A DNA stretch of 64,000 bases from Brevibacterium luteolum (GCF_013004595.1 NZ_JABEMC010000005.1:124001-188000), one strand, 5' to 3'; positions 1 through 64,000 are shown, counted from the first letter of the stretch. The notes: generated by a model from the sequence alone, not told the origin. Numbers and translations: made by a program.

Positions 1-1584
1 GCACATGCCGACAAGGATCGCGGCGATGAGCGAGATGATGGTGGTCAGCGCCTCGACTCCGCCGGAGGTGACGATCACCTCGATGGGTGAGAGCCCGATC
101 GCCCGACCGACCATGATGCCCAGGGCGATGCCGGAGACGATGCCGGCCAGCGTGGTGCCGACGGTGACGGCCTTGGCCGAGGCAGTGAGCGGGAAGTTCG
201 TCAGCGAGTCCTGCACCGCGGCGATGAGGCCGGCAGTCGGCAGCAGCAGCACAATGCCGGCGGCCACGAGGTACTGCGGAGCAGCGATGAACCCGAATGT
301 CCAGGCCGCCATTGCCAGCACGGTCGCAAACGTCGATTGGCCCATCGCGGTGAAGAACGGGGGCACGTCGAAGCGGGCGAGCAGCGCACCGAAGCGGTCG
401 ATGATGATCGCCATGCCGAAGCCGATGACCGCTGAGACTGCCGAGCCGCCGAGCAGCAGCACGAAGCAGGTCACGAGCATGCCCCAGGCCAGGGCGACGA
501 ACCAGCCGGCAAACGGCCGGCGCTGCTGGCGGATCGCGTCGATCCGCTCGCTGGCTTCGAGGTATTCGACCTTGCCGTCGACGATGTCGGTCACGAGCTT
601 GTGGACGGAGGCGAGCTTCGAGTAGTGGATCGACTCCTCGCGGCTGACGCGCATGACGTTGAGCAGCCGGCCCTCAGGGTCGGAGTAGTGCACATTGAGC
701 GAGTTCGAGGTCAGGTCGACTTCGACGGTCGGCAGGCCGAGCGCGGTGCAGGTGGCGATGACGGAGACCTCGACGTCGGCAGTCGGGGCGCCGGCGCGCA
801 GCATGATCCAGCCGATGTCGACGGCCAGCTCCATGATCTTGCGGGCTTCCTCCTCGCCCTTCGCCTGGCTCTGCACCGGCGCCTGATAGGGGGTGCCCTT
901 GAGGGTGGCGACGATCGGGATCGGGTCGGTCGCCGGCATCGAATCGCCGGTGATCTGCCCGACGGCCTTGCGGGCGAGCCGTTCGGCCATCCGCTTCGAC
1001 GAGGAGCCGGCGGCGTTGGTCTTCTCGACGATGCTGCGGGAGCTGCCGTTGCGGCGGAACCGCTGGGTGGAGGACGACCGACCCGTGCCGTAGCTGCCGT
1101 CGGCGCCGCGGGCGACCGGCGGGGTGAGCGCCTCGGACGGGTCGACCGGGTCCTGCTCCAGGCGTGAGGTCGCCGGAGTCGTGGCCGTTCCCGAGGCGGT
1201 GGCCGGGCTGGCAGCAGATGCCGAGCCGGCACGCCTGCCGTTCCTGCCGCGCGGAGCGCGGGTCTTGAGCTGTTTGTGCCCGCGCCGCCGGGCGGTCTGG
1301 GCCTTCTCCGTGGCCTCGGCGACGGTCTCTCGCGGGATCCCGCCGGTGGTGCGCAGTGCGGCGCCGGCGGTCGATCCGGTGTACTCGTTGGTGTTCAGCG
1401 GCTGGCTGGCGTCCGCGCCGAGATCGCTCGTTCCGGTCTGCCGTTCGGCTCCGGCTCGCCGCGCGGCTTCGCTCTCGTGGGAGTTGCGGCGTGCGCCATC
1501 GCCTGCCGCGGCACGTGATCCGTTGCTGCGGATGCGCGGGCGCAGCAGGCGCCGGCGCGGTGGGCGATCGCTGTCTTCTGCCAC
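1..1584 (-). CDS. thrE: Threonine/serine exporter family (ThrE) membrane protein; 3' end lies outside the window; long low-complexity N-terminal extension
   Basis: Manually translated minus-strand frame, absent from the ORF track because it runs off the edge: KIMELAVDIGWIMLRAGAPTADVE...HYSKLASVHKLV...followed by TM helices. GTG at 1584 follows AGAAGGA; start is approximate. Confidence 0.8.
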   Translation of the reverse strand, partial: MAEDSDRPPRRRLLRPRIRSNGSRAAAGDGARRNSHESEAARRAGAERQTGTSDLGADASQPLNTNEYTGSTAGAALRTTGGIPRETVAEATEKAQTARRRGHKQLKTRAPRGRNGRRAGSASAASPATASGTATTPATSRLEQDPVDPSEALTPPVARGADGSYGTGRSSSTQRFRRNGSSRSIVEKTNAAGSSSKRMAERLARKAVGQITGDSMPATDPIPIVATLKGTPYQAPVQSQAKGEEEARKIMELAVDIGWIMLRAGAPTADVEVSVIATCTALGLPTVEVDLTSNSLNVHYSDPEGRLLNVMRVSREESIHYSKLASVHKLVTDIVDGKVEYLEASERIDAIRQQRRPFAGWFVALAWGMLVTCFVLLLGGSAVSAVIGFGMAIIIDRFGALLARFDVPPFFTAMGQSTFATVLAMAAWTFGFIAAPQYLVAAGIVLLLPTAGLIAAVQDSLTNFPLTASAKAVTVGTTLAGIVSGIALGIMVGRAIGLSPIEVIVTSGGVEALTTIISLIAAILVGMC

Positions 1585-1677
1585 TGGTCCTTCTTGTCCG
1601 TCACACTGTGTCTGATCTCGGTTCTACCTGATGGATCTGATGCTCACGTGAACTGCCGCTGGACGAACGGTCGGTGC

Positions 1678-2952
1678 TCACGGCTCGTGGATCCGGGTGG
1701 GGCCGAACGGGTCGGCCACGAATGCCTCACCGCTGGCGAAATCGTGCGTGTACACGTGCCGGCCGGACACGTAGACGCTGGTGACACGCGCATCGAAGTC
1801 GAGCGGATGGGCGCTCCACTGCACGATATCAGCGTCGCGGCCCACCGCTAAGGATCCGACACGGTCATCGAGACCGAGGATCGCCGCCGGGTGGATCGTC
1901 ATCGCCTGCAGCGCAACCTCCGGGTCGAGTCCCTCGCGCACGGCGAACCGGGCCTGGTCGACGAAGAAGAAGATCGGCACCACCGGGTGGTCGGTCGTGA
2001 GCGCGAACCGCACCCCGGCCTTGGCATACGCTGCCGGGGTCGCCAGTGTGCGGTGGCGCAGCTCGACCTTCGACCGGGAGGTCATGAGCGGGCCGACGAT
2101 GACGTCGAGGCCCTTCTCTGCGATGTAGTCGGCGATGAGGTGGCCTTCGGTGCCGTGGTTGATGATGAGCCGGTAGCCGAACTCCTCGGCCAGCCGGATC
2201 GCGGTGGCGATGTCGTCGGCGCGGTGGCAGTGCTGATCCCACACGAGGTCACCGGTCAGCACATCGGCCAGCGTCTCCAGGCCCAGGTCCCGATCGAAGG
2301 GGACCCCCACCTCGGCGGCGGCCGCCCGGTTGGCGATGTAGTTGCGTGCCTTGACGAAGGCCTCGCGCTGGACCTTCACGACCCCGAGGCGGGTGGCCGG
2401 GGTCTGCTTGCGCTCGCCGTAGATGCGCTTGGGATTCTCGCCCATCGCCGACTTGACCGAGATGTCCTGGCTGATGAGCATCTCGTCGACGACCCGCCCC
2501 CAGGTCTTGAGAGCGGCGGTCCGCCCGCCGATCGGGTTGCCGGAGCCGGGCTTGACGACGGCGGTGGTGACGCCGCCGCGCAGCGCGTCCTTGAAGCCGA
2601 CGTCAGCGGGGTTGATCGCGTCGAGGGCGCGCAGGGCCGAACCGTCGGGGTCGGTCATCTCGTTGACGTCGTTGCTCTCGCCGCCCTCACCGTCCTCGTG
2701 GACGCCCATGTGGGCGTGGCTTTCGACGAAGCCGGGGGCGATGACCGTGCCCGAGGCGTCGATGACCTCGGCACCGGCGGGCACCTCGACCTCGGCGTCG
2801 GGGCCGATGGCGGTGATGGTGCCCTCGTCGAGGACGATCGTGCCGGAGGCGATCTCAGGTGCCGGGTTGCCCTCAGCGTCGGCGATCGGCAGCAGCCGGG
2901 CTCCGGTCAGGGCGACGGTGCGGCGCGGCGGAACGGCGACGGGCTGATACAT
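1678..2952 (-). CDS. Metal-dependent amidohydrolase family protein
   Basis: PGFVESHAHMG metal-binding HxH motif, HCHRADDI, TTDHPV, GSLAVGRDADIV. Confidence 0.85.
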   Translation of the reverse strand: MYQPVAVPPRRTVALTGARLLPIADAEGNPAPEIASGTIVLDEGTITAIGPDAEVEVPAGAEVIDASGTVIAPGFVESHAHMGVHEDGEGGESNDVNEMTDPDGSALRALDAINPADVGFKDALRGGVTTAVVKPGSGNPIGGRTAALKTWGRVVDEMLISQDISVKSAMGENPKRIYGERKQTPATRLGVVKVQREAFVKARNYIANRAAAAEVGVPFDRDLGLETLADVLTGDLVWDQHCHRADDIATAIRLAEEFGYRLIINHGTEGHLIADYIAEKGLDVIVGPLMTSRSKVELRHRTLATPAAYAKAGVRFALTTDHPVVPIFFFVDQARFAVREGLDPEVALQAMTIHPAAILGLDDRVGSLAVGRDADIVQWSAHPLDFDARVTSVYVSGRHVYTHDFASGEAFVADPFGPTRIHEP

Positions 2953-3086
2953 GGGGCTCCTTCACGGCTGTGCGGGCGGTGCGGCGGTGGTGCTGCTCGG
3001 CCCAAACGGTGCTGGGCCGGCAGGCCACCCCTCCACCCTAACGGGAACCGCTGGAGCGCACCGGTGACCTAGGCACCGGCGGTCGA

Positions 3087-3234
3087 GGCGAAAGTTTGTA
3101 GAGCTATTCATATTTTCAGAGCCTCCACATATGAACAGCTCCACAAACTTTTCCCTTGAAGCATCCGCCGGCGAAAGTGAGAAAAGTTATTCATGGAATC
3201 CAGACGTGAGACCGTGAATAACTTTGCAAACTTC
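3087..3234. repeat. Two AT-rich palindromic units in tandem (83-bp period)
   Basis: AAAGTTTGTAGAGCTATTCATAT...ATATGAACAGCTCCACAAACTTT (3091-3151) and GAAAGTGAGAAAAGTTATTCATGG...CCGTGAATAACTTTGCAAACTTC (3173-3234); both begin GGCGAAAGT. Confidence 0.75.
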
Positions 3235-3277
3235 TCCCACGCCTGCCCGCTGCCGCCGGCCTTGGTAGCGTGGACGC

Positions 3278-4318
3278 ATGAACAGGTACGTCATCATCGG
3301 GGCCGGCGCGATCGGCGGCACCCTCGCAGCGGCCGGCAGCGACGCCGGCCTGTCCATCACCGTCATCGCCCGCGGCGAGCACGCCGACGCCATCGCCGCC
3401 GGCGGCCTTGCGATGCGCACCCCGTCGGGCACCATCACCGCCCGCCCCGAGCTCGCCCGCTCCCCTGAAGAGGTCGAGCTGCGCACCGGTGACGTGCTCG
3501 TGCTGGCGACGAAGACGAACCAGGCGCTCACCGCCCTGCCGCAGTGGGCCGACCGCCCGGTGACCGGCGCCTCGGGCACGATGATCGGCACCGCCGGTGA
3601 GCTGCTGCCGATCGTCCTGCTGCTCAACGGCACCGAGGCCGCCCGGCAGGCACCCCGGCACTTCCGCACCGTGGTCGCGGCGACCGTGTGGATGCCGGCA
3701 CTGTTCCTCTCCCCCGGCGAGGTCATCACGCGCATGCAGCCGGATCACGGCGCCTATTTCGCCGGTCCCGTCACGGCCGATCCCGAGGCGGTGGCCACCG
3801 CCCGGCAGTTCGTGACCGATGCGGGCACGGCCGGGTTCGCCGCCGAGGCGCTCGGCAGTGCCGATGAGCTGTGGCCGCATATCTGGGGCAAGCTTCTGAC
3901 GAATCTGGCCAATGGGCTCGACTCGATCCTCGGGCCCGGGATCGAATACGGCGAGCTCAACGATGCGCTCAAGGCCGAGGCGAAGGCCGTCTACGCCGCA
4001 GCCGGGATCGACCACGTCGGCTCGAGTCCGAAGGCCTTCGACATCGAGGACCGGATCCAGATCGGCGGAGTCGACGGTGTCGAGGAGTTCGCCTCGTCGT
4101 CCTGGCAGTCGCTGGCCCGCGGCACCGGTTCGATCGAGACGGACTACCTGGGCGGGGAGATCGTGCGCATCGGCAACACACTCGGGGTGCCGGTGGGCAA
4201 GAACGCCTTCGTCATGCGGTGGTGCCGAGCGCTGGCGGCCGGCGACGACCTCGCCGGCCAGATCCCGGCCGACCCGCAGGAGCGGCTGGCAGTGCTCAGG
4301 CGCGTGATCCTCGACTGA
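3278..4318 (+). CDS. Ketopantoate reductase (ApbA/PanE) family protein
   Basis: IIGAGAIGG Rossmann motif, ATKT, LLNG, WGKLLTN, SSSWQSL...ETDYLGG; TAGCGT -10 box 6 nt before ATG (leaderless). Confidence 0.8.
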   Translation: MNRYVIIGAGAIGGTLAAAGSDAGLSITVIARGEHADAIAAGGLAMRTPSGTITARPELARSPEEVELRTGDVLVLATKTNQALTALPQWADRPVTGASGTMIGTAGELLPIVLLLNGTEAARQAPRHFRTVVAATVWMPALFLSPGEVITRMQPDHGAYFAGPVTADPEAVATARQFVTDAGTAGFAAEALGSADELWPHIWGKLLTNLANGLDSILGPGIEYGELNDALKAEAKAVYAAAGIDHVGSSPKAFDIEDRIQIGGVDGVEEFASSSWQSLARGTGSIETDYLGGEIVRIGNTLGVPVGKNAFVMRWCRALAAGDDLAGQIPADPQERLAVLRRVILD

Positions 4319-4365
4319 CCGGCCGGCGCAACTCGCGCCGCCACCGCGACTGCCGCCGGCCGACC

Positions 4366-5871
4366 TCAGCTGCCGAGGGCGTTCTGGATCGGCCCGGAGA
4401 CGAAGTAGACGACGAACAGCGCCGCGGTGACGAACATGAGCGGGTGGACCTCAGGGGCCTTGCCGCGCAGCACCTTGATGACGACGTAGCTGATGAAGCC
4501 GGCGCCGATGCCGTTGGTGATCGAGTACGAGAACGGCATGAGGACGACGGTCATGAATGCCGGGATCGCGATCTCGACGTCGGCCCAGTCGATGCGCAGC
4601 ACCTGCTGCATCATGAGGAAGCCGACGAGCACGAGCGTCGGGGCGGCCGCCTCGGTCGGGATGACGGCGGCCAGCGGCGCGGCGACGATGGTGAGCAGGA
4701 ACATGAGGCCTGCCATGACGTTGGCCAGGCCGGTGCGCGCGCCCTCGCCGACGCCGACGGTCGACTCGATGAACCCGGAGTTCGACGACATCGAGCCCAG
4801 TCCGCCGCCGATCGCACCGAAGGCGTCAGCGACCATGACCCGCTTGGAGTTGGGGATCTCGCCGTCGGCGTCGACGATGTCGCCTTCCTTCGAGATCGCA
4901 ACCATGGTGCCGAGCAGGTCGAAGAAGTTCGCCAGCAGGAGTGTGAACACCGCCAGTGAGGCGGCGACGATGCCGATGTGCTGCCAGGAGCCGAGCAGGT
5001 TGAAGCTGCCGAGCAGCGACAGGTCGGGCAGACTCAGCCATTCCTGGTTGAGCGTCGGGACGGTCAGACCCCAGCCGTAGGGGTTGGCGATCTCGCCGTC
5101 GGCGCCGGTCTTCGGGCCGATGCCGACGATCGCCTCGACGATGAGGGCGAGCGCAGTCGCCCCGAGGATCGAGTAGAGGATCGCCCCGCGCACGCGGGCT
5201 GACCACATGACGAACAGGCCCAGCAGCGCGATGAGGAAGATGAGGACCGGCCACCCGAAGAGGAATCCGCCGGTGCCCAGCTCGAGAGCCGCGCCCTCGC
5301 CCTTGGAGAGGAAGCCTGCGTTCATCATGCCGATGAGCGCGATGAACAGGCCGATGCCCACGCTGATGGCGGTCTTGAGCTGGCCGGGTACGGCGTTGAA
5401 GATCGCCGCGCGGAAGCCGGTGAGCACAAGGATGAGGAGGATGACGCCTTCGATGACGACCAGGCCCATCGCATCAGCCCAGGTCATGCCCGGCAGCACG
5501 ACGATGCCGTACGTGAGGAAGGCTGAGAGGCCCAGCGAGGAGGACACGGCCATCGGGAAGTTGCCGACGACGCCCATGAGGATCGTGAGAATACCCGAGA
5601 CGAGCGAGGTCGCCGCGGCCACGGCCGGCAGGTTCGGTTCGGTGCCGCCGCCGAGGAAGTGGCCGGTGGAGTCCATCGAGGCGCCGATGATGAGCGGGTT
5701 GAGCACGACGATGTAGCTCATCGCGAAGAAGGTCGCGAAGCCGCCGCGGATCTCGCGGCCGATCGTCGAGCCGCGCTCGGTGATGTGGAAGAAGCGGTCG
5801 AGGGTCCCGCCGGTTCCGAAGAATCCGCCTGCCGCGCCCGAGGCGGTGGTGTCCTGGTGCTGTGTGCTCAC
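4366..5871 (-). CDS. NCS2/AzgA family purine nucleobase permease
   Basis: TIGREIRGGFATFFAMSYIVVLNPLI, FIESTVGVGEGARTGLA, MPFSYSITNGI; GTG start at 5871 preferred to the ORF-track start at 6027. Confidence 0.88.
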   Translation of the reverse strand: MSTQHQDTTASGAAGGFFGTGGTLDRFFHITERGSTIGREIRGGFATFFAMSYIVVLNPLIIGASMDSTGHFLGGGTEPNLPAVAAATSLVSGILTILMGVVGNFPMAVSSSLGLSAFLTYGIVVLPGMTWADAMGLVVIEGVILLILVLTGFRAAIFNAVPGQLKTAISVGIGLFIALIGMMNAGFLSKGEGAALELGTGGFLFGWPVLIFLIALLGLFVMWSARVRGAILYSILGATALALIVEAIVGIGPKTGADGEIANPYGWGLTVPTLNQEWLSLPDLSLLGSFNLLGSWQHIGIVAASLAVFTLLLANFFDLLGTMVAISKEGDIVDADGEIPNSKRVMVADAFGAIGGGLGSMSSNSGFIESTVGVGEGARTGLANVMAGLMFLLTIVAAPLAAVIPTEAAAPTLVLVGFLMMQQVLRIDWADVEIAIPAFMTVVLMPFSYSITNGIGAGFISYVVIKVLRGKAPEVHPLMFVTAALFVVYFVSGPIQNALGS

Positions 5872-6153
5872 GGGGGTGCCGCGTGCCTTTCGTCTCAGAT
5901 GGTGGGGTGTGTCCGACTGCCACGAGGGCGCACCTCGGCGCGGACGATGTCCAAGTGTACGCCTCGGTAGGACGAAACGGCACGAGCGGGCGACTCTGCC
6001 GTGCACAGCGGCGCAGATCTGACCCACAAGCCTGACGTCACGGCGTTCAGAGGGTGAGGCTCAGCTCGGCACCGGGTGACACCGTCGTTGGTCCGGCGCA
6101 ACGACGCTCGAGTCCGAATAGTCACCACGTTCTGGGGACACCCCAACTCTCAG

Positions 6154-6459
6154 TTACGCCACCTGAACTCGCTGATCGCCGATGACGTATTCGACTGCCA
6201 GACTCCCGCCTACCGCTTCGAGGTAGCGGCGGACCGTTCCGACCTTCGCGCTGTCCAAATCACCGGATTCGATCTTTGACACCTGCCGCTGACCAACGCC
6301 GATGCGCTCGGCAAGCTGAGCCTGTGTCAGTCCGGCCTGCTCACGAAGCTCACGCAACCGGTAGGCACGGACTTCGGCGAGCATGCGGGCTTTGTGCGCC
6401 TCGACCGCCGCCCGATCCACGGGATGCTTCGCCTTCAGCTCTTCATAACTCAATGCCAC
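6154..6459 (-). CDS. XRE-HTH antitoxin (HigA-like)
   Basis: LRELREQAGLTQAQLAERIGVGQRQVSKIESG; GTG at 6459 is 1 nt after the toxin stop and preceded by GGGGGAG. Confidence 0.85.
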   Translation of the reverse strand: MALSYEELKAKHPVDRAAVEAHKARMLAEVRAYRLRELREQAGLTQAQLAERIGVGQRQVSKIESGDLDSAKVGTVRRYLEAVGGSLAVEYVIGDQRVQVA

Positions 6460-6460
6460 T

Positions 6461-6814
6461 TCAATCACTCCCCCGCAATCGTCGTACGTGCTCATCGAAT
6501 AGATCGTCGGCCACCGGGATATTCACCTTGTACCAGCGAGCCCAGTTCCTGGCTTTGTCACCAGCAACGAGCATGATCGCCCGCCTCTCCGGATCAAAGG
6601 CGAAAAGCACCCGCAACTCCGAACGGACCGACGAACCGGGCCTCAGCTCCTTCATATTCCGATGCCGCGATGCAGTCACTGTGTCAACGAGCGGCCGGCC
6701 GAGCTGCGGACCGGCTGCTTGCAGCACTTCGATTGCTGCGAACAGCTGAGCACGTGAATCTTCGTCCAACGAAGCTACCCATGGCTCAATCAACTCAGCG
6801 TCGATGCTCCACAC
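6461..6814 (-). CDS. RelE/ParE superfamily toxin (HigB/Gp49-like)
   Basis: GPQLGRPLVDTV...HRNMKELRPGS...LRVLFAFDPERRAIMLVAGDK...WY; directly upstream of an HTH gene; TAAACT -10 box 6 nt before GTG. Confidence 0.88.
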   Translation of the reverse strand: MWSIDAELIEPWVASLDEDSRAQLFAAIEVLQAAGPQLGRPLVDTVTASRHRNMKELRPGSSVRSELRVLFAFDPERRAIMLVAGDKARNWARWYKVNIPVADDLFDEHVRRLRGSD

Positions 6815-7074
6815 ACCTCAAGTTTAGACCATGGAAGCTCTACTCACAATAACGCGAACGAAATCGATTACGCGCACACGCCAAGAGTCCCGAGCTTCAC
6901 TCGGTCTCGCGCACCGGCGGCGCTTCACCGGAGGATTACCGAGCACGTTCTGCCGGCATCCACGGCAACGCCCGCAAAAAGGCGATCATCAGCGCGACCC
7001 CTGAATCCACTCACGCCCCGCCTGGCGGCTGCCAGTCGGGGCGTGCTGTGGTGCGTGGAGCGTGAGCCTCAGCC

Positions 7075-8202
7075 TCACATGCCGGGCATGAAGTCCGGCG
7101 GCTCAGGGAAGTCGCGGCGCTGCTGCTGGCGAGCCTGGTCGGCGGCCCGGCGCGCCTGCTGCTGGGCGGACTGCTCGCGAGCGCGGCGGGCACGGTCGGC
7201 CTCTTCGCGCTCACGGCGCTGGGCCTCAAGGCGCTCCTGGCGGGAGTCGCTGTCGGAGTCGGAGATCGCCCGCTCGGACTCATGCGAGGTCAGCAGCGCA
7301 TTGCGGATCTCGGTCGTGAGGTCGCCGAGCGCACCGGGGTTGCTCGGCAGCATGAGCACATTCGAGCGGCCGTTGCGGGCGACATCCTGCATCGTGTCGA
7401 AGTACTGGGTCATGAGCAGCAGCTGCTCGGCGGTCGATTCGATGCCGGCGCGGCGCAGCATCTCGTACTGCTCGGCGATACCGGTGGCGATCGCCTTGCG
7501 CTGTCCGGCGACACCCTCACCCTGCAGGCGCTTGGACTCGGCCTCGGCTTCGGCCTGGGTGACGCGCTTGATCTTGTCGGCCTCGGCAAGTGCCTGCGCG
7601 GCCACGCGGTCGCGCTGGGCGGCGTTGATCGAGTTCATCGAATCGCGCACCCGCTGATCCGGGGAGATGTCGGTGACCAGGGTGTTGACGATGCGGAAGC
7701 CGTAGCCGGCCATCTGCGCCGACAGCCGGTGCTCAACACTGGTGGCGATGTCGTCCTTGGACTCGAAGGCCGAATCCAGCGTCAGGGTCGACAGGGCCGA
7801 GCGGACGGTGTCGAAGACATACGAGCGGATCTGCTCTTCGGGATTCGCCAGCCGGTAGTAAGCGTCGACGACCTTGTCCTCGCTCACGAGGTACTGCACG
7901 GCCACCGGCACCATGACGAAGACGTTGTCCTTCGTCTTCGTCTCGATGTTGACCTCCAGCTGCTGAACGCGCAGCGAGATCGGCTTGGTCGTCGTCTCGA
8001 TGAACGGGACCTTGGTGTTGAGGCCGGGCTTGGCGACCTTCTTGAATTTGCCGAAGCGCTCGACGATGACGTTCTCCTGCGTGTGCACGGTGAAGAAGAT
8101 GCTCGAGCGCAGGCCGCCGAACAGCAGAGCTGCCACGACGATGAGGATGACGATGACAACGCCGAGGGCGACGAGGATCCCGATGATCGCGCCGATGTCC
8201 AT
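7075..8202 (-). CDS. SPFH/band 7 (stomatin-like) membrane protein
   Basis: N-terminal TM helix, IVERFGKF..PGLN, ETKTKDNVFV, INAAQR..VAAQALAEADKI, coiled-coil tail; ATG at 8202 after GGAG. Confidence 0.9.
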   Translation of the reverse strand: MDIGAIIGILVALGVVIVILIVVAALLFGGLRSSIFFTVHTQENVIVERFGKFKKVAKPGLNTKVPFIETTTKPISLRVQQLEVNIETKTKDNVFVMVPVAVQYLVSEDKVVDAYYRLANPEEQIRSYVFDTVRSALSTLTLDSAFESKDDIATSVEHRLSAQMAGYGFRIVNTLVTDISPDQRVRDSMNSINAAQRDRVAAQALAEADKIKRVTQAEAEAESKRLQGEGVAGQRKAIATGIAEQYEMLRRAGIESTAEQLLLMTQYFDTMQDVARNGRSNVLMLPSNPGALGDLTTEIRNALLTSHESERAISDSDSDSRQERLEAQRREREEADRARRAREQSAQQQARRAADQARQQQRRDFPEPPDFMPGM

Positions 8203-8352
8203 AAGTGCTCCAGTCCTATTGGGTTGAGGGCGTGAGAGGTGTGGCTTCCAGCCTATCGCCGGTGCCCACAGGTTGAGACGACGATCGTGTAACAGTTCCC
8301 GCACATCGGTGCCGGCTCCAGCACCATCTCCCGCTGCCCTCCCCTCCCCACG

Positions 8353-8394
8353 CCCGAGGCGGGCGCACGGTGGACACCGCACGCCCGCCTCGGG
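8353..8394. terminator. GC-rich hairpin downstream of adhP, formed by two inverted copies of the CCCGAGGCGG motif
   Basis: CCCGAGGCGGGCG-N16-CGCCCGCCTCGGG. Confidence 0.55.
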
Positions 8395-8447
8395 AACGGG
8401 TCACGCACCGACCGGCCGGCAACGGCAGCCGGTCATTGCGGCTGGTC

Positions 8448-9476
8448 TCAGTCGTCGAATTCGACGACGACGCGGCCGTCGATCTTGCCGTGGACCATCT
8501 CGTCGAAGATCTGGTTGATCTCGTCGAGCTTGCGGGTGTGGTAGGTCGGGTGGATGTGGCCGCGGGCGTAGAAGTCCAGGGCCTCCTCCATGTCCTGCCG
8601 GGTGCCGACGATCGAGCCGCGGATGGTGAGGCTCTTGAGCACAATGTCGAAGATCGGGGCTGGGAAGTCACCGGGCGGCAGGCCGTTGAAGACGATGGTG
8701 CCGCCGCGGCGGGCCATGCCGATCGCCTGGCCGAACGCGTCGGGGTGCACGGCGGTCACCAGCACGCCGTGGGTGCCGCCGGTGGCTTCGACGATCTCAG
8801 CGGCCGGGTCGCCGGACATTGCGTTGACGACGACTTCGGCGCCGTGCTTCTTGGCCAGGGCGAGCTTGTCATCGGCGATGTCGACAGCGGCCACGCGCAT
8901 GCCCATCGCCACGGCGTACTGCACGGCGATGTGGCCAAGCCCGCCGATGCCGGAGATCGTGACCCACTGGCCGGGCTTGACCTCGGTGACCTTGAGGCCC
9001 TTGTACACGGTCACCCCGGCGCACAGGACGGGTGCGATCTCGTTGAGGTCGGCGCCTTCGGGGATGTGGGCGGCGTAGCGGGCGTCGACGAGCATGTATT
9101 CGCCGAAGGAGCCGTTGACGGAGTAGCCGCCGTTCTGCTGCTTCTCGCACAGCGTCTCCCAGCCGGTGCGGCAGAATTCGCAGTCGCCGCAGGCGCTCCA
9201 CAGCCAGGCGTTGCCGACGATGTCGCCGACTTTGACGGAGGTGACGTCGTCGCCGATGGCTTCGACGCGGCCCACCCCCTCGTGTCCGGGGACGAACGGC
9301 GGGCTGGGCTTGATGGGCCAGTCGCCGTGGGCGGCGTGCAGGTCGGTGTGGCACACGCCGGTGGAGATGAGCTTGACGAGGGCCTCGTGCGGGCCGGGGG
9401 TGGGGATGTCGGTGGAGTCGCTGACGTTGAGGTCTTTGCCGAATGCGGTGACGACGGCGGCTTTCATGGTGCCCAT
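8448..9476 (-). CDS. adhP: Zinc-dependent alcohol dehydrogenase
   Basis: GVCHTDLH, PGHEGVG, CGDCEFCRTGWETLC, CAGVTVYKGLK, GIGGLGH. Confidence 0.93.
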   Translation of the reverse strand: MGTMKAAVVTAFGKDLNVSDSTDIPTPGPHEALVKLISTGVCHTDLHAAHGDWPIKPSPPFVPGHEGVGRVEAIGDDVTSVKVGDIVGNAWLWSACGDCEFCRTGWETLCEKQQNGGYSVNGSFGEYMLVDARYAAHIPEGADLNEIAPVLCAGVTVYKGLKVTEVKPGQWVTISGIGGLGHIAVQYAVAMGMRVAAVDIADDKLALAKKHGAEVVVNAMSGDPAAEIVEATGGTHGVLVTAVHPDAFGQAIGMARRGGTIVFNGLPPGDFPAPIFDIVLKSLTIRGSIVGTRQDMEEALDFYARGHIHPTYHTRKLDEINQIFDEMVHGKIDGRVVVEFDD

Positions 9477-9569
9477 GGTTCACTCCTCGAGGTTCGGGGC
9501 GCGGCCGCAGCGCGGCTGCAGAGGGCACTTGTCACATTACCGGTGGCGCATCCGTGGCGGAACACTCTG

Positions 9570-9602
9570 GACGCGGCATCCCGTCTGATGGGATGCCGCG
9601 TC
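9570..9602 (-). terminator. Hairpin after the SDR gene (likely terminator)
   Basis: GACGCGGCATCCCGTC-T-GATGGGATGCCGCGTC. Confidence 0.55.
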
Positions 9603-9619
9603 TGCAGGTGGTAGTGGTT

Positions 9620-9657
9620 CCGCTCCCGAGGCGGTGGTCCCGGTCCCGAGGCGGTGG
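9620..9657 (+). repeat. Two tandem copies (20-bp period) of the dispersed CCGNKCCCGAGGCGGTGG motif
   Basis: CCGCTCCCGAGGCGGTGG-TC-CCGGTCCCGAGGCGGTGG. Confidence 0.85.
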
Positions 9658-9662
9658 CCGGG

Positions 9663-10424
9663 TTATCCCTCGGCGAGGGCCTCAGGGCTTTCGGGCAGGA
9701 TCTGCCCGCCGTCGACGACGATGCCCTGGCCGGTGATGTAGCGGGCGCCGTCGGAGCCGAGGAAGGCGACGGTGTGGCCGATATCGCTGGGCTCACCGAG
9801 GTAGCCCAGTGGCACGGCTGCAGCCATCTGCTTGAGGTAGGCCTCGCCCATGTCCTTCAGGCCCGGGGTGAGCACATTGCCCGGCAGCACGGCGTTGATG
9901 GTGATGCCGTCGGCTGCCAGTTCGATGGCGGCGGAGCGGACGAAGCCCATCTGGGCGGCCTTCGTCGCTCCGTAGTGGGACCAGGCGGGGAAGCCGGTGT
10001 AGTTGCCGGTGATCGACGAGGTCACGACGATGCGGCCGGCCTGCGATTTCCGCAGGGCCGGCAGGGCGGCCTGGACGATGTGGACGGTGCCGAAGGTGTT
10101 GATCGCGAAGATCGATTCGAGGTCCTCATCGGTCATCTCGTCGATGCGGGCCTGCGGGTACACCCCGGCGTTCGACGACAGCAGGTCGAGTCCGCCGTGG
10201 TCGTTAACGAAGGAGGCGATGACCTCTTCGCAGTTGTCGCGGGAGCGCACATCGAGCAGGTAGGCACTGAGCCCGTCGTTCTGGGCGGCCGTGACCTCAT
10301 CGTCGGTCACACCGGTGACGCCGACCGTGGCGCCGTGTTCGATGAGGGTTTCGGCGATGCCGCGGCCGATGCCGAGCGTGCCTCCGGTGACGAGAGCTTT
10401 CCGTCCGGTGAGAAGTCCTGCCAT
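9663..10424 (-). CDS. Short-chain dehydrogenase/reductase (FabG-like)
   Basis: TGGTLGIG, SNAG, catalytic YGATK, NAVLPG, ITGQGIVVDGG. Confidence 0.88.
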   Translation of the reverse strand: MAGLLTGRKALVTGGTLGIGRGIAETLIEHGATVGVTGVTDDEVTAAQNDGLSAYLLDVRSRDNCEEVIASFVNDHGGLDLLSSNAGVYPQARIDEMTDEDLESIFAINTFGTVHIVQAALPALRKSQAGRIVVTSSITGNYTGFPAWSHYGATKAAQMGFVRSAAIELAADGITINAVLPGNVLTPGLKDMGEAYLKQMAAAVPLGYLGEPSDIGHTVAFLGSDGARYITGQGIVVDGGQILPESPEALAEG

Positions 10425-10472
10425 GATCTGTCATCCGCCTTTCGGGTGGAGTGCGTGTCAGCAGTTCTCAGT

Positions 10473-12317
10473 CTAGCGAGATCTGCGGTCCTGCAGGCGG
10501 CAGTAGGCGAGCACATCGGCCCAGCGCAGCTGTCCCCATTCCGCACCTGCGGGCACGAGACCGGCCAGGGCCCGGCCGAGCAGCTGCCGGTCGAGGTCGG
10601 CATCGAGGGTGTCGACGAAGACGATCGCCCGCGGCCTCGCGAGTCCGCCGAGCATCTCGCGCACCGAGCTCATGAGGTCGACGGCCAGCTGGCGGGAGGC
10701 CGGTTCGCTCGTGACGACGGCGGCCCACACGCTGCGGCCGTGCTCGGGGTCGCGCACGGCGACCGCGCGGGCGGCGTCGACGAAGGGGTGGTCTTCGAGC
10801 AGCTGGCCGACGGCGGTGAGCGAGACGAGCTGGCCGGACACGGAGATGGCCGGGTCGATCCGGCCCTGAAAGGTGAAGCCGCCGTCGGGTTCGACGAGGA
10901 CGAGGTCGCCGCTGGCGAACCCGAGGTCCGGGCGGCGGGTGAAGGGCGCGCAGATGGTGTCCTCGGCGCCCGCTCCCGAGGCGGTGCTCACCATGCCGGG
11001 CAGGGGTGCGGTGACGATGAGCTCGCCGGTGTGGCCGGGTTCGACCGGCCGGTCATCAGCGTCGGTGACAGAGATGACCCCGCGGCCGAGCTGGCAGCTG
11101 CCGCCGTGGACGAAGACGATGCCGCTTAAGAGGATCTGGCCCCAGCCGTCGACGACCTCGCAGCCGTTTTCGACGAAGGCGCGCTGCATCCAGCGGCGCA
11201 GCTCGGGTTCGACCGGTTCGCCTGCGGTGACGACGCGGCACAGGGCGGCGACGCTGCCGGCGGCGGTGACGTCGTCGTGCCAGGAGCGCATCGTGCGCAT
11301 GACGGCCGGGGTGGTGACGAAGGTCGAGACGTCGTAGCGGTTCATGATCTCGAAGGCCCGCTGGTGGTGGGGCACGTCGAGGGTGCCTTCGTAGACGACG
11401 ATGGTGTCGCCGTACAGCAGCGGGCCGAGCAGGCCGTGCCACTGCGAGACCGCCCAGGAGACGTCGCCGGCACACCAGAAGGTGCCGCCGGTGCGCACCG
11501 CACCATGGAAGGCGGCGGCGGTGGCGAAGACGGCGGCTAAGGAGTGCCAGGTCGTCAGACTCGGAGCGCCGGGGGCTGCGAGGTGGCCGGCGCACAGGTG
11601 CGCGTCGATCGGCCGTCCGGAATCGACTGCGCTGGTCGCAGTCTCAACGTGGCGGGTGGCCGGGCGAGCAGCGTGGGTGAGGTCGTCGAACCAGTGGTCG
11701 CCGTGGAACCACGGCACGTTGAGGCCGGTGCGGCGGATGACGAGGGTGTGTTCGACGCTTTCAGCTGAAGCCAGGGCGTCATCGGCGCGGACCTTGAGCG
11801 GAATGACGGTGCCGTGCCGCCAGGCGCCGTCCTGGGTGATGAGCAGGCTCGGCTGCAGCTGAGCGAGCCGGGTGGCCAGGGCCTCGGCGGGCAGGGAGAT
11901 CGGCAGCATCGACCAGCGGGCGCCGATGTCGATGCAGGCCAGCACCGCGAACACCGTCTCGGGCAGCCAGCCGGTGTGGAAGGCCACCACGTCGCCGTCG
12001 GTGACCCCGCGGCCGCGCAGCGCGGTGGCGACGGCGGCAACTTCGGTTGCAAGTTCGGCGTAGGTGAAGGAGAGCCGTTCACCGGATTCGCCTTCCCAGT
12101 GCAGGGCGATCTTCGAGCCGTTGGCGCGCGCGTGGCGGGTGACGAGGTTGAAAAGCGGGTCGATCCGGCCACCGGGGAACCACTGCCCGCCATAGGGTCC
12201 GGGCTGCCAGACACTGCTGGGAGCAGCCGTCCAGTCGAGGAGGTCGATGATCGGCTGCCAGTCGGCGGTGAGCGTGTTCGGGTCGATGCCGGTGAAGGGC
12301 GCGGGTGCCTCAGCCAT
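10473..12317 (-). CDS. Acetyl-CoA-synthetase-like AMP-binding protein with degenerate catalytic motifs
   Basis: Acs fold markers WFPGG, ALHWEGE, LITQDGAWRHG, FWCAGDVSW, VYEG, SGD/GR; the P-loop and C-terminal Lys are missing. ATG at 12317 overlaps the 3' end of the IclR gene (the ORF-track extension to 12800 is spurious). Confidence 0.8.
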   Translation of the reverse strand: MAEAPAPFTGIDPNTLTADWQPIIDLLDWTAAPSSVWQPGPYGGQWFPGGRIDPLFNLVTRHARANGSKIALHWEGESGERLSFTYAELATEVAAVATALRGRGVTDGDVVAFHTGWLPETVFAVLACIDIGARWSMLPISLPAEALATRLAQLQPSLLITQDGAWRHGTVIPLKVRADDALASAESVEHTLVIRRTGLNVPWFHGDHWFDDLTHAARPATRHVETATSAVDSGRPIDAHLCAGHLAAPGAPSLTTWHSLAAVFATAAAFHGAVRTGGTFWCAGDVSWAVSQWHGLLGPLLYGDTIVVYEGTLDVPHHQRAFEIMNRYDVSTFVTTPAVMRTMRSWHDDVTAAGSVAALCRVVTAGEPVEPELRRWMQRAFVENGCEVVDGWGQILLSGIVFVHGGSCQLGRGVISVTDADDRPVEPGHTGELIVTAPLPGMVSTASGAGAEDTICAPFTRRPDLGFASGDLVLVEPDGGFTFQGRIDPAISVSGQLVSLTAVGQLLEDHPFVDAARAVAVRDPEHGRSVWAAVVTSEPASRQLAVDLMSSVREMLGGLARPRAIVFVDTLDADLDRQLLGRALAGLVPAGAEWGQLRWADVLAYCRLQDRRSR

Positions 12318-13095
12318 TGCCGATGCTCCTTCCGCAGGAGACGGCGGTGCGCTCGAGCGCCGCAGCCGCCTTGCGCACGTGGGCCTCGTCGGCTCCGGCG
12401 GGCACATCGGCGGCCAGGGCTGCCACGACTGCGGCTTCGGCGTCGCGCAGCGGCACAGCGACTTCGTCGACGTGGTCGGCGACGATGGCCGGCAGGTGGA
12501 TGTGGTTCGCACTCGCCCACTGCTGACGGTGGGTTTCTGCCAGTTCCACGGTCTCAGGTGAGGCGCCGGCGAGGACCTCAGCCCACACCTCGGGTGCGGC
12601 GTGGGCGGCGAGCACCCGCCCGGCGGCGGTGTCGAGGGCCGGCAGTGCGCGCGGTGAGCGACGGAAGGGCCCGCGGTCATCACCGTCGACCTGGTCGATG
12701 CACATGACCTCTCGGCCGGCGAGCACATAGACGCTGATCGTGGCGGCGAGCTGGTTGCGCAGCGCCACGACGAAGGGGGCGAGCGCGGCGAGGATCGCAC
12801 TGCGCGCCAGGTAGTGCTTCGACAGGCGGGTGAGCTGCGGGCCGAGGCCGTAGCGGGAGGTCGCCGGGTCCTGCACGGCGTAGTCGGCCTGCACGAGTGA
12901 GCGCAGCAGCCGGTGCACGGTGGGCACCGACATGCCCGAGCGGGCGGCGAGGTCCGTCAGGTGGTGCAGCGGCGGGCCCTCGGCAAGCAGGTCGAGCAGC
13001 CTGACCGCATTGCGGATGGTGCCGAGGCCCCCACGGGCTGAGCCGTTGCCGCTGGTGCTGCCATTGGCTTCGTCGCCATTGCCCTCACCGGCCAT
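12310..13095 (-). CDS. IclR family transcriptional regulator
   Basis: TIRNAVRLLDLL...LTDLAARSGMSVPTVHRLLRSL...YGLGP wHTH; ALDTAAGRVLAAH in the effector domain. Confidence 0.88.
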   Translation of the reverse strand: MAGEGNGDEANGSTSGNGSARGGLGTIRNAVRLLDLLAEGPPLHHLTDLAARSGMSVPTVHRLLRSLVQADYAVQDPATSRYGLGPQLTRLSKHYLARSAILAALAPFVVALRNQLAATISVYVLAGREVMCIDQVDGDDRGPFRRSPRALPALDTAAGRVLAAHAAPEVWAEVLAGASPETVELAETHRQQWASANHIHLPAIVADHVDEVAVPLRDAEAAVVAALAADVPAGADEAHVRKAAAALERTAVSCGRSIGNG

Positions 13096-13217
13096 GTGCG
13101 GTTCCCTTCCTGAGCTGAGGCACCGGCGGTCACCGCATGCCTGAGTTTCAGCTTGCCACATGCCGACGCGGCATGCAGAACCGGATGACTGAAAAGTTTT
13201 TCTCTTGCAAGTATTGA

Positions 13218-13234
13218 TTTTCACATATTGAAAA
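13218..13234. promoter_or_regulatory. Palindromic operator, probably bound by the adjacent IclR
   Basis: TTTTCA-CATAT-TGAAAA in the AT-rich divergent promoter region. Confidence 0.6.
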
Positions 13235-13252
13235 CCTATTGTCTATCGTGAC

Positions 13253-13268
13253 AGTGATGCCGATCACA
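13253..13268. promoter_or_regulatory. CRP/GlxR-like site
   Basis: AGTGA-TGCCGA-TCACA, one mismatch to TGTGA-N6-TCACA. Confidence 0.5.
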
Positions 13269-13313
13269 GCGGTCTGTCTCACTCTCGCTTTCGCAACGAC
13301 GCAAGGAGATCAC

Positions 13314-14231
13314 GTGCGAACACGCGCCTACCGCCACTCCCTCAGCGGGAGCACGATGCCGCCGGGCCAGCCGCTGCTGCAGGTCTCGGATCTCTCGCTG
13401 CGCTTCGGCGGTGTGCGCGCGCTCTCCGATGTCAGCTTCACCGTCACCTCCGGCACCATCCACGCCGTCATCGGCCCCAACGGCGCCGGAAAGTCCTCAC
13501 TGCTCAACTGCGTGTCGGGACTGTACAAGCCCACCGAGGGCGAGATCGCGCTGCGCTACGTCGTCGGCGAGACCGGCCGCCACCTCGGCGAGCACTCACC
13601 CGAGGAGCGCGAACGCCGCGCTTCGACCGACCAGCCGCACGAGTACGCCGACCGGACGCTCACCCGCCTGTCGCCGAACCGGGTCGCCCGCCTCGGCGTC
13701 GCCCGCAGCTTCCAGAACATCGAGCTCTTCGAGCATCTGACGGTGCTGGAGAACATGATGCTCGGCCGGCACATCCACATGCGCCAGAACGTGTTCTCGG
13801 CGATGCTGTGGCTCGGCCCGGCCCGCCGGCAGGAGATCGAGCACCGCGAGATCGTTGAGGAGATCATCGACCTGCTGCAGCTGCAGGCCTACCGCAAGAA
13901 GCCGGTCGGCACGCTGGCCTACGGCATCCAGAAGCGCGTCGAGCTCGGCCGGGCGCTGGCGCTGCAGCCGGCCCTGCTGCTGCTCGATGAGCCGATGGCC
14001 GGCATGAACGCCGAGGAGAAGGAGGACATGGCCCGCTACATCCTCGACGTCCACGAACTCGCCGGCGTCTCGATGGTCCTCATCGAACACGACATGAACG
14101 TCGTCATGGACATCTCGAACCGCGTCACCGTCCTCGATTTCGGCCGCGTCATCGCCGACGGCACTCCTGCTGAGGTGATGGCCGATCCGCAGGTCATCGA
14201 GGCCTACCTGGGAACGGAGGCAGTCCGATGA
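13314..14231 (+). CDS. ABC transporter ATP-binding protein (LivG-like)
   Basis: GPNGAGKS, RSFQN, LAYGIQKRVELGRAL, LLLDEP, IEHD; GTG at 13314 after AAGGAG. Confidence 0.9.
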   Translation: MRTRAYRHSLSGSTMPPGQPLLQVSDLSLRFGGVRALSDVSFTVTSGTIHAVIGPNGAGKSSLLNCVSGLYKPTEGEIALRYVVGETGRHLGEHSPEERERRASTDQPHEYADRTLTRLSPNRVARLGVARSFQNIELFEHLTVLENMMLGRHIHMRQNVFSAMLWLGPARRQEIEHREIVEEIIDLLQLQAYRKKPVGTLAYGIQKRVELGRALALQPALLLLDEPMAGMNAEEKEDMARYILDVHELAGVSMVLIEHDMNVVMDISNRVTVLDFGRVIADGTPAEVMADPQVIEAYLGTEAVR

Positions 14232-16282
14232 CCGCCGCACCTGAGCACAACACCACTGGCAGCCGCGGCTTCACCGCCGACCGGCCCCCGCACGCGATCA
14301 CCAAGACGATGCCGCAGTACCTCGATGCGCTCGCCGCCGCCCACCCCGAGCGGGTGGCGATGCAGGAGAAGCGCTACGGGATCTGGCAGCCGATGAGCTG
14401 GGCGCTCTACCGCGAGCGCGTCCGCGACTTCGCCCACGGGCTCGTGACCCTCGGCATCAGCCGCGGTGACATCGTCGCCGTGCTCGGCGACAACCGGCCC
14501 GAATGGCTCATCGCCGAACTGGCCTGCCAGTCTCTCGGCGCCAGCGTCGTCGGCATCTACCCGACCTCACTCGGCAGCGAGATCACCCACATCCTGCACA
14601 CCGCCGGTGCGCGCGTGGTCGTCGCCGAGGATCAGGAGCAGGTCGACAAGCTGCTGGGCCTGCACGCCGAGCTCGGCACCGAGTCCATGCTCGAGCACAT
14701 CGTGTTCTACGACCCGCACGGCCTGGAGCAGTACACCGACGAGATCCTGCTCGACTTCACCGACGTCGAAGACGCCGGCCGTGCCTGGGCGGCTGAGAAT
14801 CCCGGCTGGCTCGATGAGCAGATCGCCGCCGGCCACCCTGATGACCTCGCCGTCATCTGCACCACCTCGGGCACGACCTCGAAGCCGAAGCTCGCCGAGC
14901 TCTCCCACGCCAACCTGCTGTCGATGGCCGAGCACCTGACAGCCATCGACCCGATCGTCGCCAAGGACCGCTACGTCTCGATCCTGCCGTTTGCCTGGAT
15001 CGGCGAGCAGATGCTCGCAGTGGCCTGCGGCCTGTACTGCGGGCTGACGATCTCCTTCCCCGAAGACGCCACCACCCAGAAGTCCGACCTGCGCGAGATC
15101 GGCCCCGACGTCATGTTCGCCCCACCCAGGATCTGGGAGTCGATGCTCTCAGAGGTGCAGGTGCGCATCGACGAGGCCGGGAAGATCAAGCGCGGCATCT
15201 TCGGCTGGGGCTATGAGATCACCGACCGGCTGGCGAGCAAGCGCACCTCCGGCAAGCGGCTGAGCGGCTGGGATAAGTTCATCGGCTCGATCGCCGATGC
15301 GGTGGCCACCCGCCCGGTGCGCGAACAGCTGGGGCTGACCCGCATCAAGCGCTGCTACACCGGCGGTGCCCCGCTGGGCCCGGACGTGTTCCAGTTCTTC
15401 CACGCCATCGGCGTCAACCTCAAGCAGATCTACGGCCAGACCGAGATCTGCGGCATCGCCGTCGTCCACCGCGACGACGGAGTCTCCTACACCTCGGTCG
15501 GCGAACCGCTGCCGGGCACCGAACTGCAGTTCGGCGACAATCAGGAGATCATGCTGCGCTCCTCCTCGGTGTTCCGCGGCTACCACCTCAACGACGCAGC
15601 CACCGCCGAGACCGTCACCCCGCAGGGCTGGCTGCACACCGGCGACGCCGGCTACCTCGACGAGGCCGGCCACCTCGTCGTCGTCGACCGGCTCAAGGAC
15701 GTCGTCACCGCAGCCGACGGCACCATGTACTCGCACGCCTTCATCGAGAACAAGCTGAAGTTCTCCCCCTACATCGAAGAATCCGTCGTCTTCGCCGGCA
15801 CCGGGGTCACCAACCCCGAGACGGTCGACGCCGAGCATCCGATGTGCGCGATCGTCACGCTCGACCCGGCGACCGTCTCTGCGTGGGCCGAGCACGAGAA
15901 GCTGTCGTTCACCACCTACACCGACCTGGCCGCCAAACCCGAGGTGTACGAGCTCATCGCCGAGGAGCTCGCCCGGGCGAACGAGGACCTGACCGAGACG
16001 ATCCGGATCCGGCGCTTCGTGCTGCTGCACAAGCAGTTCGATCCCGATGACGACGAGATCACCCGCACCCGCAAGGTCCGGCGGTCCGTCATCGCCGAAC
16101 GCTACTCCTCGATCATCGAAGCGCTGGCCTCGGATGCCGATGAGGTCACCATCTCGGCAGCCATCACCTATCAGGACGGCTCCGTCGTCGAACGCTCGAT
16201 TCCGCTGCGGATCTTCGATCTTGAGTCCTACACAGTTCCCGCCGGACGGGGACGCAGAAAAGTCTGGAGTGGTCGACAGTGA
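14228..16282 (+). CDS. Long-chain acyl-CoA synthetase-like AMP-binding protein (FadD-like)
   Basis: TTSGTTSKPK, YGQTE, WLHTGDAG, DRLKD, TRTRKVRR. Confidence 0.88.
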   Translation: MTAAPEHNTTGSRGFTADRPPHAITKTMPQYLDALAAAHPERVAMQEKRYGIWQPMSWALYRERVRDFAHGLVTLGISRGDIVAVLGDNRPEWLIAELACQSLGASVVGIYPTSLGSEITHILHTAGARVVVAEDQEQVDKLLGLHAELGTESMLEHIVFYDPHGLEQYTDEILLDFTDVEDAGRAWAAENPGWLDEQIAAGHPDDLAVICTTSGTTSKPKLAELSHANLLSMAEHLTAIDPIVAKDRYVSILPFAWIGEQMLAVACGLYCGLTISFPEDATTQKSDLREIGPDVMFAPPRIWESMLSEVQVRIDEAGKIKRGIFGWGYEITDRLASKRTSGKRLSGWDKFIGSIADAVATRPVREQLGLTRIKRCYTGGAPLGPDVFQFFHAIGVNLKQIYGQTEICGIAVVHRDDGVSYTSVGEPLPGTELQFGDNQEIMLRSSSVFRGYHLNDAATAETVTPQGWLHTGDAGYLDEAGHLVVVDRLKDVVTAADGTMYSHAFIENKLKFSPYIEESVVFAGTGVTNPETVDAEHPMCAIVTLDPATVSAWAEHEKLSFTTYTDLAAKPEVYELIAEELARANEDLTETIRIRRFVLLHKQFDPDDDEITRTRKVRRSVIAERYSSIIEALASDADEVTISAAITYQDGSVVERSIPLRIFDLESYTVPAGRGRRKVWSGRQ

Positions 16283-17151
16283 GCACCTTCATCACCCTCG
16301 TCATCTTCGGCCTCTCCGAGGGCGCCATCCTGGCGCTGGCCGCACTGGGCTTCGTGCTCATCTACAAGGCCACCGGCGTCATCAACTTCGCCCAGGGCGA
16401 GTTCCTGCTCATGGGCGCCTACACCTTCTACACCGCCTGGGTCATCTTCCAGCTGCCGCTCATCGTCGCGATCATCATCGGCATCATCATCGCCGTCATC
16501 GTCGGCGGCGTGGTCGAACGCTTCATCCTCAGACCGATGGTCGGCCAAAGCCACATCTCGATCATCATGGTCACCATCGGCTTAGCCGGGCTGCTGAGCG
16601 CCCTTGTGCAGATGTTCTTCGGCACCCAGCCGCGGGCGATGCCCGCACTGTTCCCGACGAACTCGGTGTCCCTGCTCGGCGGATCGGTGCCGGCCAACCG
16701 GCTGTGGGTGCTGCTCATCGCCGCGATCGTGCTGACCCTGCTGACGCTGTTCTTCCAGAAGTCCAAGCACGGCATCGCGATGCGCGCGGTCGCCGATGAC
16801 CAGCAGGCGGCGATGACCGTCGGCATCTCCGTGCGCCGCGTGTTCGCGATGTCGTGGGGGCTGGCCGCCATCAGCGCGCTCATCGCCGGCATCCTGCTCG
16901 CCGACGTCACCGCAGTGGAGATGAACATCGTCAGCTTCGGCCTGCTCGTCTTCCCCGTCGTCATCCTCGGCGGACTCGACTCGGTGCCCGGCACCATCGT
17001 CGGCGGCCTGACCATCGGCCTGCTGACCGCCTTCGTCTCCGGCTACCTCGATCCCGGCCTGGCGGAGGTCATCCCGTACATCGTGCTCGTGCTCATCCTG
17101 CTCGTCCGCCCCTACGGCGTGTTCGGCGAGAAGCGGATCGAAAGGGTCTGA
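16279..17151 (+). CDS. Branched-chain-amino-acid-type ABC permease (LivH-like)
   Basis: ALGFVLIYKATGVINFAQGE, GIAMRAVADD, ILGGLDS. Confidence 0.9.
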   Translation: MSTFITLVIFGLSEGAILALAALGFVLIYKATGVINFAQGEFLLMGAYTFYTAWVIFQLPLIVAIIIGIIIAVIVGGVVERFILRPMVGQSHISIIMVTIGLAGLLSALVQMFFGTQPRAMPALFPTNSVSLLGGSVPANRLWVLLIAAIVLTLLTLFFQKSKHGIAMRAVADDQQAAMTVGISVRRVFAMSWGLAAISALIAGILLADVTAVEMNIVSFGLLVFPVVILGGLDSVPGTIVGGLTIGLLTAFVSGYLDPGLAEVIPYIVLVLILLVRPYGVFGEKRIERV

Positions 17152-17154
17152 TCC

Positions 17155-18219
17155 ATGTCTGCAGCTATCGAAACCGGTCGCCACCACCGGTCCTACAACT
17201 CGGAGATGCGACTGTGGCACACCCGCCCGCAGATGGTCCGGATGGCACTCGTGGCCGTCATCGCGATCCTCGTGCCCTTCGTCTTCGACAACTACTGGCT
17301 CTCGATCGCCAACACCGCACTCATCGCAGCCGTCGGTGCGATCGGCCTCAACATCCTCGTCGGCTACACCGGCCAGATCTCACTGGGCCAGGGCGGCTTC
17401 CTCGCCGTCGGCGCCTTCACCTCGGTCATCCTCACCGACCGGATGGGGATGCCGGCACCGATCTCGATCCTGTGCGCCGTCGTGCTCACCTCGGTCATCG
17501 GCGTCATCATCGGCCTGCCGGCGCTGCGGCTCAAGGGACTGTACCTGGCGATCGCGACCCTGGCCTCGCAGATGGTCATCATCTTCATCGTCCGCCGCTG
17601 GGGCTGGCTGACCGAAGGACAGGGCTTCGTCGACGTCAACCGGCTGGAGGTCTTCGGCTTCCGGATCGAACGCTCCAGCTTCGAACAGCAGTGGTACGTC
17701 ATCCTGCTCATCATCACGGTCATCGTCGCCATCACCGCCACCAACCTCTTCCGCACCGGCGTCGGCCGCTCCTTCATGGCCGTGCGCGACCAGGACATCG
17801 CCGCCTCGGCGATGGGCGTCAACCTCACCCGCACGAAGCTCACCGCCTTCGCCGTCTCCAACGCCTACGTCGGACTCGCCGGTGCGCTGCTGGCGCACTA
17901 CACGGAGATCATCTCGTGGGAGAAGTTCACCATCGACGTCTCCATCCTGTACCTGGCGATGATCATCGTCGGCGGCATGGGCTCGGTCGCCGGCTCCATC
18001 TACGGGGCGATCTTCATGTCCTTCCTGCCGGTCATGGTCCGCATGGTCGCCGACGCCCTCGGCGGGGTCGCACCGATGCTGCAGCGCCAGCTGCCGGCCT
18101 TCGAGCATGCGATCTTCGGCCTTGTCATCATCGTCTTCCTCATCGCCGAACCGCGCGGACTCCAACGGATCTGGCAGCGGATCAAGGACTACTTCGGCTA
18201 CTGGCCGTTCCGCTACTGA
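17155..18219 (+). CDS. Branched-chain-amino-acid-type ABC permease (LivM-like)
   Basis: GLNILVGYTGQISLGQGGF, LRLKGLYLAIATLA, IIVGGMGS. Confidence 0.9.
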   Translation: MSAAIETGRHHRSYNSEMRLWHTRPQMVRMALVAVIAILVPFVFDNYWLSIANTALIAAVGAIGLNILVGYTGQISLGQGGFLAVGAFTSVILTDRMGMPAPISILCAVVLTSVIGVIIGLPALRLKGLYLAIATLASQMVIIFIVRRWGWLTEGQGFVDVNRLEVFGFRIERSSFEQQWYVILLIITVIVAITATNLFRTGVGRSFMAVRDQDIAASAMGVNLTRTKLTAFAVSNAYVGLAGALLAHYTEIISWEKFTIDVSILYLAMIIVGGMGSVAGSIYGAIFMSFLPVMVRMVADALGGVAPMLQRQLPAFEHAIFGLVIIVFLIAEPRGLQRIWQRIKDYFGYWPFRY

Positions 18220-18304
18220 CCATCCGACCTCGACATCATCCACCATCACCACCCGCTGCGCAGCAGCCGCACCACTGGACCGGTGCACAACATCAGGAGG
18301 AACC

Positions 18305-19495
18305 ATGAAACGCACCACCATCACTTCGGGAATCGCCCTGTCGGCGGCCTCCCTCATGCTGCTGAGCGCATGCGGCGGGGGCGGATCGGCCAGCGCCGAC
18401 TCCGATGAGCCGATCGTCATCGGCATGATCGCCGACCAGTCCGGCGCCACCGGCGACGTCGGCGCCCCCTACAACGAGGGCATGCTCGCCTACGTCGACT
18501 ACCTCAATGCCAACGGCGGCATCGAAGGCCGGGAGATCAAGGCCGAGTCGAACGACTACGCCTACGAGATCCCCAAGGCCGAGGAACTCTACCGCCGCTA
18601 CGTCAACGACGAGGCCGTCGCCATCCAGGGCTGGGGCACCGGCGACACGGAAGCGCTGCGCACCCGCGTGGCCAACGACGAGCTGCCGTTCATGTCCGGA
18701 TCCTTCGCCGAGGACCTGACCGATCCCGAGGAGTCGCCGTACAACTTCCTCGTCGCCCCCACCTACTCCGACCAGATGCGTGTGGCGCTCAACTGGATCG
18801 CCGAGGACGCCGGCGGCAATGCCGGTGTGGCCGTGCTGCACCACGACTCGCCGTTCGGCACCTCCCCGGTCGAGGACGGCAAGGCCTGGGTCGATGAGAA
18901 GGGCCTCGACATCGACTACAAGTCCTACGCGATGCCGGCTGGCACCACGAACTACGCCGGCCTGCTCAGTCAGGTCAGCGACGCGAAGTACATCGTCATC
19001 CAGAACGTCTCATCGCCTGCCGCGCAGTTGGCCAAGGACCTGCAGGCCCAGGGCGGGGACCAGAAGATCGTGTGCCTGAACTGGTGCGCCAACGAGCTGT
19101 TCATCACCTCTGCCGGTGATGCCGCCAACGGCCACGTCATGGTCCAGCCGATCGCCCCGCTCAACGCCGACAAGCCCGGCCACGAGCAGATCGTGTCCTA
19201 CCTCGAGGAGAAGAACGAGGACCCGGACTCGAAGATCACCAGCTACGTGCAGGGCTGGTACACGATGCACGTCATGGCCGAGGGCATCCGCCACACCATC
19301 AAGGAGGGCAACGACCTGACCGGCGCGAACATCCGCGAATCACTGGAGACCATGGGCGGCATCGACACCGGTGAGGTCATCGGCGACGGCACCGTCGAGT
19401 TCTCCGCCGACTCCCACCGCGGCTCGACGTCGTCGAACCTCTACGAGGTCAAGGACGGCGCGATGGAGGAGATCGAATCGGGAGTCACCCCATGA
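18305..19495 (+). CDS. ABC transporter substrate-binding lipoprotein (LivK/type 1 PBP fold)
   Basis: ATG after AGGAGG; lipobox LSAC; YLNANGGIEGR. Confidence 0.88.
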   Translation: MKRTTITSGIALSAASLMLLSACGGGGSASADSDEPIVIGMIADQSGATGDVGAPYNEGMLAYVDYLNANGGIEGREIKAESNDYAYEIPKAEELYRRYVNDEAVAIQGWGTGDTEALRTRVANDELPFMSGSFAEDLTDPEESPYNFLVAPTYSDQMRVALNWIAEDAGGNAGVAVLHHDSPFGTSPVEDGKAWVDEKGLDIDYKSYAMPAGTTNYAGLLSQVSDAKYIVIQNVSSPAAQLAKDLQAQGGDQKIVCLNWCANELFITSAGDAANGHVMVQPIAPLNADKPGHEQIVSYLEEKNEDPDSKITSYVQGWYTMHVMAEGIRHTIKEGNDLTGANIRESLETMGGIDTGEVIGDGTVEFSADSHRGSTSSNLYEVKDGAMEEIESGVTP

Positions 19496-20343
19496 CCGCC
19501 GAACCGCTGACGGCCCCGGGCGCGAGCCCGGGGCCGGGGGCCGGCGACCAGCCCGCCGCCCTGCTGGCGATCAACAACATCGAAGTCATCTACGACGACG
19601 TCATCCTCGTCCTGCGCGGCCTGTCGCTGACCGTGCCCGAAGGCCAGATCGTCGCCCTGCTCGGCTCCAACGGCGCCGGCAAGTCGACCACCCTCAAGGC
19701 CGTCTCCGGGCTGCTGCCGAGCGAACAGGGTGAGGTCGCCTCCGGGTCGATCACCTTCGCCGGCACCGACATCACCCGGATGGACGCACCCGAGCGGGTC
19801 AAGCACGGGCTGAGCCTGTGCATGGAGGGCCGGCATGTGTTCCCGCACCTGACGGTGGCCGAGAACCTCGCCGCCGGCGGGTACACGAAGAAGGGCAACA
19901 TCAGCTCGCAGCTCGACTTCGTCTACGAGTTCTTCCCCAAGCTCGGCGACATGCGCTCACGCACCGCAGGCTTCCTCTCCGGAGGCGAGCAGCAGATGCT
20001 GGCGATCGGCCGGGCGCTCATGGCCGAACCGAAGCTGCTCATGCTCGATGAGCCCTCCTTGGGCCTGGCCCCGCTGCTGGTCGAGGAGATCTTCGAGACG
20101 ATCGGCCGGCTCAATGCCGAGACCGGGCTGACGGTGCTCGTCATCGAGCAGAACGCGCAGACCGCGCTGTCGGTGGCCCACCACGGCTACATCATGGAGC
20201 AGGGCCGGATCATGCTCGAAGACGAGGCCAAGGCACTGGCCGAGAACCCGGATGTCAAGGAGTTCTACCTCGGCATCGGCGGCGACGGGAAGAAGAGCTA
20301 CCGCGACGTCAAGCACTACAAGCGCCGCAAGCGCTGGCTCTGA
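19492..20343 (+). CDS. ABC transporter ATP-binding protein (LivF-like)
   Basis: GSNGAGKST, LSGGEQQMLAIGRALM, LDEPSLGLAP; basic tail KHYKRRKRWL. Confidence 0.9.
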   Translation: MTAEPLTAPGASPGPGAGDQPAALLAINNIEVIYDDVILVLRGLSLTVPEGQIVALLGSNGAGKSTTLKAVSGLLPSEQGEVASGSITFAGTDITRMDAPERVKHGLSLCMEGRHVFPHLTVAENLAAGGYTKKGNISSQLDFVYEFFPKLGDMRSRTAGFLSGGEQQMLAIGRALMAEPKLLMLDEPSLGLAPLLVEEIFETIGRLNAETGLTVLVIEQNAQTALSVAHHGYIMEQGRIMLEDEAKALAENPDVKEFYLGIGGDGKKSYRDVKHYKRRKRWL

Positions 20344-20364
20344 TCGCTGAGGTGAGGAGAGAAC

Positions 20365-21561
20365 ATGAACGCCCAGGACACCCGTGTGCCCGCCGGTTTC
20401 ACCCAGCAGCTGGAAGAGGCGCTGGCCGGCAACCCGGAACTTGAAGCCCGGTTCGCCGAGCACAGCTTCGACCCGGCAGGCGCTGCTGAGCTGGCAGACC
20501 TCGATGCGCTACCGGTGCAGAGCAAGGACGAGCTTCTCGCCAGCCGCGCGCATCTGAGCCCGAGCTTCACCCCGCGCCGGATCTTCCAGTCCCCCGGCCC
20601 GATCTACGAGGCGCAGCCTCCCGGCGCTGACCCGTGGCGCTGGGGCGAGGCGCTGCGTGCGGCAGGGCTGGAACCCGGTGATGTGGTCGCCAACTGCTTC
20701 GGCTACCACCTCTCCCCTGCTGGGGCGATGTTCGATGAGGCGATCAGCGCCGCCGGGGCGACCGTCCTGCCGGCCGGGATCGGCAGCCAGCAGCTGCAGG
20801 TCCGGGCACTGACCGACCTCGGGGTGCGGGGCTACGTCGGACTGCCGAGCTACCTCAAGGCCCTCATCGACGTCCACGCCTCTGCCGGCGGCACCCCGGG
20901 CGACTTCCCGGTCCGCTGGGCGCTCGTGACCGCCGAGCCGCTGCCCGATGAGCTGCGTGCGGCACTGACCGAGTGGGTGCCCAGCGTCCGGATGGCCTAT
21001 GGCTCAGCCGAGGCTGGGCTCATCGCCTATGAGGACGGGCAGCATCCGGGCATGGTGACCGCCGACGGCATCGATGTCGCCGTGTGCAGCATCGACACCG
21101 GTGAGCGCCTCGATGCCGACGAGGGCGAGGTCGTGCTCTCGCTCGTGCGTCCCGAGGCGCCGCTCATCCGGTTCGGCACCGGGGATCTCTCGGCCTGGGT
21201 CACCGATGGTGACGGCCAGCCGGCCACCGATGCCCGCGGCCGCCGCTATTTGGCCGGTGTGCTCGGCCGGGTCGGGCAGGCGATCAAGGTCCGCGGCATG
21301 TTCCTCCACCCCCGCCAGGCGGCCGAGGTGATGAGCCGGGTCGACGGTGTCGAATCCTGCCGGTTCGTCATCACCCGCACCGGCCACCGCGATGAGGTCA
21401 CGTGTGAGATCGTGCCCGCCGCAGGTGCCGACGCCGAGGCGGTTCTCGCCTCAGCGGCGGAGGAGATCCGGGCGGGCCTGCGGTTCAATGCTGAGGTCCG
21501 TGCCGTCGATGAGCTTCCCGGCGACGAGGGCATCCTCGTCGATGCCCGCAACTGGGACTGA
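20365..21561 (+). CDS. Phenylacetate-CoA-ligase (PaaK)-like protein
   Basis: LPVQSKDEL, PLIRFGTGDLS, GRVGQAIKVRGMFLHP; atypical P-loop IFQSPGPIYE. Confidence 0.78.
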   Translation: MNAQDTRVPAGFTQQLEEALAGNPELEARFAEHSFDPAGAAELADLDALPVQSKDELLASRAHLSPSFTPRRIFQSPGPIYEAQPPGADPWRWGEALRAAGLEPGDVVANCFGYHLSPAGAMFDEAISAAGATVLPAGIGSQQLQVRALTDLGVRGYVGLPSYLKALIDVHASAGGTPGDFPVRWALVTAEPLPDELRAALTEWVPSVRMAYGSAEAGLIAYEDGQHPGMVTADGIDVAVCSIDTGERLDADEGEVVLSLVRPEAPLIRFGTGDLSAWVTDGDGQPATDARGRRYLAGVLGRVGQAIKVRGMFLHPRQAAEVMSRVDGVESCRFVITRTGHRDEVTCEIVPAAGADAEAVLASAAEEIRAGLRFNAEVRAVDELPGDEGILVDARNWD

Positions 21562-21639
21562 ACCCCTGAAACCGGTCTCCCATCTGGGCAGGGAGCCGGC
21601 AGACGCCGTCGCACATTCATGCGGCGGCGTCTTGTCGTC

Positions 21640-22035
21640 TCACCCGGCCAGCAGCCAGCCGATGAGTACCCCGAGGGCCGCGGCGGCCAGGGCGGTGAGC
21701 ATCATCCCGAGCCCGTAGGTGAGCCCGGCGCGGATCCGGCCGCCGGCCAGCAGCCGGGCGGTCTCGACGCTTGCGGTGCCCAGCGTCGTAAAGCCGCCGA
21801 GGAAGCCGGTTCCGGTGATGACGAGCCAGCCAGGCAGCGCGCTGCCCGGCAGTCCTGTGCGGGTCAGGGCCATGGCCAGTCCGGTGAGCAGGCCGAGGGC
21901 GAAGGAGCCCGTGACGTTGATGAGCGCCGTCGCCATCGGCACCTGCGCGACGCGCAGACGCGCCAGCCGGATGTCGAGGGCATAGCGCAGCGCCCCGCCG
22001 CAGCCGGCGGCCAGTGCGAGGAGGACAGCAGTCAT
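21640..22035 (-). CDS. crcB: Fluoride channel Fluc/CrcB
   Basis: GGALRY, ATALINVTGSFALG, GFLGGFTT; ATGA overlap with the upstream crcB. Confidence 0.85.
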   Translation of the reverse strand: MTAVLLALAAGCGGALRYALDIRLARLRVAQVPMATALINVTGSFALGLLTGLAMALTRTGLPGSALPGWLVITGTGFLGGFTTLGTASVETARLLAGGRIRAGLTYGLGMMLTALAAAALGVLIGWLLAG

Positions 22036-22523
22036 CGCACCTCCCCGCGCGGTCGGGTCCACCGGCGAGCCGCAGCAATCCCGAGCGCGGCCGCGATGAC
22101 CCCGCCGATGAGCGTGATGATGACGCTGCCGGCTGCCCAGAGCAGCATCCCGGTCTCGACTCCGTGACCTGTCGCCTGTCCGGTCAGCGCTGCCGGCCTG
22201 GCGAGCGCTGCAGCGAATGGCGCGGCGGCATCGACGGTGAGGGCGCTGTAGGTGGTGAACCCGCCGAGCAGCCCGGTGCCCAGGCCGCGCTGCGCCAGCC
22301 GCAACCAGCCAGCCGGCATTCTGTCCTGCCGCCAGGCGAGTGCTTCGAGCAGCAGCCCGAGGCAGAAGCTGCCGACCAGATTCACGATGAGCACCGCGAG
22401 CATCCCGTAGCCGGCCGGGATCGCAAGCCCGAGCCCCCAGCGGGCGAGGCTGCCAGCGGCGGTGCCTGCGAAGACAGCGGCCAGCAGCAGCGGTGAGAGC
22501 TCAGAGGCCCGGCCTGTGCGCAT
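22032..22523 (-). CDS. crcB: Fluoride channel Fluc/CrcB (second paralogue)
   Basis: GSLARW, VNLVGSFCLG, GTGLLGGFTTYS. Confidence 0.82.
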   Translation of the reverse strand: MRTGRASELSPLLLAAVFAGTAAGSLARWGLGLAIPAGYGMLAVLIVNLVGSFCLGLLLEALAWRQDRMPAGWLRLAQRGLGTGLLGGFTTYSALTVDAAAPFAAALARPAALTGQATGHGVETGMLLWAAGSVIITLIGGVIAAALGIAAARRWTRPRGEVR

Positions 22524-22643
22524 CGGCTCCCCTCCTGCCTGCTGACTGTCGACCGGATCAGGCTATCCGATGCACCCAAGCCAGCCACCGCCTCGGGCGC
22601 GGCCCCTGGAGCAGACCCAGCGTGGCGCATCACACACCCCCTT

Positions 22644-22661
22644 TAGTTGAAGTTTAAATTA
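22644..22661. promoter_or_regulatory. Imperfect AT-rich palindrome upstream of the YceI gene; MarR (RosR-like) operator candidate
   Basis: TAGTTGAAGTTTAAATTA resembles the corynebacterial RosR site TTGTTGA-N4-TCAACWA, and RosR controls a YceI gene. Confidence 0.45.
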
Positions 22662-22737
22662 CATGGCGTTAGAGTAGTGACTGTTCGGCCGGCAGACCGC
22701 CGCCGTCAGCACATTCCCGATCTCGTGAAGGAGCATC

Positions 22738-23277
22738 ATGACCACTCTCACCCCTGGCATCTGGAAGCTCGATATGTCGCACACGCTCATCGGCTTCAGC
22801 GTCCGCCATGCCGGCATCAGCAAGGTGCGCGGCAGCTTCAATGACGCCGACGCCACCCTGACCGTCGGCGACTCGATCGCCGACTCCCGCGTCGAGGCCG
22901 CCGTGCAGGTCGCCTCGTTCGACTCCGGCGATGAGAACCGCGACGCCCACGTCACCGGCGAGGACTTCTTCGACGCCGCCCAGCACCCGCAGATGACCTT
23001 CGTCTCTACCGGCGTCGAGGGCACCGAAGAGGAGTTCACCCTCACTGGTGATCTGACGATCAAGGGCACCACCCGCCCGGTGACCTTCGATGTCGAGTTC
23101 GGCGGCGCGACCGTCGACCCGTTCGGTGCGACCCGCGCCGGATTCGAGGCGACGACGAAGATCTCCCGCAAGGACTTCGGCATCACCTGGAACGCCGCCC
23201 TCGAGGCCGGTGGTGTGCTCGTCGGCGACACCGTCACCATCACCATCGACGCAGCCTTCGTCCGCAGCGAGGACTGA
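22738..23277 (+). CDS. YceI family protein
   Basis: WKLDMSHTLIGFSVRHAGISKVRGSF, RDAHV, GDLTIKG, ISRKDFGITWN. Confidence 0.92.
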   Translation: MTTLTPGIWKLDMSHTLIGFSVRHAGISKVRGSFNDADATLTVGDSIADSRVEAAVQVASFDSGDENRDAHVTGEDFFDAAQHPQMTFVSTGVEGTEEEFTLTGDLTIKGTTRPVTFDVEFGGATVDPFGATRAGFEATTKISRKDFGITWNAALEAGGVLVGDTVTITIDAAFVRSED

Positions 23278-23314
23278 CCCTAAGGCCCGGGCAGAGTCAG
23301 TGCCTGCCCGTCCC

Positions 23315-23356
23315 GCACTCGGGCCCTGGAACGACCCTGTTCCGGGGCCCGAGTGC
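23315..23356 (+). terminator. Hairpin between the YceI and pirin genes
   Basis: GCACTCGGGCCCTGGAAC-N6-GTTCCGGGGCCCGAGTGC. Confidence 0.55.
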
Positions 23357-23387
23357 TCTCTAGACTGAGGGAGACGAGAGGACTGCG

Positions 23388-24440
23388 ATGAGCAACACCG
23401 AACCTGATCCGCCTGAGCGGGTGTGCGCCGGGACCGAGGCGGCCGGCACCGAGATCCTCACACCCCGGGAGGTGCCGCTGGGCGGGCCGCGGGCAATGAC
23501 GGTTCACCGCACACTGCCGCAGCGGGCCCGGTCGCTCATCGGCCCGTGGTGCTTCGTCGACCATTTCGGCCCCGATGACGTCGCCGCCACCGGCGGGATG
23601 AACGTCCCCCGGCACCCGCACACCGGCCTGGCGACGGTCACGCTGCTGTTCGCCGGCGAGGTCGAGCACACCGATTCGACCGGCTTTGCCAACACCGTCA
23701 GACCCGCCGAGGTCAACCTCATGATCGCCGGCTCCGGGATCTCGCACTCGGAGTTCTCCAACCCCGCCACCCGGATCCTGCACGGCGTGCAGCTGTGGTA
23801 CGCGCTGCCGGAATCCGAGCGCTTCGGCCAGCCGGGCTCCCAGCATCATGTCGCCGAGTCGGTCGAACTGCCCGGCGGGCAGGTGTGGACGTATCTGGGT
23901 GAGTGCGCCGGCCTGCGCTCCCCCGTTGAGACACGGGTCGAAGCGCTGGCCGCACAGATCCACGTCGAACCCGGCGAGCAGGTACGCTTCGACGTCGACC
24001 CGGAATATGAGCTCGGGCTGCTCGTCGACCAGGGTGCCGCACAGCTGAGGGCCAGCGGCGGCGTGGCGTCTGCCGGTGGGGACGCCACCGCGGTGACGTC
24101 GCGCGAGCTTGCCTATGTGCCGCCGGGCTCAGACCAGCTGACGATCGCCGCCGGTGACGAGGCGGTGCGCGCGGTGCTCATCGGCGGCCGGCCTTTGGGT
24201 GAGCAGATCGTCATGTGGTGGAACTTCGTCGCCCGCAGCCATGACGAGGTCATCACCTTCCGGCGGGCCTGGCAGGCTGAGATCGGTCACCCCGACGCCG
24301 AGGCGGCCGGCACCGAGGCACGAGACACTGAGCTTCCGGCTGCGGCAGCAGGTATGGACTTCGGGCCGTTCCCGGCCGGCACCCCGGATCCGCTGCCGGC
24401 CCCGCGGCTGCCGAATGCCCGGCTGCGGCCACGCAGCTGA
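23388..24440 (+). CDS. Pirin family protein
   Basis: IGPWCFVDHFGP, HPHTGLATVT, MIAGSGISHSE, VMWWNFVAR. Confidence 0.92.
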   Translation: MSNTEPDPPERVCAGTEAAGTEILTPREVPLGGPRAMTVHRTLPQRARSLIGPWCFVDHFGPDDVAATGGMNVPRHPHTGLATVTLLFAGEVEHTDSTGFANTVRPAEVNLMIAGSGISHSEFSNPATRILHGVQLWYALPESERFGQPGSQHHVAESVELPGGQVWTYLGECAGLRSPVETRVEALAAQIHVEPGEQVRFDVDPEYELGLLVDQGAAQLRASGGVASAGGDATAVTSRELAYVPPGSDQLTIAAGDEAVRAVLIGGRPLGEQIVMWWNFVARSHDEVITFRRAWQAEIGHPDAEAAGTEARDTELPAAAAGMDFGPFPAGTPDPLPAPRLPNARLRPRS

Positions 24441-24479
24441 GCGACCTGCCGGCTGGTCTGCTCAGCCAGGGCTCGCGGA

Positions 24480-25127
24480 TCAGTCGGTGATCTCGACGAT
24501 GATCCCGTCGTCTGCCGGAGTGAACCGGCAGGCAGTCAGGTCGAGTACGCGGGCATGCGCGTTGGTGAGCTCATCGATCGCATGCGAGGTCGCCACTCCG
24601 AGCACATGGGCACCGGCTGCGAGCCCGGCACGGATGCCGGCCGGGGCGTCTTCGATGACGAGGCACTGGGCCGGGTCGACACCGAGCTGACGGGCAGCGG
24701 CGAGATACCCCTCGGGATCGGGTTTGCCGTTCTCGACGTCCTCAGACGTCACGAGCACCTCGGGCACCGGCAGCCCGGTGATCTTGAGCCGGGGCACCAT
24801 AACGTGCCGTTCGCCTGAGGTCACGGCAGCCCAGCTGCCGGACGGAAGCAAGGTGAGGATGTCGCGGGTGCCGGGCAGGGCGATGACGCCGTCGGTGTCG
24901 CTGACTTCGAGTTCGTTGAGCCGGCGCATGGCCGCCTCAACCTGGTCTGCGTCGATGTGCTCGATGAGCACGTCCTGGCTGCGCCGGCCGTGGCTGGTAC
25001 GCAGGATCGCGTCGGCGTCGATGCCCTGTTCGCCTGCCCAGGTCCGCCAGGTGCGTTCGACGGAGGCGGTGGAGTCGACGAGTGTGCCGTCGATGTCGAA
25101 CAGGATGGCCCGGCAGGTCAGTCGCAT
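24480..25127 (-). CDS. HAD-superfamily sugar phosphatase (YfbT-like)
   Basis: FDIDGTLVDS, VTSG, GKPDPEGY, IEDAPAG. Confidence 0.88.
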   Translation of the reverse strand: MRLTCRAILFDIDGTLVDSTASVERTWRTWAGEQGIDADAILRTSHGRRSQDVLIEHIDADQVEAAMRRLNELEVSDTDGVIALPGTRDILTLLPSGSWAAVTSGERHVMVPRLKITGLPVPEVLVTSEDVENGKPDPEGYLAAARQLGVDPAQCLVIEDAPAGIRAGLAAGAHVLGVATSHAIDELTNAHARVLDLTACRFTPADDGIIVEITD

Positions 25128-25157
25128 GCGGTCGGTCTCCTCTTCAGCCGGCTGGTC

Positions 25158-25916
25158 TCAGCCGGCGTCGGTGCTTCGGGGGTCTCCGCTGACGAGGCGG
25201 GAGGCGGCTGCCGCATCGAGGAACACCTCGAGCGCGGGGTGGTCCTGCAGGGCGCTGGCGGGCACGGCCTCATCGACCGGCCCGTCGATCATCGCGGCGA
25301 CCGCCTCGGCTTTGCCTGCGCCGAAGGCGAGCATGATCGCCTTGCGCGATTCGAGGATCGTGCCGATCCCCTGGGTCAGCGCCTGGGTGGGCACCTCGTC
25401 GATCGAGTCGAAGAACCGGGAGTTGGCCTCGCGGGTCTCAGCGGTGAGGTCGACGACCCGGGTGCGGGAGTCGGCCGGTGAGCCGGGTTCGTTGAAGGCG
25501 ATGTGACCGTTGGGCCCGATCCCCAGGATCTGCAGGTCGACTCCGCCGAGGCCTGTGATGCCATCTTCGAAGGCAGCGGCAGCGGCGTCCGGGTCGGCGG
25601 CGTCACCTTCGGGCAGCACCGTGTGGGCAGGGTCGATGCCCCAGGGTTCGAGGATCTGCTCGGCGATGTAGTGCCGGTAGCTCTGCGGGTGCTCGGCCGG
25701 CAGGCCGATGTACTCGTCCAGGCAGGTGATGCGCAGACCGGAGAGGTCGAGACCCTCACCGGCACGGCGGGTGAGTTCGGCGTAGAGCGGTTCGGGGGTT
25801 GAGCCGGTGGCGATGCCGATGACGGCCTCGGGGTTGGCGCGGACGAGCTCTTCGACCTGGTCGGCTGCTTCGGAGATGAGTTCGGCGATGTCCTCGCCGG
25901 TCACCACGTGCATCAT
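25158..25916 (-). CDS. nagB: Glucosamine-6-phosphate deaminase
   Basis: GIATGSTP, LDEYIGL, ILGIGPNGHIAFNEPGS, PASALQDH. Confidence 0.92.
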   Translation of the reverse strand: MMHVVTGEDIAELISEAADQVEELVRANPEAVIGIATGSTPEPLYAELTRRAGEGLDLSGLRITCLDEYIGLPAEHPQSYRHYIAEQILEPWGIDPAHTVLPEGDAADPDAAAAAFEDGITGLGGVDLQILGIGPNGHIAFNEPGSPADSRTRVVDLTAETREANSRFFDSIDEVPTQALTQGIGTILESRKAIMLAFGAGKAEAVAAMIDGPVDEAVPASALQDHPALEVFLDAAAASRLVSGDPRSTDAG

Positions 25917-25989
25917 CGTTCACTCCTCATCTCGCGGCCGTCTCGGAAGACGCCGGTCACGGTCATGCCGTCACCCCATAGTACGAAGT

Positions 25990-26121
25990 CCGCCGGTCTT
26001 CGACGCCTTCATCAACAAGGGTGTCGGCAGGTTCTGCATTAAGCACGGCTCGAATCCGGACGCCAGGTTCATCATCGGCACCATCTACCGCCTGCTCGTC
26101 CCGATCGGCCCGCATCACCTG
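25990..26121 (+). pseudogene. Remnant of a PTS N-acetylglucosamine/glucose EIIC domain (nagE-like)
   Basis: PPVFDAFINKGVGRF...FIIGTIYRLLVPIGPHHL matches the EIIC signature FG.xxRLLxPxGLHH; no proper start, and the match ends after about 44 codons; divergent from nagB. Confidence 0.6.
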
Positions 26122-26159
26122 CGGCAGGTGCAGTCCGGTGTGCCAACGTACTAGCACGA

Positions 26160-26495
26160 TCAACTCACCTGGCGGTTGTGCTCCATCGCGACGTCCAGCC
26201 ATGCGGCCAGACCCTCGTCACTGTCGATCGCAGCGGCGTCGACTTCTATCCAGCCAGGACCCATCTCACGGTCGGCGCCCATCGTCGCCTGCTGCGCGCC
26301 GGGCCGGGTGAGAAGCTCCGCGTGTTGATCGGCGCCCACCCGCACGAGCAGACCGCCGGACTTCAGCGCGCTGACAGCCAGCTTCTCATTGACCACGAAC
26401 GACCGGCCGTCGAACATCGACACCTCACGCAGCACCGGTTCGTTCGCGAACAGGATCCGCAGGCGTTCGACGAGAGCTTCTTGTGCAGGGGTCAT
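26160..26495 (-). CDS. TfoX/Sxy N-terminal-like family protein
   Basis: REVSMFDGRSFVVNEKL...GLLVRVG...MGPGWIEV...WLDVA. Confidence 0.78.
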   Translation of the reverse strand: MTPAQEALVERLRILFANEPVLREVSMFDGRSFVVNEKLAVSALKSGGLLVRVGADQHAELLTRPGAQQATMGADREMGPGWIEVDAAAIDSDEGLAAWLDVAMEHNRQVS

Positions 26496-26569
26496 GACTG
26501 GGCCCTTCGGTGCCGACCAGAACCGACATCAGGATATCGGACCGCAGGCAGGTGTCAGGGCATGAGAAG

Positions 26570-26642
26570 AGCCCCCTGTCAGACTCGAACTGACGACCTT
26601 CGCTTTACAAGAGCGGTGCTCTACCAACTGAGCTAAGGAGGC
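26570..26642 (-). tRNA. tRNA-Thr (anticodon UGU); CCA not encoded
   Basis: GCCTCCT-TAGCTCAGTTGGTAGAGC-ACCGCTCTTGTAAAGCG-AAGGTC-GTCAGTTCGAGTCTGAC-AGGGGGC-T cloverleaf; TACACT -10 box at 26668-26673. Confidence 0.96.
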
Positions 26643-26763
26643 GCGCTCACCGCAGTGAGCCTAAGACAGTGTAGAACATCGGCCTGCCGTCCGCCACGCA
26701 CGCCCCCACGACTGCGCCCCGCTCTTCTCGGCACCAGCCCCACAACCGCACCCGCCAACGACT

Positions 26764-26802
26764 GACGCCCGCCGGTCACGAATTCCGTGACCGACGGGCG
26801 TC
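26764..26802 (-). terminator. Hairpin after the DsbA-like gene
   Basis: GACGCCCGCCGGTCACG-AATTC-CGTGACCGACGGGCGTC. Confidence 0.6.
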
Positions 26803-26825
26803 TGCCAGCTCAAGCGCTCAGGCGA

Positions 26826-27707
26826 TCAGTTGCCGCCGGCGGCGCGCAGCACCTCAAGCGGGAACTTCTGCGGATCCTGCTCGCGGAAGGACTCGGTCTC
26901 CTTGCCGTTGATGAGCACACGCGGGGTGCCGGAGAGTCCGCGCTCGTCGAACGCGGCCTTCGTCTCCTTCTCCACGGACTTCGCGAAAGCCTGCTCGGTG
27001 ATGCAGCTGCGCACATCCGAGGCATCCGAATCCTCGGGCTCGACCTTCGCGCTGACATCGACGCCGGCGTCTTCGGCGATCTTGATGATCTGGTCATCCT
27101 CCATGCCCTCAGCACCTTCCTGCGGCTGCTGAGCGAACATCGCCATGACGAAGTCCGAGTATCTCTGCACCTGGCCGGAGTCGGCGACACAGGCAGCAGC
27201 GTTGGCCGCACGAGTGGAGTACTTGTTGCCGCCCGAGGCGTTGTCGAGGAACGCGACCGGCGCGTACTGCAGGGCGATCTTGCCCTCCTCGACGAGCTTA
27301 TTCAGCGTCTTGCCGTGGGTGTCCTCGAAGGCCTTGCAGGCCGGGCACTGGAAGTCGAAGTACACCGTCACGACAGCAGCGTCGGAGCCGAGCGGAGATT
27401 CGGCGATCGGCGGCGGCGGGTTCTCGCCGGGCTCCTCGATGCCGGGCGCGGTGTAGGCCTTGAGCTCATCGCCGTCCTTGGCCACGGTCATCGTGCCCTC
27501 GGCGTAGTTGCGGGGGCCGGCCACCGGCTGCATGCTCTGGAAGATGAGGAAGCCGACGACGGTGAGGAAGGCGACGACGACGACACCCACCGAGGTGAAG
27601 AGGATCGTCTTGGCCTTCTTCTCCCGCCGCGCGTCGTTCTCTGCGATCTGCCGCGCCTTCTCGCGCGCTGCCTGTCGGCGATCGGCGGCCGATGAGTTCT
27701 TCGCCAT
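26826..27707 (-). CDS. Membrane-anchored DsbA-like thioredoxin
   Basis: TM anchor, YFDFQCPACKAFE, YSTRAANAAACV, GTP. Confidence 0.9.
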   Translation of the reverse strand: MAKNSSAADRRQAAREKARQIAENDARREKKAKTILFTSVGVVVVAFLTVVGFLIFQSMQPVAGPRNYAEGTMTVAKDGDELKAYTAPGIEEPGENPPPPIAESPLGSDAAVVTVYFDFQCPACKAFEDTHGKTLNKLVEEGKIALQYAPVAFLDNASGGNKYSTRAANAAACVADSGQVQRYSDFVMAMFAQQPQEGAEGMEDDQIIKIAEDAGVDVSAKVEPEDSDASDVRSCITEQAFAKSVEKETKAAFDERGLSGTPRVLINGKETESFREQDPQKFPLEVLRAAGGN

Positions 27708-27846
27708 GTTTCCTCACGTGATGTCGGTCGCTGCGCGGGCTTCGGCGCAGGCGCTTACTGGTTCGACAGCTATCTTAGATCCTCGGCCATCCTACGCGGT
27801 TCAGCAGTTCTTCAGGGGGATCCGCTCCCGAGGCGGTGGCTGGGTC

Positions 27847-29844
27847 CTACAGTTCGGAGGCGCGTGGGATGAGCTCGAGTGGGTTGAAGGTCAGCGGCCA
27901 CCAGGTGACGCCGGCGGTGGAGAGGATGACGCTGACGGCCATGACGAACAGCAGCGCGAGCACCCCGAACATGATCCATTCGCCGGTGCGGTTGCGGGCG
28001 ATCGAGGTGAGCGCGGCCCGTGAGCCGACGCGCAGGTTCGCCGATCCCGGCCCGAACCACAGCACGAGCGCATAGGACAGCCCGGCTGCCCACAGGGTCC
28101 ATTCGAAGGACCGGCCAGAGGGCACGATGCCGGCGATGTCGAGGCGCATGAGCACGGCGACTGCGACGAAGGCGACGGCCGGCAGGATCATCGAGAACAG
28201 CGAGGTGAACACCGACCGGAACAGCGCACCGGGCAGGCTGGCGATCGAGGACCACACCGATACACCGGAGGGTCCGTCGTTGAACTGCCGCCAGTTGCGC
28301 ACCTGGGCCATCGACCCGGTCGTGCGGGCGGCGACCTGCCACAGGTAGGAGGCAATGAGCATGATGACCGGCCCGAGCGCTACGAGCGTGACGGCCAGCA
28401 GGTTGAGCATGAGCAGCGGCCATGCTCCGCCGAGGCGCGGCGGACGCGGCGGGCCGGGCGGCTGCAGCTGCTGGGGCTGCCAGGGCTGCTCGGCCGGCAC
28501 CGGGGCGCCGGCATGCTGGTAGCGCTCGACCTGCTGATGCGGCTGGGGCCGTGGGTCGATGCCGAGCGGGCCGTAGGCCGGCGGTGAGCCGACGGCTGCG
28601 TGCGCCGGACCCGAGGCGTGTGCCGAACCAGAAACGTGTGCTGAGCCTGAACCGGCCGGCTGGCTGCCCTGCATGCGGCCGTGCTGGCTGCCGTAGGGGG
28701 CTGCTCCCCCGTAGACGCTGCCACCAGGTGTGCCAGACGAGGGCTGGACAGGCTGCGGACGGCCGCCGGGGGCGTTGCCGTGGCGGGGCACCCCGTGCTG
28801 GTCAGGGCGGTGACCGGCGAAACCCCCGGCCTGCAAGCCCTCCATGCCGCCGGGCTCGCCGCCAAGGTGGTAGACACCGCCGGGACCGGTGCGTCCCATC
28901 GGGCCGGTCGGCGGGGCCAGTGGATCATGGGCTGCTCCGGCTGCAGCGCCGAAAGCTCCTGCCGCACCGACGGCAGGCAGATCGACCCGGGCGCCGCCGG
29001 TATCGCCGCGGCCGGGTCCGGCCGCATGACGGGGGCTCCCGAGTGCAGGCAGCTGCCCAGATTCGATGTCGACGAGGGCGTCGAGGATCATGGCCCCCGA
29101 TGGCCGCCGCTCGGGTTTGGGGTCGAGGCAGGCCTGCAGCAGGGGCACGAACAGCTCCGGCGCCCCTTCGAGGTTGTGCCGGCCGGTGGCCACGCGTCCG
29201 AGCACCGCTTCGAGCGGGCCGGAGCCGTACGGGTTGCGGCCGGTGGCCGCAAACGCCATCGTCGCCGCCCAGCCCCACCAGTCGGTCTTCTCGCTGGCGT
29301 CGCGGCCGTCGGCGATCTCGGGGCTGAGATAGCCCGGGGTGCCCATGACGAGGCCGGTGGCGGTGACCTTGACTTCGTCGGCGGCCTGGGCGATACCGAA
29401 GTCGATGACCATCGGCTCGCCGTCCATGATCATGACGTTAGCCGGCTTCAGGTCGCGGTGGATGACGCCTGCTTCGTGCACGGCGTTGAGCGCATCGAGC
29501 AGCGCATGGCCGAAGTGGACGAGCTCATCCTCGGCGAACGGGCCGTTGTCGCGCACATCGTCAGACAGCGTCTGCCCGTCGACGAACTCAGTGATGATGA
29601 ACGGCTGCGCGGTCTCAAGTTCGGCGTCGAGGACCGCTGCGATCCGCGGATGCTTGATCCGCCTCAGCGTCCGCACCTCACGGGCGAGCCGCTTGCGGGC
29701 AGTCTCGTCGTTGGCGATGTGCGCGTGCAGCACTTTGACGGCGACCGGGTTGTTCTCAGCATCCACCCCGAGGTGGACGACGCCCATGCCGCCGGAACCG
29801 AGTTCATTCAGCAGCCGATAACCGCCGAGTTCCTGTACTGCCAC
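27847..29844 (-). CDS. Hanks-type Ser/Thr protein kinase with a Gly/Pro linker and C-terminal TM helices
   Basis: LGSGGMGVV, AVK, HRDLKPANV, DFG, GTPGYLSPE; TAACCT -10 box 7 nt before GTG. Confidence 0.92.
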   Translation of the reverse strand: MAVQELGGYRLLNELGSGGMGVVHLGVDAENNPVAVKVLHAHIANDETARKRLAREVRTLRRIKHPRIAAVLDAELETAQPFIITEFVDGQTLSDDVRDNGPFAEDELVHFGHALLDALNAVHEAGVIHRDLKPANVMIMDGEPMVIDFGIAQAADEVKVTATGLVMGTPGYLSPEIADGRDASEKTDWWGWAATMAFAATGRNPYGSGPLEAVLGRVATGRHNLEGAPELFVPLLQACLDPKPERRPSGAMILDALVDIESGQLPALGSPRHAAGPGRGDTGGARVDLPAVGAAGAFGAAAGAAHDPLAPPTGPMGRTGPGGVYHLGGEPGGMEGLQAGGFAGHRPDQHGVPRHGNAPGGRPQPVQPSSGTPGGSVYGGAAPYGSQHGRMQGSQPAGSGSAHVSGSAHASGPAHAAVGSPPAYGPLGIDPRPQPHQQVERYQHAGAPVPAEQPWQPQQLQPPGPPRPPRLGGAWPLLMLNLLAVTLVALGPVIMLIASYLWQVAARTTGSMAQVRNWRQFNDGPSGVSVWSSIASLPGALFRSVFTSLFSMILPAVAFVAVAVLMRLDIAGIVPSGRSFEWTLWAAGLSYALVLWFGPGSANLRVGSRAALTSIARNRTGEWIMFGVLALLFVMAVSVILSTAGVTWWPLTFNPLELIPRASEL

Positions 29845-29906
29845 TCAACCCAGGTTAGCTGAGGCGGTAGAGTTTCTCATGAGGATCGAGTGCTGATAGG
29901 AGTAAC

Positions 29907-32330
29907 GTGATTCACACCTCCGCCCCGTTGGAAGCTCGTTCACCCCTGGTGGCCCCGCCGGAGGACGGGGCTGACTTCATCGTCGTGGCCAACCGGCTCC
30001 CGGTGGACCGCGACACCTCAGGTGAGCCGCCGTCCTGGCGAACCTCACCCGGAGGTTTGGTCACCGGCGTCGCCCCGGTCATGCAGGCCCACAAGGGTGC
30101 CTGGATCGGCTGGGCCGGAGTGGCAGATGAGGAATTCGATCCGTTCGACATCGACGGCATGCACCTCGTGCCGGTGCCGCTGAGCTCGGAGGAAGTCCGC
30201 CGCTACTACGAAGGCTTCTCCAATGCCACGCTGTGGCCGCTCTACCACGACGTCATCGTGCCTCCGGAGTTCCACCGCACGTGGTGGAACAGCTACCGGA
30301 CGGTCAACCGGCGCTTCGCCGAGGCGGTCGCGCGCACCGCCTCGGAAGGGGCGACGGTGTGGGTGCACGACTATCAGCTGCAGCTGGTCCCCTATCTGCT
30401 GCGCGGCATGCGACCGGACGTGCGCATCGGCTTCTTCAACCACATCCCGTTCCCGCCGTGGGAGATCTTCGCGCAGCTGCCGTGGCGCGCCCAGATCCTG
30501 CGCGGGCTGCTCGGCGCCGACCTCATCGGCTTCCAGCGCCCGGCCGATGCCCAGAACTTCCGCCGAGCCGTGCGCATCTGCCTGGGCCTGCCGAGTTCGG
30601 GCAATCTGGTGAAGATCCCAGCGGCAGAAGACCCGGCCAGCGAACTCGGTGATACGACGACGATCACCCGCACCGCCGAGGCGAGCGCCTTCCCGATCTC
30701 GATCGACACCGAACATCTGGCCGAACTCGCCCGCGACCCGAGGATCTGTGCGCGGGCCAAGGAGATCCGCGCCGAGCTCGGCAACCCGGAGACGATCCTG
30801 CTCGGTGTCGATCGGATGGACTACACCAAGGGCATCCGCCACCGGCTCAAGGCCTACGGCGAGCTGTTCAACGACGGTGTGCTCGATCCGGGCACGGTGA
30901 CCCTTGTGCAGATCGCGACCCCGAGCCGTGAGCGCATCGACCAGTATCAGCAGATCCGCACCGATGTGGAGCTGGCGGTCGGCCGGATCAACGGCGAGTA
31001 CTCCGGGATGGGGCATCCGGTCATCCACTACTTCCACCACTCCTATCCGCGCGATGAGATGACCGCGCTCTACATCGCCGCCGACGTCATGCTCGTGACC
31101 GCCCTGCGCGATGGAATGAACCTCGTGGCCAAGGAGTACGTCGCCTGCCAGACTGATGACGACGGAGTGCTCGTGCTCTCCGAGTTCGCCGGTGCCGCCG
31201 AGCAGCTGACCCAAGCGGTGATGGTGAATCCGCATGACATCTCCGGCCTCAAGTCCCGCATCGCCGCAGCGGTGACGATGGATCCCGGTGAGAAGCGCGC
31301 CCGCATGCGCGCCATGCGCGAGGGCCTCGCTGAGGAGGACGTGCGCGCCTGGTCCGATGCCTTCCTCGCCCGCCTCCAGCAGACCGACCGGGCCGGCCTG
31401 GCCGAGGCCGCAGCCCACATGCGCACCGACCAGCACCCGACCGACGCTGATGCCCAGCCGGATTCCGCCCCCGGCTACTCGGATCCCGACGACATCGACA
31501 TCACCGCGCTGGCAGCGGCCGACCGGCTGCTCGTCGGCCTCGACTTCGACGGGGTCATCGCCCCGCTGGTCGACAATCCGATGGACGCCGCGCCGCTGCC
31601 GGCCTCGGCTGCCGCGGCCGAGGCGCTGGCTGCTGAACCGAACACGGTCGTCGGCTACATCTCCGGGCGCAACCTCTCGGTGCTCAAGCATCTGTCGAAC
31701 GCACCCGAGGGTGCGATCTTCATCGGCTCGCACGGGGTGGAGAGCGATTTCAGTGCAATCGGCGGGGAGGACATCGGCGCTGCCGACGGCCGCCGCTCGG
31801 GCGGCAATCCGGCCGCAGGCACCTACGCGAGCGGGCCGAGCAATGATGAGCAGGCGCTGCTCGATGAGCTTGATGCCGCCTTCACCGACATCCGCACCCG
31901 CACCCCCGAGGAGGGCCACGGGCTGCTGCGCATCGAGCGCAAGCCGCTCGGCCGGACCTTCCACACCCGCGGCTGCTCGGAGAACCGCACCGCCTTCTAC
32001 GCCACCGAGCTCGAAGCCCTGGCCAAGCGGCTGGGCCAGCTGCGGTTCCTCACCGGGCACGAAATGTTCGAGTTCGCGCTGCGCCACCAGACCAAGGGCA
32101 ACGGCCTGGAGCGGATGATCCGCCAGACCGGTGCGACTGCCGCGCTCTACATCGGTGATGACCGCACAGATGAGGATGCGTTCAAGAAGCTGCGCACCTA
32201 CCCGGAGGACTTCCCGCGCCTGTCGATCAAGGTCGGGCCCGCTGGCACCGCCGCCGAGGTGCGCCTCCAGTCCCCCGATGACGTCGCCGTGTTCCTCGGC
32301 CGGCTCGCCGCCGCCCGCGCCGGCCGCTGA
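29907..32330 (+). CDS. otsA: Fused trehalose-6-phosphate synthase/phosphatase (OtsA-OtsB)
   Basis: ANRLP, SPGGLV, WVHDYQL, HIPFP, GVDRMDYTKG, DGMNLVAKEY, followed by HAD motifs DFDGVIAP, GSHG, YIGDDRTDEDAF. Confidence 0.92.
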   Translation: MIHTSAPLEARSPLVAPPEDGADFIVVANRLPVDRDTSGEPPSWRTSPGGLVTGVAPVMQAHKGAWIGWAGVADEEFDPFDIDGMHLVPVPLSSEEVRRYYEGFSNATLWPLYHDVIVPPEFHRTWWNSYRTVNRRFAEAVARTASEGATVWVHDYQLQLVPYLLRGMRPDVRIGFFNHIPFPPWEIFAQLPWRAQILRGLLGADLIGFQRPADAQNFRRAVRICLGLPSSGNLVKIPAAEDPASELGDTTTITRTAEASAFPISIDTEHLAELARDPRICARAKEIRAELGNPETILLGVDRMDYTKGIRHRLKAYGELFNDGVLDPGTVTLVQIATPSRERIDQYQQIRTDVELAVGRINGEYSGMGHPVIHYFHHSYPRDEMTALYIAADVMLVTALRDGMNLVAKEYVACQTDDDGVLVLSEFAGAAEQLTQAVMVNPHDISGLKSRIAAAVTMDPGEKRARMRAMREGLAEEDVRAWSDAFLARLQQTDRAGLAEAAAHMRTDQHPTDADAQPDSAPGYSDPDDIDITALAAADRLLVGLDFDGVIAPLVDNPMDAAPLPASAAAAEALAAEPNTVVGYISGRNLSVLKHLSNAPEGAIFIGSHGVESDFSAIGGEDIGAADGRRSGGNPAAGTYASGPSNDEQALLDELDAAFTDIRTRTPEEGHGLLRIERKPLGRTFHTRGCSENRTAFYATELEALAKRLGQLRFLTGHEMFEFALRHQTKGNGLERMIRQTGATAALYIGDDRTDEDAFKKLRTYPEDFPRLSIKVGPAGTAAEVRLQSPDDVAVFLGRLAAARAGR

Positions 32331-32371
32331 CCACCGGGTTCTGCAGTTCCGGCTGGTGCTGACCGGCTGGT

Positions 32372-33439
32372 TCAGCGCCGGCCGATGGCCCGTTCGGAGG
32401 CCCGCAGGACGAGTTCGGGGCTGACGCGGTAGTCCGGCAGCTGGGGTGTGCGTCCACCGCCGGCACCCGCCGCGCCGACACCGGACCCGCCGGCACCGGA
32501 TCCAGCAGCCCCTGCACCATCGGCGCGCATGAGCCGTTCGAGCTCGCGCAGCGCAGCCTCAGCCAGGGCGGCCCAGTCGAAGGTCACCTGCGACATCGGC
32601 GGGTGGATCACCTCGGCGTCGGGCATATCCCCGACCGTCAGCAGCGAGAAGTCCTGCGGGACTGCCAGGCGCAGCCGGCGGGTCGATTCGAGGAACCCGA
32701 AAGTGATCGCCGGCGCGCAGCTGATCGCCGCCGAGCATTGCGCCTCCAGCAGCTCATCGGCTGCCTGCGAACCGGCCAGGATCCCCGGACCTGCCACGAC
32801 GACCGGGGCCTGGTCGCGGGTGGCGGGGATGTGCAGCACATCGGCCATCGCCCGCCGGAACGCGCTCACCCGGGTGGAGGCAGCCGAGTCCTCGGGTACG
32901 ACGAGCCCGATGCGCCGGTGACCGAGGTGGATGAGGTGGCGGACTGCGGTGCGGATGCCCTCCCCGGAGTCGAGGACGAGCTGGGCGAAGCCTTCGTGCC
33001 GGGCGTTCGAGACGCGGATGACCGGCACTCCGTGGGCGGCGAGCCGCTGAGCCTCGGGACCGGCCGAACCGCCGCCGAGCACCACCGCGCCGGCGACGCC
33101 GAAGGACTCGAGCACCTCGGCGGCCGATGCGAGGTCCGGGCCGGTCTGGATGCGCACGGCCACCCAGCCGAGGGCGAAGATCCGCTCGACGATCTCCAGA
33201 TAGAGGCTCTCGAACGGGTCGACGTCACCGGCGAGCGGGGCGGCGTGCACAACCGCGATGACGGTGCCGCTCCGGGCCGCCTCATCCCCGTGCCGCACAC
33301 CGAGCGTGCCGAGTGCTACGGCGACGGCACGGCGGGCGGCCGCCGACGTGCCGGACTGCTCTCTGAGCACCCGGGAGACCGTGGAGACCGACAGCCCGGA
33401 GGCCACCGCGATCTGCTTGAGCGAGATGTCCGAACGCAT
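32372..33439 (-). CDS. LacI family transcriptional regulator
   Basis: SLKQIAVASGLSVSTVSRVL, HLIHLGHRRIG, VPQDFSL; TGATG coupling to the upstream lacI. Confidence 0.85.
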   Translation of the reverse strand: MRSDISLKQIAVASGLSVSTVSRVLREQSGTSAAARRAVAVALGTLGVRHGDEAARSGTVIAVVHAAPLAGDVDPFESLYLEIVERIFALGWVAVRIQTGPDLASAAEVLESFGVAGAVVLGGGSAGPEAQRLAAHGVPVIRVSNARHEGFAQLVLDSGEGIRTAVRHLIHLGHRRIGLVVPEDSAASTRVSAFRRAMADVLHIPATRDQAPVVVAGPGILAGSQAADELLEAQCSAAISCAPAITFGFLESTRRLRLAVPQDFSLLTVGDMPDAEVIHPPMSQVTFDWAALAEAALRELERLMRADGAGAAGSGAGGSGVGAAGAGGGRTPQLPDYRVSPELVLRASERAIGRR

Positions 33440-34491
33440 CAGGTCCTCGCCGCCGCAGTCGACTGACGGGCCAGGAGCCTCGGCCGCAGCGTCGGCGGAA
33501 CCGAGGCGAGCTGCCGGCCGGGCAGGCCGAGCACGCTGCGCACGCCGGCGGCCAGCGCCTCGGCCAGCGCCTGGTTGTCCAGCCGGAGCACGGTGGCCGG
33601 CGGGTCTGTGTAGCGCATCGTCGAGAAATCCCCGAACCCCACCACGGACAAGTCGCGCGGGATCGCCAGGCGTCGGCGGCGGACGGCGGCGAAGACGCCG
33701 TGCAGCTGCAGGGCGGATTGGACGATGACAGCCGTGCAGGTGGCGTCGCGCAGCTGGGTGGCTGCGGCGATCCCGCCGGAGTGGGACTTCGGGACGGCAG
33801 CGATCCACTCATCGAGCCGGTCGGTGACATCGCGCATCGGGTGCTCACGCCGGAACCGGTTCTTCAGCCGCTCGGCCAGCGCGCCGGAGTCGTTGCACAC
33901 CAGGCCGATGCGCCGGTGGCCGAGCGCGTGCAGATGCTCGAACGCCAGGCTCATCCCACCGGACAGGTCGACCCGGGCGGCGATCCACTCAGCGTCGATC
34001 GCTGGGCCGGCCACCGCCTCGGGACCGGTGTCCCCCGTGACCGAGGTGTCGCTCGCCTCGGTGCCGGTGGCCGCGGTGGGCCAGGCGGCGGTCGCCTCGG
34101 CGAAGCGGACGACGGGGACGTCGACGTCGAGTGGGGTGAAGGTGGGGGTGACGACGAGGGCGGCGCCGGCGTCGATGCAGGCGCGGACCTCGGCGATGTC
34201 CTCGTCAAGGAACGGAGTGGCGGCGATGATGCCGGTGTCCTGGAGCTGCATCGACAGCGAGCGGCACACCTCGATCTGCCAGTGCTCCGGCTGGGCCGGT
34301 GCGCACACGGCTACGAGCCGGGCCGCCTGCCGATGCAGCAGGGTCGAGCGGTCGTAGCCGAGGGAGCGCACGGCGTCGAGCACCCGGGTGCGGGTCGCCT
34401 CGGCGACGGTGCCGCGGCCGCCGAGCACTCGCGAGACCGTCGTGACCGACACGCCTGCCGCCTCGGCGACGTCCTCCAGCCGAACTCTCAT
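33439..34491 (-). CDS. LacI family transcriptional regulator
   Basis: LEDVAEAAGVSVTTVSRVL, LGHRRIG, IPRDLSVVGFGD; TAGACT -10 box 6 nt before ATG. Confidence 0.88.
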   Translation of the reverse strand: MRVRLEDVAEAAGVSVTTVSRVLGGRGTVAEATRTRVLDAVRSLGYDRSTLLHRQAARLVAVCAPAQPEHWQIEVCRSLSMQLQDTGIIAATPFLDEDIAEVRACIDAGAALVVTPTFTPLDVDVPVVRFAEATAAWPTAATGTEASDTSVTGDTGPEAVAGPAIDAEWIAARVDLSGGMSLAFEHLHALGHRRIGLVCNDSGALAERLKNRFRREHPMRDVTDRLDEWIAAVPKSHSGGIAAATQLRDATCTAVIVQSALQLHGVFAAVRRRRLAIPRDLSVVGFGDFSTMRYTDPPATVLRLDNQALAEALAAGVRSVLGLPGRQLASVPPTLRPRLLARQSTAAART

Positions 34492-34610
34492 AGCGCCAGT
34501 CTACGGCGGGCGCACGGGCGGCAGCGGTGGCCCGGCCAGCGGTTTCGCTACGATGGGAGCGCAGCTGCGGCCGCCGACGCCTGGCGGCCAGCCGGCCTGC
34601 GGGAGGACAC

Positions 34611-35981
34611 GTGAAGATCCACGCCGATCAGTTCGCTGAGCTCGTCGAGACGCTGCCGTGGGATGTGCCGCTGCAGCGGTGGAAGCCCGAGCTGCTCATC
34701 GGCCTGCCACGCGGCATCTCCCGGCATGTGGTGCGCTTCGTCGAGTTCGAAGGCACGATCCTAGCGGTCAAGGAGACCCAGGATGCGATCGCAGTGCGCG
34801 AATACGAACTGCTCACCGCACTCGCCGATCTCGACGCGCCTGCCGTGCGGCCGCTGGGGTACGTCACCGGGCGAACCGATGCCGACGGCCAGCCGCTGCC
34901 TGGGGCGCTGCTGACTCCGCATCTGTCGTATTCGCTGCCGTTCCGCGATCTGTGCGGTTCCCAGGTGCCCCCGCACATGGCCGATCTGCTCGTCGACGCC
35001 CTTGCGGTGCTCATCGTCAGGCTGCACCTCGTGGGGTTCTTCTGGGGTGATGTGTCACTGTCGAACACGCTGTTCCGCCGCGATGCTGACGCGCTGGCCG
35101 CCTATCTCGTCGACGCCGAAACCGGGGAGCTGCACGACTCGCTGTCAGCCGGGCAGCGCAGCCACGACCTCGATCTGGCGCGCACGAACATCGCCGGGGA
35201 GTTCCTCGACCTGCAGGCGGGTGGCCTGGCCGACCCGGATGTCGATCCGATGGCGATGAGCAACCGGCTGTGCGAACGCTATGACGAGCTGTGGGCCGAG
35301 CTCACCACCGTTGAGGCGTTCAACATGTACGAGCGCTGGCGCATCGACCAGCGCATCGAACGGCTCAACGAGCTCGGCTTCGATTTAGGCGAACTGACGG
35401 TCACGACCGACCTCGACGGCGTCACCACGCGCATCGAACCCAAAGTCGTGGCACCGGGGCACTTCCAGCGCCGGCTCAGACGGCTGACCGGGATCGAGGC
35501 GGAGAAGCAGCAGGCCCGCCGGATGCTCAACGACCTCGATGTCTACCGGGCGGCGAATGGGCTCGATGATGAGGACGAGGCAATCGTCGCCGAGCGCTGG
35601 CTGGCTGATGTCTACCGGCCGGTGCTCGAGGCGATCACCGATGAGTACAGCGGCCGGCTGGAGCCGCCGCAGGTGTTCCACGAGTTCCTCGACCACCGCG
35701 CGGAGATGGCCGAGGCCGCTGGCCGGGATGTCTCCACGCCCGAGGCGGTGGCCGCCTACCGCGACGAGAAGCTCGCCCATTACCCGCACGAGGCCCACCT
35801 GCTCCGCGATCCGGACACCGCGGTGCTGCGGCGGCTCGCAGAGGCAGAATTAGCGCAGGCAGACCCTGCTTCGGCAGAATCAGCGGAGACAGACCCTGAA
35901 CCGGCAGAGTCCGGGCATATGCAACCGGAGACACCGGAACCGCCGGCTGCGGCGGATGAGACGAGAGAAGGACCCCGATGA
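34611..35981 (+). CDS. DUF4032-domain kinase-like protein
   Basis: LPRGISRHVVRF, HLSYSLPFR, GFFWGDVSLSNTLFRRDA, YLVDAETGELH; GTG after GGAGG. Confidence 0.82.
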   Translation: MKIHADQFAELVETLPWDVPLQRWKPELLIGLPRGISRHVVRFVEFEGTILAVKETQDAIAVREYELLTALADLDAPAVRPLGYVTGRTDADGQPLPGALLTPHLSYSLPFRDLCGSQVPPHMADLLVDALAVLIVRLHLVGFFWGDVSLSNTLFRRDADALAAYLVDAETGELHDSLSAGQRSHDLDLARTNIAGEFLDLQAGGLADPDVDPMAMSNRLCERYDELWAELTTVEAFNMYERWRIDQRIERLNELGFDLGELTVTTDLDGVTTRIEPKVVAPGHFQRRLRRLTGIEAEKQQARRMLNDLDVYRAANGLDDEDEAIVAERWLADVYRPVLEAITDEYSGRLEPPQVFHEFLDHRAEMAEAAGRDVSTPEAVAAYRDEKLAHYPHEAHLLRDPDTAVLRRLAEAELAQADPASAESAETDPEPAESGHMQPETPEPPAAADETREGPR

Positions 35982-36772
35982 GCGCATCTCCCCGCATTCC
36001 CGACCTGTTCGACCTGACCGGGCGCACCGCCGTTGTCGTCGGTGCCGCCTCGGGCCTGGGCCAGGCCTCGGCACTTGGGCTGGCCGACGCCGGTGCCCAC
36101 GTCGTGTGCGCCGACCTCGACCTCACCGGCGCCGAGGCGACCAGCATGATCATCGAGCAGCGCACCGGCAGTGCTGCGACCGCCGTCGAACTCGATATCA
36201 CCTCGACTGCAGCCGTCGACGCGGTCGTCGAGCGCTTCCCCGCTGCCGAGGTGCTCGTCATGACCCCGGGCATGAATGTGCGCAAGAGGATGACTGAGAC
36301 GACCGATGACGAATTCGACCGGGTCATCGACATCAATCTCAAGGGCACGTACCGGCTCATGCGCAGTTTCGGCCGTGAGATGGCCAGCCGGCAGCGCGGT
36401 TCGATCATCACATTCGCCTCTTTCCGCGCGATCGTCGTCGAACCCGGACAGGGGATCTACGCCGCCGCCAAGGCCGGGGTCGTGCAGCTGACGAAGACGC
36501 TGGCCAGCGAGCTCGGCGCCGCAGGCGTGCGGGTCAACTCGATCCTGCCCGGACCGTTCGAGACTCCGCTGACCGAGCAGATCAAATCCGATGAGGAGTG
36601 GTGGGACGCCTACGCCCAGAAGGCCGCGCTCGGCCGCTGGGGCCTGCTGCACGAGATCGCAGGACCGGTGCTGTTCCTCGCCTCAGATGCCTCCAGCTAC
36701 GTCACCGGGCACTCGCTGCTCGTCGACGGCGGCTGGATGGCCCAGGACGGACGCTTCACCCCACGGGTGTGA
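35978..36772 (+). CDS. Short-chain dehydrogenase/reductase
   Basis: GAASGLG, YAAAK, NSILPG, VTGHSLLVDGG. Confidence 0.88.
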   Translation: MSASPRIPDLFDLTGRTAVVVGAASGLGQASALGLADAGAHVVCADLDLTGAEATSMIIEQRTGSAATAVELDITSTAAVDAVVERFPAAEVLVMTPGMNVRKRMTETTDDEFDRVIDINLKGTYRLMRSFGREMASRQRGSIITFASFRAIVVEPGQGIYAAAKAGVVQLTKTLASELGAAGVRVNSILPGPFETPLTEQIKSDEEWWDAYAQKAALGRWGLLHEIAGPVLFLASDASSYVTGHSLLVDGGWMAQDGRFTPRV

Positions 36773-36964
36773 CACCTCGGGACGGGTGACTGCGACCGGC
36801 AATTATGACCCACATCTGTGACCAGCGTCTCATTTAGTGGGACACGGGCGGCGGCAGCGAGCCGGCGGCGATATACCTGACGGAAGCCAACGCGGACGGC
36901 GGGCGAAGGCACGATCTGCGCTCACTGCCGGGCCGCGCACTTCTGCCGACAAGGACCGCCCTCG

Positions 36965-38371
36965 ATGACGACGTCCCGCCACCCCGCACCGACCGCAGCC
37001 CACGCCGAGCTGCGCAGGCGAACCCTGCGCAAAGTCGCCCTCCGGCTCACCCCGTTCCTCGGGCTGCTGTACTTCATCAACTACCTCGACCGGACGAACA
37101 TCGGCTTCGCCGGACCCAACGGCATGAACGACGAACTCGGCCTGACGCAGACGATGTTCGGCCTGGCCTCCGGCGTGTTCTTCATCGGTTACCTGCTGCT
37201 GGAGATCCCCTCGAACCTCGCGCTGCACAAGTTCGGGGCCCGGCGCTGGATCGCCCGCATCCTCGTCACCTGGGGCATCATCGCAGCCCTCATGGCGTTC
37301 ATCCCGGCCGGCAGCTGGCTGGGCATCGGCGGCGAGTGGTGGCTTGTCATCCTGCGCGTGCTGCTCGGCATCGCCGAGGCCGGATTCTTCCCCGGCATCA
37401 TCCTGTACCTGACCTTCTGGTTCCCCAAGCGCGAGCGGGCGAAAGCGATCTCGTTCTTCATGCTCGCCATCCCCGCCTCCTCGGTGCTCGGCGCGCCGCT
37501 GTCGGCCTGGCTCATCGAGCACGGCGACGGCCTGCTGTGGGGCATGACCGGCTGGCGGTTCATGTTCCTCATCGAAGGCCTGCCGGCAGTGCTGCTCGGC
37601 TTCATCTGCTGGTTCTTCCTCACCGACCGCCCGCACGATGCGAAGTGGCTGGCCGATGACGAACGCGCCTGGCTCAAGGCCGAGATGGACCGCGAGGAAG
37701 AGGAGACCGCAGCGACCTACCATGTGCCGCTGCGCACCTCGCTCACCAGCGGCCGGGTCTGGGCGCTGGCGTTCGTGTACTTCGGTGTGGTCTACGGCCT
37801 GTATGCCATCAGCTTCTTCCTGCCGACGATCATCAGCGGTTTCCAGGAGCGCTTCGGGGTGGAGTACTCGCTCATGGAGCGCGGCCTGCTCACCGCCGTG
37901 CCGTTCGCCTTCGCCGCTGTTGCGATGATCTTCTGGGCCCGCCACGGCGACAAGACCGGCGAGCGTGTGTGGCACGTCGCCCTGCCGACCCTCGTGGCCG
38001 CCGCGGTCATCCCGGTGACCTCGTTCGTCAACTCGCCGTTCCTGGCGATGGTGTGCGTGTCGATCTTCGCCTGCGGTGTCATGTGCGCTCTGGCGACGTT
38101 CTGGCCGCTGCCCACCGCGTTCCTCTCCGGTGCCGCAGCTGCTGCCGGTGTCGCCCTGGTCAACTCGATCGGCAATATGTCCGGTTTCTTCGCCCCGTAC
38201 ATCACCGGCTTCCTCGCTGACACGACCGGTTCGCAGTCGGCGGGCATGTGGGCGATCAGCGTAGCGATGGTCATCGCTGCGATCATCACGATCTCACTCG
38301 GCGCGCTGCCGAAGACGAAGACTGGTGGCACGCAGCCGGCGGTCGACCCGCGCAACGTCGACGTCAGCTGA
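36965..38371 (+). CDS. MFS transporter, anion:cation symporter (TtuB/tartrate-like)
   Basis: YLDRTNIGFA, EIPSNLALHKFGARRWIARI, AEAGFFPG, GWRFMFLIEGLP. Confidence 0.9.
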   Translation: MTTSRHPAPTAAHAELRRRTLRKVALRLTPFLGLLYFINYLDRTNIGFAGPNGMNDELGLTQTMFGLASGVFFIGYLLLEIPSNLALHKFGARRWIARILVTWGIIAALMAFIPAGSWLGIGGEWWLVILRVLLGIAEAGFFPGIILYLTFWFPKRERAKAISFFMLAIPASSVLGAPLSAWLIEHGDGLLWGMTGWRFMFLIEGLPAVLLGFICWFFLTDRPHDAKWLADDERAWLKAEMDREEEETAATYHVPLRTSLTSGRVWALAFVYFGVVYGLYAISFFLPTIISGFQERFGVEYSLMERGLLTAVPFAFAAVAMIFWARHGDKTGERVWHVALPTLVAAAVIPVTSFVNSPFLAMVCVSIFACGVMCALATFWPLPTAFLSGAAAAAGVALVNSIGNMSGFFAPYITGFLADTTGSQSAGMWAISVAMVIAAIITISLGALPKTKTGGTQPAVDPRNVDVS

Positions 38372-38471
38372 GCAAGCGGCGGGCTGGGATCGTCGGCGGT
38401 GCGCCGGGGCTGGGTAACGGTCGGCGCTGGCCGGCCCACCCATGATGGTTCTGGGCCGTGCGATCGCACCA

Positions 38472-38584
38472 GTAGTCGTTGAGTGCCGAATCCTCGCTCG
38501 TGGATTCTGCACTCAACGGCTATATTTTGGCCGATTCGTAGCCGTTGAGTGCAATATCGAGTGTCGTCGATTCAGCACTCAACG
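38472..38584. repeat. Two GTAG-led palindromic units (REP-like), 66-bp period
   Basis: GTAGTCGTTGAGTGC...GCACTCAACGGCTA and GTAGCCGTTGAGTGC...GCACTCAACG. Confidence 0.75.
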
Positions 38585-38635
38585 CGATCCGCTGAAATGG
38601 CGGACACTCAAGCCCCGGCGGGCACAGCACGTGGG

Positions 38636-38753
38636 CGTGCACTTCGTGCCGACTCGAGCACCGTCGATTCCACACGAGAAGCACGCTGCAAGCGCCGAAC
38701 CCGTGCATTTCGTGTCGAATCGAGAGGCGTCGGTTCCACACGAACGACACGCT
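38636..38753. repeat. Two palindromic direct-repeat units of a second family, 66-bp period
   Basis: CGTGCACTTCGTGCCGACTCGAG...TTCCACACGAGAAGCACGCT and CGTGCATTTCGTGTCGAATCGAG...TTCCACACGAACGACACGCT. Confidence 0.75.
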
Positions 38754-38783
38754 CAGGTCGCCGTGCAGGTCAAGCCGTCGGCG

Positions 38784-39716
38784 TTACCCCTCGGCAAGCC
38801 CTTCGGCCCGGCGGGTGCGGGCGACTTCGTAGAGGCTCACGGCTGCGGCGACGCCGGCGTTGAGCGACTCCATCTGCCCGGCCATCGGGATCGAGACAAT
38901 CTGGTCGCAGATGTCGCTGATGAGCCGGGACAGCCCCTTGCCCTCGGAACCGACGACGATGCACACCGGCTCCCGGGCGAGCGCGACCTCGGGCAGTTCG
39001 ACGTCGCCGTCCATGTCAAGGCCCAGCACGAACACCCCCTGCTTCTTCAGCGCCTGCAGCGCGCGGGCGAGGTTGACGACCTGGGCGACCTTGATCCGGC
39101 CGGCGGCACCGGCGGCGGTCTTCCACGCCGAGACGGTCATGCCGGCCGAGCGGCGCTCGGGGATGATGACCCCGTGCCCGCCGAAAGCGGCGGTCGAGCG
39201 CACGATCGCCCCGAGGTTGCGCGGGTCGGTGATCCCGTCCAGCGCCACGAGCAGCGGCGTCTCGACAGCCTCGGCGGCAGCCTCCATGAGGTCGTCGGGG
39301 TGCGCGTACTCGTAGGCCGGCACCTGCAGGGCGATTCCCTGGTGGACGGCACCGTCGGTGAGGCGGTCGAGATCCATCTTTCCCGCTTCGAGCATCGGGA
39401 TGCCGCGGTCGGCGGCCAGGGCGATCGCCTCGCGCACCCGGTCATCAGCATCGGCCTTGTGGGAGATGTACAGCGCGGTCGCCGGCACCGCCTCCCGCAG
39501 CGCCTCGACGACGGAGTTGCGGCCGGCGATGATGTCCGAACCGGGGTCCTTGCGCCGCCGCTTAGGCTGGACGGCCTCTCGCCTGAGTTTGGCCTGCTTG
39601 GCCTTGTACGCCTTGTGGTAGACGCGGTCCTCGGCTTTGGGCGTCGGCCCCTTGCCAGCCAGCTTGCGGCGGCCATGGCCACCGGTGCCCTTGGCAGGGC
39701 CCTTCTTCGTCGCCAT
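38784..39716 (-). CDS. rlmB: 23S rRNA (guanosine-2251-2'-O)-methyltransferase
   Basis: GRNSVVEAL, HQGIALQV, LDGITDPRNLGAIVRS, GSEGKG, ESLNAGVA; downstream of cysS. Confidence 0.93.
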   Translation of the reverse strand: MATKKGPAKGTGGHGRRKLAGKGPTPKAEDRVYHKAYKAKQAKLRREAVQPKRRRKDPGSDIIAGRNSVVEALREAVPATALYISHKADADDRVREAIALAADRGIPMLEAGKMDLDRLTDGAVHQGIALQVPAYEYAHPDDLMEAAAEAVETPLLVALDGITDPRNLGAIVRSTAAFGGHGVIIPERRSAGMTVSAWKTAAGAAGRIKVAQVVNLARALQALKKQGVFVLGLDMDGDVELPEVALAREPVCIVVGSEGKGLSRLISDICDQIVSIPMAGQMESLNAGVAAAVSLYEVARTRRAEGLAEG

Positions 39717-39831
39717 CGCGGCTCCTTCGGTTCGTGTCGGTGGGCTGGGGTCGTGCGGCCGGCCTGTCTCTGTCGCCGGCCTGTCGCAGCAGGCCAGCAG
39801 CGGTCAGGTTCGGCGCCGGCCGGCAGGCACC

Positions 39832-41286
39832 TCAGCCCTTGAGGCTGTAACGGTAGCCGCCGGGGGTGTCCTCCAGCTGCACGCCGGCGCGGGTGAGCAG
39901 ATCGCGGATCTCATCTGCCCGCGCATAGTCCTTGGCCTGCTTGGCGGCCAGCCGCTCGGTGGCCAGTTCGTCGACGAGCACGCGCAGCCCGGCCTCTGCC
40001 GCACTGTCCGCGCCCGAGGCGGTGGTCCAGTTGGCAGCCAGCGGGTTGACGCCGAGCACATCGAGCATGAGCTCGAGTTCGGCCACCGTGCGGATGAGCG
40101 CCCCTCGGTCGGGGTCCCCGGACTCCAGCAGCCGGTACCCCTCACCAACGGCACTGAACGCAACCGAAAGCGCCTTGGGCACCGACAGGTCGTGGTCCAT
40201 CGCGGCGGCGAAGTCGGCCGGCACATCGAAGGCCCGGCGGCGATAGCCGTCCTCCACCTCGGGAGCCGGCGGAGCGTCTTCGCCGAGGATCTCTCTGGCG
40301 CGGGTGAGGAAGTTCTCGAAGCGCTCGAGCGCATTCTCCTGCTTGGCGACCAGTTCTTCGGAGAACTCGAGCACTGAACGGTAGTGCGCGGTCGAGAGCG
40401 CATAGCGCACCGCCAGCGGATTGGAGGCGGCGAAGAGATCATGGGCGAAAACGGAGTTGCCCAGGGACTTCGACATCTTGTCCCCGCCGATGTTGAGCAG
40501 TCCGGAGTGCATCCAGATCCGGGCGAAAGGATCGCCGGCGGCATTCGACTGCGCGCGCTCGTTCTCATGGTGGGGGAAACGCAGGTCGAGCCCGCCGCCG
40601 TGAATGTCGAACTCCGCACCGAGGTACTTCGTCGACATCGCCGAGCACTCGATATGCCAGCCCGGCCGGCCGCGTCCCCACGGCGACGGCCACGAGGCGG
40701 TGAGCGGATCGCCGTCCTTGTGCGCTTTCCACAGCGCGAAGTCCCGCGGGTCCCTCTTGCCGCGCAGCGGGGCGTCATCGGCTGCGGCCATGTCGTCGAG
40801 CTGCTGGTTCGTCAGCGAACCGTAGTCCGGCCAGGAGCGCGCATCGAAGTAGACATCAGCGGAGCCGTCGAGGGCCGGATAGGCGTGTCCGGCGGCGATG
40901 AGACGGTCGATGAGCTCGATCATCTCCGTCATGTGCCCGGTGGCCAGCGGCTCATAGGTCGGGCGCAGCACGCCGAGGGCGTCGTATGCGGCGGTGAATT
41001 CCTGGAAGTAATGGTAGGCGTGGGCCCACCACGGGCGGGACTCCTCGACCGACTTCGCCAGGATCTTGTCGTCGATGTCGGTGACATTGCGCACGAAGGT
41101 GACGTCATAACCGCGGTAGAGCAGCCACCGGCGCAGCTGATCGAACACGACAGCGGTGCGCATGTGGCCGATGTGGGGCGAACCCTGCACGGTGGCCCCG
41201 CAGACGTAGAGCCCGGCATGTCCGTCGGTGACGGGGGTGAAGGGTTCGAGGCGGCGCGTGGCGGTGTTGAAAAGCTGTATGGTCAC
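39832..41286 (-). CDS. cysS: Cysteine--tRNA ligase
   Basis: YVCGATVQ, HIGH, GRPGWHIEC, FPHHENE, KMSKS. Confidence 0.96.
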   Translation of the reverse strand: MTIQLFNTATRRLEPFTPVTDGHAGLYVCGATVQGSPHIGHMRTAVVFDQLRRWLLYRGYDVTFVRNVTDIDDKILAKSVEESRPWWAHAYHYFQEFTAAYDALGVLRPTYEPLATGHMTEMIELIDRLIAAGHAYPALDGSADVYFDARSWPDYGSLTNQQLDDMAAADDAPLRGKRDPRDFALWKAHKDGDPLTASWPSPWGRGRPGWHIECSAMSTKYLGAEFDIHGGGLDLRFPHHENERAQSNAAGDPFARIWMHSGLLNIGGDKMSKSLGNSVFAHDLFAASNPLAVRYALSTAHYRSVLEFSEELVAKQENALERFENFLTRAREILGEDAPPAPEVEDGYRRRAFDVPADFAAAMDHDLSVPKALSVAFSAVGEGYRLLESGDPDRGALIRTVAELELMLDVLGVNPLAANWTTASGADSAAEAGLRVLVDELATERLAAKQAKDYARADEIRDLLTRAGVQLEDTPGGYRYSLKG

Positions 41287-41567
41287 AGCCCCAGTCTAGC
41301 CAGGCACGCGGGCCCGCCGCGATGCACTCTCAGGATAACCCCGCCGCGACGGCGACAGGCACGTATAACTTTTCGAGCTCAACTTCCAGTGCCCGCCGTC
41401 TGAGAAGTGACAATCCCCGCCCGCCGAGTTAACTTTGGTGTGAGTTCAATCTCAGCTGTGAATTTCGTGAACATCCTCCCGAAATCCTGGACTGCGAGGG
41501 CCAGGTCTGCTTCAGCCTGCTGGACACAGCGCTGTGTCTGTCCTCGCTCACCACCAGAAAGGACACC

Positions 41568-43208
41568 ATGTCGAATAAGTCGCTACAGCGCGAGGTATTC
41601 CCGACCCGAATGGCTTTCATCCTGGCCGCCGTCGGCTCTGCCATCGGCCTGGGAAACATCTGGCGCTTTCCATACGTCGCCTTCGAAAACGGAGGCGGAG
41701 CGTTTCTCATCCCATACCTCGTCGCGCTGCTGACGGCGGGTATTCCGATCCTGTTCTTCGACTATGTGCTCGGACACCGTTCGCGGTCCTCAGCACCGAT
41801 GTCGTTCCGCGTACTGTCGAAGTCCTTCGAGCCGCTGGGCTGGTTCCAGACCGGTGTCGCCACCGTCATCGGCATCTACTACGCCGTCATCATCGGCTGG
41901 GCGCTGAGCTACACGGTGTTCTCCTTCACCGAGGCCTGGGGCGATGACGCCGGCACCTTCTTCGAGGCGACCTACCTCAACGCCGGTGAGTTGTCACTGG
42001 GCAACGCCTTCAGCTTCGTGCCCGGCATCCTCATCCCGCTCATCATCGTGTGGGTGATCGTGCTGGGCATCCTGTTCCTCGGTGTGCAGGGCGGCATCGC
42101 CCGGTTCTCGAAGATCTTCATCCCGGTGCTCGTCGTGCTGTTCCTCGCACTCGTCATCCGCTCGCTGTTCCTGCCCGGTGCCGTCGACGGCCTCAACGCC
42201 CTCTTCACCCCGGACTTCTCAGCGCTGACGAAGGCTGATGTGTGGGTGGCCGCCTACGGGCAGATCTTCTTCTCGCTCTCGGTCGGCTTCGGCATCATGA
42301 TCACCTACGCCGCCTACCTGCGCCGTCGCACGAACCTCACCGGCTCGGGCCTCGTCGTGGCGTTCTCGAACTCCAGCTTCGAGATCCTCGCCGGTGTCGG
42401 TGTCTTCGCAGCCCTGGGCTTCATGGCCCACGCTGCTGGCACCGGTGTCAACGATGTCGCAGCCGGCGGCGTCGGACTGGCCTTCGTCGGCTTCCCGACG
42501 CTCATCTCGCAGATGCCCGGCGGGCCGCTCTTCGGCGTGCTGTTCTTCCTCAGCCTCGTCTTCGCCGGCCTGTCCTCGCTCATCTCGATCATCCAGGTCC
42601 CGGTGCAGGCGGTCGCGGAGAAGCTGGGTATCTCCAACCGCGCCTCGCTGGCGATCGTCGGCGGCGGCATGGCGCTCGTCTCGCTGCTGACCATGCCGAC
42701 GGCCACCGGCCTGACCGTGCTCGATGTCGCTGACGCATTCGCCAACAACATCGGCATCGTCGGCGGCGCGCTGCTGGCGATCATCGCCGTCGCCTGGTTC
42801 AAGCGGGCCACCCCGCTGCTGCGCGATCACCTCAACGCGATCTCCTCGTTCCGCATCGGCAAGATGTGGACCATCGCGCTGACGATCATCACCCCGATCG
42901 TGCTCGGCTTCATGCTCATCCAGCAGATCTGGACGTATGCGACCACGGGCTACACCGAGTCCTCGGCCGACATCATCGGCTGGATCATCATCGCCGTGCT
43001 CATCGTCGCAGCGGTCGCGCTCTCGGTGCTGCCGTGGCCGCGCGCCTCGGAGGAGTTCACCGCCCGCGCTGTGGAGGCCAACGATGCTGACACCAAGGCG
43101 CATCCGGAGCTGTACACGCCTGCGCACATGACCGGCTTCGACGACAACCCCAGCACCGGCACCACCGGTGCGGATGCGGCCCGCCGCACGGAAGGAGACA
43201 ACCGATGA
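41568..43208 (+). CDS. Sodium-dependent NSS family amino acid transporter, large subunit (MetP-like)
   Basis: GSAIGLGNIWRFPY, NGGGAFLIPY, QIFFSLS, GLAFVGFP. Confidence 0.92.
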   Translation: MSNKSLQREVFPTRMAFILAAVGSAIGLGNIWRFPYVAFENGGGAFLIPYLVALLTAGIPILFFDYVLGHRSRSSAPMSFRVLSKSFEPLGWFQTGVATVIGIYYAVIIGWALSYTVFSFTEAWGDDAGTFFEATYLNAGELSLGNAFSFVPGILIPLIIVWVIVLGILFLGVQGGIARFSKIFIPVLVVLFLALVIRSLFLPGAVDGLNALFTPDFSALTKADVWVAAYGQIFFSLSVGFGIMITYAAYLRRRTNLTGSGLVVAFSNSSFEILAGVGVFAALGFMAHAAGTGVNDVAAGGVGLAFVGFPTLISQMPGGPLFGVLFFLSLVFAGLSSLISIIQVPVQAVAEKLGISNRASLAIVGGGMALVSLLTMPTATGLTVLDVADAFANNIGIVGGALLAIIAVAWFKRATPLLRDHLNAISSFRIGKMWTIALTIITPIVLGFMLIQQIWTYATTGYTESSADIIGWIIIAVLIVAAVALSVLPWPRASEEFTARAVEANDADTKAHPELYTPAHMTGFDDNPSTGTTGADAARRTEGDNR

Positions 43209-43327
43209 CACCTGCAGCAATCATCATGATGGTCCTGGCGCTGTTCATCGTCTGGGGCGGCCTCGTCGCCTCCCTCGTCCACCTCAAGGGACACCCGGAC
43301 GAGATGGGCCACGAGGACATCATCTGA
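43205..43327 (+). CDS. 40-aa small subunit of the NSS transporter (methionine/alanine import MetS-like)
   Basis: MTPAAIIMMVLALFIVWGGLVASLVHLKGHPDEMGHEDII; ATGA overlap; GAAGGAG RBS; below the ORF-track cutoff. Confidence 0.82.
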   Translation: MTPAAIIMMVLALFIVWGGLVASLVHLKGHPDEMGHEDII

Positions 43328-43366
43328 TCCACACACCCTGACAAGCGGAACCAGCCGCCACCGCAG

Positions 43367-43406
43367 CCGAGGCGTCGGGAACCTGCCATGGTTCCCGGCG
43401 CCTCGG
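43367..43406 (+). terminator. Hairpin after the NSS operon
   Basis: CCGAGGCGTCGGGAACC-TGCCAT-GGTTCCCGGCGCCTCGG. Confidence 0.55.
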
Positions 43407-43529
43407 GCGTGTACAGGGGTTTCCTGCCTGGTGAGAACGCACGCGGATTTTCCTGCAGGCCGCACGCCGGTTCCGTAGACTGACCGATGTACGCATGAGC
43501 ACGTATTCATCTCTGCTGAAGGAGGCATC

Positions 43530-44624
43530 ATGCCCACGACCGTCAAGGGAATCGTCGCCATGGCCAAGGGGAAGCCGGTCGAGCTGACTGACATCGTCAT
43601 CCCGGATCCCGGCCCCGGTGAGGTCATCGTCGACGTGAAGTCCTGCGGGGTGTGCCACACCGACTTCCACTACCGCGAAGGTGGTATCGGCGATGACTTC
43701 CCGTACCTGCTCGGCCACGAGTCCGCCGGCATCGTCGCTGAGATCGGCGCAGGCGTCACGAATGTCGATGTCGGCGACTTCGTCATCCTCAACTGGCGGG
43801 CGATCTGCGGTGAGTGCCGGGCGTGCAAGCGCGGCGAGCCGTGGTACTGCTTCGACACCCACAACGCCTCGCAGAAGATGACCCTGGCTGATGGCACCGA
43901 GCTCGAAGCCGCACTGGGCATCGGTTCGTTTGCCGAGAAGACGCTCGTGGCCGCCGGCCAGTGCACGAAGGTCGACGAGGCCGATCCGGCCGTCGTCGGA
44001 CTGCTCGGCTGCGGCATCATGGCCGGCATCGGCGCTGCCATCAACACCGGCGAGGTCACCCGCGGCGACTCGGTGGCAGTCATCGGCTGCGGCGGCGTCG
44101 GCTCGGCAGCCGTCGCCGGAGCGCACCTGGCCGGAGCCAGCCCGATCATCGCCATCGACTTCGATGAGCGCAAGCTCGATGCCGCCAAGGAACTCGGCGC
44201 GACCGAGACGATCTGCTCGAAGGGCATGAGCGAAGACGAGCTCGTCGAAGCCGTCCAGAAGCTCACCGGCGGATTCGGTGCCGATGTCGTCATCGACGCC
44301 GTCGGCCGTCCCGAGACCTGGCGGCAGGCCTTCTACGCCCGCGACCTGGCCGGCACGGTCGTGCTCGTCGGCGTGCCGACCCCGGAGATGGAGCTGACCG
44401 TCCCGCTGCTCGACGTGTTCGGCCGCGGCGGCAAGCTCAAGTCCTCCTGGTACGGCGACTGCCTGCCCGAACGCGACTTCCCGATGCTCACGCAGCTGTA
44501 CAAGGAGGGCCGCCTGCCGCTGGAGAAGTTCGTCACCGAGCGGATCACAGTTGACCAGGTTGAGGAAGCCTTTGACAAGATGGGACGCGGAGAAGTCCTT
44601 CGATCGGTAGTGGAGTTTTCATGA
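43530..44624 (+). CDS. mscR: S-(hydroxymethyl)mycothiol dehydrogenase (MscR/AdhE-type)
   Basis: [53 protein letters not shown]. Confidence 0.9.
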
Positions 44625-45313
44625 GCGCACGCATTGACCACCTGGAGACATCCGGCACGTTCTCGCTTGACGGGGGCACCTGGGATGTCGACAACAACGT
44701 CTGGATCGTCGGCGACGACTCCGAGGTCGTCGTCATCGACCCGGCCCACTCGCCTGAGCAGGTCGCCGAGGCCGTCTGCGACCGGAAGGTCACCGCGATC
44801 CTGCTGACCCACGGGCATGACGACCACATCCGCGCGGTCATCGAGACGCAGAAGCTGCTGGGCAACCCGCCGATCCACCTCAACCCCGAGGACATGGTCC
44901 TGTGGGAGATGGTCTACCCGGATGCCAAGCCGGAGGAGAAGCTCGAAGACGGGCAGACGATCACCGTCGGCGACGTCACGCTCACGGCCCTGCACACCCC
45001 GGGCCACTCCCCTGGTTCCACGTGCTTCTACATCGCTGATGGGGTCGCCGTTCCCGAGGTGGCCGCGGAGGCCGCCGGAAAGGTCAGGACGGGTGCGAAC
45101 AACCCGATCCTCATCTCCGGTGACACCCTGTTCGAAGGCGGACCGGGTGCCACGGGCCGGTCGTATTCGAGCTTCGACACGATCATCGAGTCGATCTCGA
45201 CCCGTCTGTTCCAGCTGCCGGAGGAGACCGTCGTGCTCACCGGCCACGGCCCGGCCACGGCGATCGGGCTGGAGAAGCCGCACCTGCAGGAGTGGATCGA
45301 CCGCGGCGAATGA
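44621..45313 (+). CDS. MBL-fold hydrolase (Rv2260/Fmh-like partner of MscR)
   Basis: [39 protein letters not shown]. Confidence 0.88.
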
Positions 45314-45342
45314 GCCGCTGGCCGGATTCCTGAACTGAGAAG

Positions 45343-45382
45343 ACCGGCGGGTGAGAGCGTAGCAGCGTTCTCACCCGCCGGT
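45343..45382. terminator. Hairpin between convergent genes (probable bidirectional terminator)
   Basis: ACCGGCGGGTGAGAGCG-N6-CGTTCTCACCCGCCGGT. Confidence 0.65.
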
Positions 45383-45430
45383 TCTGTATCTGGGTCCGGT
45401 GACTGCGTCCCCGCGGTGACGTCGCCGGCT

Positions 45431-45892
45431 TCAGGGGGCGCGCATGAGCTGGGCGGTCAGGTGCCGGGTCATCTGGCAGCCGACAGCGGCCATGTCGAAG
45501 TTGACGGTCAGGTCGTTGCCGGCGAAGACGAATCGGCGCTTGGTCATCTCCACGTTCTTCGCCGTCGAGGTGTTGAGCACCCGGCCGGTGAGGTGCAGGA
45601 CGATCCGCTCGTCGGTGAGATCGATGTGCCCTTCGAGCAGCTCGGTCTGACCGGTCGGCTGGGCGATGGTGAACTCCGCCCAGTCACCGACCAGCCTCAG
45701 GTAGCCGGTCTCGACGTGCATCGTCTTGCCATCAGGTGACCAGGTGCGCTGGGAGTAGGCGAGGAACGGCTTGCCGACATCGCGGAACTCCGTCTCCTCC
45801 CGGTACTCGAAGTCATCGATCGTCGGGTACTCGCCGAAACCGCTGCCGCTCCAGGCGCCGGCGATCCGTTCGAAGGCGGGGTGTGAGGTCAT
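45431..45892 (-). CDS. Nitrobindin/FABP-like (DUF1794) heme-binding beta-barrel
   Basis: GAWSGSGFGEYPTI, GKPFLAYSQRTW, HVETGYLR, C-terminal HL; TACGAT -10 box 6 nt before ATG 45892. Confidence 0.85.
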   Translation of the reverse strand: MTSHPAFERIAGAWSGSGFGEYPTIDDFEYREETEFRDVGKPFLAYSQRTWSPDGKTMHVETGYLRLVGDWAEFTIAQPTGQTELLEGHIDLTDERIVLHLTGRVLNTSTAKNVEMTKRRFVFAGNDLTVNFDMAAVGCQMTRHLTAQLMRAP

Positions 45893-46115
45893 AGCAGAAT
45901 CGTATCTGCGGCCCTGCCCGGCCGGTAGACTGAGGCGCCGGGAACCCCGGCCTGGATCCCGGTCTCGGGAATGTGGCACGGGTGGATCCGACCCGCCCTT
46001 TGGGAATCGATCGGGTCGTGAAACTGTTGTTCCTGACAGCTGCTGCTTCTCATCGCAGCGGCTCTGTTCCCAGCGGCGGTGTGCGAGCACCGCTTCGATC
46101 ACTAGGAGTGATTCC

Positions 46116-46646
46116 GTGAGCACCCCGCAGGCACCACTCAGCCGCAATGAGCAGATGTGGGTCACCGAACGCGTCAACGCCCCCGGATGGGGTGTGTTCT
46201 ACGGCATCGTCGCGATTGTCTTCGGCATCGTGCTGGCGATCTCGTCCTGGATGGCCGACATCAGCCAGGCGGCGCTCATCATCTGCCTCATCGCCTGCGC
46301 CTTCATCACCGGCCTCGGCGTGTGGATCACCCTGCGCGCAGCCACCCGGATCACGCCGCTGCAGCGGCTGCGCAAGGGCCGCGAACCCGATCACGTCGAT
46401 GACGTCGAGATCGTCTCGATCTCCGATCTGCGCGGCATGGTGCTGCGCTACGCCAACGGCGGAGAAGTCACCCTGCGCGGCCCCGCCCCGACCCCGGCCG
46501 AGGGCAGGGATACTGTGCCGGTCAGCCTCGGTGAGACGGTGACGCTGAGCTCGTGGGTGCCGGCGAACAGGTCGGCGCCGATGATCGGCCGCGTCGACTT
46601 CAGTGATGGCGCCCGGGCGATCGGCGAACTCGAAGAACCGCTCTGA
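46116..46646 (+). CDS. Hypothetical membrane protein (2 TM helices)
   Basis: GTG after AGGAG; two hydrophobic helices; host-like codon usage. Confidence 0.6.
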   Translation: MSTPQAPLSRNEQMWVTERVNAPGWGVFYGIVAIVFGIVLAISSWMADISQAALIICLIACAFITGLGVWITLRAATRITPLQRLRKGREPDHVDDVEIVSISDLRGMVLRYANGGEVTLRGPAPTPAEGRDTVPVSLGETVTLSSWVPANRSAPMIGRVDFSDGARAIGELEEPL

Positions 46647-46655
46647 GGAAGCGCC

Positions 46656-47153
46656 TCAGCTGCGCTGGACCACGACGGCGGTCGCGATCGCTGCGATCCC
46701 CTCGCCGCGGCCGGTGAGGCCGAGCCCATCAGTCGTCGTGCCGGAGACTGCGACCGGTGCACCGGCGGCAGCCGAGAGCACATGCTGGGCCTCGTCCCGG
46801 CGCGTGCCGATCTTGGGCCTGTTGCAGATCGCCTGCACGGCGATGCTGCCGATCTCGAACCCGGCTGCGCGCACGAGCCGGGCGGCCTCCGTCAGGAGCT
46901 CCGCTCCCGAGGCGCCGGCGAGTTCCGGCCGGTCGACGCCGAAGTGCGCGCCCAGATCCCCGATGCCGGCGGCTGTGAAAAGCGCATCACAGCAGGCATG
47001 GGCGACGGCATCGGAATCCGAATGTCCCTCAAGCCCGACTTCGCCTTCCCACAGGAGACCGGCGAGCCACATCGGCCGGCCGGGATCCTTCGAGAAGGCA
47101 TGGACGTCGGTGCCGATGCCCACCCGCGGCAGGATCGGAGAGTTCTCGCTCAT
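46656..47153 (-). CDS. ispF: 2-C-methyl-D-erythritol 2,4-cyclodiphosphate synthase
   Basis: [34 protein letters not shown]. Confidence 0.95.
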
Positions 47154-47881
47154 CGGTTCTGCCCTCCAGCAGTCGCGTCTTCCAGCAGCAGTTCGGCGAT
47201 GCGCATATCGAGCGGGTGGGTGATCTTCAGCGCCCGCTCATCACCGGCAACCGCCCGCACGTCGTGGCCGAGGCGTTCGGCGAGCATCGCGTCATCCGTG
47301 GCAGTGATCGGGTCGCGGGCCTGCAGGGCGTGTGCCTCTTCGAGCACCTCGACGGCGAAGCCCTGCGGGGTCTGCACACGCCTGAGCTGCTCGCGGTCGA
47401 TGTCGCCGATGACGCGTTCGTCTCCGGCGGCCGCGCATGGGCTGCGCAGCGTCTCGACGCGTTTGATCGTATCGGTCACCGGCAGCACCGGCACGACTGC
47501 CTGGGCACCGGCGCCCAGGGCATCGGTGACGCGGGTGAACACCTCGGGAGGTGTCAGGCAGCGGGCGGCGTCGTGGACGAGCACGGCTTCGATGCCAGGA
47601 TCGGAGCGCTGGGCGGCTACCAGGGCTGCACGCACGCTGGCGACGCGATCAGCGCCACCGGCCACCACCTCGGCGGCGGTGCCGAGGGTGTCCCGTGCGG
47701 AGGCGAGGAACGCCTCGGGAACGGCGACCACGATATGATCGGCGACTCCCGAGGCGTGTGCACCGCGAACACAGTGCTCAAGCAGGGTCGTTCCGGCCAG
47801 TTCGGCAAATGCCTTCGGAATGCCGGCTCCCAGGCGGGTGCCAGAGCCGGCGGCCGGGATGACGATGCAGGTTCTTAGGAT
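47150..47881 (-). CDS. ispD: 2-C-methyl-D-erythritol 4-phosphate cytidylyltransferase; probable non-canonical ATC start
   Basis: The frame extends upstream of the ORF-track start with (I)[38 protein letters not shown] and KITHPLD follow. Start position is inferred. Confidence 0.88.
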
Positions 47882-48357
47882 GCGAGGACCTCGTCGAGCA
47901 GGGCCTCGGCTTCTTCCTCTTCCTTCTTCTCAGCCAGGGCAAGCTCGGAGACGAGCACCTGGCGGGCCTTGGCGAGCATGCGCTTCTCGCCGGTGGAGAG
48001 CCCCCGGTCCTGCTCGCGACGCCACAGATCGCGGACGACTTCAGCCACTTTGATGACGTCGCCGGACTGGAACTTCTCGAGATTTGCCTTGTAGCGGCGG
48101 GACCAGTTGGAGGGCTCTTCTGAAATGTCAGCCCGCAGCACCTGGAAGACCTTCTCCAGCCCCTCTTCGCCGACCACATCGCGCACGCCGACGAGATCGC
48201 AGTTCTCGGCTGGCACTTCGATGGTCAGATCGCCGTGGGATACCTGAAGCTTCAGATAGAGCTTGTCTTCGCCCTTGATCGCCCGGGTCTTGATCTCCTG
48301 GACTGTGGCTGCCCCGTGGTGCGGATAAACAACTGTGTCGCCGACCTGAAAACTCAT
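47875..48357 (-). CDS. carD: RNA polymerase-binding transcription factor CarD
   Basis: [40 protein letters not shown]. Confidence 0.96.
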
Positions 48358-48635
48358 GTTCTTCATTTCCCCTTTCGCGGACTTCCAGTTTACCACGAAC
48401 ACGCCGCGTAAGACGGTGTGCCGGGGGCCGAATCGTGCTAAGGTGCACGCCTTGCATCGGCCGGATCCACGCGCTACGCGGGCGCGCGTTGGACTCCCGG
48501 GCACGCGACCACCTCGGGCACCGGGCTGGGGATGGGGGTGCGGTCAGCGGGTGAGTTCTACGTGCGGTCAAAAAGCAGGTAGGATATCCAGTGATTCTGT
48601 CATTTCACTCCGTCGTCACTCCAAGGAGCTTGAAC

Positions 48636-49190
48636 GTGAAACGGTCCACTCGTGCGGCACTCGCTGCCGCTGCCGTCGCCCTCGTGATCCCTGCCAGCGG
48701 CTGTGCCAGCCTGCTGTCGGCGCAGCAGACCGCGGAGTATCAGTACAACGGCGGCGACGGAGCCTGGAACGTCGAGAACGAGCAGGTCAAGGTCCGCGGA
48801 CTGCTGCTCATCGCCAATGACGACGATGTCGCGCAAGTGTTCTTCACTGTCGTCAACAACTCCGATGAGGACGCCGACGTCCAGATCTCCGTCGGCTCCG
48901 CCACCGCTTCGGAGACCGTACCGGCCGGCGGCCGCTGGGTGCAGAACCCGGAGAACGCCGCCGCTGAGTCCGAACCGCTGCTGACCGAGAACTACGGCGG
49001 CAAGCCCGGCGACAAGGTCGATGTCGAGGTGACGATCAACGGCGAGACCGAGATCGTGCGCACCCAGGTGCTCAACGGCGCCCACCCTGACTACCAGGAT
49101 CTCGAGCCCACCGGCGCTCCCGGTGACGATTCCGCCACCGGCGTCGTCGAGACCCCCGGGCCAGAGGAGTCGCCGACCGCGACCCCCTGA
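48636..49190 (+). CDS. Putative lipoprotein divergent from carD
   Basis: GTG after AAGGAG; signal peptide with lipobox ASGC. Confidence 0.7.
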   Translation: MKRSTRAALAAAAVALVIPASGCASLLSAQQTAEYQYNGGDGAWNVENEQVKVRGLLLIANDDDVAQVFFTVVNNSDEDADVQISVGSATASETVPAGGRWVQNPENAAAESEPLLTENYGGKPGDKVDVEVTINGETEIVRTQVLNGAHPDYQDLEPTGAPGDDSATGVVETPGPEESPTATP

Positions 49191-49203
49191 TCCGCTCAGA
49201 CAT

Positions 49204-49241
49204 AGAAGGGGAGGCAGAGCAGATGCTCTGCCTCCCCTTCT
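49204..49241. terminator. Bidirectional terminator-like hairpin
   Basis: AGAAGGGGAGGCAGAGCA-GA-TGCTCTGCCTCCCCTTCT. Confidence 0.7.
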
Positions 49242-49262
49242 TCGTGCGCTCACCGCCGGGTA

Positions 49263-50120
49263 TTACTCTCGATCGTTTCGCGGATATGAGCCCCAGTGAT
49301 CACGATCTGGCTCCCACCCGATCGGCGGCTCAGGCGAGGGATTGTCAATGCCTCGGCGCAAGTTCCAGAGTTTCCATGCCTCAACCAGAAGCTCGACTGG
49401 AACCGACCATGTATCGATGAAGTCGAATTGATGGTCTATGCCGTACGGCGTGTTCCAAGTCCATGATCGGGCGTGTGCTACTCCCGAAGCACGGTTCCAA
49501 AGCTCGAAGACTCTGGTGACTGACTGATCGGGATCTCCAGGCAGCTGAGGAGCGACGACCCGAAACATATCCGACTCATTTACGGAGGTCCGTTCTTTAA
49601 GCCCCTCACGTACTAGTATTCGACCCGCGCTTTCCGCGAGCTCCGACGTATGTTTGTCCAGTGAGGCTAGTAGGCCCGGAACCATTGCTGTCCGGTCACT
49701 CCATGCATCGAGCATCCGGCGCGCGTCTTTTGCTTCGTTATTCGCAAGCTTCGCGGCCCGAGATATTCTCTCTCTCGCGGAATCGGGCTGCAGAACAAAA
49801 ATCGCTCTTGCGGCGCCAAGCAGGGTTGCGCGCGCCAAGCTCGCCTGTGGGCGATCGAGAATTCCTCCACCCGTCACAAAGCGGAGGTGCTCCGCTATTC
49901 CAGCGTGCTCACCTGCGCTGGCAATAGACCTCCACGCAAGATACGCAGGGTTGAGGTGCTGTTCTAATTCGCCGAATTTCCGCATGTGAGTAGCGATTGC
50001 ACTGTTCGCATCCCGCTCCACTGAGGCTGGATTCTCGACCAGGCGTCCGAGGTACGCCATGGTAATTCCATACCCCTCGTCGAGACTATTGATATCCTGC
50101 TGCAGCTCGCTCTCGGCCAT
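49263..50120 (-). CDS. Hypothetical protein, visibly lower GC (likely acquired)
   Basis: 285-aa ORF with AGAGGAG RBS; many A/T-ending codons; no family recognised. Confidence 0.65.
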   Translation of the reverse strand: MAESELQQDINSLDEGYGITMAYLGRLVENPASVERDANSAIATHMRKFGELEQHLNPAYLAWRSIASAGEHAGIAEHLRFVTGGGILDRPQASLARATLLGAARAIFVLQPDSARERISRAAKLANNEAKDARRMLDAWSDRTAMVPGLLASLDKHTSELAESAGRILVREGLKERTSVNESDMFRVVAPQLPGDPDQSVTRVFELWNRASGVAHARSWTWNTPYGIDHQFDFIDTWSVPVELLVEAWKLWNLRRGIDNPSPEPPIGWEPDRDHWGSYPRNDRE

Positions 50121-50190
50121 TGGCTCCTCTATTCAGACCGCGTGCTCATCATTAAGAGCTTCGCGTCCAGATTTCTCGCTATCGGCGGGC

Positions 50191-50871
50191 TCAGCCTTCG
50201 AACTTGTAGCCGAGTCCGCGGACGGTGACGAGCAGCTGCGGGCGGGAGGGTTCGACTTCGACTTTGGCGCGCAGGCGCTTGATGTGCACGTCGAGGGTCT
50301 TGGTGTCGCCGACGTAATCCTGGCCCCAGATCCGGTCGATGAGCTGGCCGCGGGTCATGACGCGCCCGGCGTTGCGCACGAGCATCTCGAGGAGTTCGAA
50401 CTCCTTAAGCGGCAGGGACAGCTCCTCACCGCGCACACTGGCGACGTGCCGGTCGACGTCGATGCGCACCCCGCCTGCTTCGATGACGGAGTCCATCAGG
50501 TCATCGGGTTCGGCGTTGCGGCGCAGCACGGCGCGAACGCGGGCGAGCAGCTCACGCGAGGAGTAGGGCTTGGTGACGTAGTCGTCAGCGCCGAGCTCAA
50601 GGCCGACGACCTTGTCGATCTCGGAGTCCTTGGCCGTGAGCATGATGATCGGCACGTTCGACTTCGCACGCAGCTGGCGGCACACCTCGGTCCCGGAGGC
50701 GCCGGGCAGCATGAGGTCGAGCAGCACGAGGTCGGCGCCCACCCGGTCGAATTCGGCGATGGCCTCCAGGCCGTCGGCGGCAACGGTGACATCAAACCCT
50801 TCCTTGCCGAGCAGGTACGACAGGGGGTCGGAGAATGATTCTTCGTCTTCGACGAGCAGAATGCGGGTCAC
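50191..50871 (-). CDS. regX3: OmpR-family response regulator RegX3
   Basis: LLVEDEES, LDLMLPG, GLELGADDYVTKPYS, YVGDTKTLDVHIKRLR. Confidence 0.92.
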   Translation of the reverse strand: MTRILLVEDEESFSDPLSYLLGKEGFDVTVAADGLEAIAEFDRVGADLVLLDLMLPGASGTEVCRQLRAKSNVPIIMLTAKDSEIDKVVGLELGADDYVTKPYSSRELLARVRAVLRRNAEPDDLMDSVIEAGGVRIDVDRHVASVRGEELSLPLKEFELLEMLVRNAGRVMTRGQLIDRIWGQDYVGDTKTLDVHIKRLRAKVEVEPSRPQLLVTVRGLGYKFEG

Positions 50872-52154
50872 GTCGTCTGTTTCCTTTGTTCTTCAGTTGT
50901 CTCACGGTCGACCGTGCCGTCCACGGCGCGTCCGTCCTCTTCCTTCTCCGGCGCTGGGGCCCGGCGGGCTTCAGGTTCGTCGGCGATGAGGATGCCGGAT
51001 TCGGCAGCCTCGGCGATCACCGGATGCTCCTCAGTGTGAGCCAACGGTAGCACCACGGTGAAGGTCGATCCCTGCTTGGGCTTCGACCACACGCGCACCT
51101 CACCGCCGTGGGTGGCGACGATGTGCTTGACGATCGACAGTCCCAGACCGGTTCCGCCGGTCGCCCGGGAACGTGCCGGGTCGACGCGGTAGAAGCGCTC
51201 GAAGACCCGTTCGGTCTCCTCGCCGGTCATGCCGATGCCCTGATCGCTGACGGCGATGAAGACCCGCTCGTCGCTGACCCGCACCCCGATGCCGACCTGG
51301 GTGCCGGCATTGGAGTAGTTCACGGCATTGTCGACGAGGTTGCGGATCGCATTGGACAGCAGGTCCGGGTTGCCTTCAACGGCCCAGGCCGAGGGGCAGT
51401 CGACGGTGAGCGAGATGTTCTTGGCATCGGCTGCGGTCACGGCACGGTCGACGGCGTCGTCGATGATGTCGGCGACCGGGATGATCTCACCTGAGGGTGC
51501 CTCGTGGTCCTGGACGGCTGAGAGGTCGATGATCTCCTGGACGAGCTGGGAGAGCCGGTGGGATTCGCGCTGCATGCGACCGCCGAAGCGCTCGACGGCC
51601 TCGGGGTCGTCGGAGAAGTCGGTGACCGCCTCGGCTAAGAGCGCGATCGCCCCGATAGGGGTCTTGAGCTCATGCGAGACGTTGGCGACGAAGTCGCGGC
51701 GCACGGCCTCCAGCCGGTGGGCGTCGGTCTGGTCGTCGCACAGCACGAGGACGAATGCCGCGCCGAGCGGGGCGACGCGGGCGTGCAGGTAGCGCAGCGC
51801 CTGGCGGGAGCGGCCGCGCTGGGTTTCGAAGTTCGTCTCCTCGATGAGCCCGCGGGTGCGGACCCGGTCGATGACTGCGGCGAGTTCGGAGGCGACGATG
51901 CGGTGGCCGCGCACGAGCCCGAAGGTGTAGGCCGCCGGTGAGGCCTTGATGACGTCATTGCCGGCGTCGACGACGATCGCAGCGCTCGGCAGCACGGCCA
52001 GCACCTCGGCAATGCCGTCGGGAAGCTCGTTGTTCGAGTGCAGATCAGCGGAATCGCGCGTGCGATCGGAGAACCGGAACGCCAGGATGGCGACGATTCC
52101 GATCGCCAGGCCCACGAGGCCTGTCACTGCAGCTATGAACAACGGATCTTCCAC
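50868..52154 (-). CDS. senX3: Sensor histidine kinase SenX3
   Basis: RRDFVANVSHELKTP, NLVDNA, FERFYRVD, GGTGLGL; TATGCT -10 box 7 nt before GTG 52154. Confidence 0.9.
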   Translation of the reverse strand: MEDPLFIAAVTGLVGLAIGIVAILAFRFSDRTRDSADLHSNNELPDGIAEVLAVLPSAAIVVDAGNDVIKASPAAYTFGLVRGHRIVASELAAVIDRVRTRGLIEETNFETQRGRSRQALRYLHARVAPLGAAFVLVLCDDQTDAHRLEAVRRDFVANVSHELKTPIGAIALLAEAVTDFSDDPEAVERFGGRMQRESHRLSQLVQEIIDLSAVQDHEAPSGEIIPVADIIDDAVDRAVTAADAKNISLTVDCPSAWAVEGNPDLLSNAIRNLVDNAVNYSNAGTQVGIGVRVSDERVFIAVSDQGIGMTGEETERVFERFYRVDPARSRATGGTGLGLSIVKHIVATHGGEVRVWSKPKQGSTFTVVLPLAHTEEHPVIAEAAESGILIADEPEARRAPAPEKEEDGRAVDGTVDRETTEEQRKQTT

Positions 52155-52227
52155 ACACACCAGCATACGGGCCAACGCATGAGACGCCTGTCCGATATAA
52201 TGACGGCGGTTCTGACATTAGCGAACT

Positions 52228-52255
52228 GTTCACCCAGCCGTCAGCATGGATTCAC
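52228..52255 (+). promoter_or_regulatory. PHO-box-like direct repeats (RegX3/PhoP site) in the senX3/phoU divergent promoter
   Basis: GTTCA (52228), CGTCA (52239), ATTCA (52250): exact 11-nt phasing like actinobacterial GTTCA PHO units. Confidence 0.6.
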
Positions 52256-52357
52256 TGCTGACTGGGAAGGTGAGAACGATTCACGGCCCCGTGGCCGCAG
52301 CCGTGCATGCGCTGCAGCCAGGGGTCTGACGCTTCAATCTGAAAGGAAGCATTCCGA

Positions 52358-53023
52358 ATGCGCGAGGTCTTCAAGGCCGAGCTCGAGAACATCGCCGACG
52401 AGCTCGTCGAAATGGCAGCCAAGGTGAGCGAGGCGATGCGCTCAGCGACTGAAGCTCTTGAGAACAACGACCTGGAGCTGGCGGAGAAGGTCATCGACGC
52501 CGATACTGAGATCGACAATATGACCGCCGATCTCGACCAGCGCTCCGCTGAGCTGCTGGCGCTGCAGGCACCGGTTGCCGCTGACCTGCGTGTTGTCATC
52601 TCCGCACTCAAGATGAGCGTGGCCCTCGAGCGGATGGGCGACCTCGCCCGTCACATCGCCTCGCTGGTGCGCATCCGCCACCCACAGCCGGCGCTGCCGG
52701 AGGGCTTCCGCGACGTGTTCCTGCGCATGGGCGAGGCCGCGATCCGGATCGGTGAGGAGATGGAGCAGCTGCTCGACAACCCGGGTCTGCGCGGTGTCCC
52801 GCTCATCAACGCCATCGACGAGGAGCTCGACCAGCTGCACCTGCGGGTCTTCGCGCTCATCGCCGACTCCGACCACGGCGCGCTCTCGCCCGCCCAGATC
52901 GCTGACATCACGCTGCTTTCGCGCTACTTCGAGCGCTTCGGCGATCAGGCCGTCAACGTCTCCCAGCGGGTCGAGTACCTGCTCACCGGCAGCTGGGTCC
53001 CGGATCTGTCCGCCAAGGACTGA
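52358..53023 (+). CDS. phoU: Phosphate signalling protein PhoU
   Basis: LQAPVAADLR, LERMGDLA, RYFERFGDQAVNV; divergent from senX3. Confidence 0.92.
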   Translation: MREVFKAELENIADELVEMAAKVSEAMRSATEALENNDLELAEKVIDADTEIDNMTADLDQRSAELLALQAPVAADLRVVISALKMSVALERMGDLARHIASLVRIRHPQPALPEGFRDVFLRMGEAAIRIGEEMEQLLDNPGLRGVPLINAIDEELDQLHLRVFALIADSDHGALSPAQIADITLLSRYFERFGDQAVNVSQRVEYLLTGSWVPDLSAKD

Positions 53024-53045
53024 GGCCTTCTCGCTGAGATGAGGC

Positions 53046-53975
53046 TCAGCTGCCGGCCGGTTCGGCATCATCGTCAGGGTCGCACTCAATCTGGGTGCGG
53101 CCCTGACGTTTCTGTGTGCGCCGGCGGCCGATGATCCCGGTGGTGACGGCCACCCCGAGCAGCAGCAGGCAGCCGCCTGCCACCTCGGCGGCGGTCGGCA
53201 CATCGCCCTTGACCACCCACGCGGAGGTGACCCCGATGACAGGGACGAGGAGGGTGAACGGGGCGACCTCGGCGGCGGCGTAGCGGCCGAGCAGTGTGTT
53301 CCAGGCGACGTAGCCGATGAGTGAGGCGCACAGTGCGGTGTAGGCTGTCGAGGCGACGACACCCCAGGTGGGGTTGGCCAGTGCGGTGCCGACGGCGGCC
53401 GGTCCGTCGATGATGAGGGAGAGGACGAACAGCGGGATCGGCACGACGGTTGCCGACCAGATCGTCAGGCTGACCCCGCCGACGCCCGCACCACGGGCGG
53501 CGACGTTGCCGATTCCCCAGGACAGCGCGGCGGCGAGCACGACGACAACCGCAATAGCCGGGACGCCTGCGGTGCGTCCGGCGATGATGACCGCCAGCCC
53601 GGCGACACCGATGATGATGCCGATGACGCTGCGGGAGCGCGGCCATTCGCGCAGCACGATGACGGCGACGATGGTGGTGAACACCGCCTGCATCTGCAGC
53701 AGAATCGAGGCCAGGCCTGGCGGCAGGCCCATGGACATGGCGACGTAGAGCAGACCGAACTGGCCGGCGGACATGAACAGGCCCACGAGCAGGACCCGGC
53801 CGAAGCGCCCGCGCGGGAATGGGACGAAGAACACGGCGGGGAAGACGACGACGATGAAGCGTGCGACGACGAGCAGCAGCGGCGGCCAGTCCTGGACGCC
53901 GAGGTCGATGAAGAGGAAGTTGATGCCCCACAGCACGACGACGCCGAGGGCGATGAACACATCGCGGACGCTCAT
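53046..53975 (-). CDS. EamA/DMT family exporter
   Basis: WGINF, PPLLL..RF, GQFGLL, PGLAS, APFTLLVPV. Confidence 0.88.
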   Translation of the reverse strand: MSVRDVFIALGVVVLWGINFLFIDLGVQDWPPLLLVVARFIVVVFPAVFFVPFPRGRFGRVLLVGLFMSAGQFGLLYVAMSMGLPPGLASILLQMQAVFTTIVAVIVLREWPRSRSVIGIIIGVAGLAVIIAGRTAGVPAIAVVVVLAAALSWGIGNVAARGAGVGGVSLTIWSATVVPIPLFVLSLIIDGPAAVGTALANPTWGVVASTAYTALCASLIGYVAWNTLLGRYAAAEVAPFTLLVPVIGVTSAWVVKGDVPTAAEVAGGCLLLLGVAVTTGIIGRRRTQKRQGRTQIECDPDDDAEPAGS

Positions 53976-54008
53976 GCCCTGAGGCTACACCCGCCGGCAG
54001 CGACGCGA

Positions 54009-54055
54009 AGACGCCATCTCACCTGCGCGTGTGCTCGCGAGGTGAGATGGCGTCT
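54009..54055 (-). terminator. Hairpin after gpmA
   Basis: AGACGCCATCTCACCT-N15-AGGTGAGATGGCGTCT. Confidence 0.6.
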
Positions 54056-54071
54056 GCGATGCTGGTGCGGT

Positions 54072-54815
54072 TCAGCGTCCCTGGTTGGCGACCTGGCCGA
54101 TCGCCGCTTCTGCGGCTGCGGCGTCGATGTAGGTGCCGCCGGGGTTGAGCGGTGCGAAGCTCTCGTCGAGTTCGTAGTGCAGCGGGATGCCGGTCGGGAT
54201 GTTGAGGCTGGGGATGTCAGCGTCGGAGATCCCGTCGAGGTGCTTGACGAGTGCGCGCAGCGAGTTGCCGTGGGCGGTGACGAGCACGGTGCGGCCGAGC
54301 TGCAGGTCCGGCACGATCGAGTCGTACCAGTACGGCAGCAGGCGCACGATGACATCGGCGAGGCATTCGGTGCGCGGGATCGCATCCCCGAGGTTGGCGT
54401 AGCGTGGGTCGCCGGCCTGGGACCATTCGGAGGAGTCGTCGAGGACTGGCGGCGGGGTGTCGAAGGAGCGGCGCCAGGTCATGAACTGCTCTTCGCCGAA
54501 CTCGTCGCGGATCTCCTTCTTGTTCTTGCCCTGCAGGGCGCCGTAGTGGCGCTCGTTGAGCCGCCAGGAGCGCTTGACGTCGATCCAGGCGCGGTCGGCG
54601 TGCTCGAGGGCGATGTCAGCGGTGATGATCGCGCGCTTGAGCCGGGAGGTGTGCAGCACCTCGGGCAGCAGGTTCTTCTCTGCCAGCAGCTGGCCTGCGC
54701 GAGCGGCCTCGGTGCGGCCCTGTTCGGTCAGCGGCACGTCGACCCAGCCGGTGAAGAGGTTCTTCTGGTTCCATTCGCTCTGCCCGTGGCGCAGCAGCAC
54801 AAGGTTGTACGTCAT
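54072..54815 (-). CDS. gpmA: 2,3-bisphosphoglycerate-dependent phosphoglycerate mutase
   Basis: [36 protein letters not shown]. Confidence 0.96.
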
Positions 54816-54899
54816 ATCTCCATTGTGGCACAGCGCCACCATGCAGAACGGGGGCAGGTCAGGCGGCCCAACGGCGGGCGGCATCAGCCGCCGGCTGCC

Positions 54900-55418
54900 T
54901 CACACCTTGAGGTATTCGTTGTCCTCGGCCAGCAGGTGTTCGAAGGCGGCGAGGTTGCGGGTGGACTCCCCGCGGCTGACCCGCCAGGCCCATTCCTTCT
55001 TCATCGAGGTGAGGAACCCGATGACGAGGAGTTCGTTGAAGCTCTCGTCGGCAGCTGAAAGGAACTTGCCGAGGATCTCGTCGATGAGGTCGTCGTCCCA
55101 GGCGCGCGGCGGGATCGAGGCGTTGAGGTAGACGTCGCCGAGCTTGTCGGTGGCGAACGCCAAGCCTTTGAGGCGGGAGTTCTTGTGCAGCAGCCAGGCG
55201 TGGAACTCGCCGTGGTTCTCATCGGCATGCCGGATGACGAAGGCCTGCAGGTCGATGCTGCGCGGGCTGCATTTGACCGACACAGTCGTCTTGAGCTTCT
55301 TCTCCCCCGGCAGGCTGACGACCGCGTGGGTGTCGGCGAGCCGGTCGACTTCGAGCCCGGATTCCTCAGCCCAGGTCACCAGCCGGTCGGCGGCGGCAAG
55401 CGGGTCGGTCGTGCGCAT
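54900..55418 (-). CDS. YbjN-domain protein
   Basis: LPGEKKLKT, AFVIRHADENH, SMKKEWAWR; usual position between mshA and gpmA. Confidence 0.8.
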   Translation of the reverse strand: MRTTDPLAAADRLVTWAEESGLEVDRLADTHAVVSLPGEKKLKTTVSVKCSPRSIDLQAFVIRHADENHGEFHAWLLHKNSRLKGLAFATDKLGDVYLNASIPPRAWDDDLIDEILGKFLSAADESFNELLVIGFLTSMKKEWAWRVSRGESTRNLAAFEHLLAEDNEYLKV

Positions 55419-55460
55419 CTGTCGCTCCTGCCTCAAACGGTCGAAACTGCTGTTCTCAGC

Positions 55461-56699
55461 CTACGCTGTGGCACCGACACCGGACAGCCCATTGAGCACA
55501 GTGTCGACACAGTGCTCCCAGGTGAACCGGGCGGCCTGACGCACGGCTGCAGCAGCCATCTGCGCCCGGGTGTCGTCATCACCAAGCAGCCTGGCGATCG
55601 CCTGCGCCCACACCTCGGGGTCGTGCGATTCGAGGAGGACGCCGGTGGCGGGTGTGACGATGTGGCGCAGCCCGCCGACGGCGGCGGCGATGACCGGCGT
55701 GCCGCAGGCGGCGGCCTCGGCGGCGGCGAAGCCGAAGGACTCGCTGCGGCTGGGCACGAGCACCGCATCGGCGGCCCGGTACCAGTCGGCCAGCCGCTCG
55801 GCCGGTTCCGGGGGCAGCACAGTGATCGCCGGTTCGGCTGTGGCCGCCTCGGCCATCGCCCCGGCGGTCTGGGTGTCGGTGCCACTGGCGGCCCCGAGCA
55901 TGTACAGCCGCGCGGACGGCAGCTGATCGCGCAGCTCTTGCATCGCTGCGATCGCGACATCGGTGCCCTTGATGTGCTGCATCCGCCCAACGGCCAGCAA
56001 CACGGGGTCTGTTCCGAGCCCGAGGCGGTGGCGGGCGGCGTGACGGTCGCCGGGTGTGTAGACGGTGTGGTCGATGCCGGGCACCGCGGCGATGACGCGT
56101 GCCGGTGGCGTACCGAGCAGGTCGATGATGTCGCTGCGTTCGGCAGGAGTGTTGGCGATGGCGAGGTCGGCAGCAGCCGCGATGCGCGGTTCGGCTGCCA
56201 GTCGGTCGGCCGGTTCGCGCCGGGTGCCGGTGTCGCGGTCCTTGACCGCGCCGATCGTGTGGAAGGACACGACGAACTTCGCGCCCGTACCGTGGGTCTC
56301 GCGCATCCGCAGGACGGCGGCGGCCGAGATCCAGTAGTGCGCCCAGATGACCTGGCAGTCCGCGAGCTGCGGCAGCTCGGCCAGCGCGGAGGCGATTCCA
56401 TCGAGGTGTGTCAGCAGGTCCTCTTTGGTCCGGGCGGGGGTATGCAGCCGGTGGACCCGCACGCCGGGCCCGAGGTGGGAGCTGGCTGCCCAGGTGATCG
56501 GCGCCTCGGGCGCGGGGTCAGGGCGCGCAGTTGCCTCATCGACACTCAGTGCGGGGTCGGCGGTGATGATCTCGACCTGGTGACCGCGGGCTGCCAGTTC
56601 GGTGGCTGTGGCGCGGACGTAGACATTGAGCCCGCCGGCATCGCCCTGCCCGGGCTGGGCGTCGGGGGCGGTGTGCAGGCTGATGAGCGCGATGTTCAC
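55461..56699 (-). CDS. mshA: GT4 glycosyltransferase, D-inositol-3-phosphate glycosyltransferase (MshA)
   Basis: SLHTAPDAQPGQGDAGGLNVY, HYWIS, PSRSESFG..AAEAAACGTPV; synteny with ybjN-gpmA. Confidence 0.8.
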   Translation of the reverse strand: MNIALISLHTAPDAQPGQGDAGGLNVYVRATATELAARGHQVEIITADPALSVDEATARPDPAPEAPITWAASSHLGPGVRVHRLHTPARTKEDLLTHLDGIASALAELPQLADCQVIWAHYWISAAAVLRMRETHGTGAKFVVSFHTIGAVKDRDTGTRREPADRLAAEPRIAAAADLAIANTPAERSDIIDLLGTPPARVIAAVPGIDHTVYTPGDRHAARHRLGLGTDPVLLAVGRMQHIKGTDVAIAAMQELRDQLPSARLYMLGAASGTDTQTAGAMAEAATAEPAITVLPPEPAERLADWYRAADAVLVPSRSESFGFAAAEAAACGTPVIAAAVGGLRHIVTPATGVLLESHDPEVWAQAIARLLGDDDTRAQMAAAAVRQAARFTWEHCVDTVLNGLSGVGATA

Positions 56700-57529
56700 G
56701 CTGGTGGGGTGTCCTCTTCGTTGAAGAAGCCGGTGAGGATGCGGCGGACTTCTGAGCGGCCCTTCCACAGGATGGATCCGGCTGGCAGCACGATGAGCTC
56801 GGCGGTCGGGAAGGCTTCGGCGTACCGCTGGGCCATCTCGACGGGGTGGGCGGGGTCGTCTTCGTGGGTGAGAACGAGAACCTCGCCGGAGAACTCGGCA
56901 GCGGCCTCCGGATTGTCGACGGCGATCTCACCGGCGAGGCCGACGCCGTCGGACATGTCGGTGTCGAAGAGAGCGTCGACCTTCTGACGCACCCAGTCCT
57001 GGACCGGTTTCGCGGCGGTGAGGTCCTCCGGTTCAGTGGCGAGCAGCGCCTCGTACAGGCCCTCGCGGTCACCGGTCTTGAGCAGGCCGCGCATGAGGTG
57101 CAGGTGTTCGGCGTTGCGGGCGGCGATGTGGTCGGGGAAGCCGTCGAAGGACGCCGGCAGCACAAAGGCAACCTTCTCCAACTTGGTCGCTGCCGGGTGG
57201 CGGCTGGTGATGAGGCGGGCGAGGCCGCCGGCACTCATGGAGACGCCGAGGGCGCGGGTGGCCCGCGTGCGCTCGAGGGCGTCGGCCAGCTGGTCGGCGA
57301 TCGTCTGATACGTCCAGGGCCGTCCCGGTGAGGGGCGGCCGCCGTGCCCGCCGAGGTTGACGAGCGCTCGCGTGCCGTCGACACCGGTGGCGAACGGGCG
57401 GGTGTCGCGGATCGCGCCGGAGAACCCGTGGCCGAACAGGGTCACAGGAGCGCCGTCGCCGAAGGTCGAGACATAGCCGGTGTCAGGACCGGGATGGTTG
57501 CGATCAGGTGCTGTCGCGGTATCGGTCAT
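56696..57529 (-). CDS. Alpha/beta-hydrolase fold protein
   Basis: HGFSG, nucleophile elbow GVSMSA, D..HP. Confidence 0.75.
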   Translation of the reverse strand: MTDTATAPDRNHPGPDTGYVSTFGDGAPVTLFGHGFSGAIRDTRPFATGVDGTRALVNLGGHGGRPSPGRPWTYQTIADQLADALERTRATRALGVSMSAGGLARLITSRHPAATKLEKVAFVLPASFDGFPDHIAARNAEHLHLMRGLLKTGDREGLYEALLATEPEDLTAAKPVQDWVRQKVDALFDTDMSDGVGLAGEIAVDNPEAAAEFSGEVLVLTHEDDPAHPVEMAQRYAEAFPTAELIVLPAGSILWKGRSEVRRILTGFFNEEDTPPA

Positions 57530-57843
57530 CGGCCGCGGAACCGGGGGTCGACGGAGCGCAGAGCCTTGCGCACATCAGCGAAGTACACGGCTGCAGCGAC
57601 GAAGCCGAGCAGGGAGAGGAAGAACGGAAAGCGCACGCCGGCACCCAGCGGCAGGGCGAGGAATCCGACGACGGCGGCAACACCGAGCAGCACCGTCCAG
57701 AACACCTTCGACTTCTTATCCGCAGCACGGTAGACCTCGTCCTTGTAGCGCAGCGAATCGAGGAATGCGGCGATCTCGACGACGAAGGCGACGACGACGA
57801 TCGCCAGGTAGAGAAGGCTCTGGATGTTGGCGAGGACCTGCAT
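57526..57843 (-). CDS. DUF2516 family membrane protein
   Basis: YRAADKKSKVFW, VYFADVRKAL. Confidence 0.8.
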   Translation of the reverse strand: MQVLANIQSLLYLAIVVVAFVVEIAAFLDSLRYKDEVYRAADKKSKVFWTVLLGVAAVVGFLALPLGAGVRFPFFLSLLGFVAAAVYFADVRKALRSVDPRFRGR

Positions 57844-57847
57844 GCCC

Positions 57848-58192
57848 TCAGCCTAGCAAGCCAGACACCCGCAGCCCGCCGGTCACAGCCATGGCGATGA
57901 TCACGGCGATGAGCATCGGCACCCGGCAGATGAGTGCCGCAACACCGGCACCCACTCCGATGAGCCGGGCCGGGTCAGCCAGCTCCTGACCGTCGAAGAC
58001 CGCTGTCGTCAGAGCCACGGCGGCGATGAGGACGACGGCAGACCTGTCGAGCCAGGTGCGGGCAGGGCTCGGGGCGGTCTCATCGGGACCTGCGGTGCGG
58101 GTCATGCCGCCCAGGCGCACGCCGGTCAGGCGCAGCAGATAAGTGCCGCCGGCTAAGCCGGCGAGGCTGATGAGGAAGACGAACGGGCTCAC
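57848..58192 (-). CDS. azlD: AzlD-domain small membrane protein
   Basis: GTYLLRLTG plus hydrophobic helices; GTGA overlap with azlC. Confidence 0.75.
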   Translation of the reverse strand: MSPFVFLISLAGLAGGTYLLRLTGVRLGGMTRTAGPDETAPSPARTWLDRSAVVLIAAVALTTAVFDGQELADPARLIGVGAGVAALICRVPMLIAVIIAMAVTGGLRVSGLLG

Positions 58193-58902
58193 CGGCGACC
58201 ACCGCCTCGGGAGCGGAGCGCTGCCCAGATGCCGAACGGCACCAAGGCGAGCAGCCCGGAGACCGGGCCGAGGCCCAGGGGCAGCAGCGGGGTGAGAGCG
58301 AAGGCGATGGCCATGCCGAGCAGAGCGGCCGGGCCGGTGATGCGGTGTTTGAGGTCGGAGGTGATGAGGGCCAGCAGGATGACGGGGAAGGCGGCGTCGA
58401 CGCCGAGGGCGTCGGCATCGACGATGCGGCCGAGCAACTGGCCGGTGGCTGCGCCGATCGGCCAGCAGATGAAGATCGCCACACCCATGATGAGGAATCC
58501 GTGCCAGCGGGCGCGTTCGGTGGACTGAGCGCGGGAGAAGGCGACGGTTTCGTCGTTGACGAGATGGGCGGCCAGCAGCGAGCGGCCGTCCTGCGGGATC
58601 CACGCGCCCACGGTGAGGCCGAAGGGCAGGTTGCGGGTGTTGACGAGCAGGCCGGCGAGCACAGCGAGCATCGGTGCTCCGCCGGCGGCGACGACGCCGA
58701 CGAAGGTGAGTTCGGCCGCCCCGCCGAGGGCGAAGACGGCGAGCATGACGGTCTGCCAGACCGGGAAGCCGGCGGCCCCGGAGATCGCGCCGTAGGAGAC
58801 TGCGACGGCGAAGATCGTCAGGGTGATGACCGCGATGGTGCGGTAGGCGCTGGCGGGCAGTGCGCTGCCGGCGGGTGTCGGGACCATGAGCACATGGTGC
58901 AC
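58189..58902 (-). CDS. azlC: AzlC family branched-chain amino acid exporter
   Basis: GGAAE, LVNTRN, HLVNDETVAF, GVDAAFP. Confidence 0.85.
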   Translation of the reverse strand: MHHVLMVPTPAGSALPASAYRTIAVITLTIFAVAVSYGAISGAAGFPVWQTVMLAVFALGGAAELTFVGVVAAGGAPMLAVLAGLLVNTRNLPFGLTVGAWIPQDGRSLLAAHLVNDETVAFSRAQSTERARWHGFLIMGVAIFICWPIGAATGQLLGRIVDADALGVDAAFPVILLALITSDLKHRITGPAALLGMAIAFALTPLLPLGLGPVSGLLALVPFGIWAALRSRGGGRR

Positions 58903-58913
58903 GAGTCCTCAGC

Positions 58914-58929
58914 GTTCGTCAAAACGAAC
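58914..58929. promoter_or_regulatory. Palindromic operator for the adjacent XRE-cupin regulator (inferred)
   Basis: GTTCGT-CAAA-ACGAAC in the short divergent intergenic region. Confidence 0.6.
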
Positions 58930-58951
58930 AGATGTCCATTACGCTGTGTGC

Positions 58952-59503
58952 ATGACCTCGTCCCCGCTGCCCCAGATCGCTGCCGCCCTGCGCCGTGAGC
59001 GCGCCCGCCTCGGGCTGAGCCTGTCGGAGGCAGCTAAGCGCGCAGAGGTGTCGAAGTCGACGCTCTCCGGCCTGGAGTCCGGCACCGGCAATCCGAGCAT
59101 CGAGACGATGTGGGCTCTGGCGACGGCCTACCAGGTGCCGCTGGCCCAGCTGCTCGATCCACCCGCTCCCGATGTGGCGGTCATCCGGCGCGGGGAGCCT
59201 CCGCAGCTGGCCTCGGGGTCGGCGGACTATGCTGCGGTGCTGCTGAGCTCGTGCCCGCCGCATGCGCGCCGGGACCTGTATCTCATCACAGCCGAGCCGG
59301 GTTCGGTCAAGCATTCCGAGCCGCATGAGGCTGGCACGGTCGAGCACGTCATCATCGGCTCCGGATCGGCCCGGGCGACGGTGGCTGACGAGACGATCGA
59401 GCTGGGCGCCGGTGACTACCTGCGCTATCCCGGCGATGCCGCCCACAGCTTCGAGGCACTCGAGCCCGGCACGCTGGCCGTGTTCGCCGTGCAGACCGGA
59501 TGA
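58952..59503 (+). CDS. XRE-HTH plus cupin transcriptional regulator
   Basis: SLSEAAKRAEVSKSTLSGLESGTGNPSIET; HEAGTVEH..GDY..YPGD..HSF; TACGCT -10 box 6 nt before ATG. Confidence 0.88.
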   Translation: MTSSPLPQIAAALRRERARLGLSLSEAAKRAEVSKSTLSGLESGTGNPSIETMWALATAYQVPLAQLLDPPAPDVAVIRRGEPPQLASGSADYAAVLLSSCPPHARRDLYLITAEPGSVKHSEPHEAGTVEHVIIGSGSARATVADETIELGAGDYLRYPGDAAHSFEALEPGTLAVFAVQTG

Positions 59504-59557
59504 GCAGACAGGGCCGGGTGAGCCAGCGGTCCAGGTGAGCACCGCCTCGGGCGCGGG

Positions 59558-60709
59558 TCACTCGACCGGTGGGCCCTCCGAGCTGTCGCCTTCCAGGGTC
59601 GGCAGCTGTTCGCGGGCGTGCCCGCCGGTCATACCGGCAGCCTGCAGCAGGTCGGTGGCCAGCGGGCGGAGCAGCAGCACGAGTGTTTCGTCCTGCGAGT
59701 CGCGCACGGCCTCACCCTTGGGGTCGAGCCTGCTGGCCGCCTGGGACAGATACTCCTCCGCCGGAATCCGCGAGGTGCCGCGGCGCAGCGCGACCCGCAG
59801 CCGGTTGGCACCCTCGCCGAGGTCGGCGACGATGGCGGCCATCTCCGGGCGCGGCTGGCCGAGTTTGGCCACGGCGAGGATGCGGCGGGCGATGACACGC
59901 ACCAGCCGCATCGCCCGGTCGGCGTACTCGCAGGCCTTCGCCAGGCGCGTGACCTCGGCGGCGTAGCGGCGGGAGCGGGCGTTGATGCGGGCGGCCTCCT
60001 GTGAGATCCGCAGCGAGGAGCGCCAGGAGTCGATCATCGCCTGGGTGTCACGGGCACGTGAGAGAGTGCGCTCCGCAGCCTGGGCGTCAGCGCGCTTGAG
60101 CGCATCGGCGGCTTCGATGAGCAGTTCGGAGATCTCCTGCAGCAGCGCCGAGGCGCGATCGCGCGGAGCCTTGCGCGCATCATGGGGCACGATGAGGGCC
60201 ATGATGATCGACACGGTCGCACCGACGAGGGCATCGATGGTGCGGTCGAAGGGCTGGGCTGCCACCGCCGGGGGCACGGTGACGACATAGACGGACTGCA
60301 CCCCGATCTGGGTGATGAAGATGCCCCCGGAGTTGATCATCGTGCCGATGAGCAGGCCGATGAACAGCACGATCATGAGCTGGATGATCCCCTGGCCGAA
60401 CAGCTGGACCATCACCTCGCCGGTGAGCACCCCGAGCGTGGCACCGAGCCCGATCTCCATCGCCCGGCGCAACCGGCGATCGGCCATGACACCGGTGCCC
60501 ACGGCTGCGGCGACGGCAGCGAGGAAGGGGTATTCGTGGCCGAGGACGAGGTAGCAGAACGCGTAGGCGGCTGTCGCGCCGATCGTGACCTGCAGCAGCT
60601 GGGAGATGTTCGTCCGGATCCGGCGCGCGCCGATCCGCGAGCGGTTCTCCGCGACGCTGCCGAGGTGGCGGGGCCAGTTCGACGGGCGGGCCCACGACTG
60701 CTGCTGCAT
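59558..60709 (-). CDS. FUSC/aromatic-acid-exporter family membrane protein
   Basis: LGHEYPFLAAVAA, RLRRAMEI, FDRTIDALVG plus helical cytoplasmic domain. Confidence 0.8.
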   Translation of the reverse strand: MQQQSWARPSNWPRHLGSVAENRSRIGARRIRTNISQLLQVTIGATAAYAFCYLVLGHEYPFLAAVAAAVGTGVMADRRLRRAMEIGLGATLGVLTGEVMVQLFGQGIIQLMIVLFIGLLIGTMINSGGIFITQIGVQSVYVVTVPPAVAAQPFDRTIDALVGATVSIIMALIVPHDARKAPRDRASALLQEISELLIEAADALKRADAQAAERTLSRARDTQAMIDSWRSSLRISQEAARINARSRRYAAEVTRLAKACEYADRAMRLVRVIARRILAVAKLGQPRPEMAAIVADLGEGANRLRVALRRGTSRIPAEEYLSQAASRLDPKGEAVRDSQDETLVLLLRPLATDLLQAAGMTGGHAREQLPTLEGDSSEGPPVE

Positions 60710-61225
60710 CAACTCTCCTCCTGCCTTTCGACCCTGGCGAATGCGGCCATCAGCCAGCCGACCAGCGTCAGTCGCCTTGCTGCACATCCTGAGTCTACTC
60801 GGATGAGCAGGGCCGGGAGCACGGACTGAGTGTCCTGGCTAAGGGCGGCGGGCGGTGAAGAGGACTGCGATCCTGCGCATCAGCGGACTCGCCGGGCTGC
60901 GTTCGCAGCGACCGCACATCACCTGGTCAGAGCTCTAGGAGACCGGTTATCGAGGACCGCTGCGGCAGATCCGGTCGGTGGGACTGGGCGGAGTTCTGCG
61001 CGCAGGCGATGCAGTGCCCGTTCGAGGTGCCCCACGGCTGGCCGGCATCGCCTCCGCAGGCTTGGGCAGGCCACGTTGACAGACAGGCCGATGATCTCGG
61101 CGGCCTCACCAGCGGTCCCCGCATCCGATGCGACGGTTCCCCTCCGCTGTGCTGCGAATCCCAGTTCTCACCTGCCCGGCACGGTCGGTTATGTGACATG
61201 CTGGGACTCGGCGACAGGAGGACAG

Positions 61226-63880
61226 ATGACCACGAATCTCACGCGCGCGCAGGCGCGCTCCCGTTCGGAGCTACTCAGTGTCGAGCTCTACACCGTCGAC
61301 CTCGATCTCAGTGCGGCCACAGATCCTGATGCGGAGACGTTCGCCTCGACGACGATCGTCGATCTCGATGCTGTGCGCGACGGTGAGACCTTCATCGACC
61401 TCATCGCCGACTCGGTCTCATCGGTCACGATCAACAATGAGCCGCTCAATCCGCGTGCGGCCTTCGACGGCGCCCGCGTCCACTTCCCTGTCACCGCCGG
61501 GGCGAACCGGCTGGAGATCACCGCCGCCTGCCTGTACTCGCGTTCCGGTGAGGGCCTGCACCGGTATATCGACCCGGCCGATGACAAGGTCTATCTCTAC
61601 ACCCAGTACGAGCCCACTGACGCCCGGCGGGTGTTCGCGAACTTCGACCAGCCCGACCTCAAGGCCCGGTTCCAGTTCACCGTCACCGCGCCGAAGGACT
61701 TCTCCGTCCTCAGCAACTCCCCGGTTGCCAGCGTCTCGGCACCGGCGCAGGGTCTGCTGCGCCACGAGTTCGGTGTCACCGGCGTGCAGTCCTCCTACAT
61801 CACCTGTGTGACCGCTGGCCACTACGCCTCGGCGACGGACACCTACACGCATCCGAAGACCGGGCAGACGATCGAACTCGGCATCCACACCCGTGCCTCA
61901 CTGGCCGAGCACATGGATGCCGCGTCGATCTTCACCGTCACCAAGCAGGGCCTGGACTTCTTCCACGAGCACTTCGACTACCCCTACCCGTGGGGCAAGT
62001 ACGACCAGATCTTCGTGCCTGAGTACAACCTCGGCGCGATGGAGAACCCTGGCCTGGTGACCTTCACCGACTCCCTCATCTTCCGCGACAAGGTCACCCG
62101 CGCCTCCTATGAGGCGCGCGCCAACGTCATCCTGCACGAGATGGCGCACATGTGGTTCGGCGACCTCGTCACGATGGCGTGGTGGGATGACCTGTGGCTC
62201 AAAGAGTCGTTTGCCGACTACATGGGCGGGCTCGCCCTAGCCGAGGCGACCGAGTTCGATGACGGCTGGGTGACCTTCGCCCTGCAGCGCAAGGGCTGGG
62301 CGTACCGGCAGGACCAGTACCCGACGACGCATCCGATCGTCGCCGACATCCCCGATGTCGAGGCCGCCAAGCTCAACTTCGACGGCATCACCTACGCCAA
62401 GGGCGCCTCGGTGCTCAAGCAGCTCGTCGCCTACGTCGGCCAGGACGCCTTCATGGCCGGCACCCGCCAGTACTTCCGCGCCCACGAGTTCGGCACCGCC
62501 ACCCTCACCGACTTCCTCGCAGCCCTCGAAGCCGCCGCCCCGGACCGCGATCTGGCCGCCTGGGCCGACGCGTGGCTGAAGACGACCGGGGTCTCCGAGC
62601 TCAGCTTGGAGATCGACACGGATGACGAGGGCACGATCACCGCCGCCGAGGTGGTGCAGCGCAATTCCGGGACCGGCACCTCGGGTGCGGCAGACGCCGG
62701 CGCCGAGGTAGTGCGCCCGCACCGGCTGCAGCTCGCCGGGTTCACACGGAAGGGCAAGGTGCTGGAGCTGACGCAGACGTGGGAGATCGACTTCGGAGAT
62801 GCCCGCACCGAGGTGCCCGGGCTCGTCGGCACGAAGCGCCCGGATCTGCTGCTGCTGAATTACGGTGACGACGATTTCGTCAAGGTCCGCCTCGATGAGG
62901 CCTCGAGGCAGACGGCGCTCAAGCATGTGTCCCGGTTCGCCGATCCGATGGACCGGGCGCTGGTGTGGTCGGCGCTGACGAATGCGATGCGCGACGGGCT
63001 ACTGCCGGTCACCGACTTCCTCACCGCCTACAGCCGGTCGCTTAGCCGCGAGACCCATGCCGGGATCTCGGCTGCGCTCATGCGCACGATGCTCACCGCG
63101 CTCGATGAGTGGCTGCCCGAGCGCTTCGTCGACCCGGCCCTCGACGGGCTGCTCGGTGTCAGCTTCGATGCGCTGGCGGCTTCGAAGCCGGGTTCGGATG
63201 AGCAGCTGGCGCTGGCCCGCACGCTGCTCTCCCTCGTGCTGCGCAGTGCGAAGGTCCGCACGTCGACCCCGCCGGTGCGTGCGGGCCGGGAGCTGGCCCA
63301 GGCGATGCTCGCCATTGAGGCCGGTTCCGATATGCGCCCGGACTTCCCGGGCCTGACGATCGACCATGCGCTGCGCTGGCATGCGCTCACCGCGCTGGCG
63401 ACCCTCGGCTGGGCCGATGTGCCGGATATCGACGCGGCGCTGGCGGCCGATCAGACCGGTTCGGGCCGGCTGCACGCCCTGACCGCCGAGGCCGCCCGGC
63501 CGCTGCCGATCGCCAAGCAGCGGGCGTTCACCGCAGCGACGAGTGATGAGTCGCTGAGCAATGACGTCATCTCTGCGCGCATCGCCGGGTTCACGGTGTC
63601 CTCCGGCCTGCCGATCACCGAGCCGTTCGTCGAGGAGTACTTCCGGCTGCTCGCAGGCTTCTGGGATCGGTCGATCGAGATCGCCCGCCGGCTCGTCAAA
63701 GAGCTCTACCCCAGCTGGTCGATCCGCCCGGATGAGGTGCTGCAGATGACCGATGACTGGCTGGAGTCGAACCCGGATGCCCCGGCCGCCCAGCGGCGCC
63801 TGCTCATCGAACGCCGCGATGACCTCGCCCGTTCGATCCGGCTCCGGGCCGCCGATGAGGACACCGCTGGCAAGCACTGA
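61226..63880 (+). CDS. pepN: Aminopeptidase N (M1 family)
   Basis: GAMEN, HEMAH..WWDDLWLKE, NFDGITYAKGA; ATG 61226 after AGGAGG. Confidence 0.95.
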   Translation: MTTNLTRAQARSRSELLSVELYTVDLDLSAATDPDAETFASTTIVDLDAVRDGETFIDLIADSVSSVTINNEPLNPRAAFDGARVHFPVTAGANRLEITAACLYSRSGEGLHRYIDPADDKVYLYTQYEPTDARRVFANFDQPDLKARFQFTVTAPKDFSVLSNSPVASVSAPAQGLLRHEFGVTGVQSSYITCVTAGHYASATDTYTHPKTGQTIELGIHTRASLAEHMDAASIFTVTKQGLDFFHEHFDYPYPWGKYDQIFVPEYNLGAMENPGLVTFTDSLIFRDKVTRASYEARANVILHEMAHMWFGDLVTMAWWDDLWLKESFADYMGGLALAEATEFDDGWVTFALQRKGWAYRQDQYPTTHPIVADIPDVEAAKLNFDGITYAKGASVLKQLVAYVGQDAFMAGTRQYFRAHEFGTATLTDFLAALEAAAPDRDLAAWADAWLKTTGVSELSLEIDTDDEGTITAAEVVQRNSGTGTSGAADAGAEVVRPHRLQLAGFTRKGKVLELTQTWEIDFGDARTEVPGLVGTKRPDLLLLNYGDDDFVKVRLDEASRQTALKHVSRFADPMDRALVWSALTNAMRDGLLPVTDFLTAYSRSLSRETHAGISAALMRTMLTALDEWLPERFVDPALDGLLGVSFDALAASKPGSDEQLALARTLLSLVLRSAKVRTSTPPVRAGRELAQAMLAIEAGSDMRPDFPGLTIDHALRWHALTALATLGWADVPDIDAALAADQTGSGRLHALTAEAARPLPIAKQRAFTAATSDESLSNDVISARIAGFTVSSGLPITEPFVEEYFRLLAGFWDRSIEIARRLVKELYPSWSIRPDEVLQMTDDWLESNPDAPAAQRRLLIERRDDLARSIRLRAADEDTAGKH

Positions 63881-64000
63881 ACGATCGCCAGCAGACCTCC
63901 CGCTGGGAGCCGGTGGTGACAGCCGTGTTCATTCGGCCAGATGACCCGCGGTGCCGGTTCGCTGGAGTGCGGCTCAGGCGCGACGACAGGAAGGCAGTCG

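Follow-up and report, generated by a model that had tools for sequence, protein, structure and literature searches.

The window analysed here is a 64-kb stretch of the Brevibacterium luteolum genome in which copies of a short DNA word lie within and between genes. The basic unit of this word is a 14-bp arm, CCGNNCCCGAGGYG, followed at positions 15-19 by a tail that depends on the lineage. Arm and GTGG tail occur antisense at 1185..1202 (+) in a ThrE-family exporter gene, in the TASG phase and in a low-complexity N-terminal part (the site is at the same place in G083, and G066 has duplicated and decayed copies); sense at 3777..3794 (+) in a ketopantoate reductase gene, in the PEAV phase and colinear with outgroups that lack the arm; antisense at 5832..5849 (+), at codon 8 of a xanthine/uracil permease gene, with the arm retained in G066, G083 and G072; and antisense at 40008..40025 (+) in cysteinyl-tRNA synthetase, where the copy overwrites colinear outgroup sequence and amino-acid changes result. 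A further antisense copy at 56014..56031 (+) stands in the HRLG phase in a glycosyltransferase gene, which we take to be MshA-like, and its arm core is retained in four species with three different tails. The copy at 58199..58216 (-), at the end of azlC and in the RGGG phase, continues after GTGG into TCGCC, the inner part of a second arm, and is retained in G066 and G072 with one change in G083. In the linker of a LacI regulator, the locus 34011..34067 (-) combines an arm with GTGG (34011-34028) and an adjacent degenerate two-armed 33-mer (34035-34067); G066 and G083 carry 27-bp tandem duplications there. An AMP-binding enzyme gene holds an antisense arm with the tail GTGC at 10970..10987 (+), identical in G066 and G083, and a DUF4032 gene holds a sense near-arm (CCA start) with GTGG at 35734..35751 (+), where outgroups are colinear.

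Between genes, two tandem copies of arm and GTGG with a 20-bp period lie at 9620..9657 (+), G066 and G083 carrying a single copy just upstream; one copy occupies the divergent intergenic region of crcB-like and yceI-like genes at 22585..22602 (-); another, 7 bp beyond the stop codon of a Ser/Thr kinase gene at 27822..27839 (+), has its arm in all four clade genomes and the tail CCGG in G072; and arm, GTGC and TCACCT follow one another at 59539..59556 (-), 1 bp past a stop codon. Arms with other tails were found at 12586..12599 (-) in an IclR regulator gene, at 28605..28618 (+) in the kinase gene just named and at 45048..45061 (+); an arm with CCGG lies at 46901..46914 (+) in ispF (YgbB family), and one with a partial inverted arm 5 bp after it at 47711..47724 (-), near the ispD start. 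Inverted arm pairs with a 24-bp spacer are located at 8348..8399, 48 bp past an alcohol dehydrogenase stop, where they form a full, terminator-like hairpin (z -5.9), and at 56464..56515, inside the same glycosyltransferase gene as above; a pair with a 23-bp spacer lies at 62640..62690 in an aminopeptidase N gene. We also observed at 2745..2777, in an amidohydrolase gene, a 33-bp two-armed form (arm, 5-bp spacer, inverted arm with two mismatches) that is absent from an earlier, sequence-only reading of this DNA.

That reading had described a dispersed 18-bp motif built around a 13-mer, and its counts were reproduced: all 12 exact 13-mers in the window lie at the positions and on the strands reported, two 12-mer versions are present at 10975 (+) and 59539-59551 (-), CCG stands five bases upstream in 13 of the 14 copies (the exception, at 35734, being CCA), and 5 of the 14 are intergenic. 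None of 100 dinucleotide shuffles of the window contained the 13-mer, and tRNA was the sole Rfam match in the window. Four reading phases were indeed found among the nine coding copies (PEAV 3, TASG 4, HRLG 1 and RGGG 1, on gene calls made for this analysis), although this diversity is uneven genome-wide, 110 of the 116 exact coding copies falling in two phases (TASG 81, PEAV 29). Enrichment of the 18-mer is likewise real, but the basic unit is not this 18-mer: invariance is confined to the arm, with the tail at positions 15-19.

Abundance, conservation and dialects

The arm occurs 735 times in the genome, about once per 4,000 bases (exact arm with GTGG about once per 14 kb); 528 copies lie in genes as compared with 25-41 in synonymous shuffles, and 204 are intergenic. 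Coding copies thus make up 72%, and the intergenic share of copies, 28-37%, compares with 14.5% of intergenic DNA. The exact 13-mer is present 219 times, against predictions of 0.6-1.7 from Markov models of orders 0-5, 7 from order 6, 20 from order 7 and 63 from order 8, and the exact 18-mer 116 times in coding DNA, against 2-5 in three synonymous-codon shuffles; these excesses support the earlier proposal of a genome-wide signal at the DNA level. Both counts exceed the Markov and codon-preserving expectations by which the sequence-only reading had proposed to refute itself. A codon or peptide artefact was ruled out by the synonymous shuffles, the intergenic excess and the background counts of the arm in 374 other Actinomycetales. 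Of 69 Brevibacterium genomes, 18 are enriched in the arm and the other 51 have 2-23 copies. No description of the motif was found in the openly accessible literature covered. Scanning 1.0 Mb of G067 and 235 kb of G017 for k-mers yielded CRISPR-like repeats and, in G017, a weak related word, with no second strong word.

The tail GTGG is that of B. luteolum and three sister species, with the same consensus in G066, G083 and G072. Another Brevibacterium has CCCY; in G022 the tail starts with CCC in most sites (first 100 of 268), as it does in 12-13 of 15 non-query arms at B. litoralis loci, tails are mixed in G077 (CGGG/CCC), and most sites of G032 have T at position 13. An invariant core with lineage tails parallels the dialects of the DNA uptake sequence (DUS), which share one core according to the accessible text of PMC3630211.

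Four-fold sites within the motif changed less than expected (7 vs 34.6, 11 vs 25.2 and 5 vs 32.3), also in arms without GTGG (8 vs 30, 5 vs 15 and 8 vs 28); synonymous positions of the arm show 2-6 times fewer changes than matched codons, and the flanks change normally (330 vs 327 expected). Alignable arms are shared in place within the clade in 117/139, 63/72 and 48/72 cases. When 67 coding sites were compared with outgroups, 29 were colinear, 23 had a gap nearby, 14 lay in terminal extensions and 1 was a clean insertion; in B. litoralis, 16 of 21 alignable coding sites lie in gapped stretches. Indels cluster at sites (7/53, 9/39 and 10/37 vs 1-2% background), and 12 of 17 arms in insertions have a partner arm at most 45 bp away, with unit lengths of 12-108 bp and neither a fixed insertion length nor a target duplication. 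The comparison of orthologous sites that had been proposed earlier came out mostly in favour of sites shared in place or overwriting gene sequence, with extra copies that are mostly tandem duplications. A polarised substitution test gave no excess toward consensus; 8 of 14 ancestral exact sites had changed, and decoys behaved alike. In the accessible parts of the corresponding papers, DUS are conserved words in permissive places (PMC2397512), and uptake sequences have two preferred reading phases, as does the arm (PMC2817400).

Site forms, chromosomal position and gene exchange

Head-to-head arm pairs number 35 at a 5-bp spacer and 0-7 at other same-phase spacers of 8-35, except 23; 27 of the 35 are in genes, and the spacer sequence varies. 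Degenerate positions of these 35 sites are complementary in 6, against 4.3 by permutation, giving no compensatory pairing, and positions 13 and 21 do not covary. The two-armed form is also found in G066, G072 and G083 (21-51 matches), G010 (9) and G077 (6), and a second arm scoring at least 9/12 accompanies 73 of the 735 arms, about 90% being one-armed. Intergenic tandem pairs number 21 at a period of 20-21 and at most 3 at every other period. Spacer and period together suggest a reader that binds double-stranded DNA as a pair, arranged either two-fold or head-to-tail. The small CCG/CGG hairpin proposed earlier gained no support: positions 4 and 15 lack covariation, and single copies fold no better than shuffled ones (z 0.15 and -0.40). 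Some inverted pairs do form hairpins after stop codons, the intergenic ones being a handful among 204 arms.

With replichores set by ori (from the parS cluster), dif and contig order, replication-strand bias is absent (158:163 and 146:147), and the suggested Chi- or KOPS-like signal fails on this lack of polarity. Sites resembling arm and GTGG are less dense within 400 kb of dif (7.0 vs 15.2 per 100 kb, p 7e-9), a 1.6- to 2.2-fold thinning; at dif itself the density is normal, with the deepest gap on one side of it, at a distance of 125-505 kb. This gap persists with gene conservation matched (1 in 76 kb vs 49 in 441 kb). Protein conservation does not explain the word-poor zone, mean identity being 70.5 vs 72.1. 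GTGG tails are few in the zone (6 vs 27.4) and other arms are as expected (38 vs 37.1), a tail-specific gap that is clear in G000 and G066 and not in G072 (10.0 vs 12.6 per 100 kb). The arm is missing from acquired or foreign DNA: a 41-kb prophage has none (10.2 expected), seven small contigs have none (vs 12), and low-GC3 genes have 8.5 per 100 kb vs 23. A scan of 52 of the 64 parts of IMG/VR gave a match in 120 stretches, the 80 listed having one each, and no match beyond chance in annotated phages; it says little, because no phage of this clade was identified among them.

The look-up of competence genes that had been called for returned an intact Micrococcus-type set (comEC, two tad ATPases, dprA and a tad-adjacent FtsK-like gene), equally present in word-poor species: across the 69 Brevibacterium genomes, comEC and tad ATPases are found in 69/69 and a TadG-like pilin in 67/69. 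Transformation of Micrococcus luteus needs tad loci and the adjacent FtsK-like gene, according to the accessible text of PMC8467076. A search for the reader gave no clade-specific candidate in the ParB family, tyrosine recombinases, tad pilins (none net basic beyond +2, and not clade-specific), FtsK family or DprA, nor any such basic soluble protein among the matches listed (a list of 239, one outgroup being about one-third of a genome). Only one ParB-family gene is present in G000, G066, G072 and G067, with a weak second match in G083; no extra tyrosine recombinase is shared; and the Y1 transposase family PF01797 occurs in 0/69 Brevibacterium genomes and 6/14 controls. The four species with a common tail show mosaic exchange, and gene trees conflict for 31 of 111 genes in word-rich regions vs 5 of 83 in the word-poor zone. 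A counter-region, C1:169-222k, is rich in the word and shows no trace of recent exchange with G072, and arm density is uncorrelated with recently exchanged genes (rho -0.09 to 0.00), unlike DUS, which are enriched in conversion fragments (accessible text of PMC2397512).

Candidate readings of the word

Among the systems to which the sequence-only reading likened the motif, uptake sequences and nucleoid-protein sites remain as analogies, while Chi/KOPS, REP and HIP1 fail. REP/BIME elements with RAYT transposases are short, clade-specific and found as inverted pairs or tandem copies just after stop codons; the arm shares the first two traits and has some such pairs and tandem copies, but it is mostly coding, its single copies form no hairpin, the 69 genomes have no Y1 transposase, and sites overwrite gene sequence or are shared in place. 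The arm has in common with cyanobacterial HIP1 and with Chi and KOPS its excess and its DNA-level conservation within genes; as a unit of 14-18 bp it is however much longer, has no replication orientation and is not a short palindrome, unlike HIP1, which is a perfect one tied to a methyltransferase. Plasmid iteron/operator pairs (RepE/RepA) set one word head-to-tail at about two helical turns and use a shorter fixed-spacer inverted pair; the arm does both, but is dispersed across the whole chromosome. The sites of Noc (NBS), SlmA (SBS) and MatP (matS) are dispersed, lie in genes, are uneven along the ori-ter axis and have a two-fold symmetric reader. The arm resembles them in the first three respects and is predicted to have such a reader; unlike them it is mostly one-armed, has far more sites and no ParB paralog, and thins only two-fold near dif. 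DUS and USS, in turn, stand at about 1 per kb, a density that the arm does not reach, and the arm further departs from them in its two-armed fixed-spacer form in genes, its thinning near dif, its unrelated GC-rich 14-24 bp sequence, and an actinobacterial host with Tad/Flp instead of type IVa pili. It is like the ComP-read DUS of Neisseriaceae and the USS of Pasteurellaceae, as the accessible texts describe them (PMC2397512, PMC2817400, PMC3630211), in its hundreds of dispersed copies on both strands in coding and intergenic DNA, its preferred frames, conservation in permissive places, absence from acquired DNA, core with dialects, and some inverted-pair terminators. Such pairs are few among arms, unlike the roughly half of DUS/USS given in the accessible part of 10.1101/2025.10.24.684340, where two proteobacterial families, Neisseriaceae and Pasteurellaceae, are the only ones for which sequence-specific uptake is described.

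The reading that we prefer, tentatively and with not quite even confidence, is that the word of arm and lineage tail, maintained at the DNA level, serves as a self-recognition signal akin to the uptake signals of Neisseria and Haemophilus, read by a candidate protein in DNA uptake or the recombination that follows. Uptake and recombination would favour fragments with good copies (competence and biased uptake being putative), and better matches would spread for that reason, through point changes in linkers, termini and spacers, where proteins tolerate them, and through tandem duplications nearby; a change of reader would retune the tail and so create dialects. We would count in its favour the dialects, four-fold-site conservation, two phases, absence from foreign DNA, lack of strand bias, hairpin pairs after stops, intact competence genes and regional tree conflict. 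Against it stand the failure to find a reader, competence genes equal in word-poor species, pilins of at most +2, a density several-fold below DUS/USS and unrelated to exchange, few terminator-like pairs, the counter-region, the polarised test, the unclear tail gap of G072, and a fixed 5-bp spacer inside genes that is no less suited to a cytoplasmic dimer than to a pilin. That the word is the first DNA-uptake signal outside Proteobacteria, with a Tad/Flp machine, a two-fold reader of 14-bp arms, dialects that gate gene flow and a drive by which hundreds of protein linkers were rewritten (TASG/PEAV; QGASG in B. litoralis), is possible but doubtful.

It is unlikely, yet deserves weight, that the arm is instead bound by a sequence-specific dimer which organises the chromosome in the manner of Noc, SlmA or a nucleoid bridging protein. 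This dimer would recognise the 33-bp two-armed site or arm and tail, would line up head-to-tail at intervals of two helical turns and would be kept thinner round the terminus, and selection on chromosome handling would preserve its sites. The 35 mostly genic pairs with their variable 5-bp spacer and non-covarying degenerate positions, their recurrence in five other genomes, the 21 tandem pairs, the lower density near dif and the conservation-matched gap all point this way, but the thinning is about two-fold without exclusion, dif itself is normal and the deepest gap one-sided, ParB-family genes are single and no extra recombinase is shared, about nine arms in ten lack a second arm, 51 Brevibacterium genomes manage on 2-23 copies, and 700 sites well exceed the numbers for Noc and SlmA. 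An improbable alternative makes the arm a non-polar intracellular recombination or repair signal (nicking, loading or methyl-directed repair; a HIP1-like effect), in which biased conversion would fix better matches and cause the tandem duplications whatever the entry route of the DNA; it gains from the clustering of indels, from the nearby partners of inserted arms and from A10, unchanged in all 274 one-mismatch sites and mirrored by T24, and loses from the unaltered flank substitution rate, from the hexamer CCGAGG, which by itself does not exceed its frequency in G067 (292 vs 376 per 100 kb), and from a site of 18-24 bp, long for a methyltransferase, whose sites are usually shorter, with no candidate enzyme identified. 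Very improbable, and already largely refuted, is that a transposase spread the word as a miniature inserted element, either REP/MITE-like or of the protein-coding palindromic kind: the gapped and terminal sites, those of B. litoralis, and the existence of arm sub-types with linked positions would suit it, but colinear sites outnumber the single clean insertion, sharing in place is common, insertions lack fixed length and target duplication, PF01797 is absent, single copies are unfolded and synonymous positions are actively conserved.

Under either the self-recognition or the chromosome-organiser reading, the recurrent TASG and PEAV peptides of these proteomes are due to the word. Should the reader be a chromosome protein, actinobacteria would gain a sequence-specific organiser; most of their division and nucleoid regulators of this kind have yet to be accounted for, according to PMC7968930 and 10.1101/732925. 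If the uptake reading is true, this would be a third system, in a Gram-positive phylum and with dialects of its own, and self-recognition words would arise repeatedly; the genus, with word-rich, dialect-shifted and word-poor culturable species that have the same competence genes, would allow a direct test of the drive model, and the arm, once uptake was confirmed, would provide a tag for Brevibacterium genetics.

Abundance and geometry of the word

The genome of Brevibacterium luteolum (2.97 Mb, 67% GC, 21 contigs) carries 219 exact copies of the 13-mer to which the sequence-only reading had drawn attention, against 0.6-1.7 expected under Markov models of orders 0-5 and 63 under order 8. Among named records, those of B. 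samyangense and B. salitolerans gave the best matches to a protein of the window. In the window, its 12 exact 13-mers and two 12-mers were recovered at the positions reported, none of 100 shuffles yielding any, and both the upstream CCG (13 of the 14 copies) and the intergenic location of 5 of the 14 were reproduced. The coding copies there are indeed read in four phases, but genome-wide two of these, TASG and PEAV, account for 110 of the 116 exact coding copies; both set motif positions 2, 5, 8, 11, 14 and 17 at third codon positions.

Among 274 copies of the 18-mer version with one mismatch, positions 2 and 8-12 are nearly invariant (0-2 changes each), and positions 6, 13, 16 and 18 are variable (30-69 changes). 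Relaxing the right end led to a 14-bp unit, CCGNNCCCGAGGYG, called here the arm, which is present in 735 copies, or one per 4 kb. It is directly followed by GTGG in 212 of these copies and by a one-off GTGG in 173, with YYRSST as a weaker further tail at motif positions 19-24. According to a self-trained gene caller (2,545 genes, 85.5% coding; start sites approximate), 528 arms are coding, compared with 25, 32 and 41 in three synonymous, codon-preserving shuffles.

Thirty-five pairs of head-to-head arms are separated by exactly 5 bp (27 of these pairs being coding), and other same-phase spacers of 8 to 35 bp give 0-7 pairs each, except for 23 bp (n = 17); spacer 24 gives 7. The 5-bp spacer has no fixed sequence. 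Degenerate positions in the paired arms are complementary in 6 of the 35 pairs, without excess over the 4.3 expected by chance, and no covariation links positions 13 and 21. At one-armed sites, enrichment for a second arm is restricted to its inner five bases (CRCCT, positions 20-24). Intergenic tandem copies have a period of 20 or 21 in 21 cases, every other period occurring at most three times. The small hairpin suggested for the ends of one copy was not borne out, as single copies do not form hairpins on folding; intergenic pairs with spacers of 22-24 bp often are true hairpins past stop codons, such as the one at window positions 8348-8399 (z -5.9). From the fixed 5-bp spacer and the 20-21-bp tandem period, we infer that the word is read by a protein, which would contact double-stranded DNA in both two-fold and head-to-tail arrangement.

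A genus-wide core with lineage-specific tails

The 17-mer that includes GTG is plentiful in four of 69 genomes of the genus (161-261 copies), the remaining 65 carrying 0-6 copies, as do 374 genomes of other families. These four, B. luteolum (G000) and the sister species G066, G083 and G072, form a supported clade in a one-gene tree of 25 genomes that carries long-branch warnings for its deeper forks; in a scan covering 3 of 64 database parts, named records with the motif include B. otitidis, B. gallinarum and B. sp. p3-SID960. The arm is found 37-763 times in 18 of the 69 genomes, 2-23 times in the other 51, and 0-33 times in the 374 outside genomes. Composition may be partly responsible for the 57-79 copies in G067 (about 70% GC), G078 and G091, and is unlikely to explain the 37-55 arms of five small genomes, since their sampled loci have 58-59% GC. 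The tail differs by lineage: it is mostly CCCY in G022 (100 of 268 sites listed), both CGGG and CCC tails are seen in G077, and in G032 position 13 is mostly T. Of 80 listed loci that match a word ending in CCCTG, 48 are in B. litoralis, and other arms in the listed loci of that species continue with CCC in 12-13 of 15 cases. Each of the four clade genomes has 21-51 matches to the two-armed pattern (arm, 5-bp spacer, inverted arm); G010 has 9, G077 has 6, 13 further genomes have 1-3 and 50 have none. The word is composed of a genus-wide core and lineage tails. A description of it, or of uptake sequences in Brevibacterium, was not found in the literature searched, whose coverage stops short of subscription papers and supplements.

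Other repeats were seen in these genomes. AT-rich imperfect palindromic intergenic repeats, separate from the motif, lie at window positions 3087-3239, with further copies in G066 and G083, and a second intergenic family at 38476-38772 has scattered copies in G066, G072 and G083. Stretches of G066, G072 and G067 hold arrays of 30-75 identical repeats resembling those of CRISPR.

Evolution and chromosomal placement of the sites

In 564 aligned orthologous genes, with expectations drawn from matched codons, four-fold sites within the motif have changed 7 times against 34.6 expected (G066), 11 against 25.2 (G083) and 5 against 32.3 (G072); arms without GTGG behave likewise, and flanking four-fold sites show 330 changes against 327 expected. 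Of the arms that could be aligned within the clade, 117 of 139, 63 of 72 and 48 of 72 are shared in place, a further 16, 21 and 36 with poor flanks having been left out. In outgroups, 67 coding sites were compared (orthologs for 59 of 297 motif-bearing genes): 29 are colinear, only 3 of them with at most two mismatches, 23 have a nearby gap and 14 lie in terminal extensions. As regards point gain versus insertion, the alternatives posed by the sequence-only reading, the colinear outgroup sites and the sharing in place indicate that sites were written over pre-existing sequence, often with an amino-acid change, and are now maintained; one of the 67 is a clean insertion. Extra copies stem mainly from local duplication, 12 of 17 arms within insertions adjoining a partner arm (unit lengths 12-108 bp). 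A polarised test did not discriminate the motif from decoys, which behaved alike: moves toward the consensus were no commoner at motif sites than at decoys, and of 14 exact sites inferred for the ancestor, 8 had changed along a terminal branch.

Two loci may be mentioned here. In the gene at G000:C18:90848, which we take to be TsaD-like, the motif falls in a loop at codon ~134, where a 72-bp insertion in G066 adds two in-frame copies. Five degenerate copies are clustered at G000:C1:186028-186177, 7 kb from a tad locus and between what we assume to be Crp-like and endonuclease III-like genes.

For chromosomal placement, oriC was located from six parS sites and ParB on contig C12, and dif, by its sequence pattern, at 297.8 kb on C15, near which the skew switches sign. 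The contig order comes from 50 anchors in G067 together with a G066 contig that acts as a bridge (C2, C19 and C21 placed roughly; C4-C11, C13 and C14 unplaced). The leading/lagging bias that would mark a Chi/KOPS-like signal is absent among placed arms. Within 400 kb of dif, arms with GTGG-like tails number 7.0 against 15.2 per 100 kb elsewhere, and other arms 9.6 against 12.6; the corresponding values are 14.5 against 23.3 for coding and 35.7 against 51.0 for intergenic arms (p 0.08). The gap is deepest in a zone of 380 kb, lying 125-505 kb from dif, with limits chosen after inspection of the data; this zone contains 6 GTGG sites against 27.4 expected and 38 other arms against 37.1. The pattern recurs in G066 (GTGG sites 6.0 against 20.6 per 100 kb) and G072 departs from it (10.0 against 12.6; other arms 8.8 against 19.3), G083 being sampled over 37 kb only. 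Gene conservation does not account for the gap. Gene trees of G000, G066 and G072 conflict for 5 of 83 genes in the zone versus 31 of 111, neighbouring genes being non-independent; C1:169-222k is word-rich yet free of conflict, and the divergence of individual genes shows no correlation with their density of arms. A prophage at C1:43-84k, recognised by eye and by its integrase, holds no arms against 10.2 expected.

Gene runs at G000:C17:159-190k, C1:231-236k and C18:66-77k switch closest relative between G066 and G072 and form interspecies recombination tracts of ~5-10 kb. A switch in gene orientation within G000:C15:200-298k lies ~100 kb away from dif and could be the trace of an old inversion. 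A small TfoX-N-domain gene lies beside tRNA-Thr (26570-26642) at window positions 26160-26642, adjoining a synteny break in relatives.

Competence genes and possible roles

Competence genes, proposed as something to look for, are present: G000 has an intact comEC, dprA and two tad loci with pilins, one directly followed by an FtsK-family gene. From their sequences, we also take comEA, comF, comM and an rcpC/tadZ locus to be present. This set corresponds to that required for transformation in Micrococcus luteus, as described in passages of PMC8467076 that are silent on sequence specificity. The same genes also occur in word-poor Brevibacterium. A second DprA-family match (606-codon frame) is found at G022:C15:8227-8880, in a CCCY-dialect genome. 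A third, higher-scoring T2SSE-family ATPase is patchily distributed in the genus (G083:C56:32608-33468 and 13 other genomes), is missing from G000, G066 and G072, and is distributed independently of the motif.

The word is a DNA-level signal, conserved letter by letter, non-polar and missing from foreign DNA. The fixed spacer, a tandem period of two turns and the lower density of sites near dif speak for binding by a chromosome-organising dimer, a reading that we regard as possible but doubtful; our search found neither a Noc-like ParB paralog nor a shared extra tyrosine recombinase. That the word is an internal recombination or repair signal is improbable. A mobile element is a very remote explanation; the RAYT/Y1 transposase that might have accompanied one was found in none of the 69 genomes.

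We tentatively favour an uptake-sequence-like role, since the word combines a core with dialects, overwriting in permissive places, preferred reading frames and a lack of copies in acquired DNA, a combination described as the signature of the DNA uptake sequences of Neisseriaceae and Pasteurellaceae (DUS/USS) in PMC2397512, PMC2817400 and PMC3630211. Unlike DUS/USS, as portrayed in 10.1101/2025.10.24.684340, the word is rarely associated with terminators. For this reason, and as membership would be by analogy and no receptor was found, we keep the word apart from the DUS/USS class, and uptake function would likewise be ascribed to it by analogy. Also in favour of the uptake-like reading, the newer tail is at its rarest where recent exchange appears least frequent.
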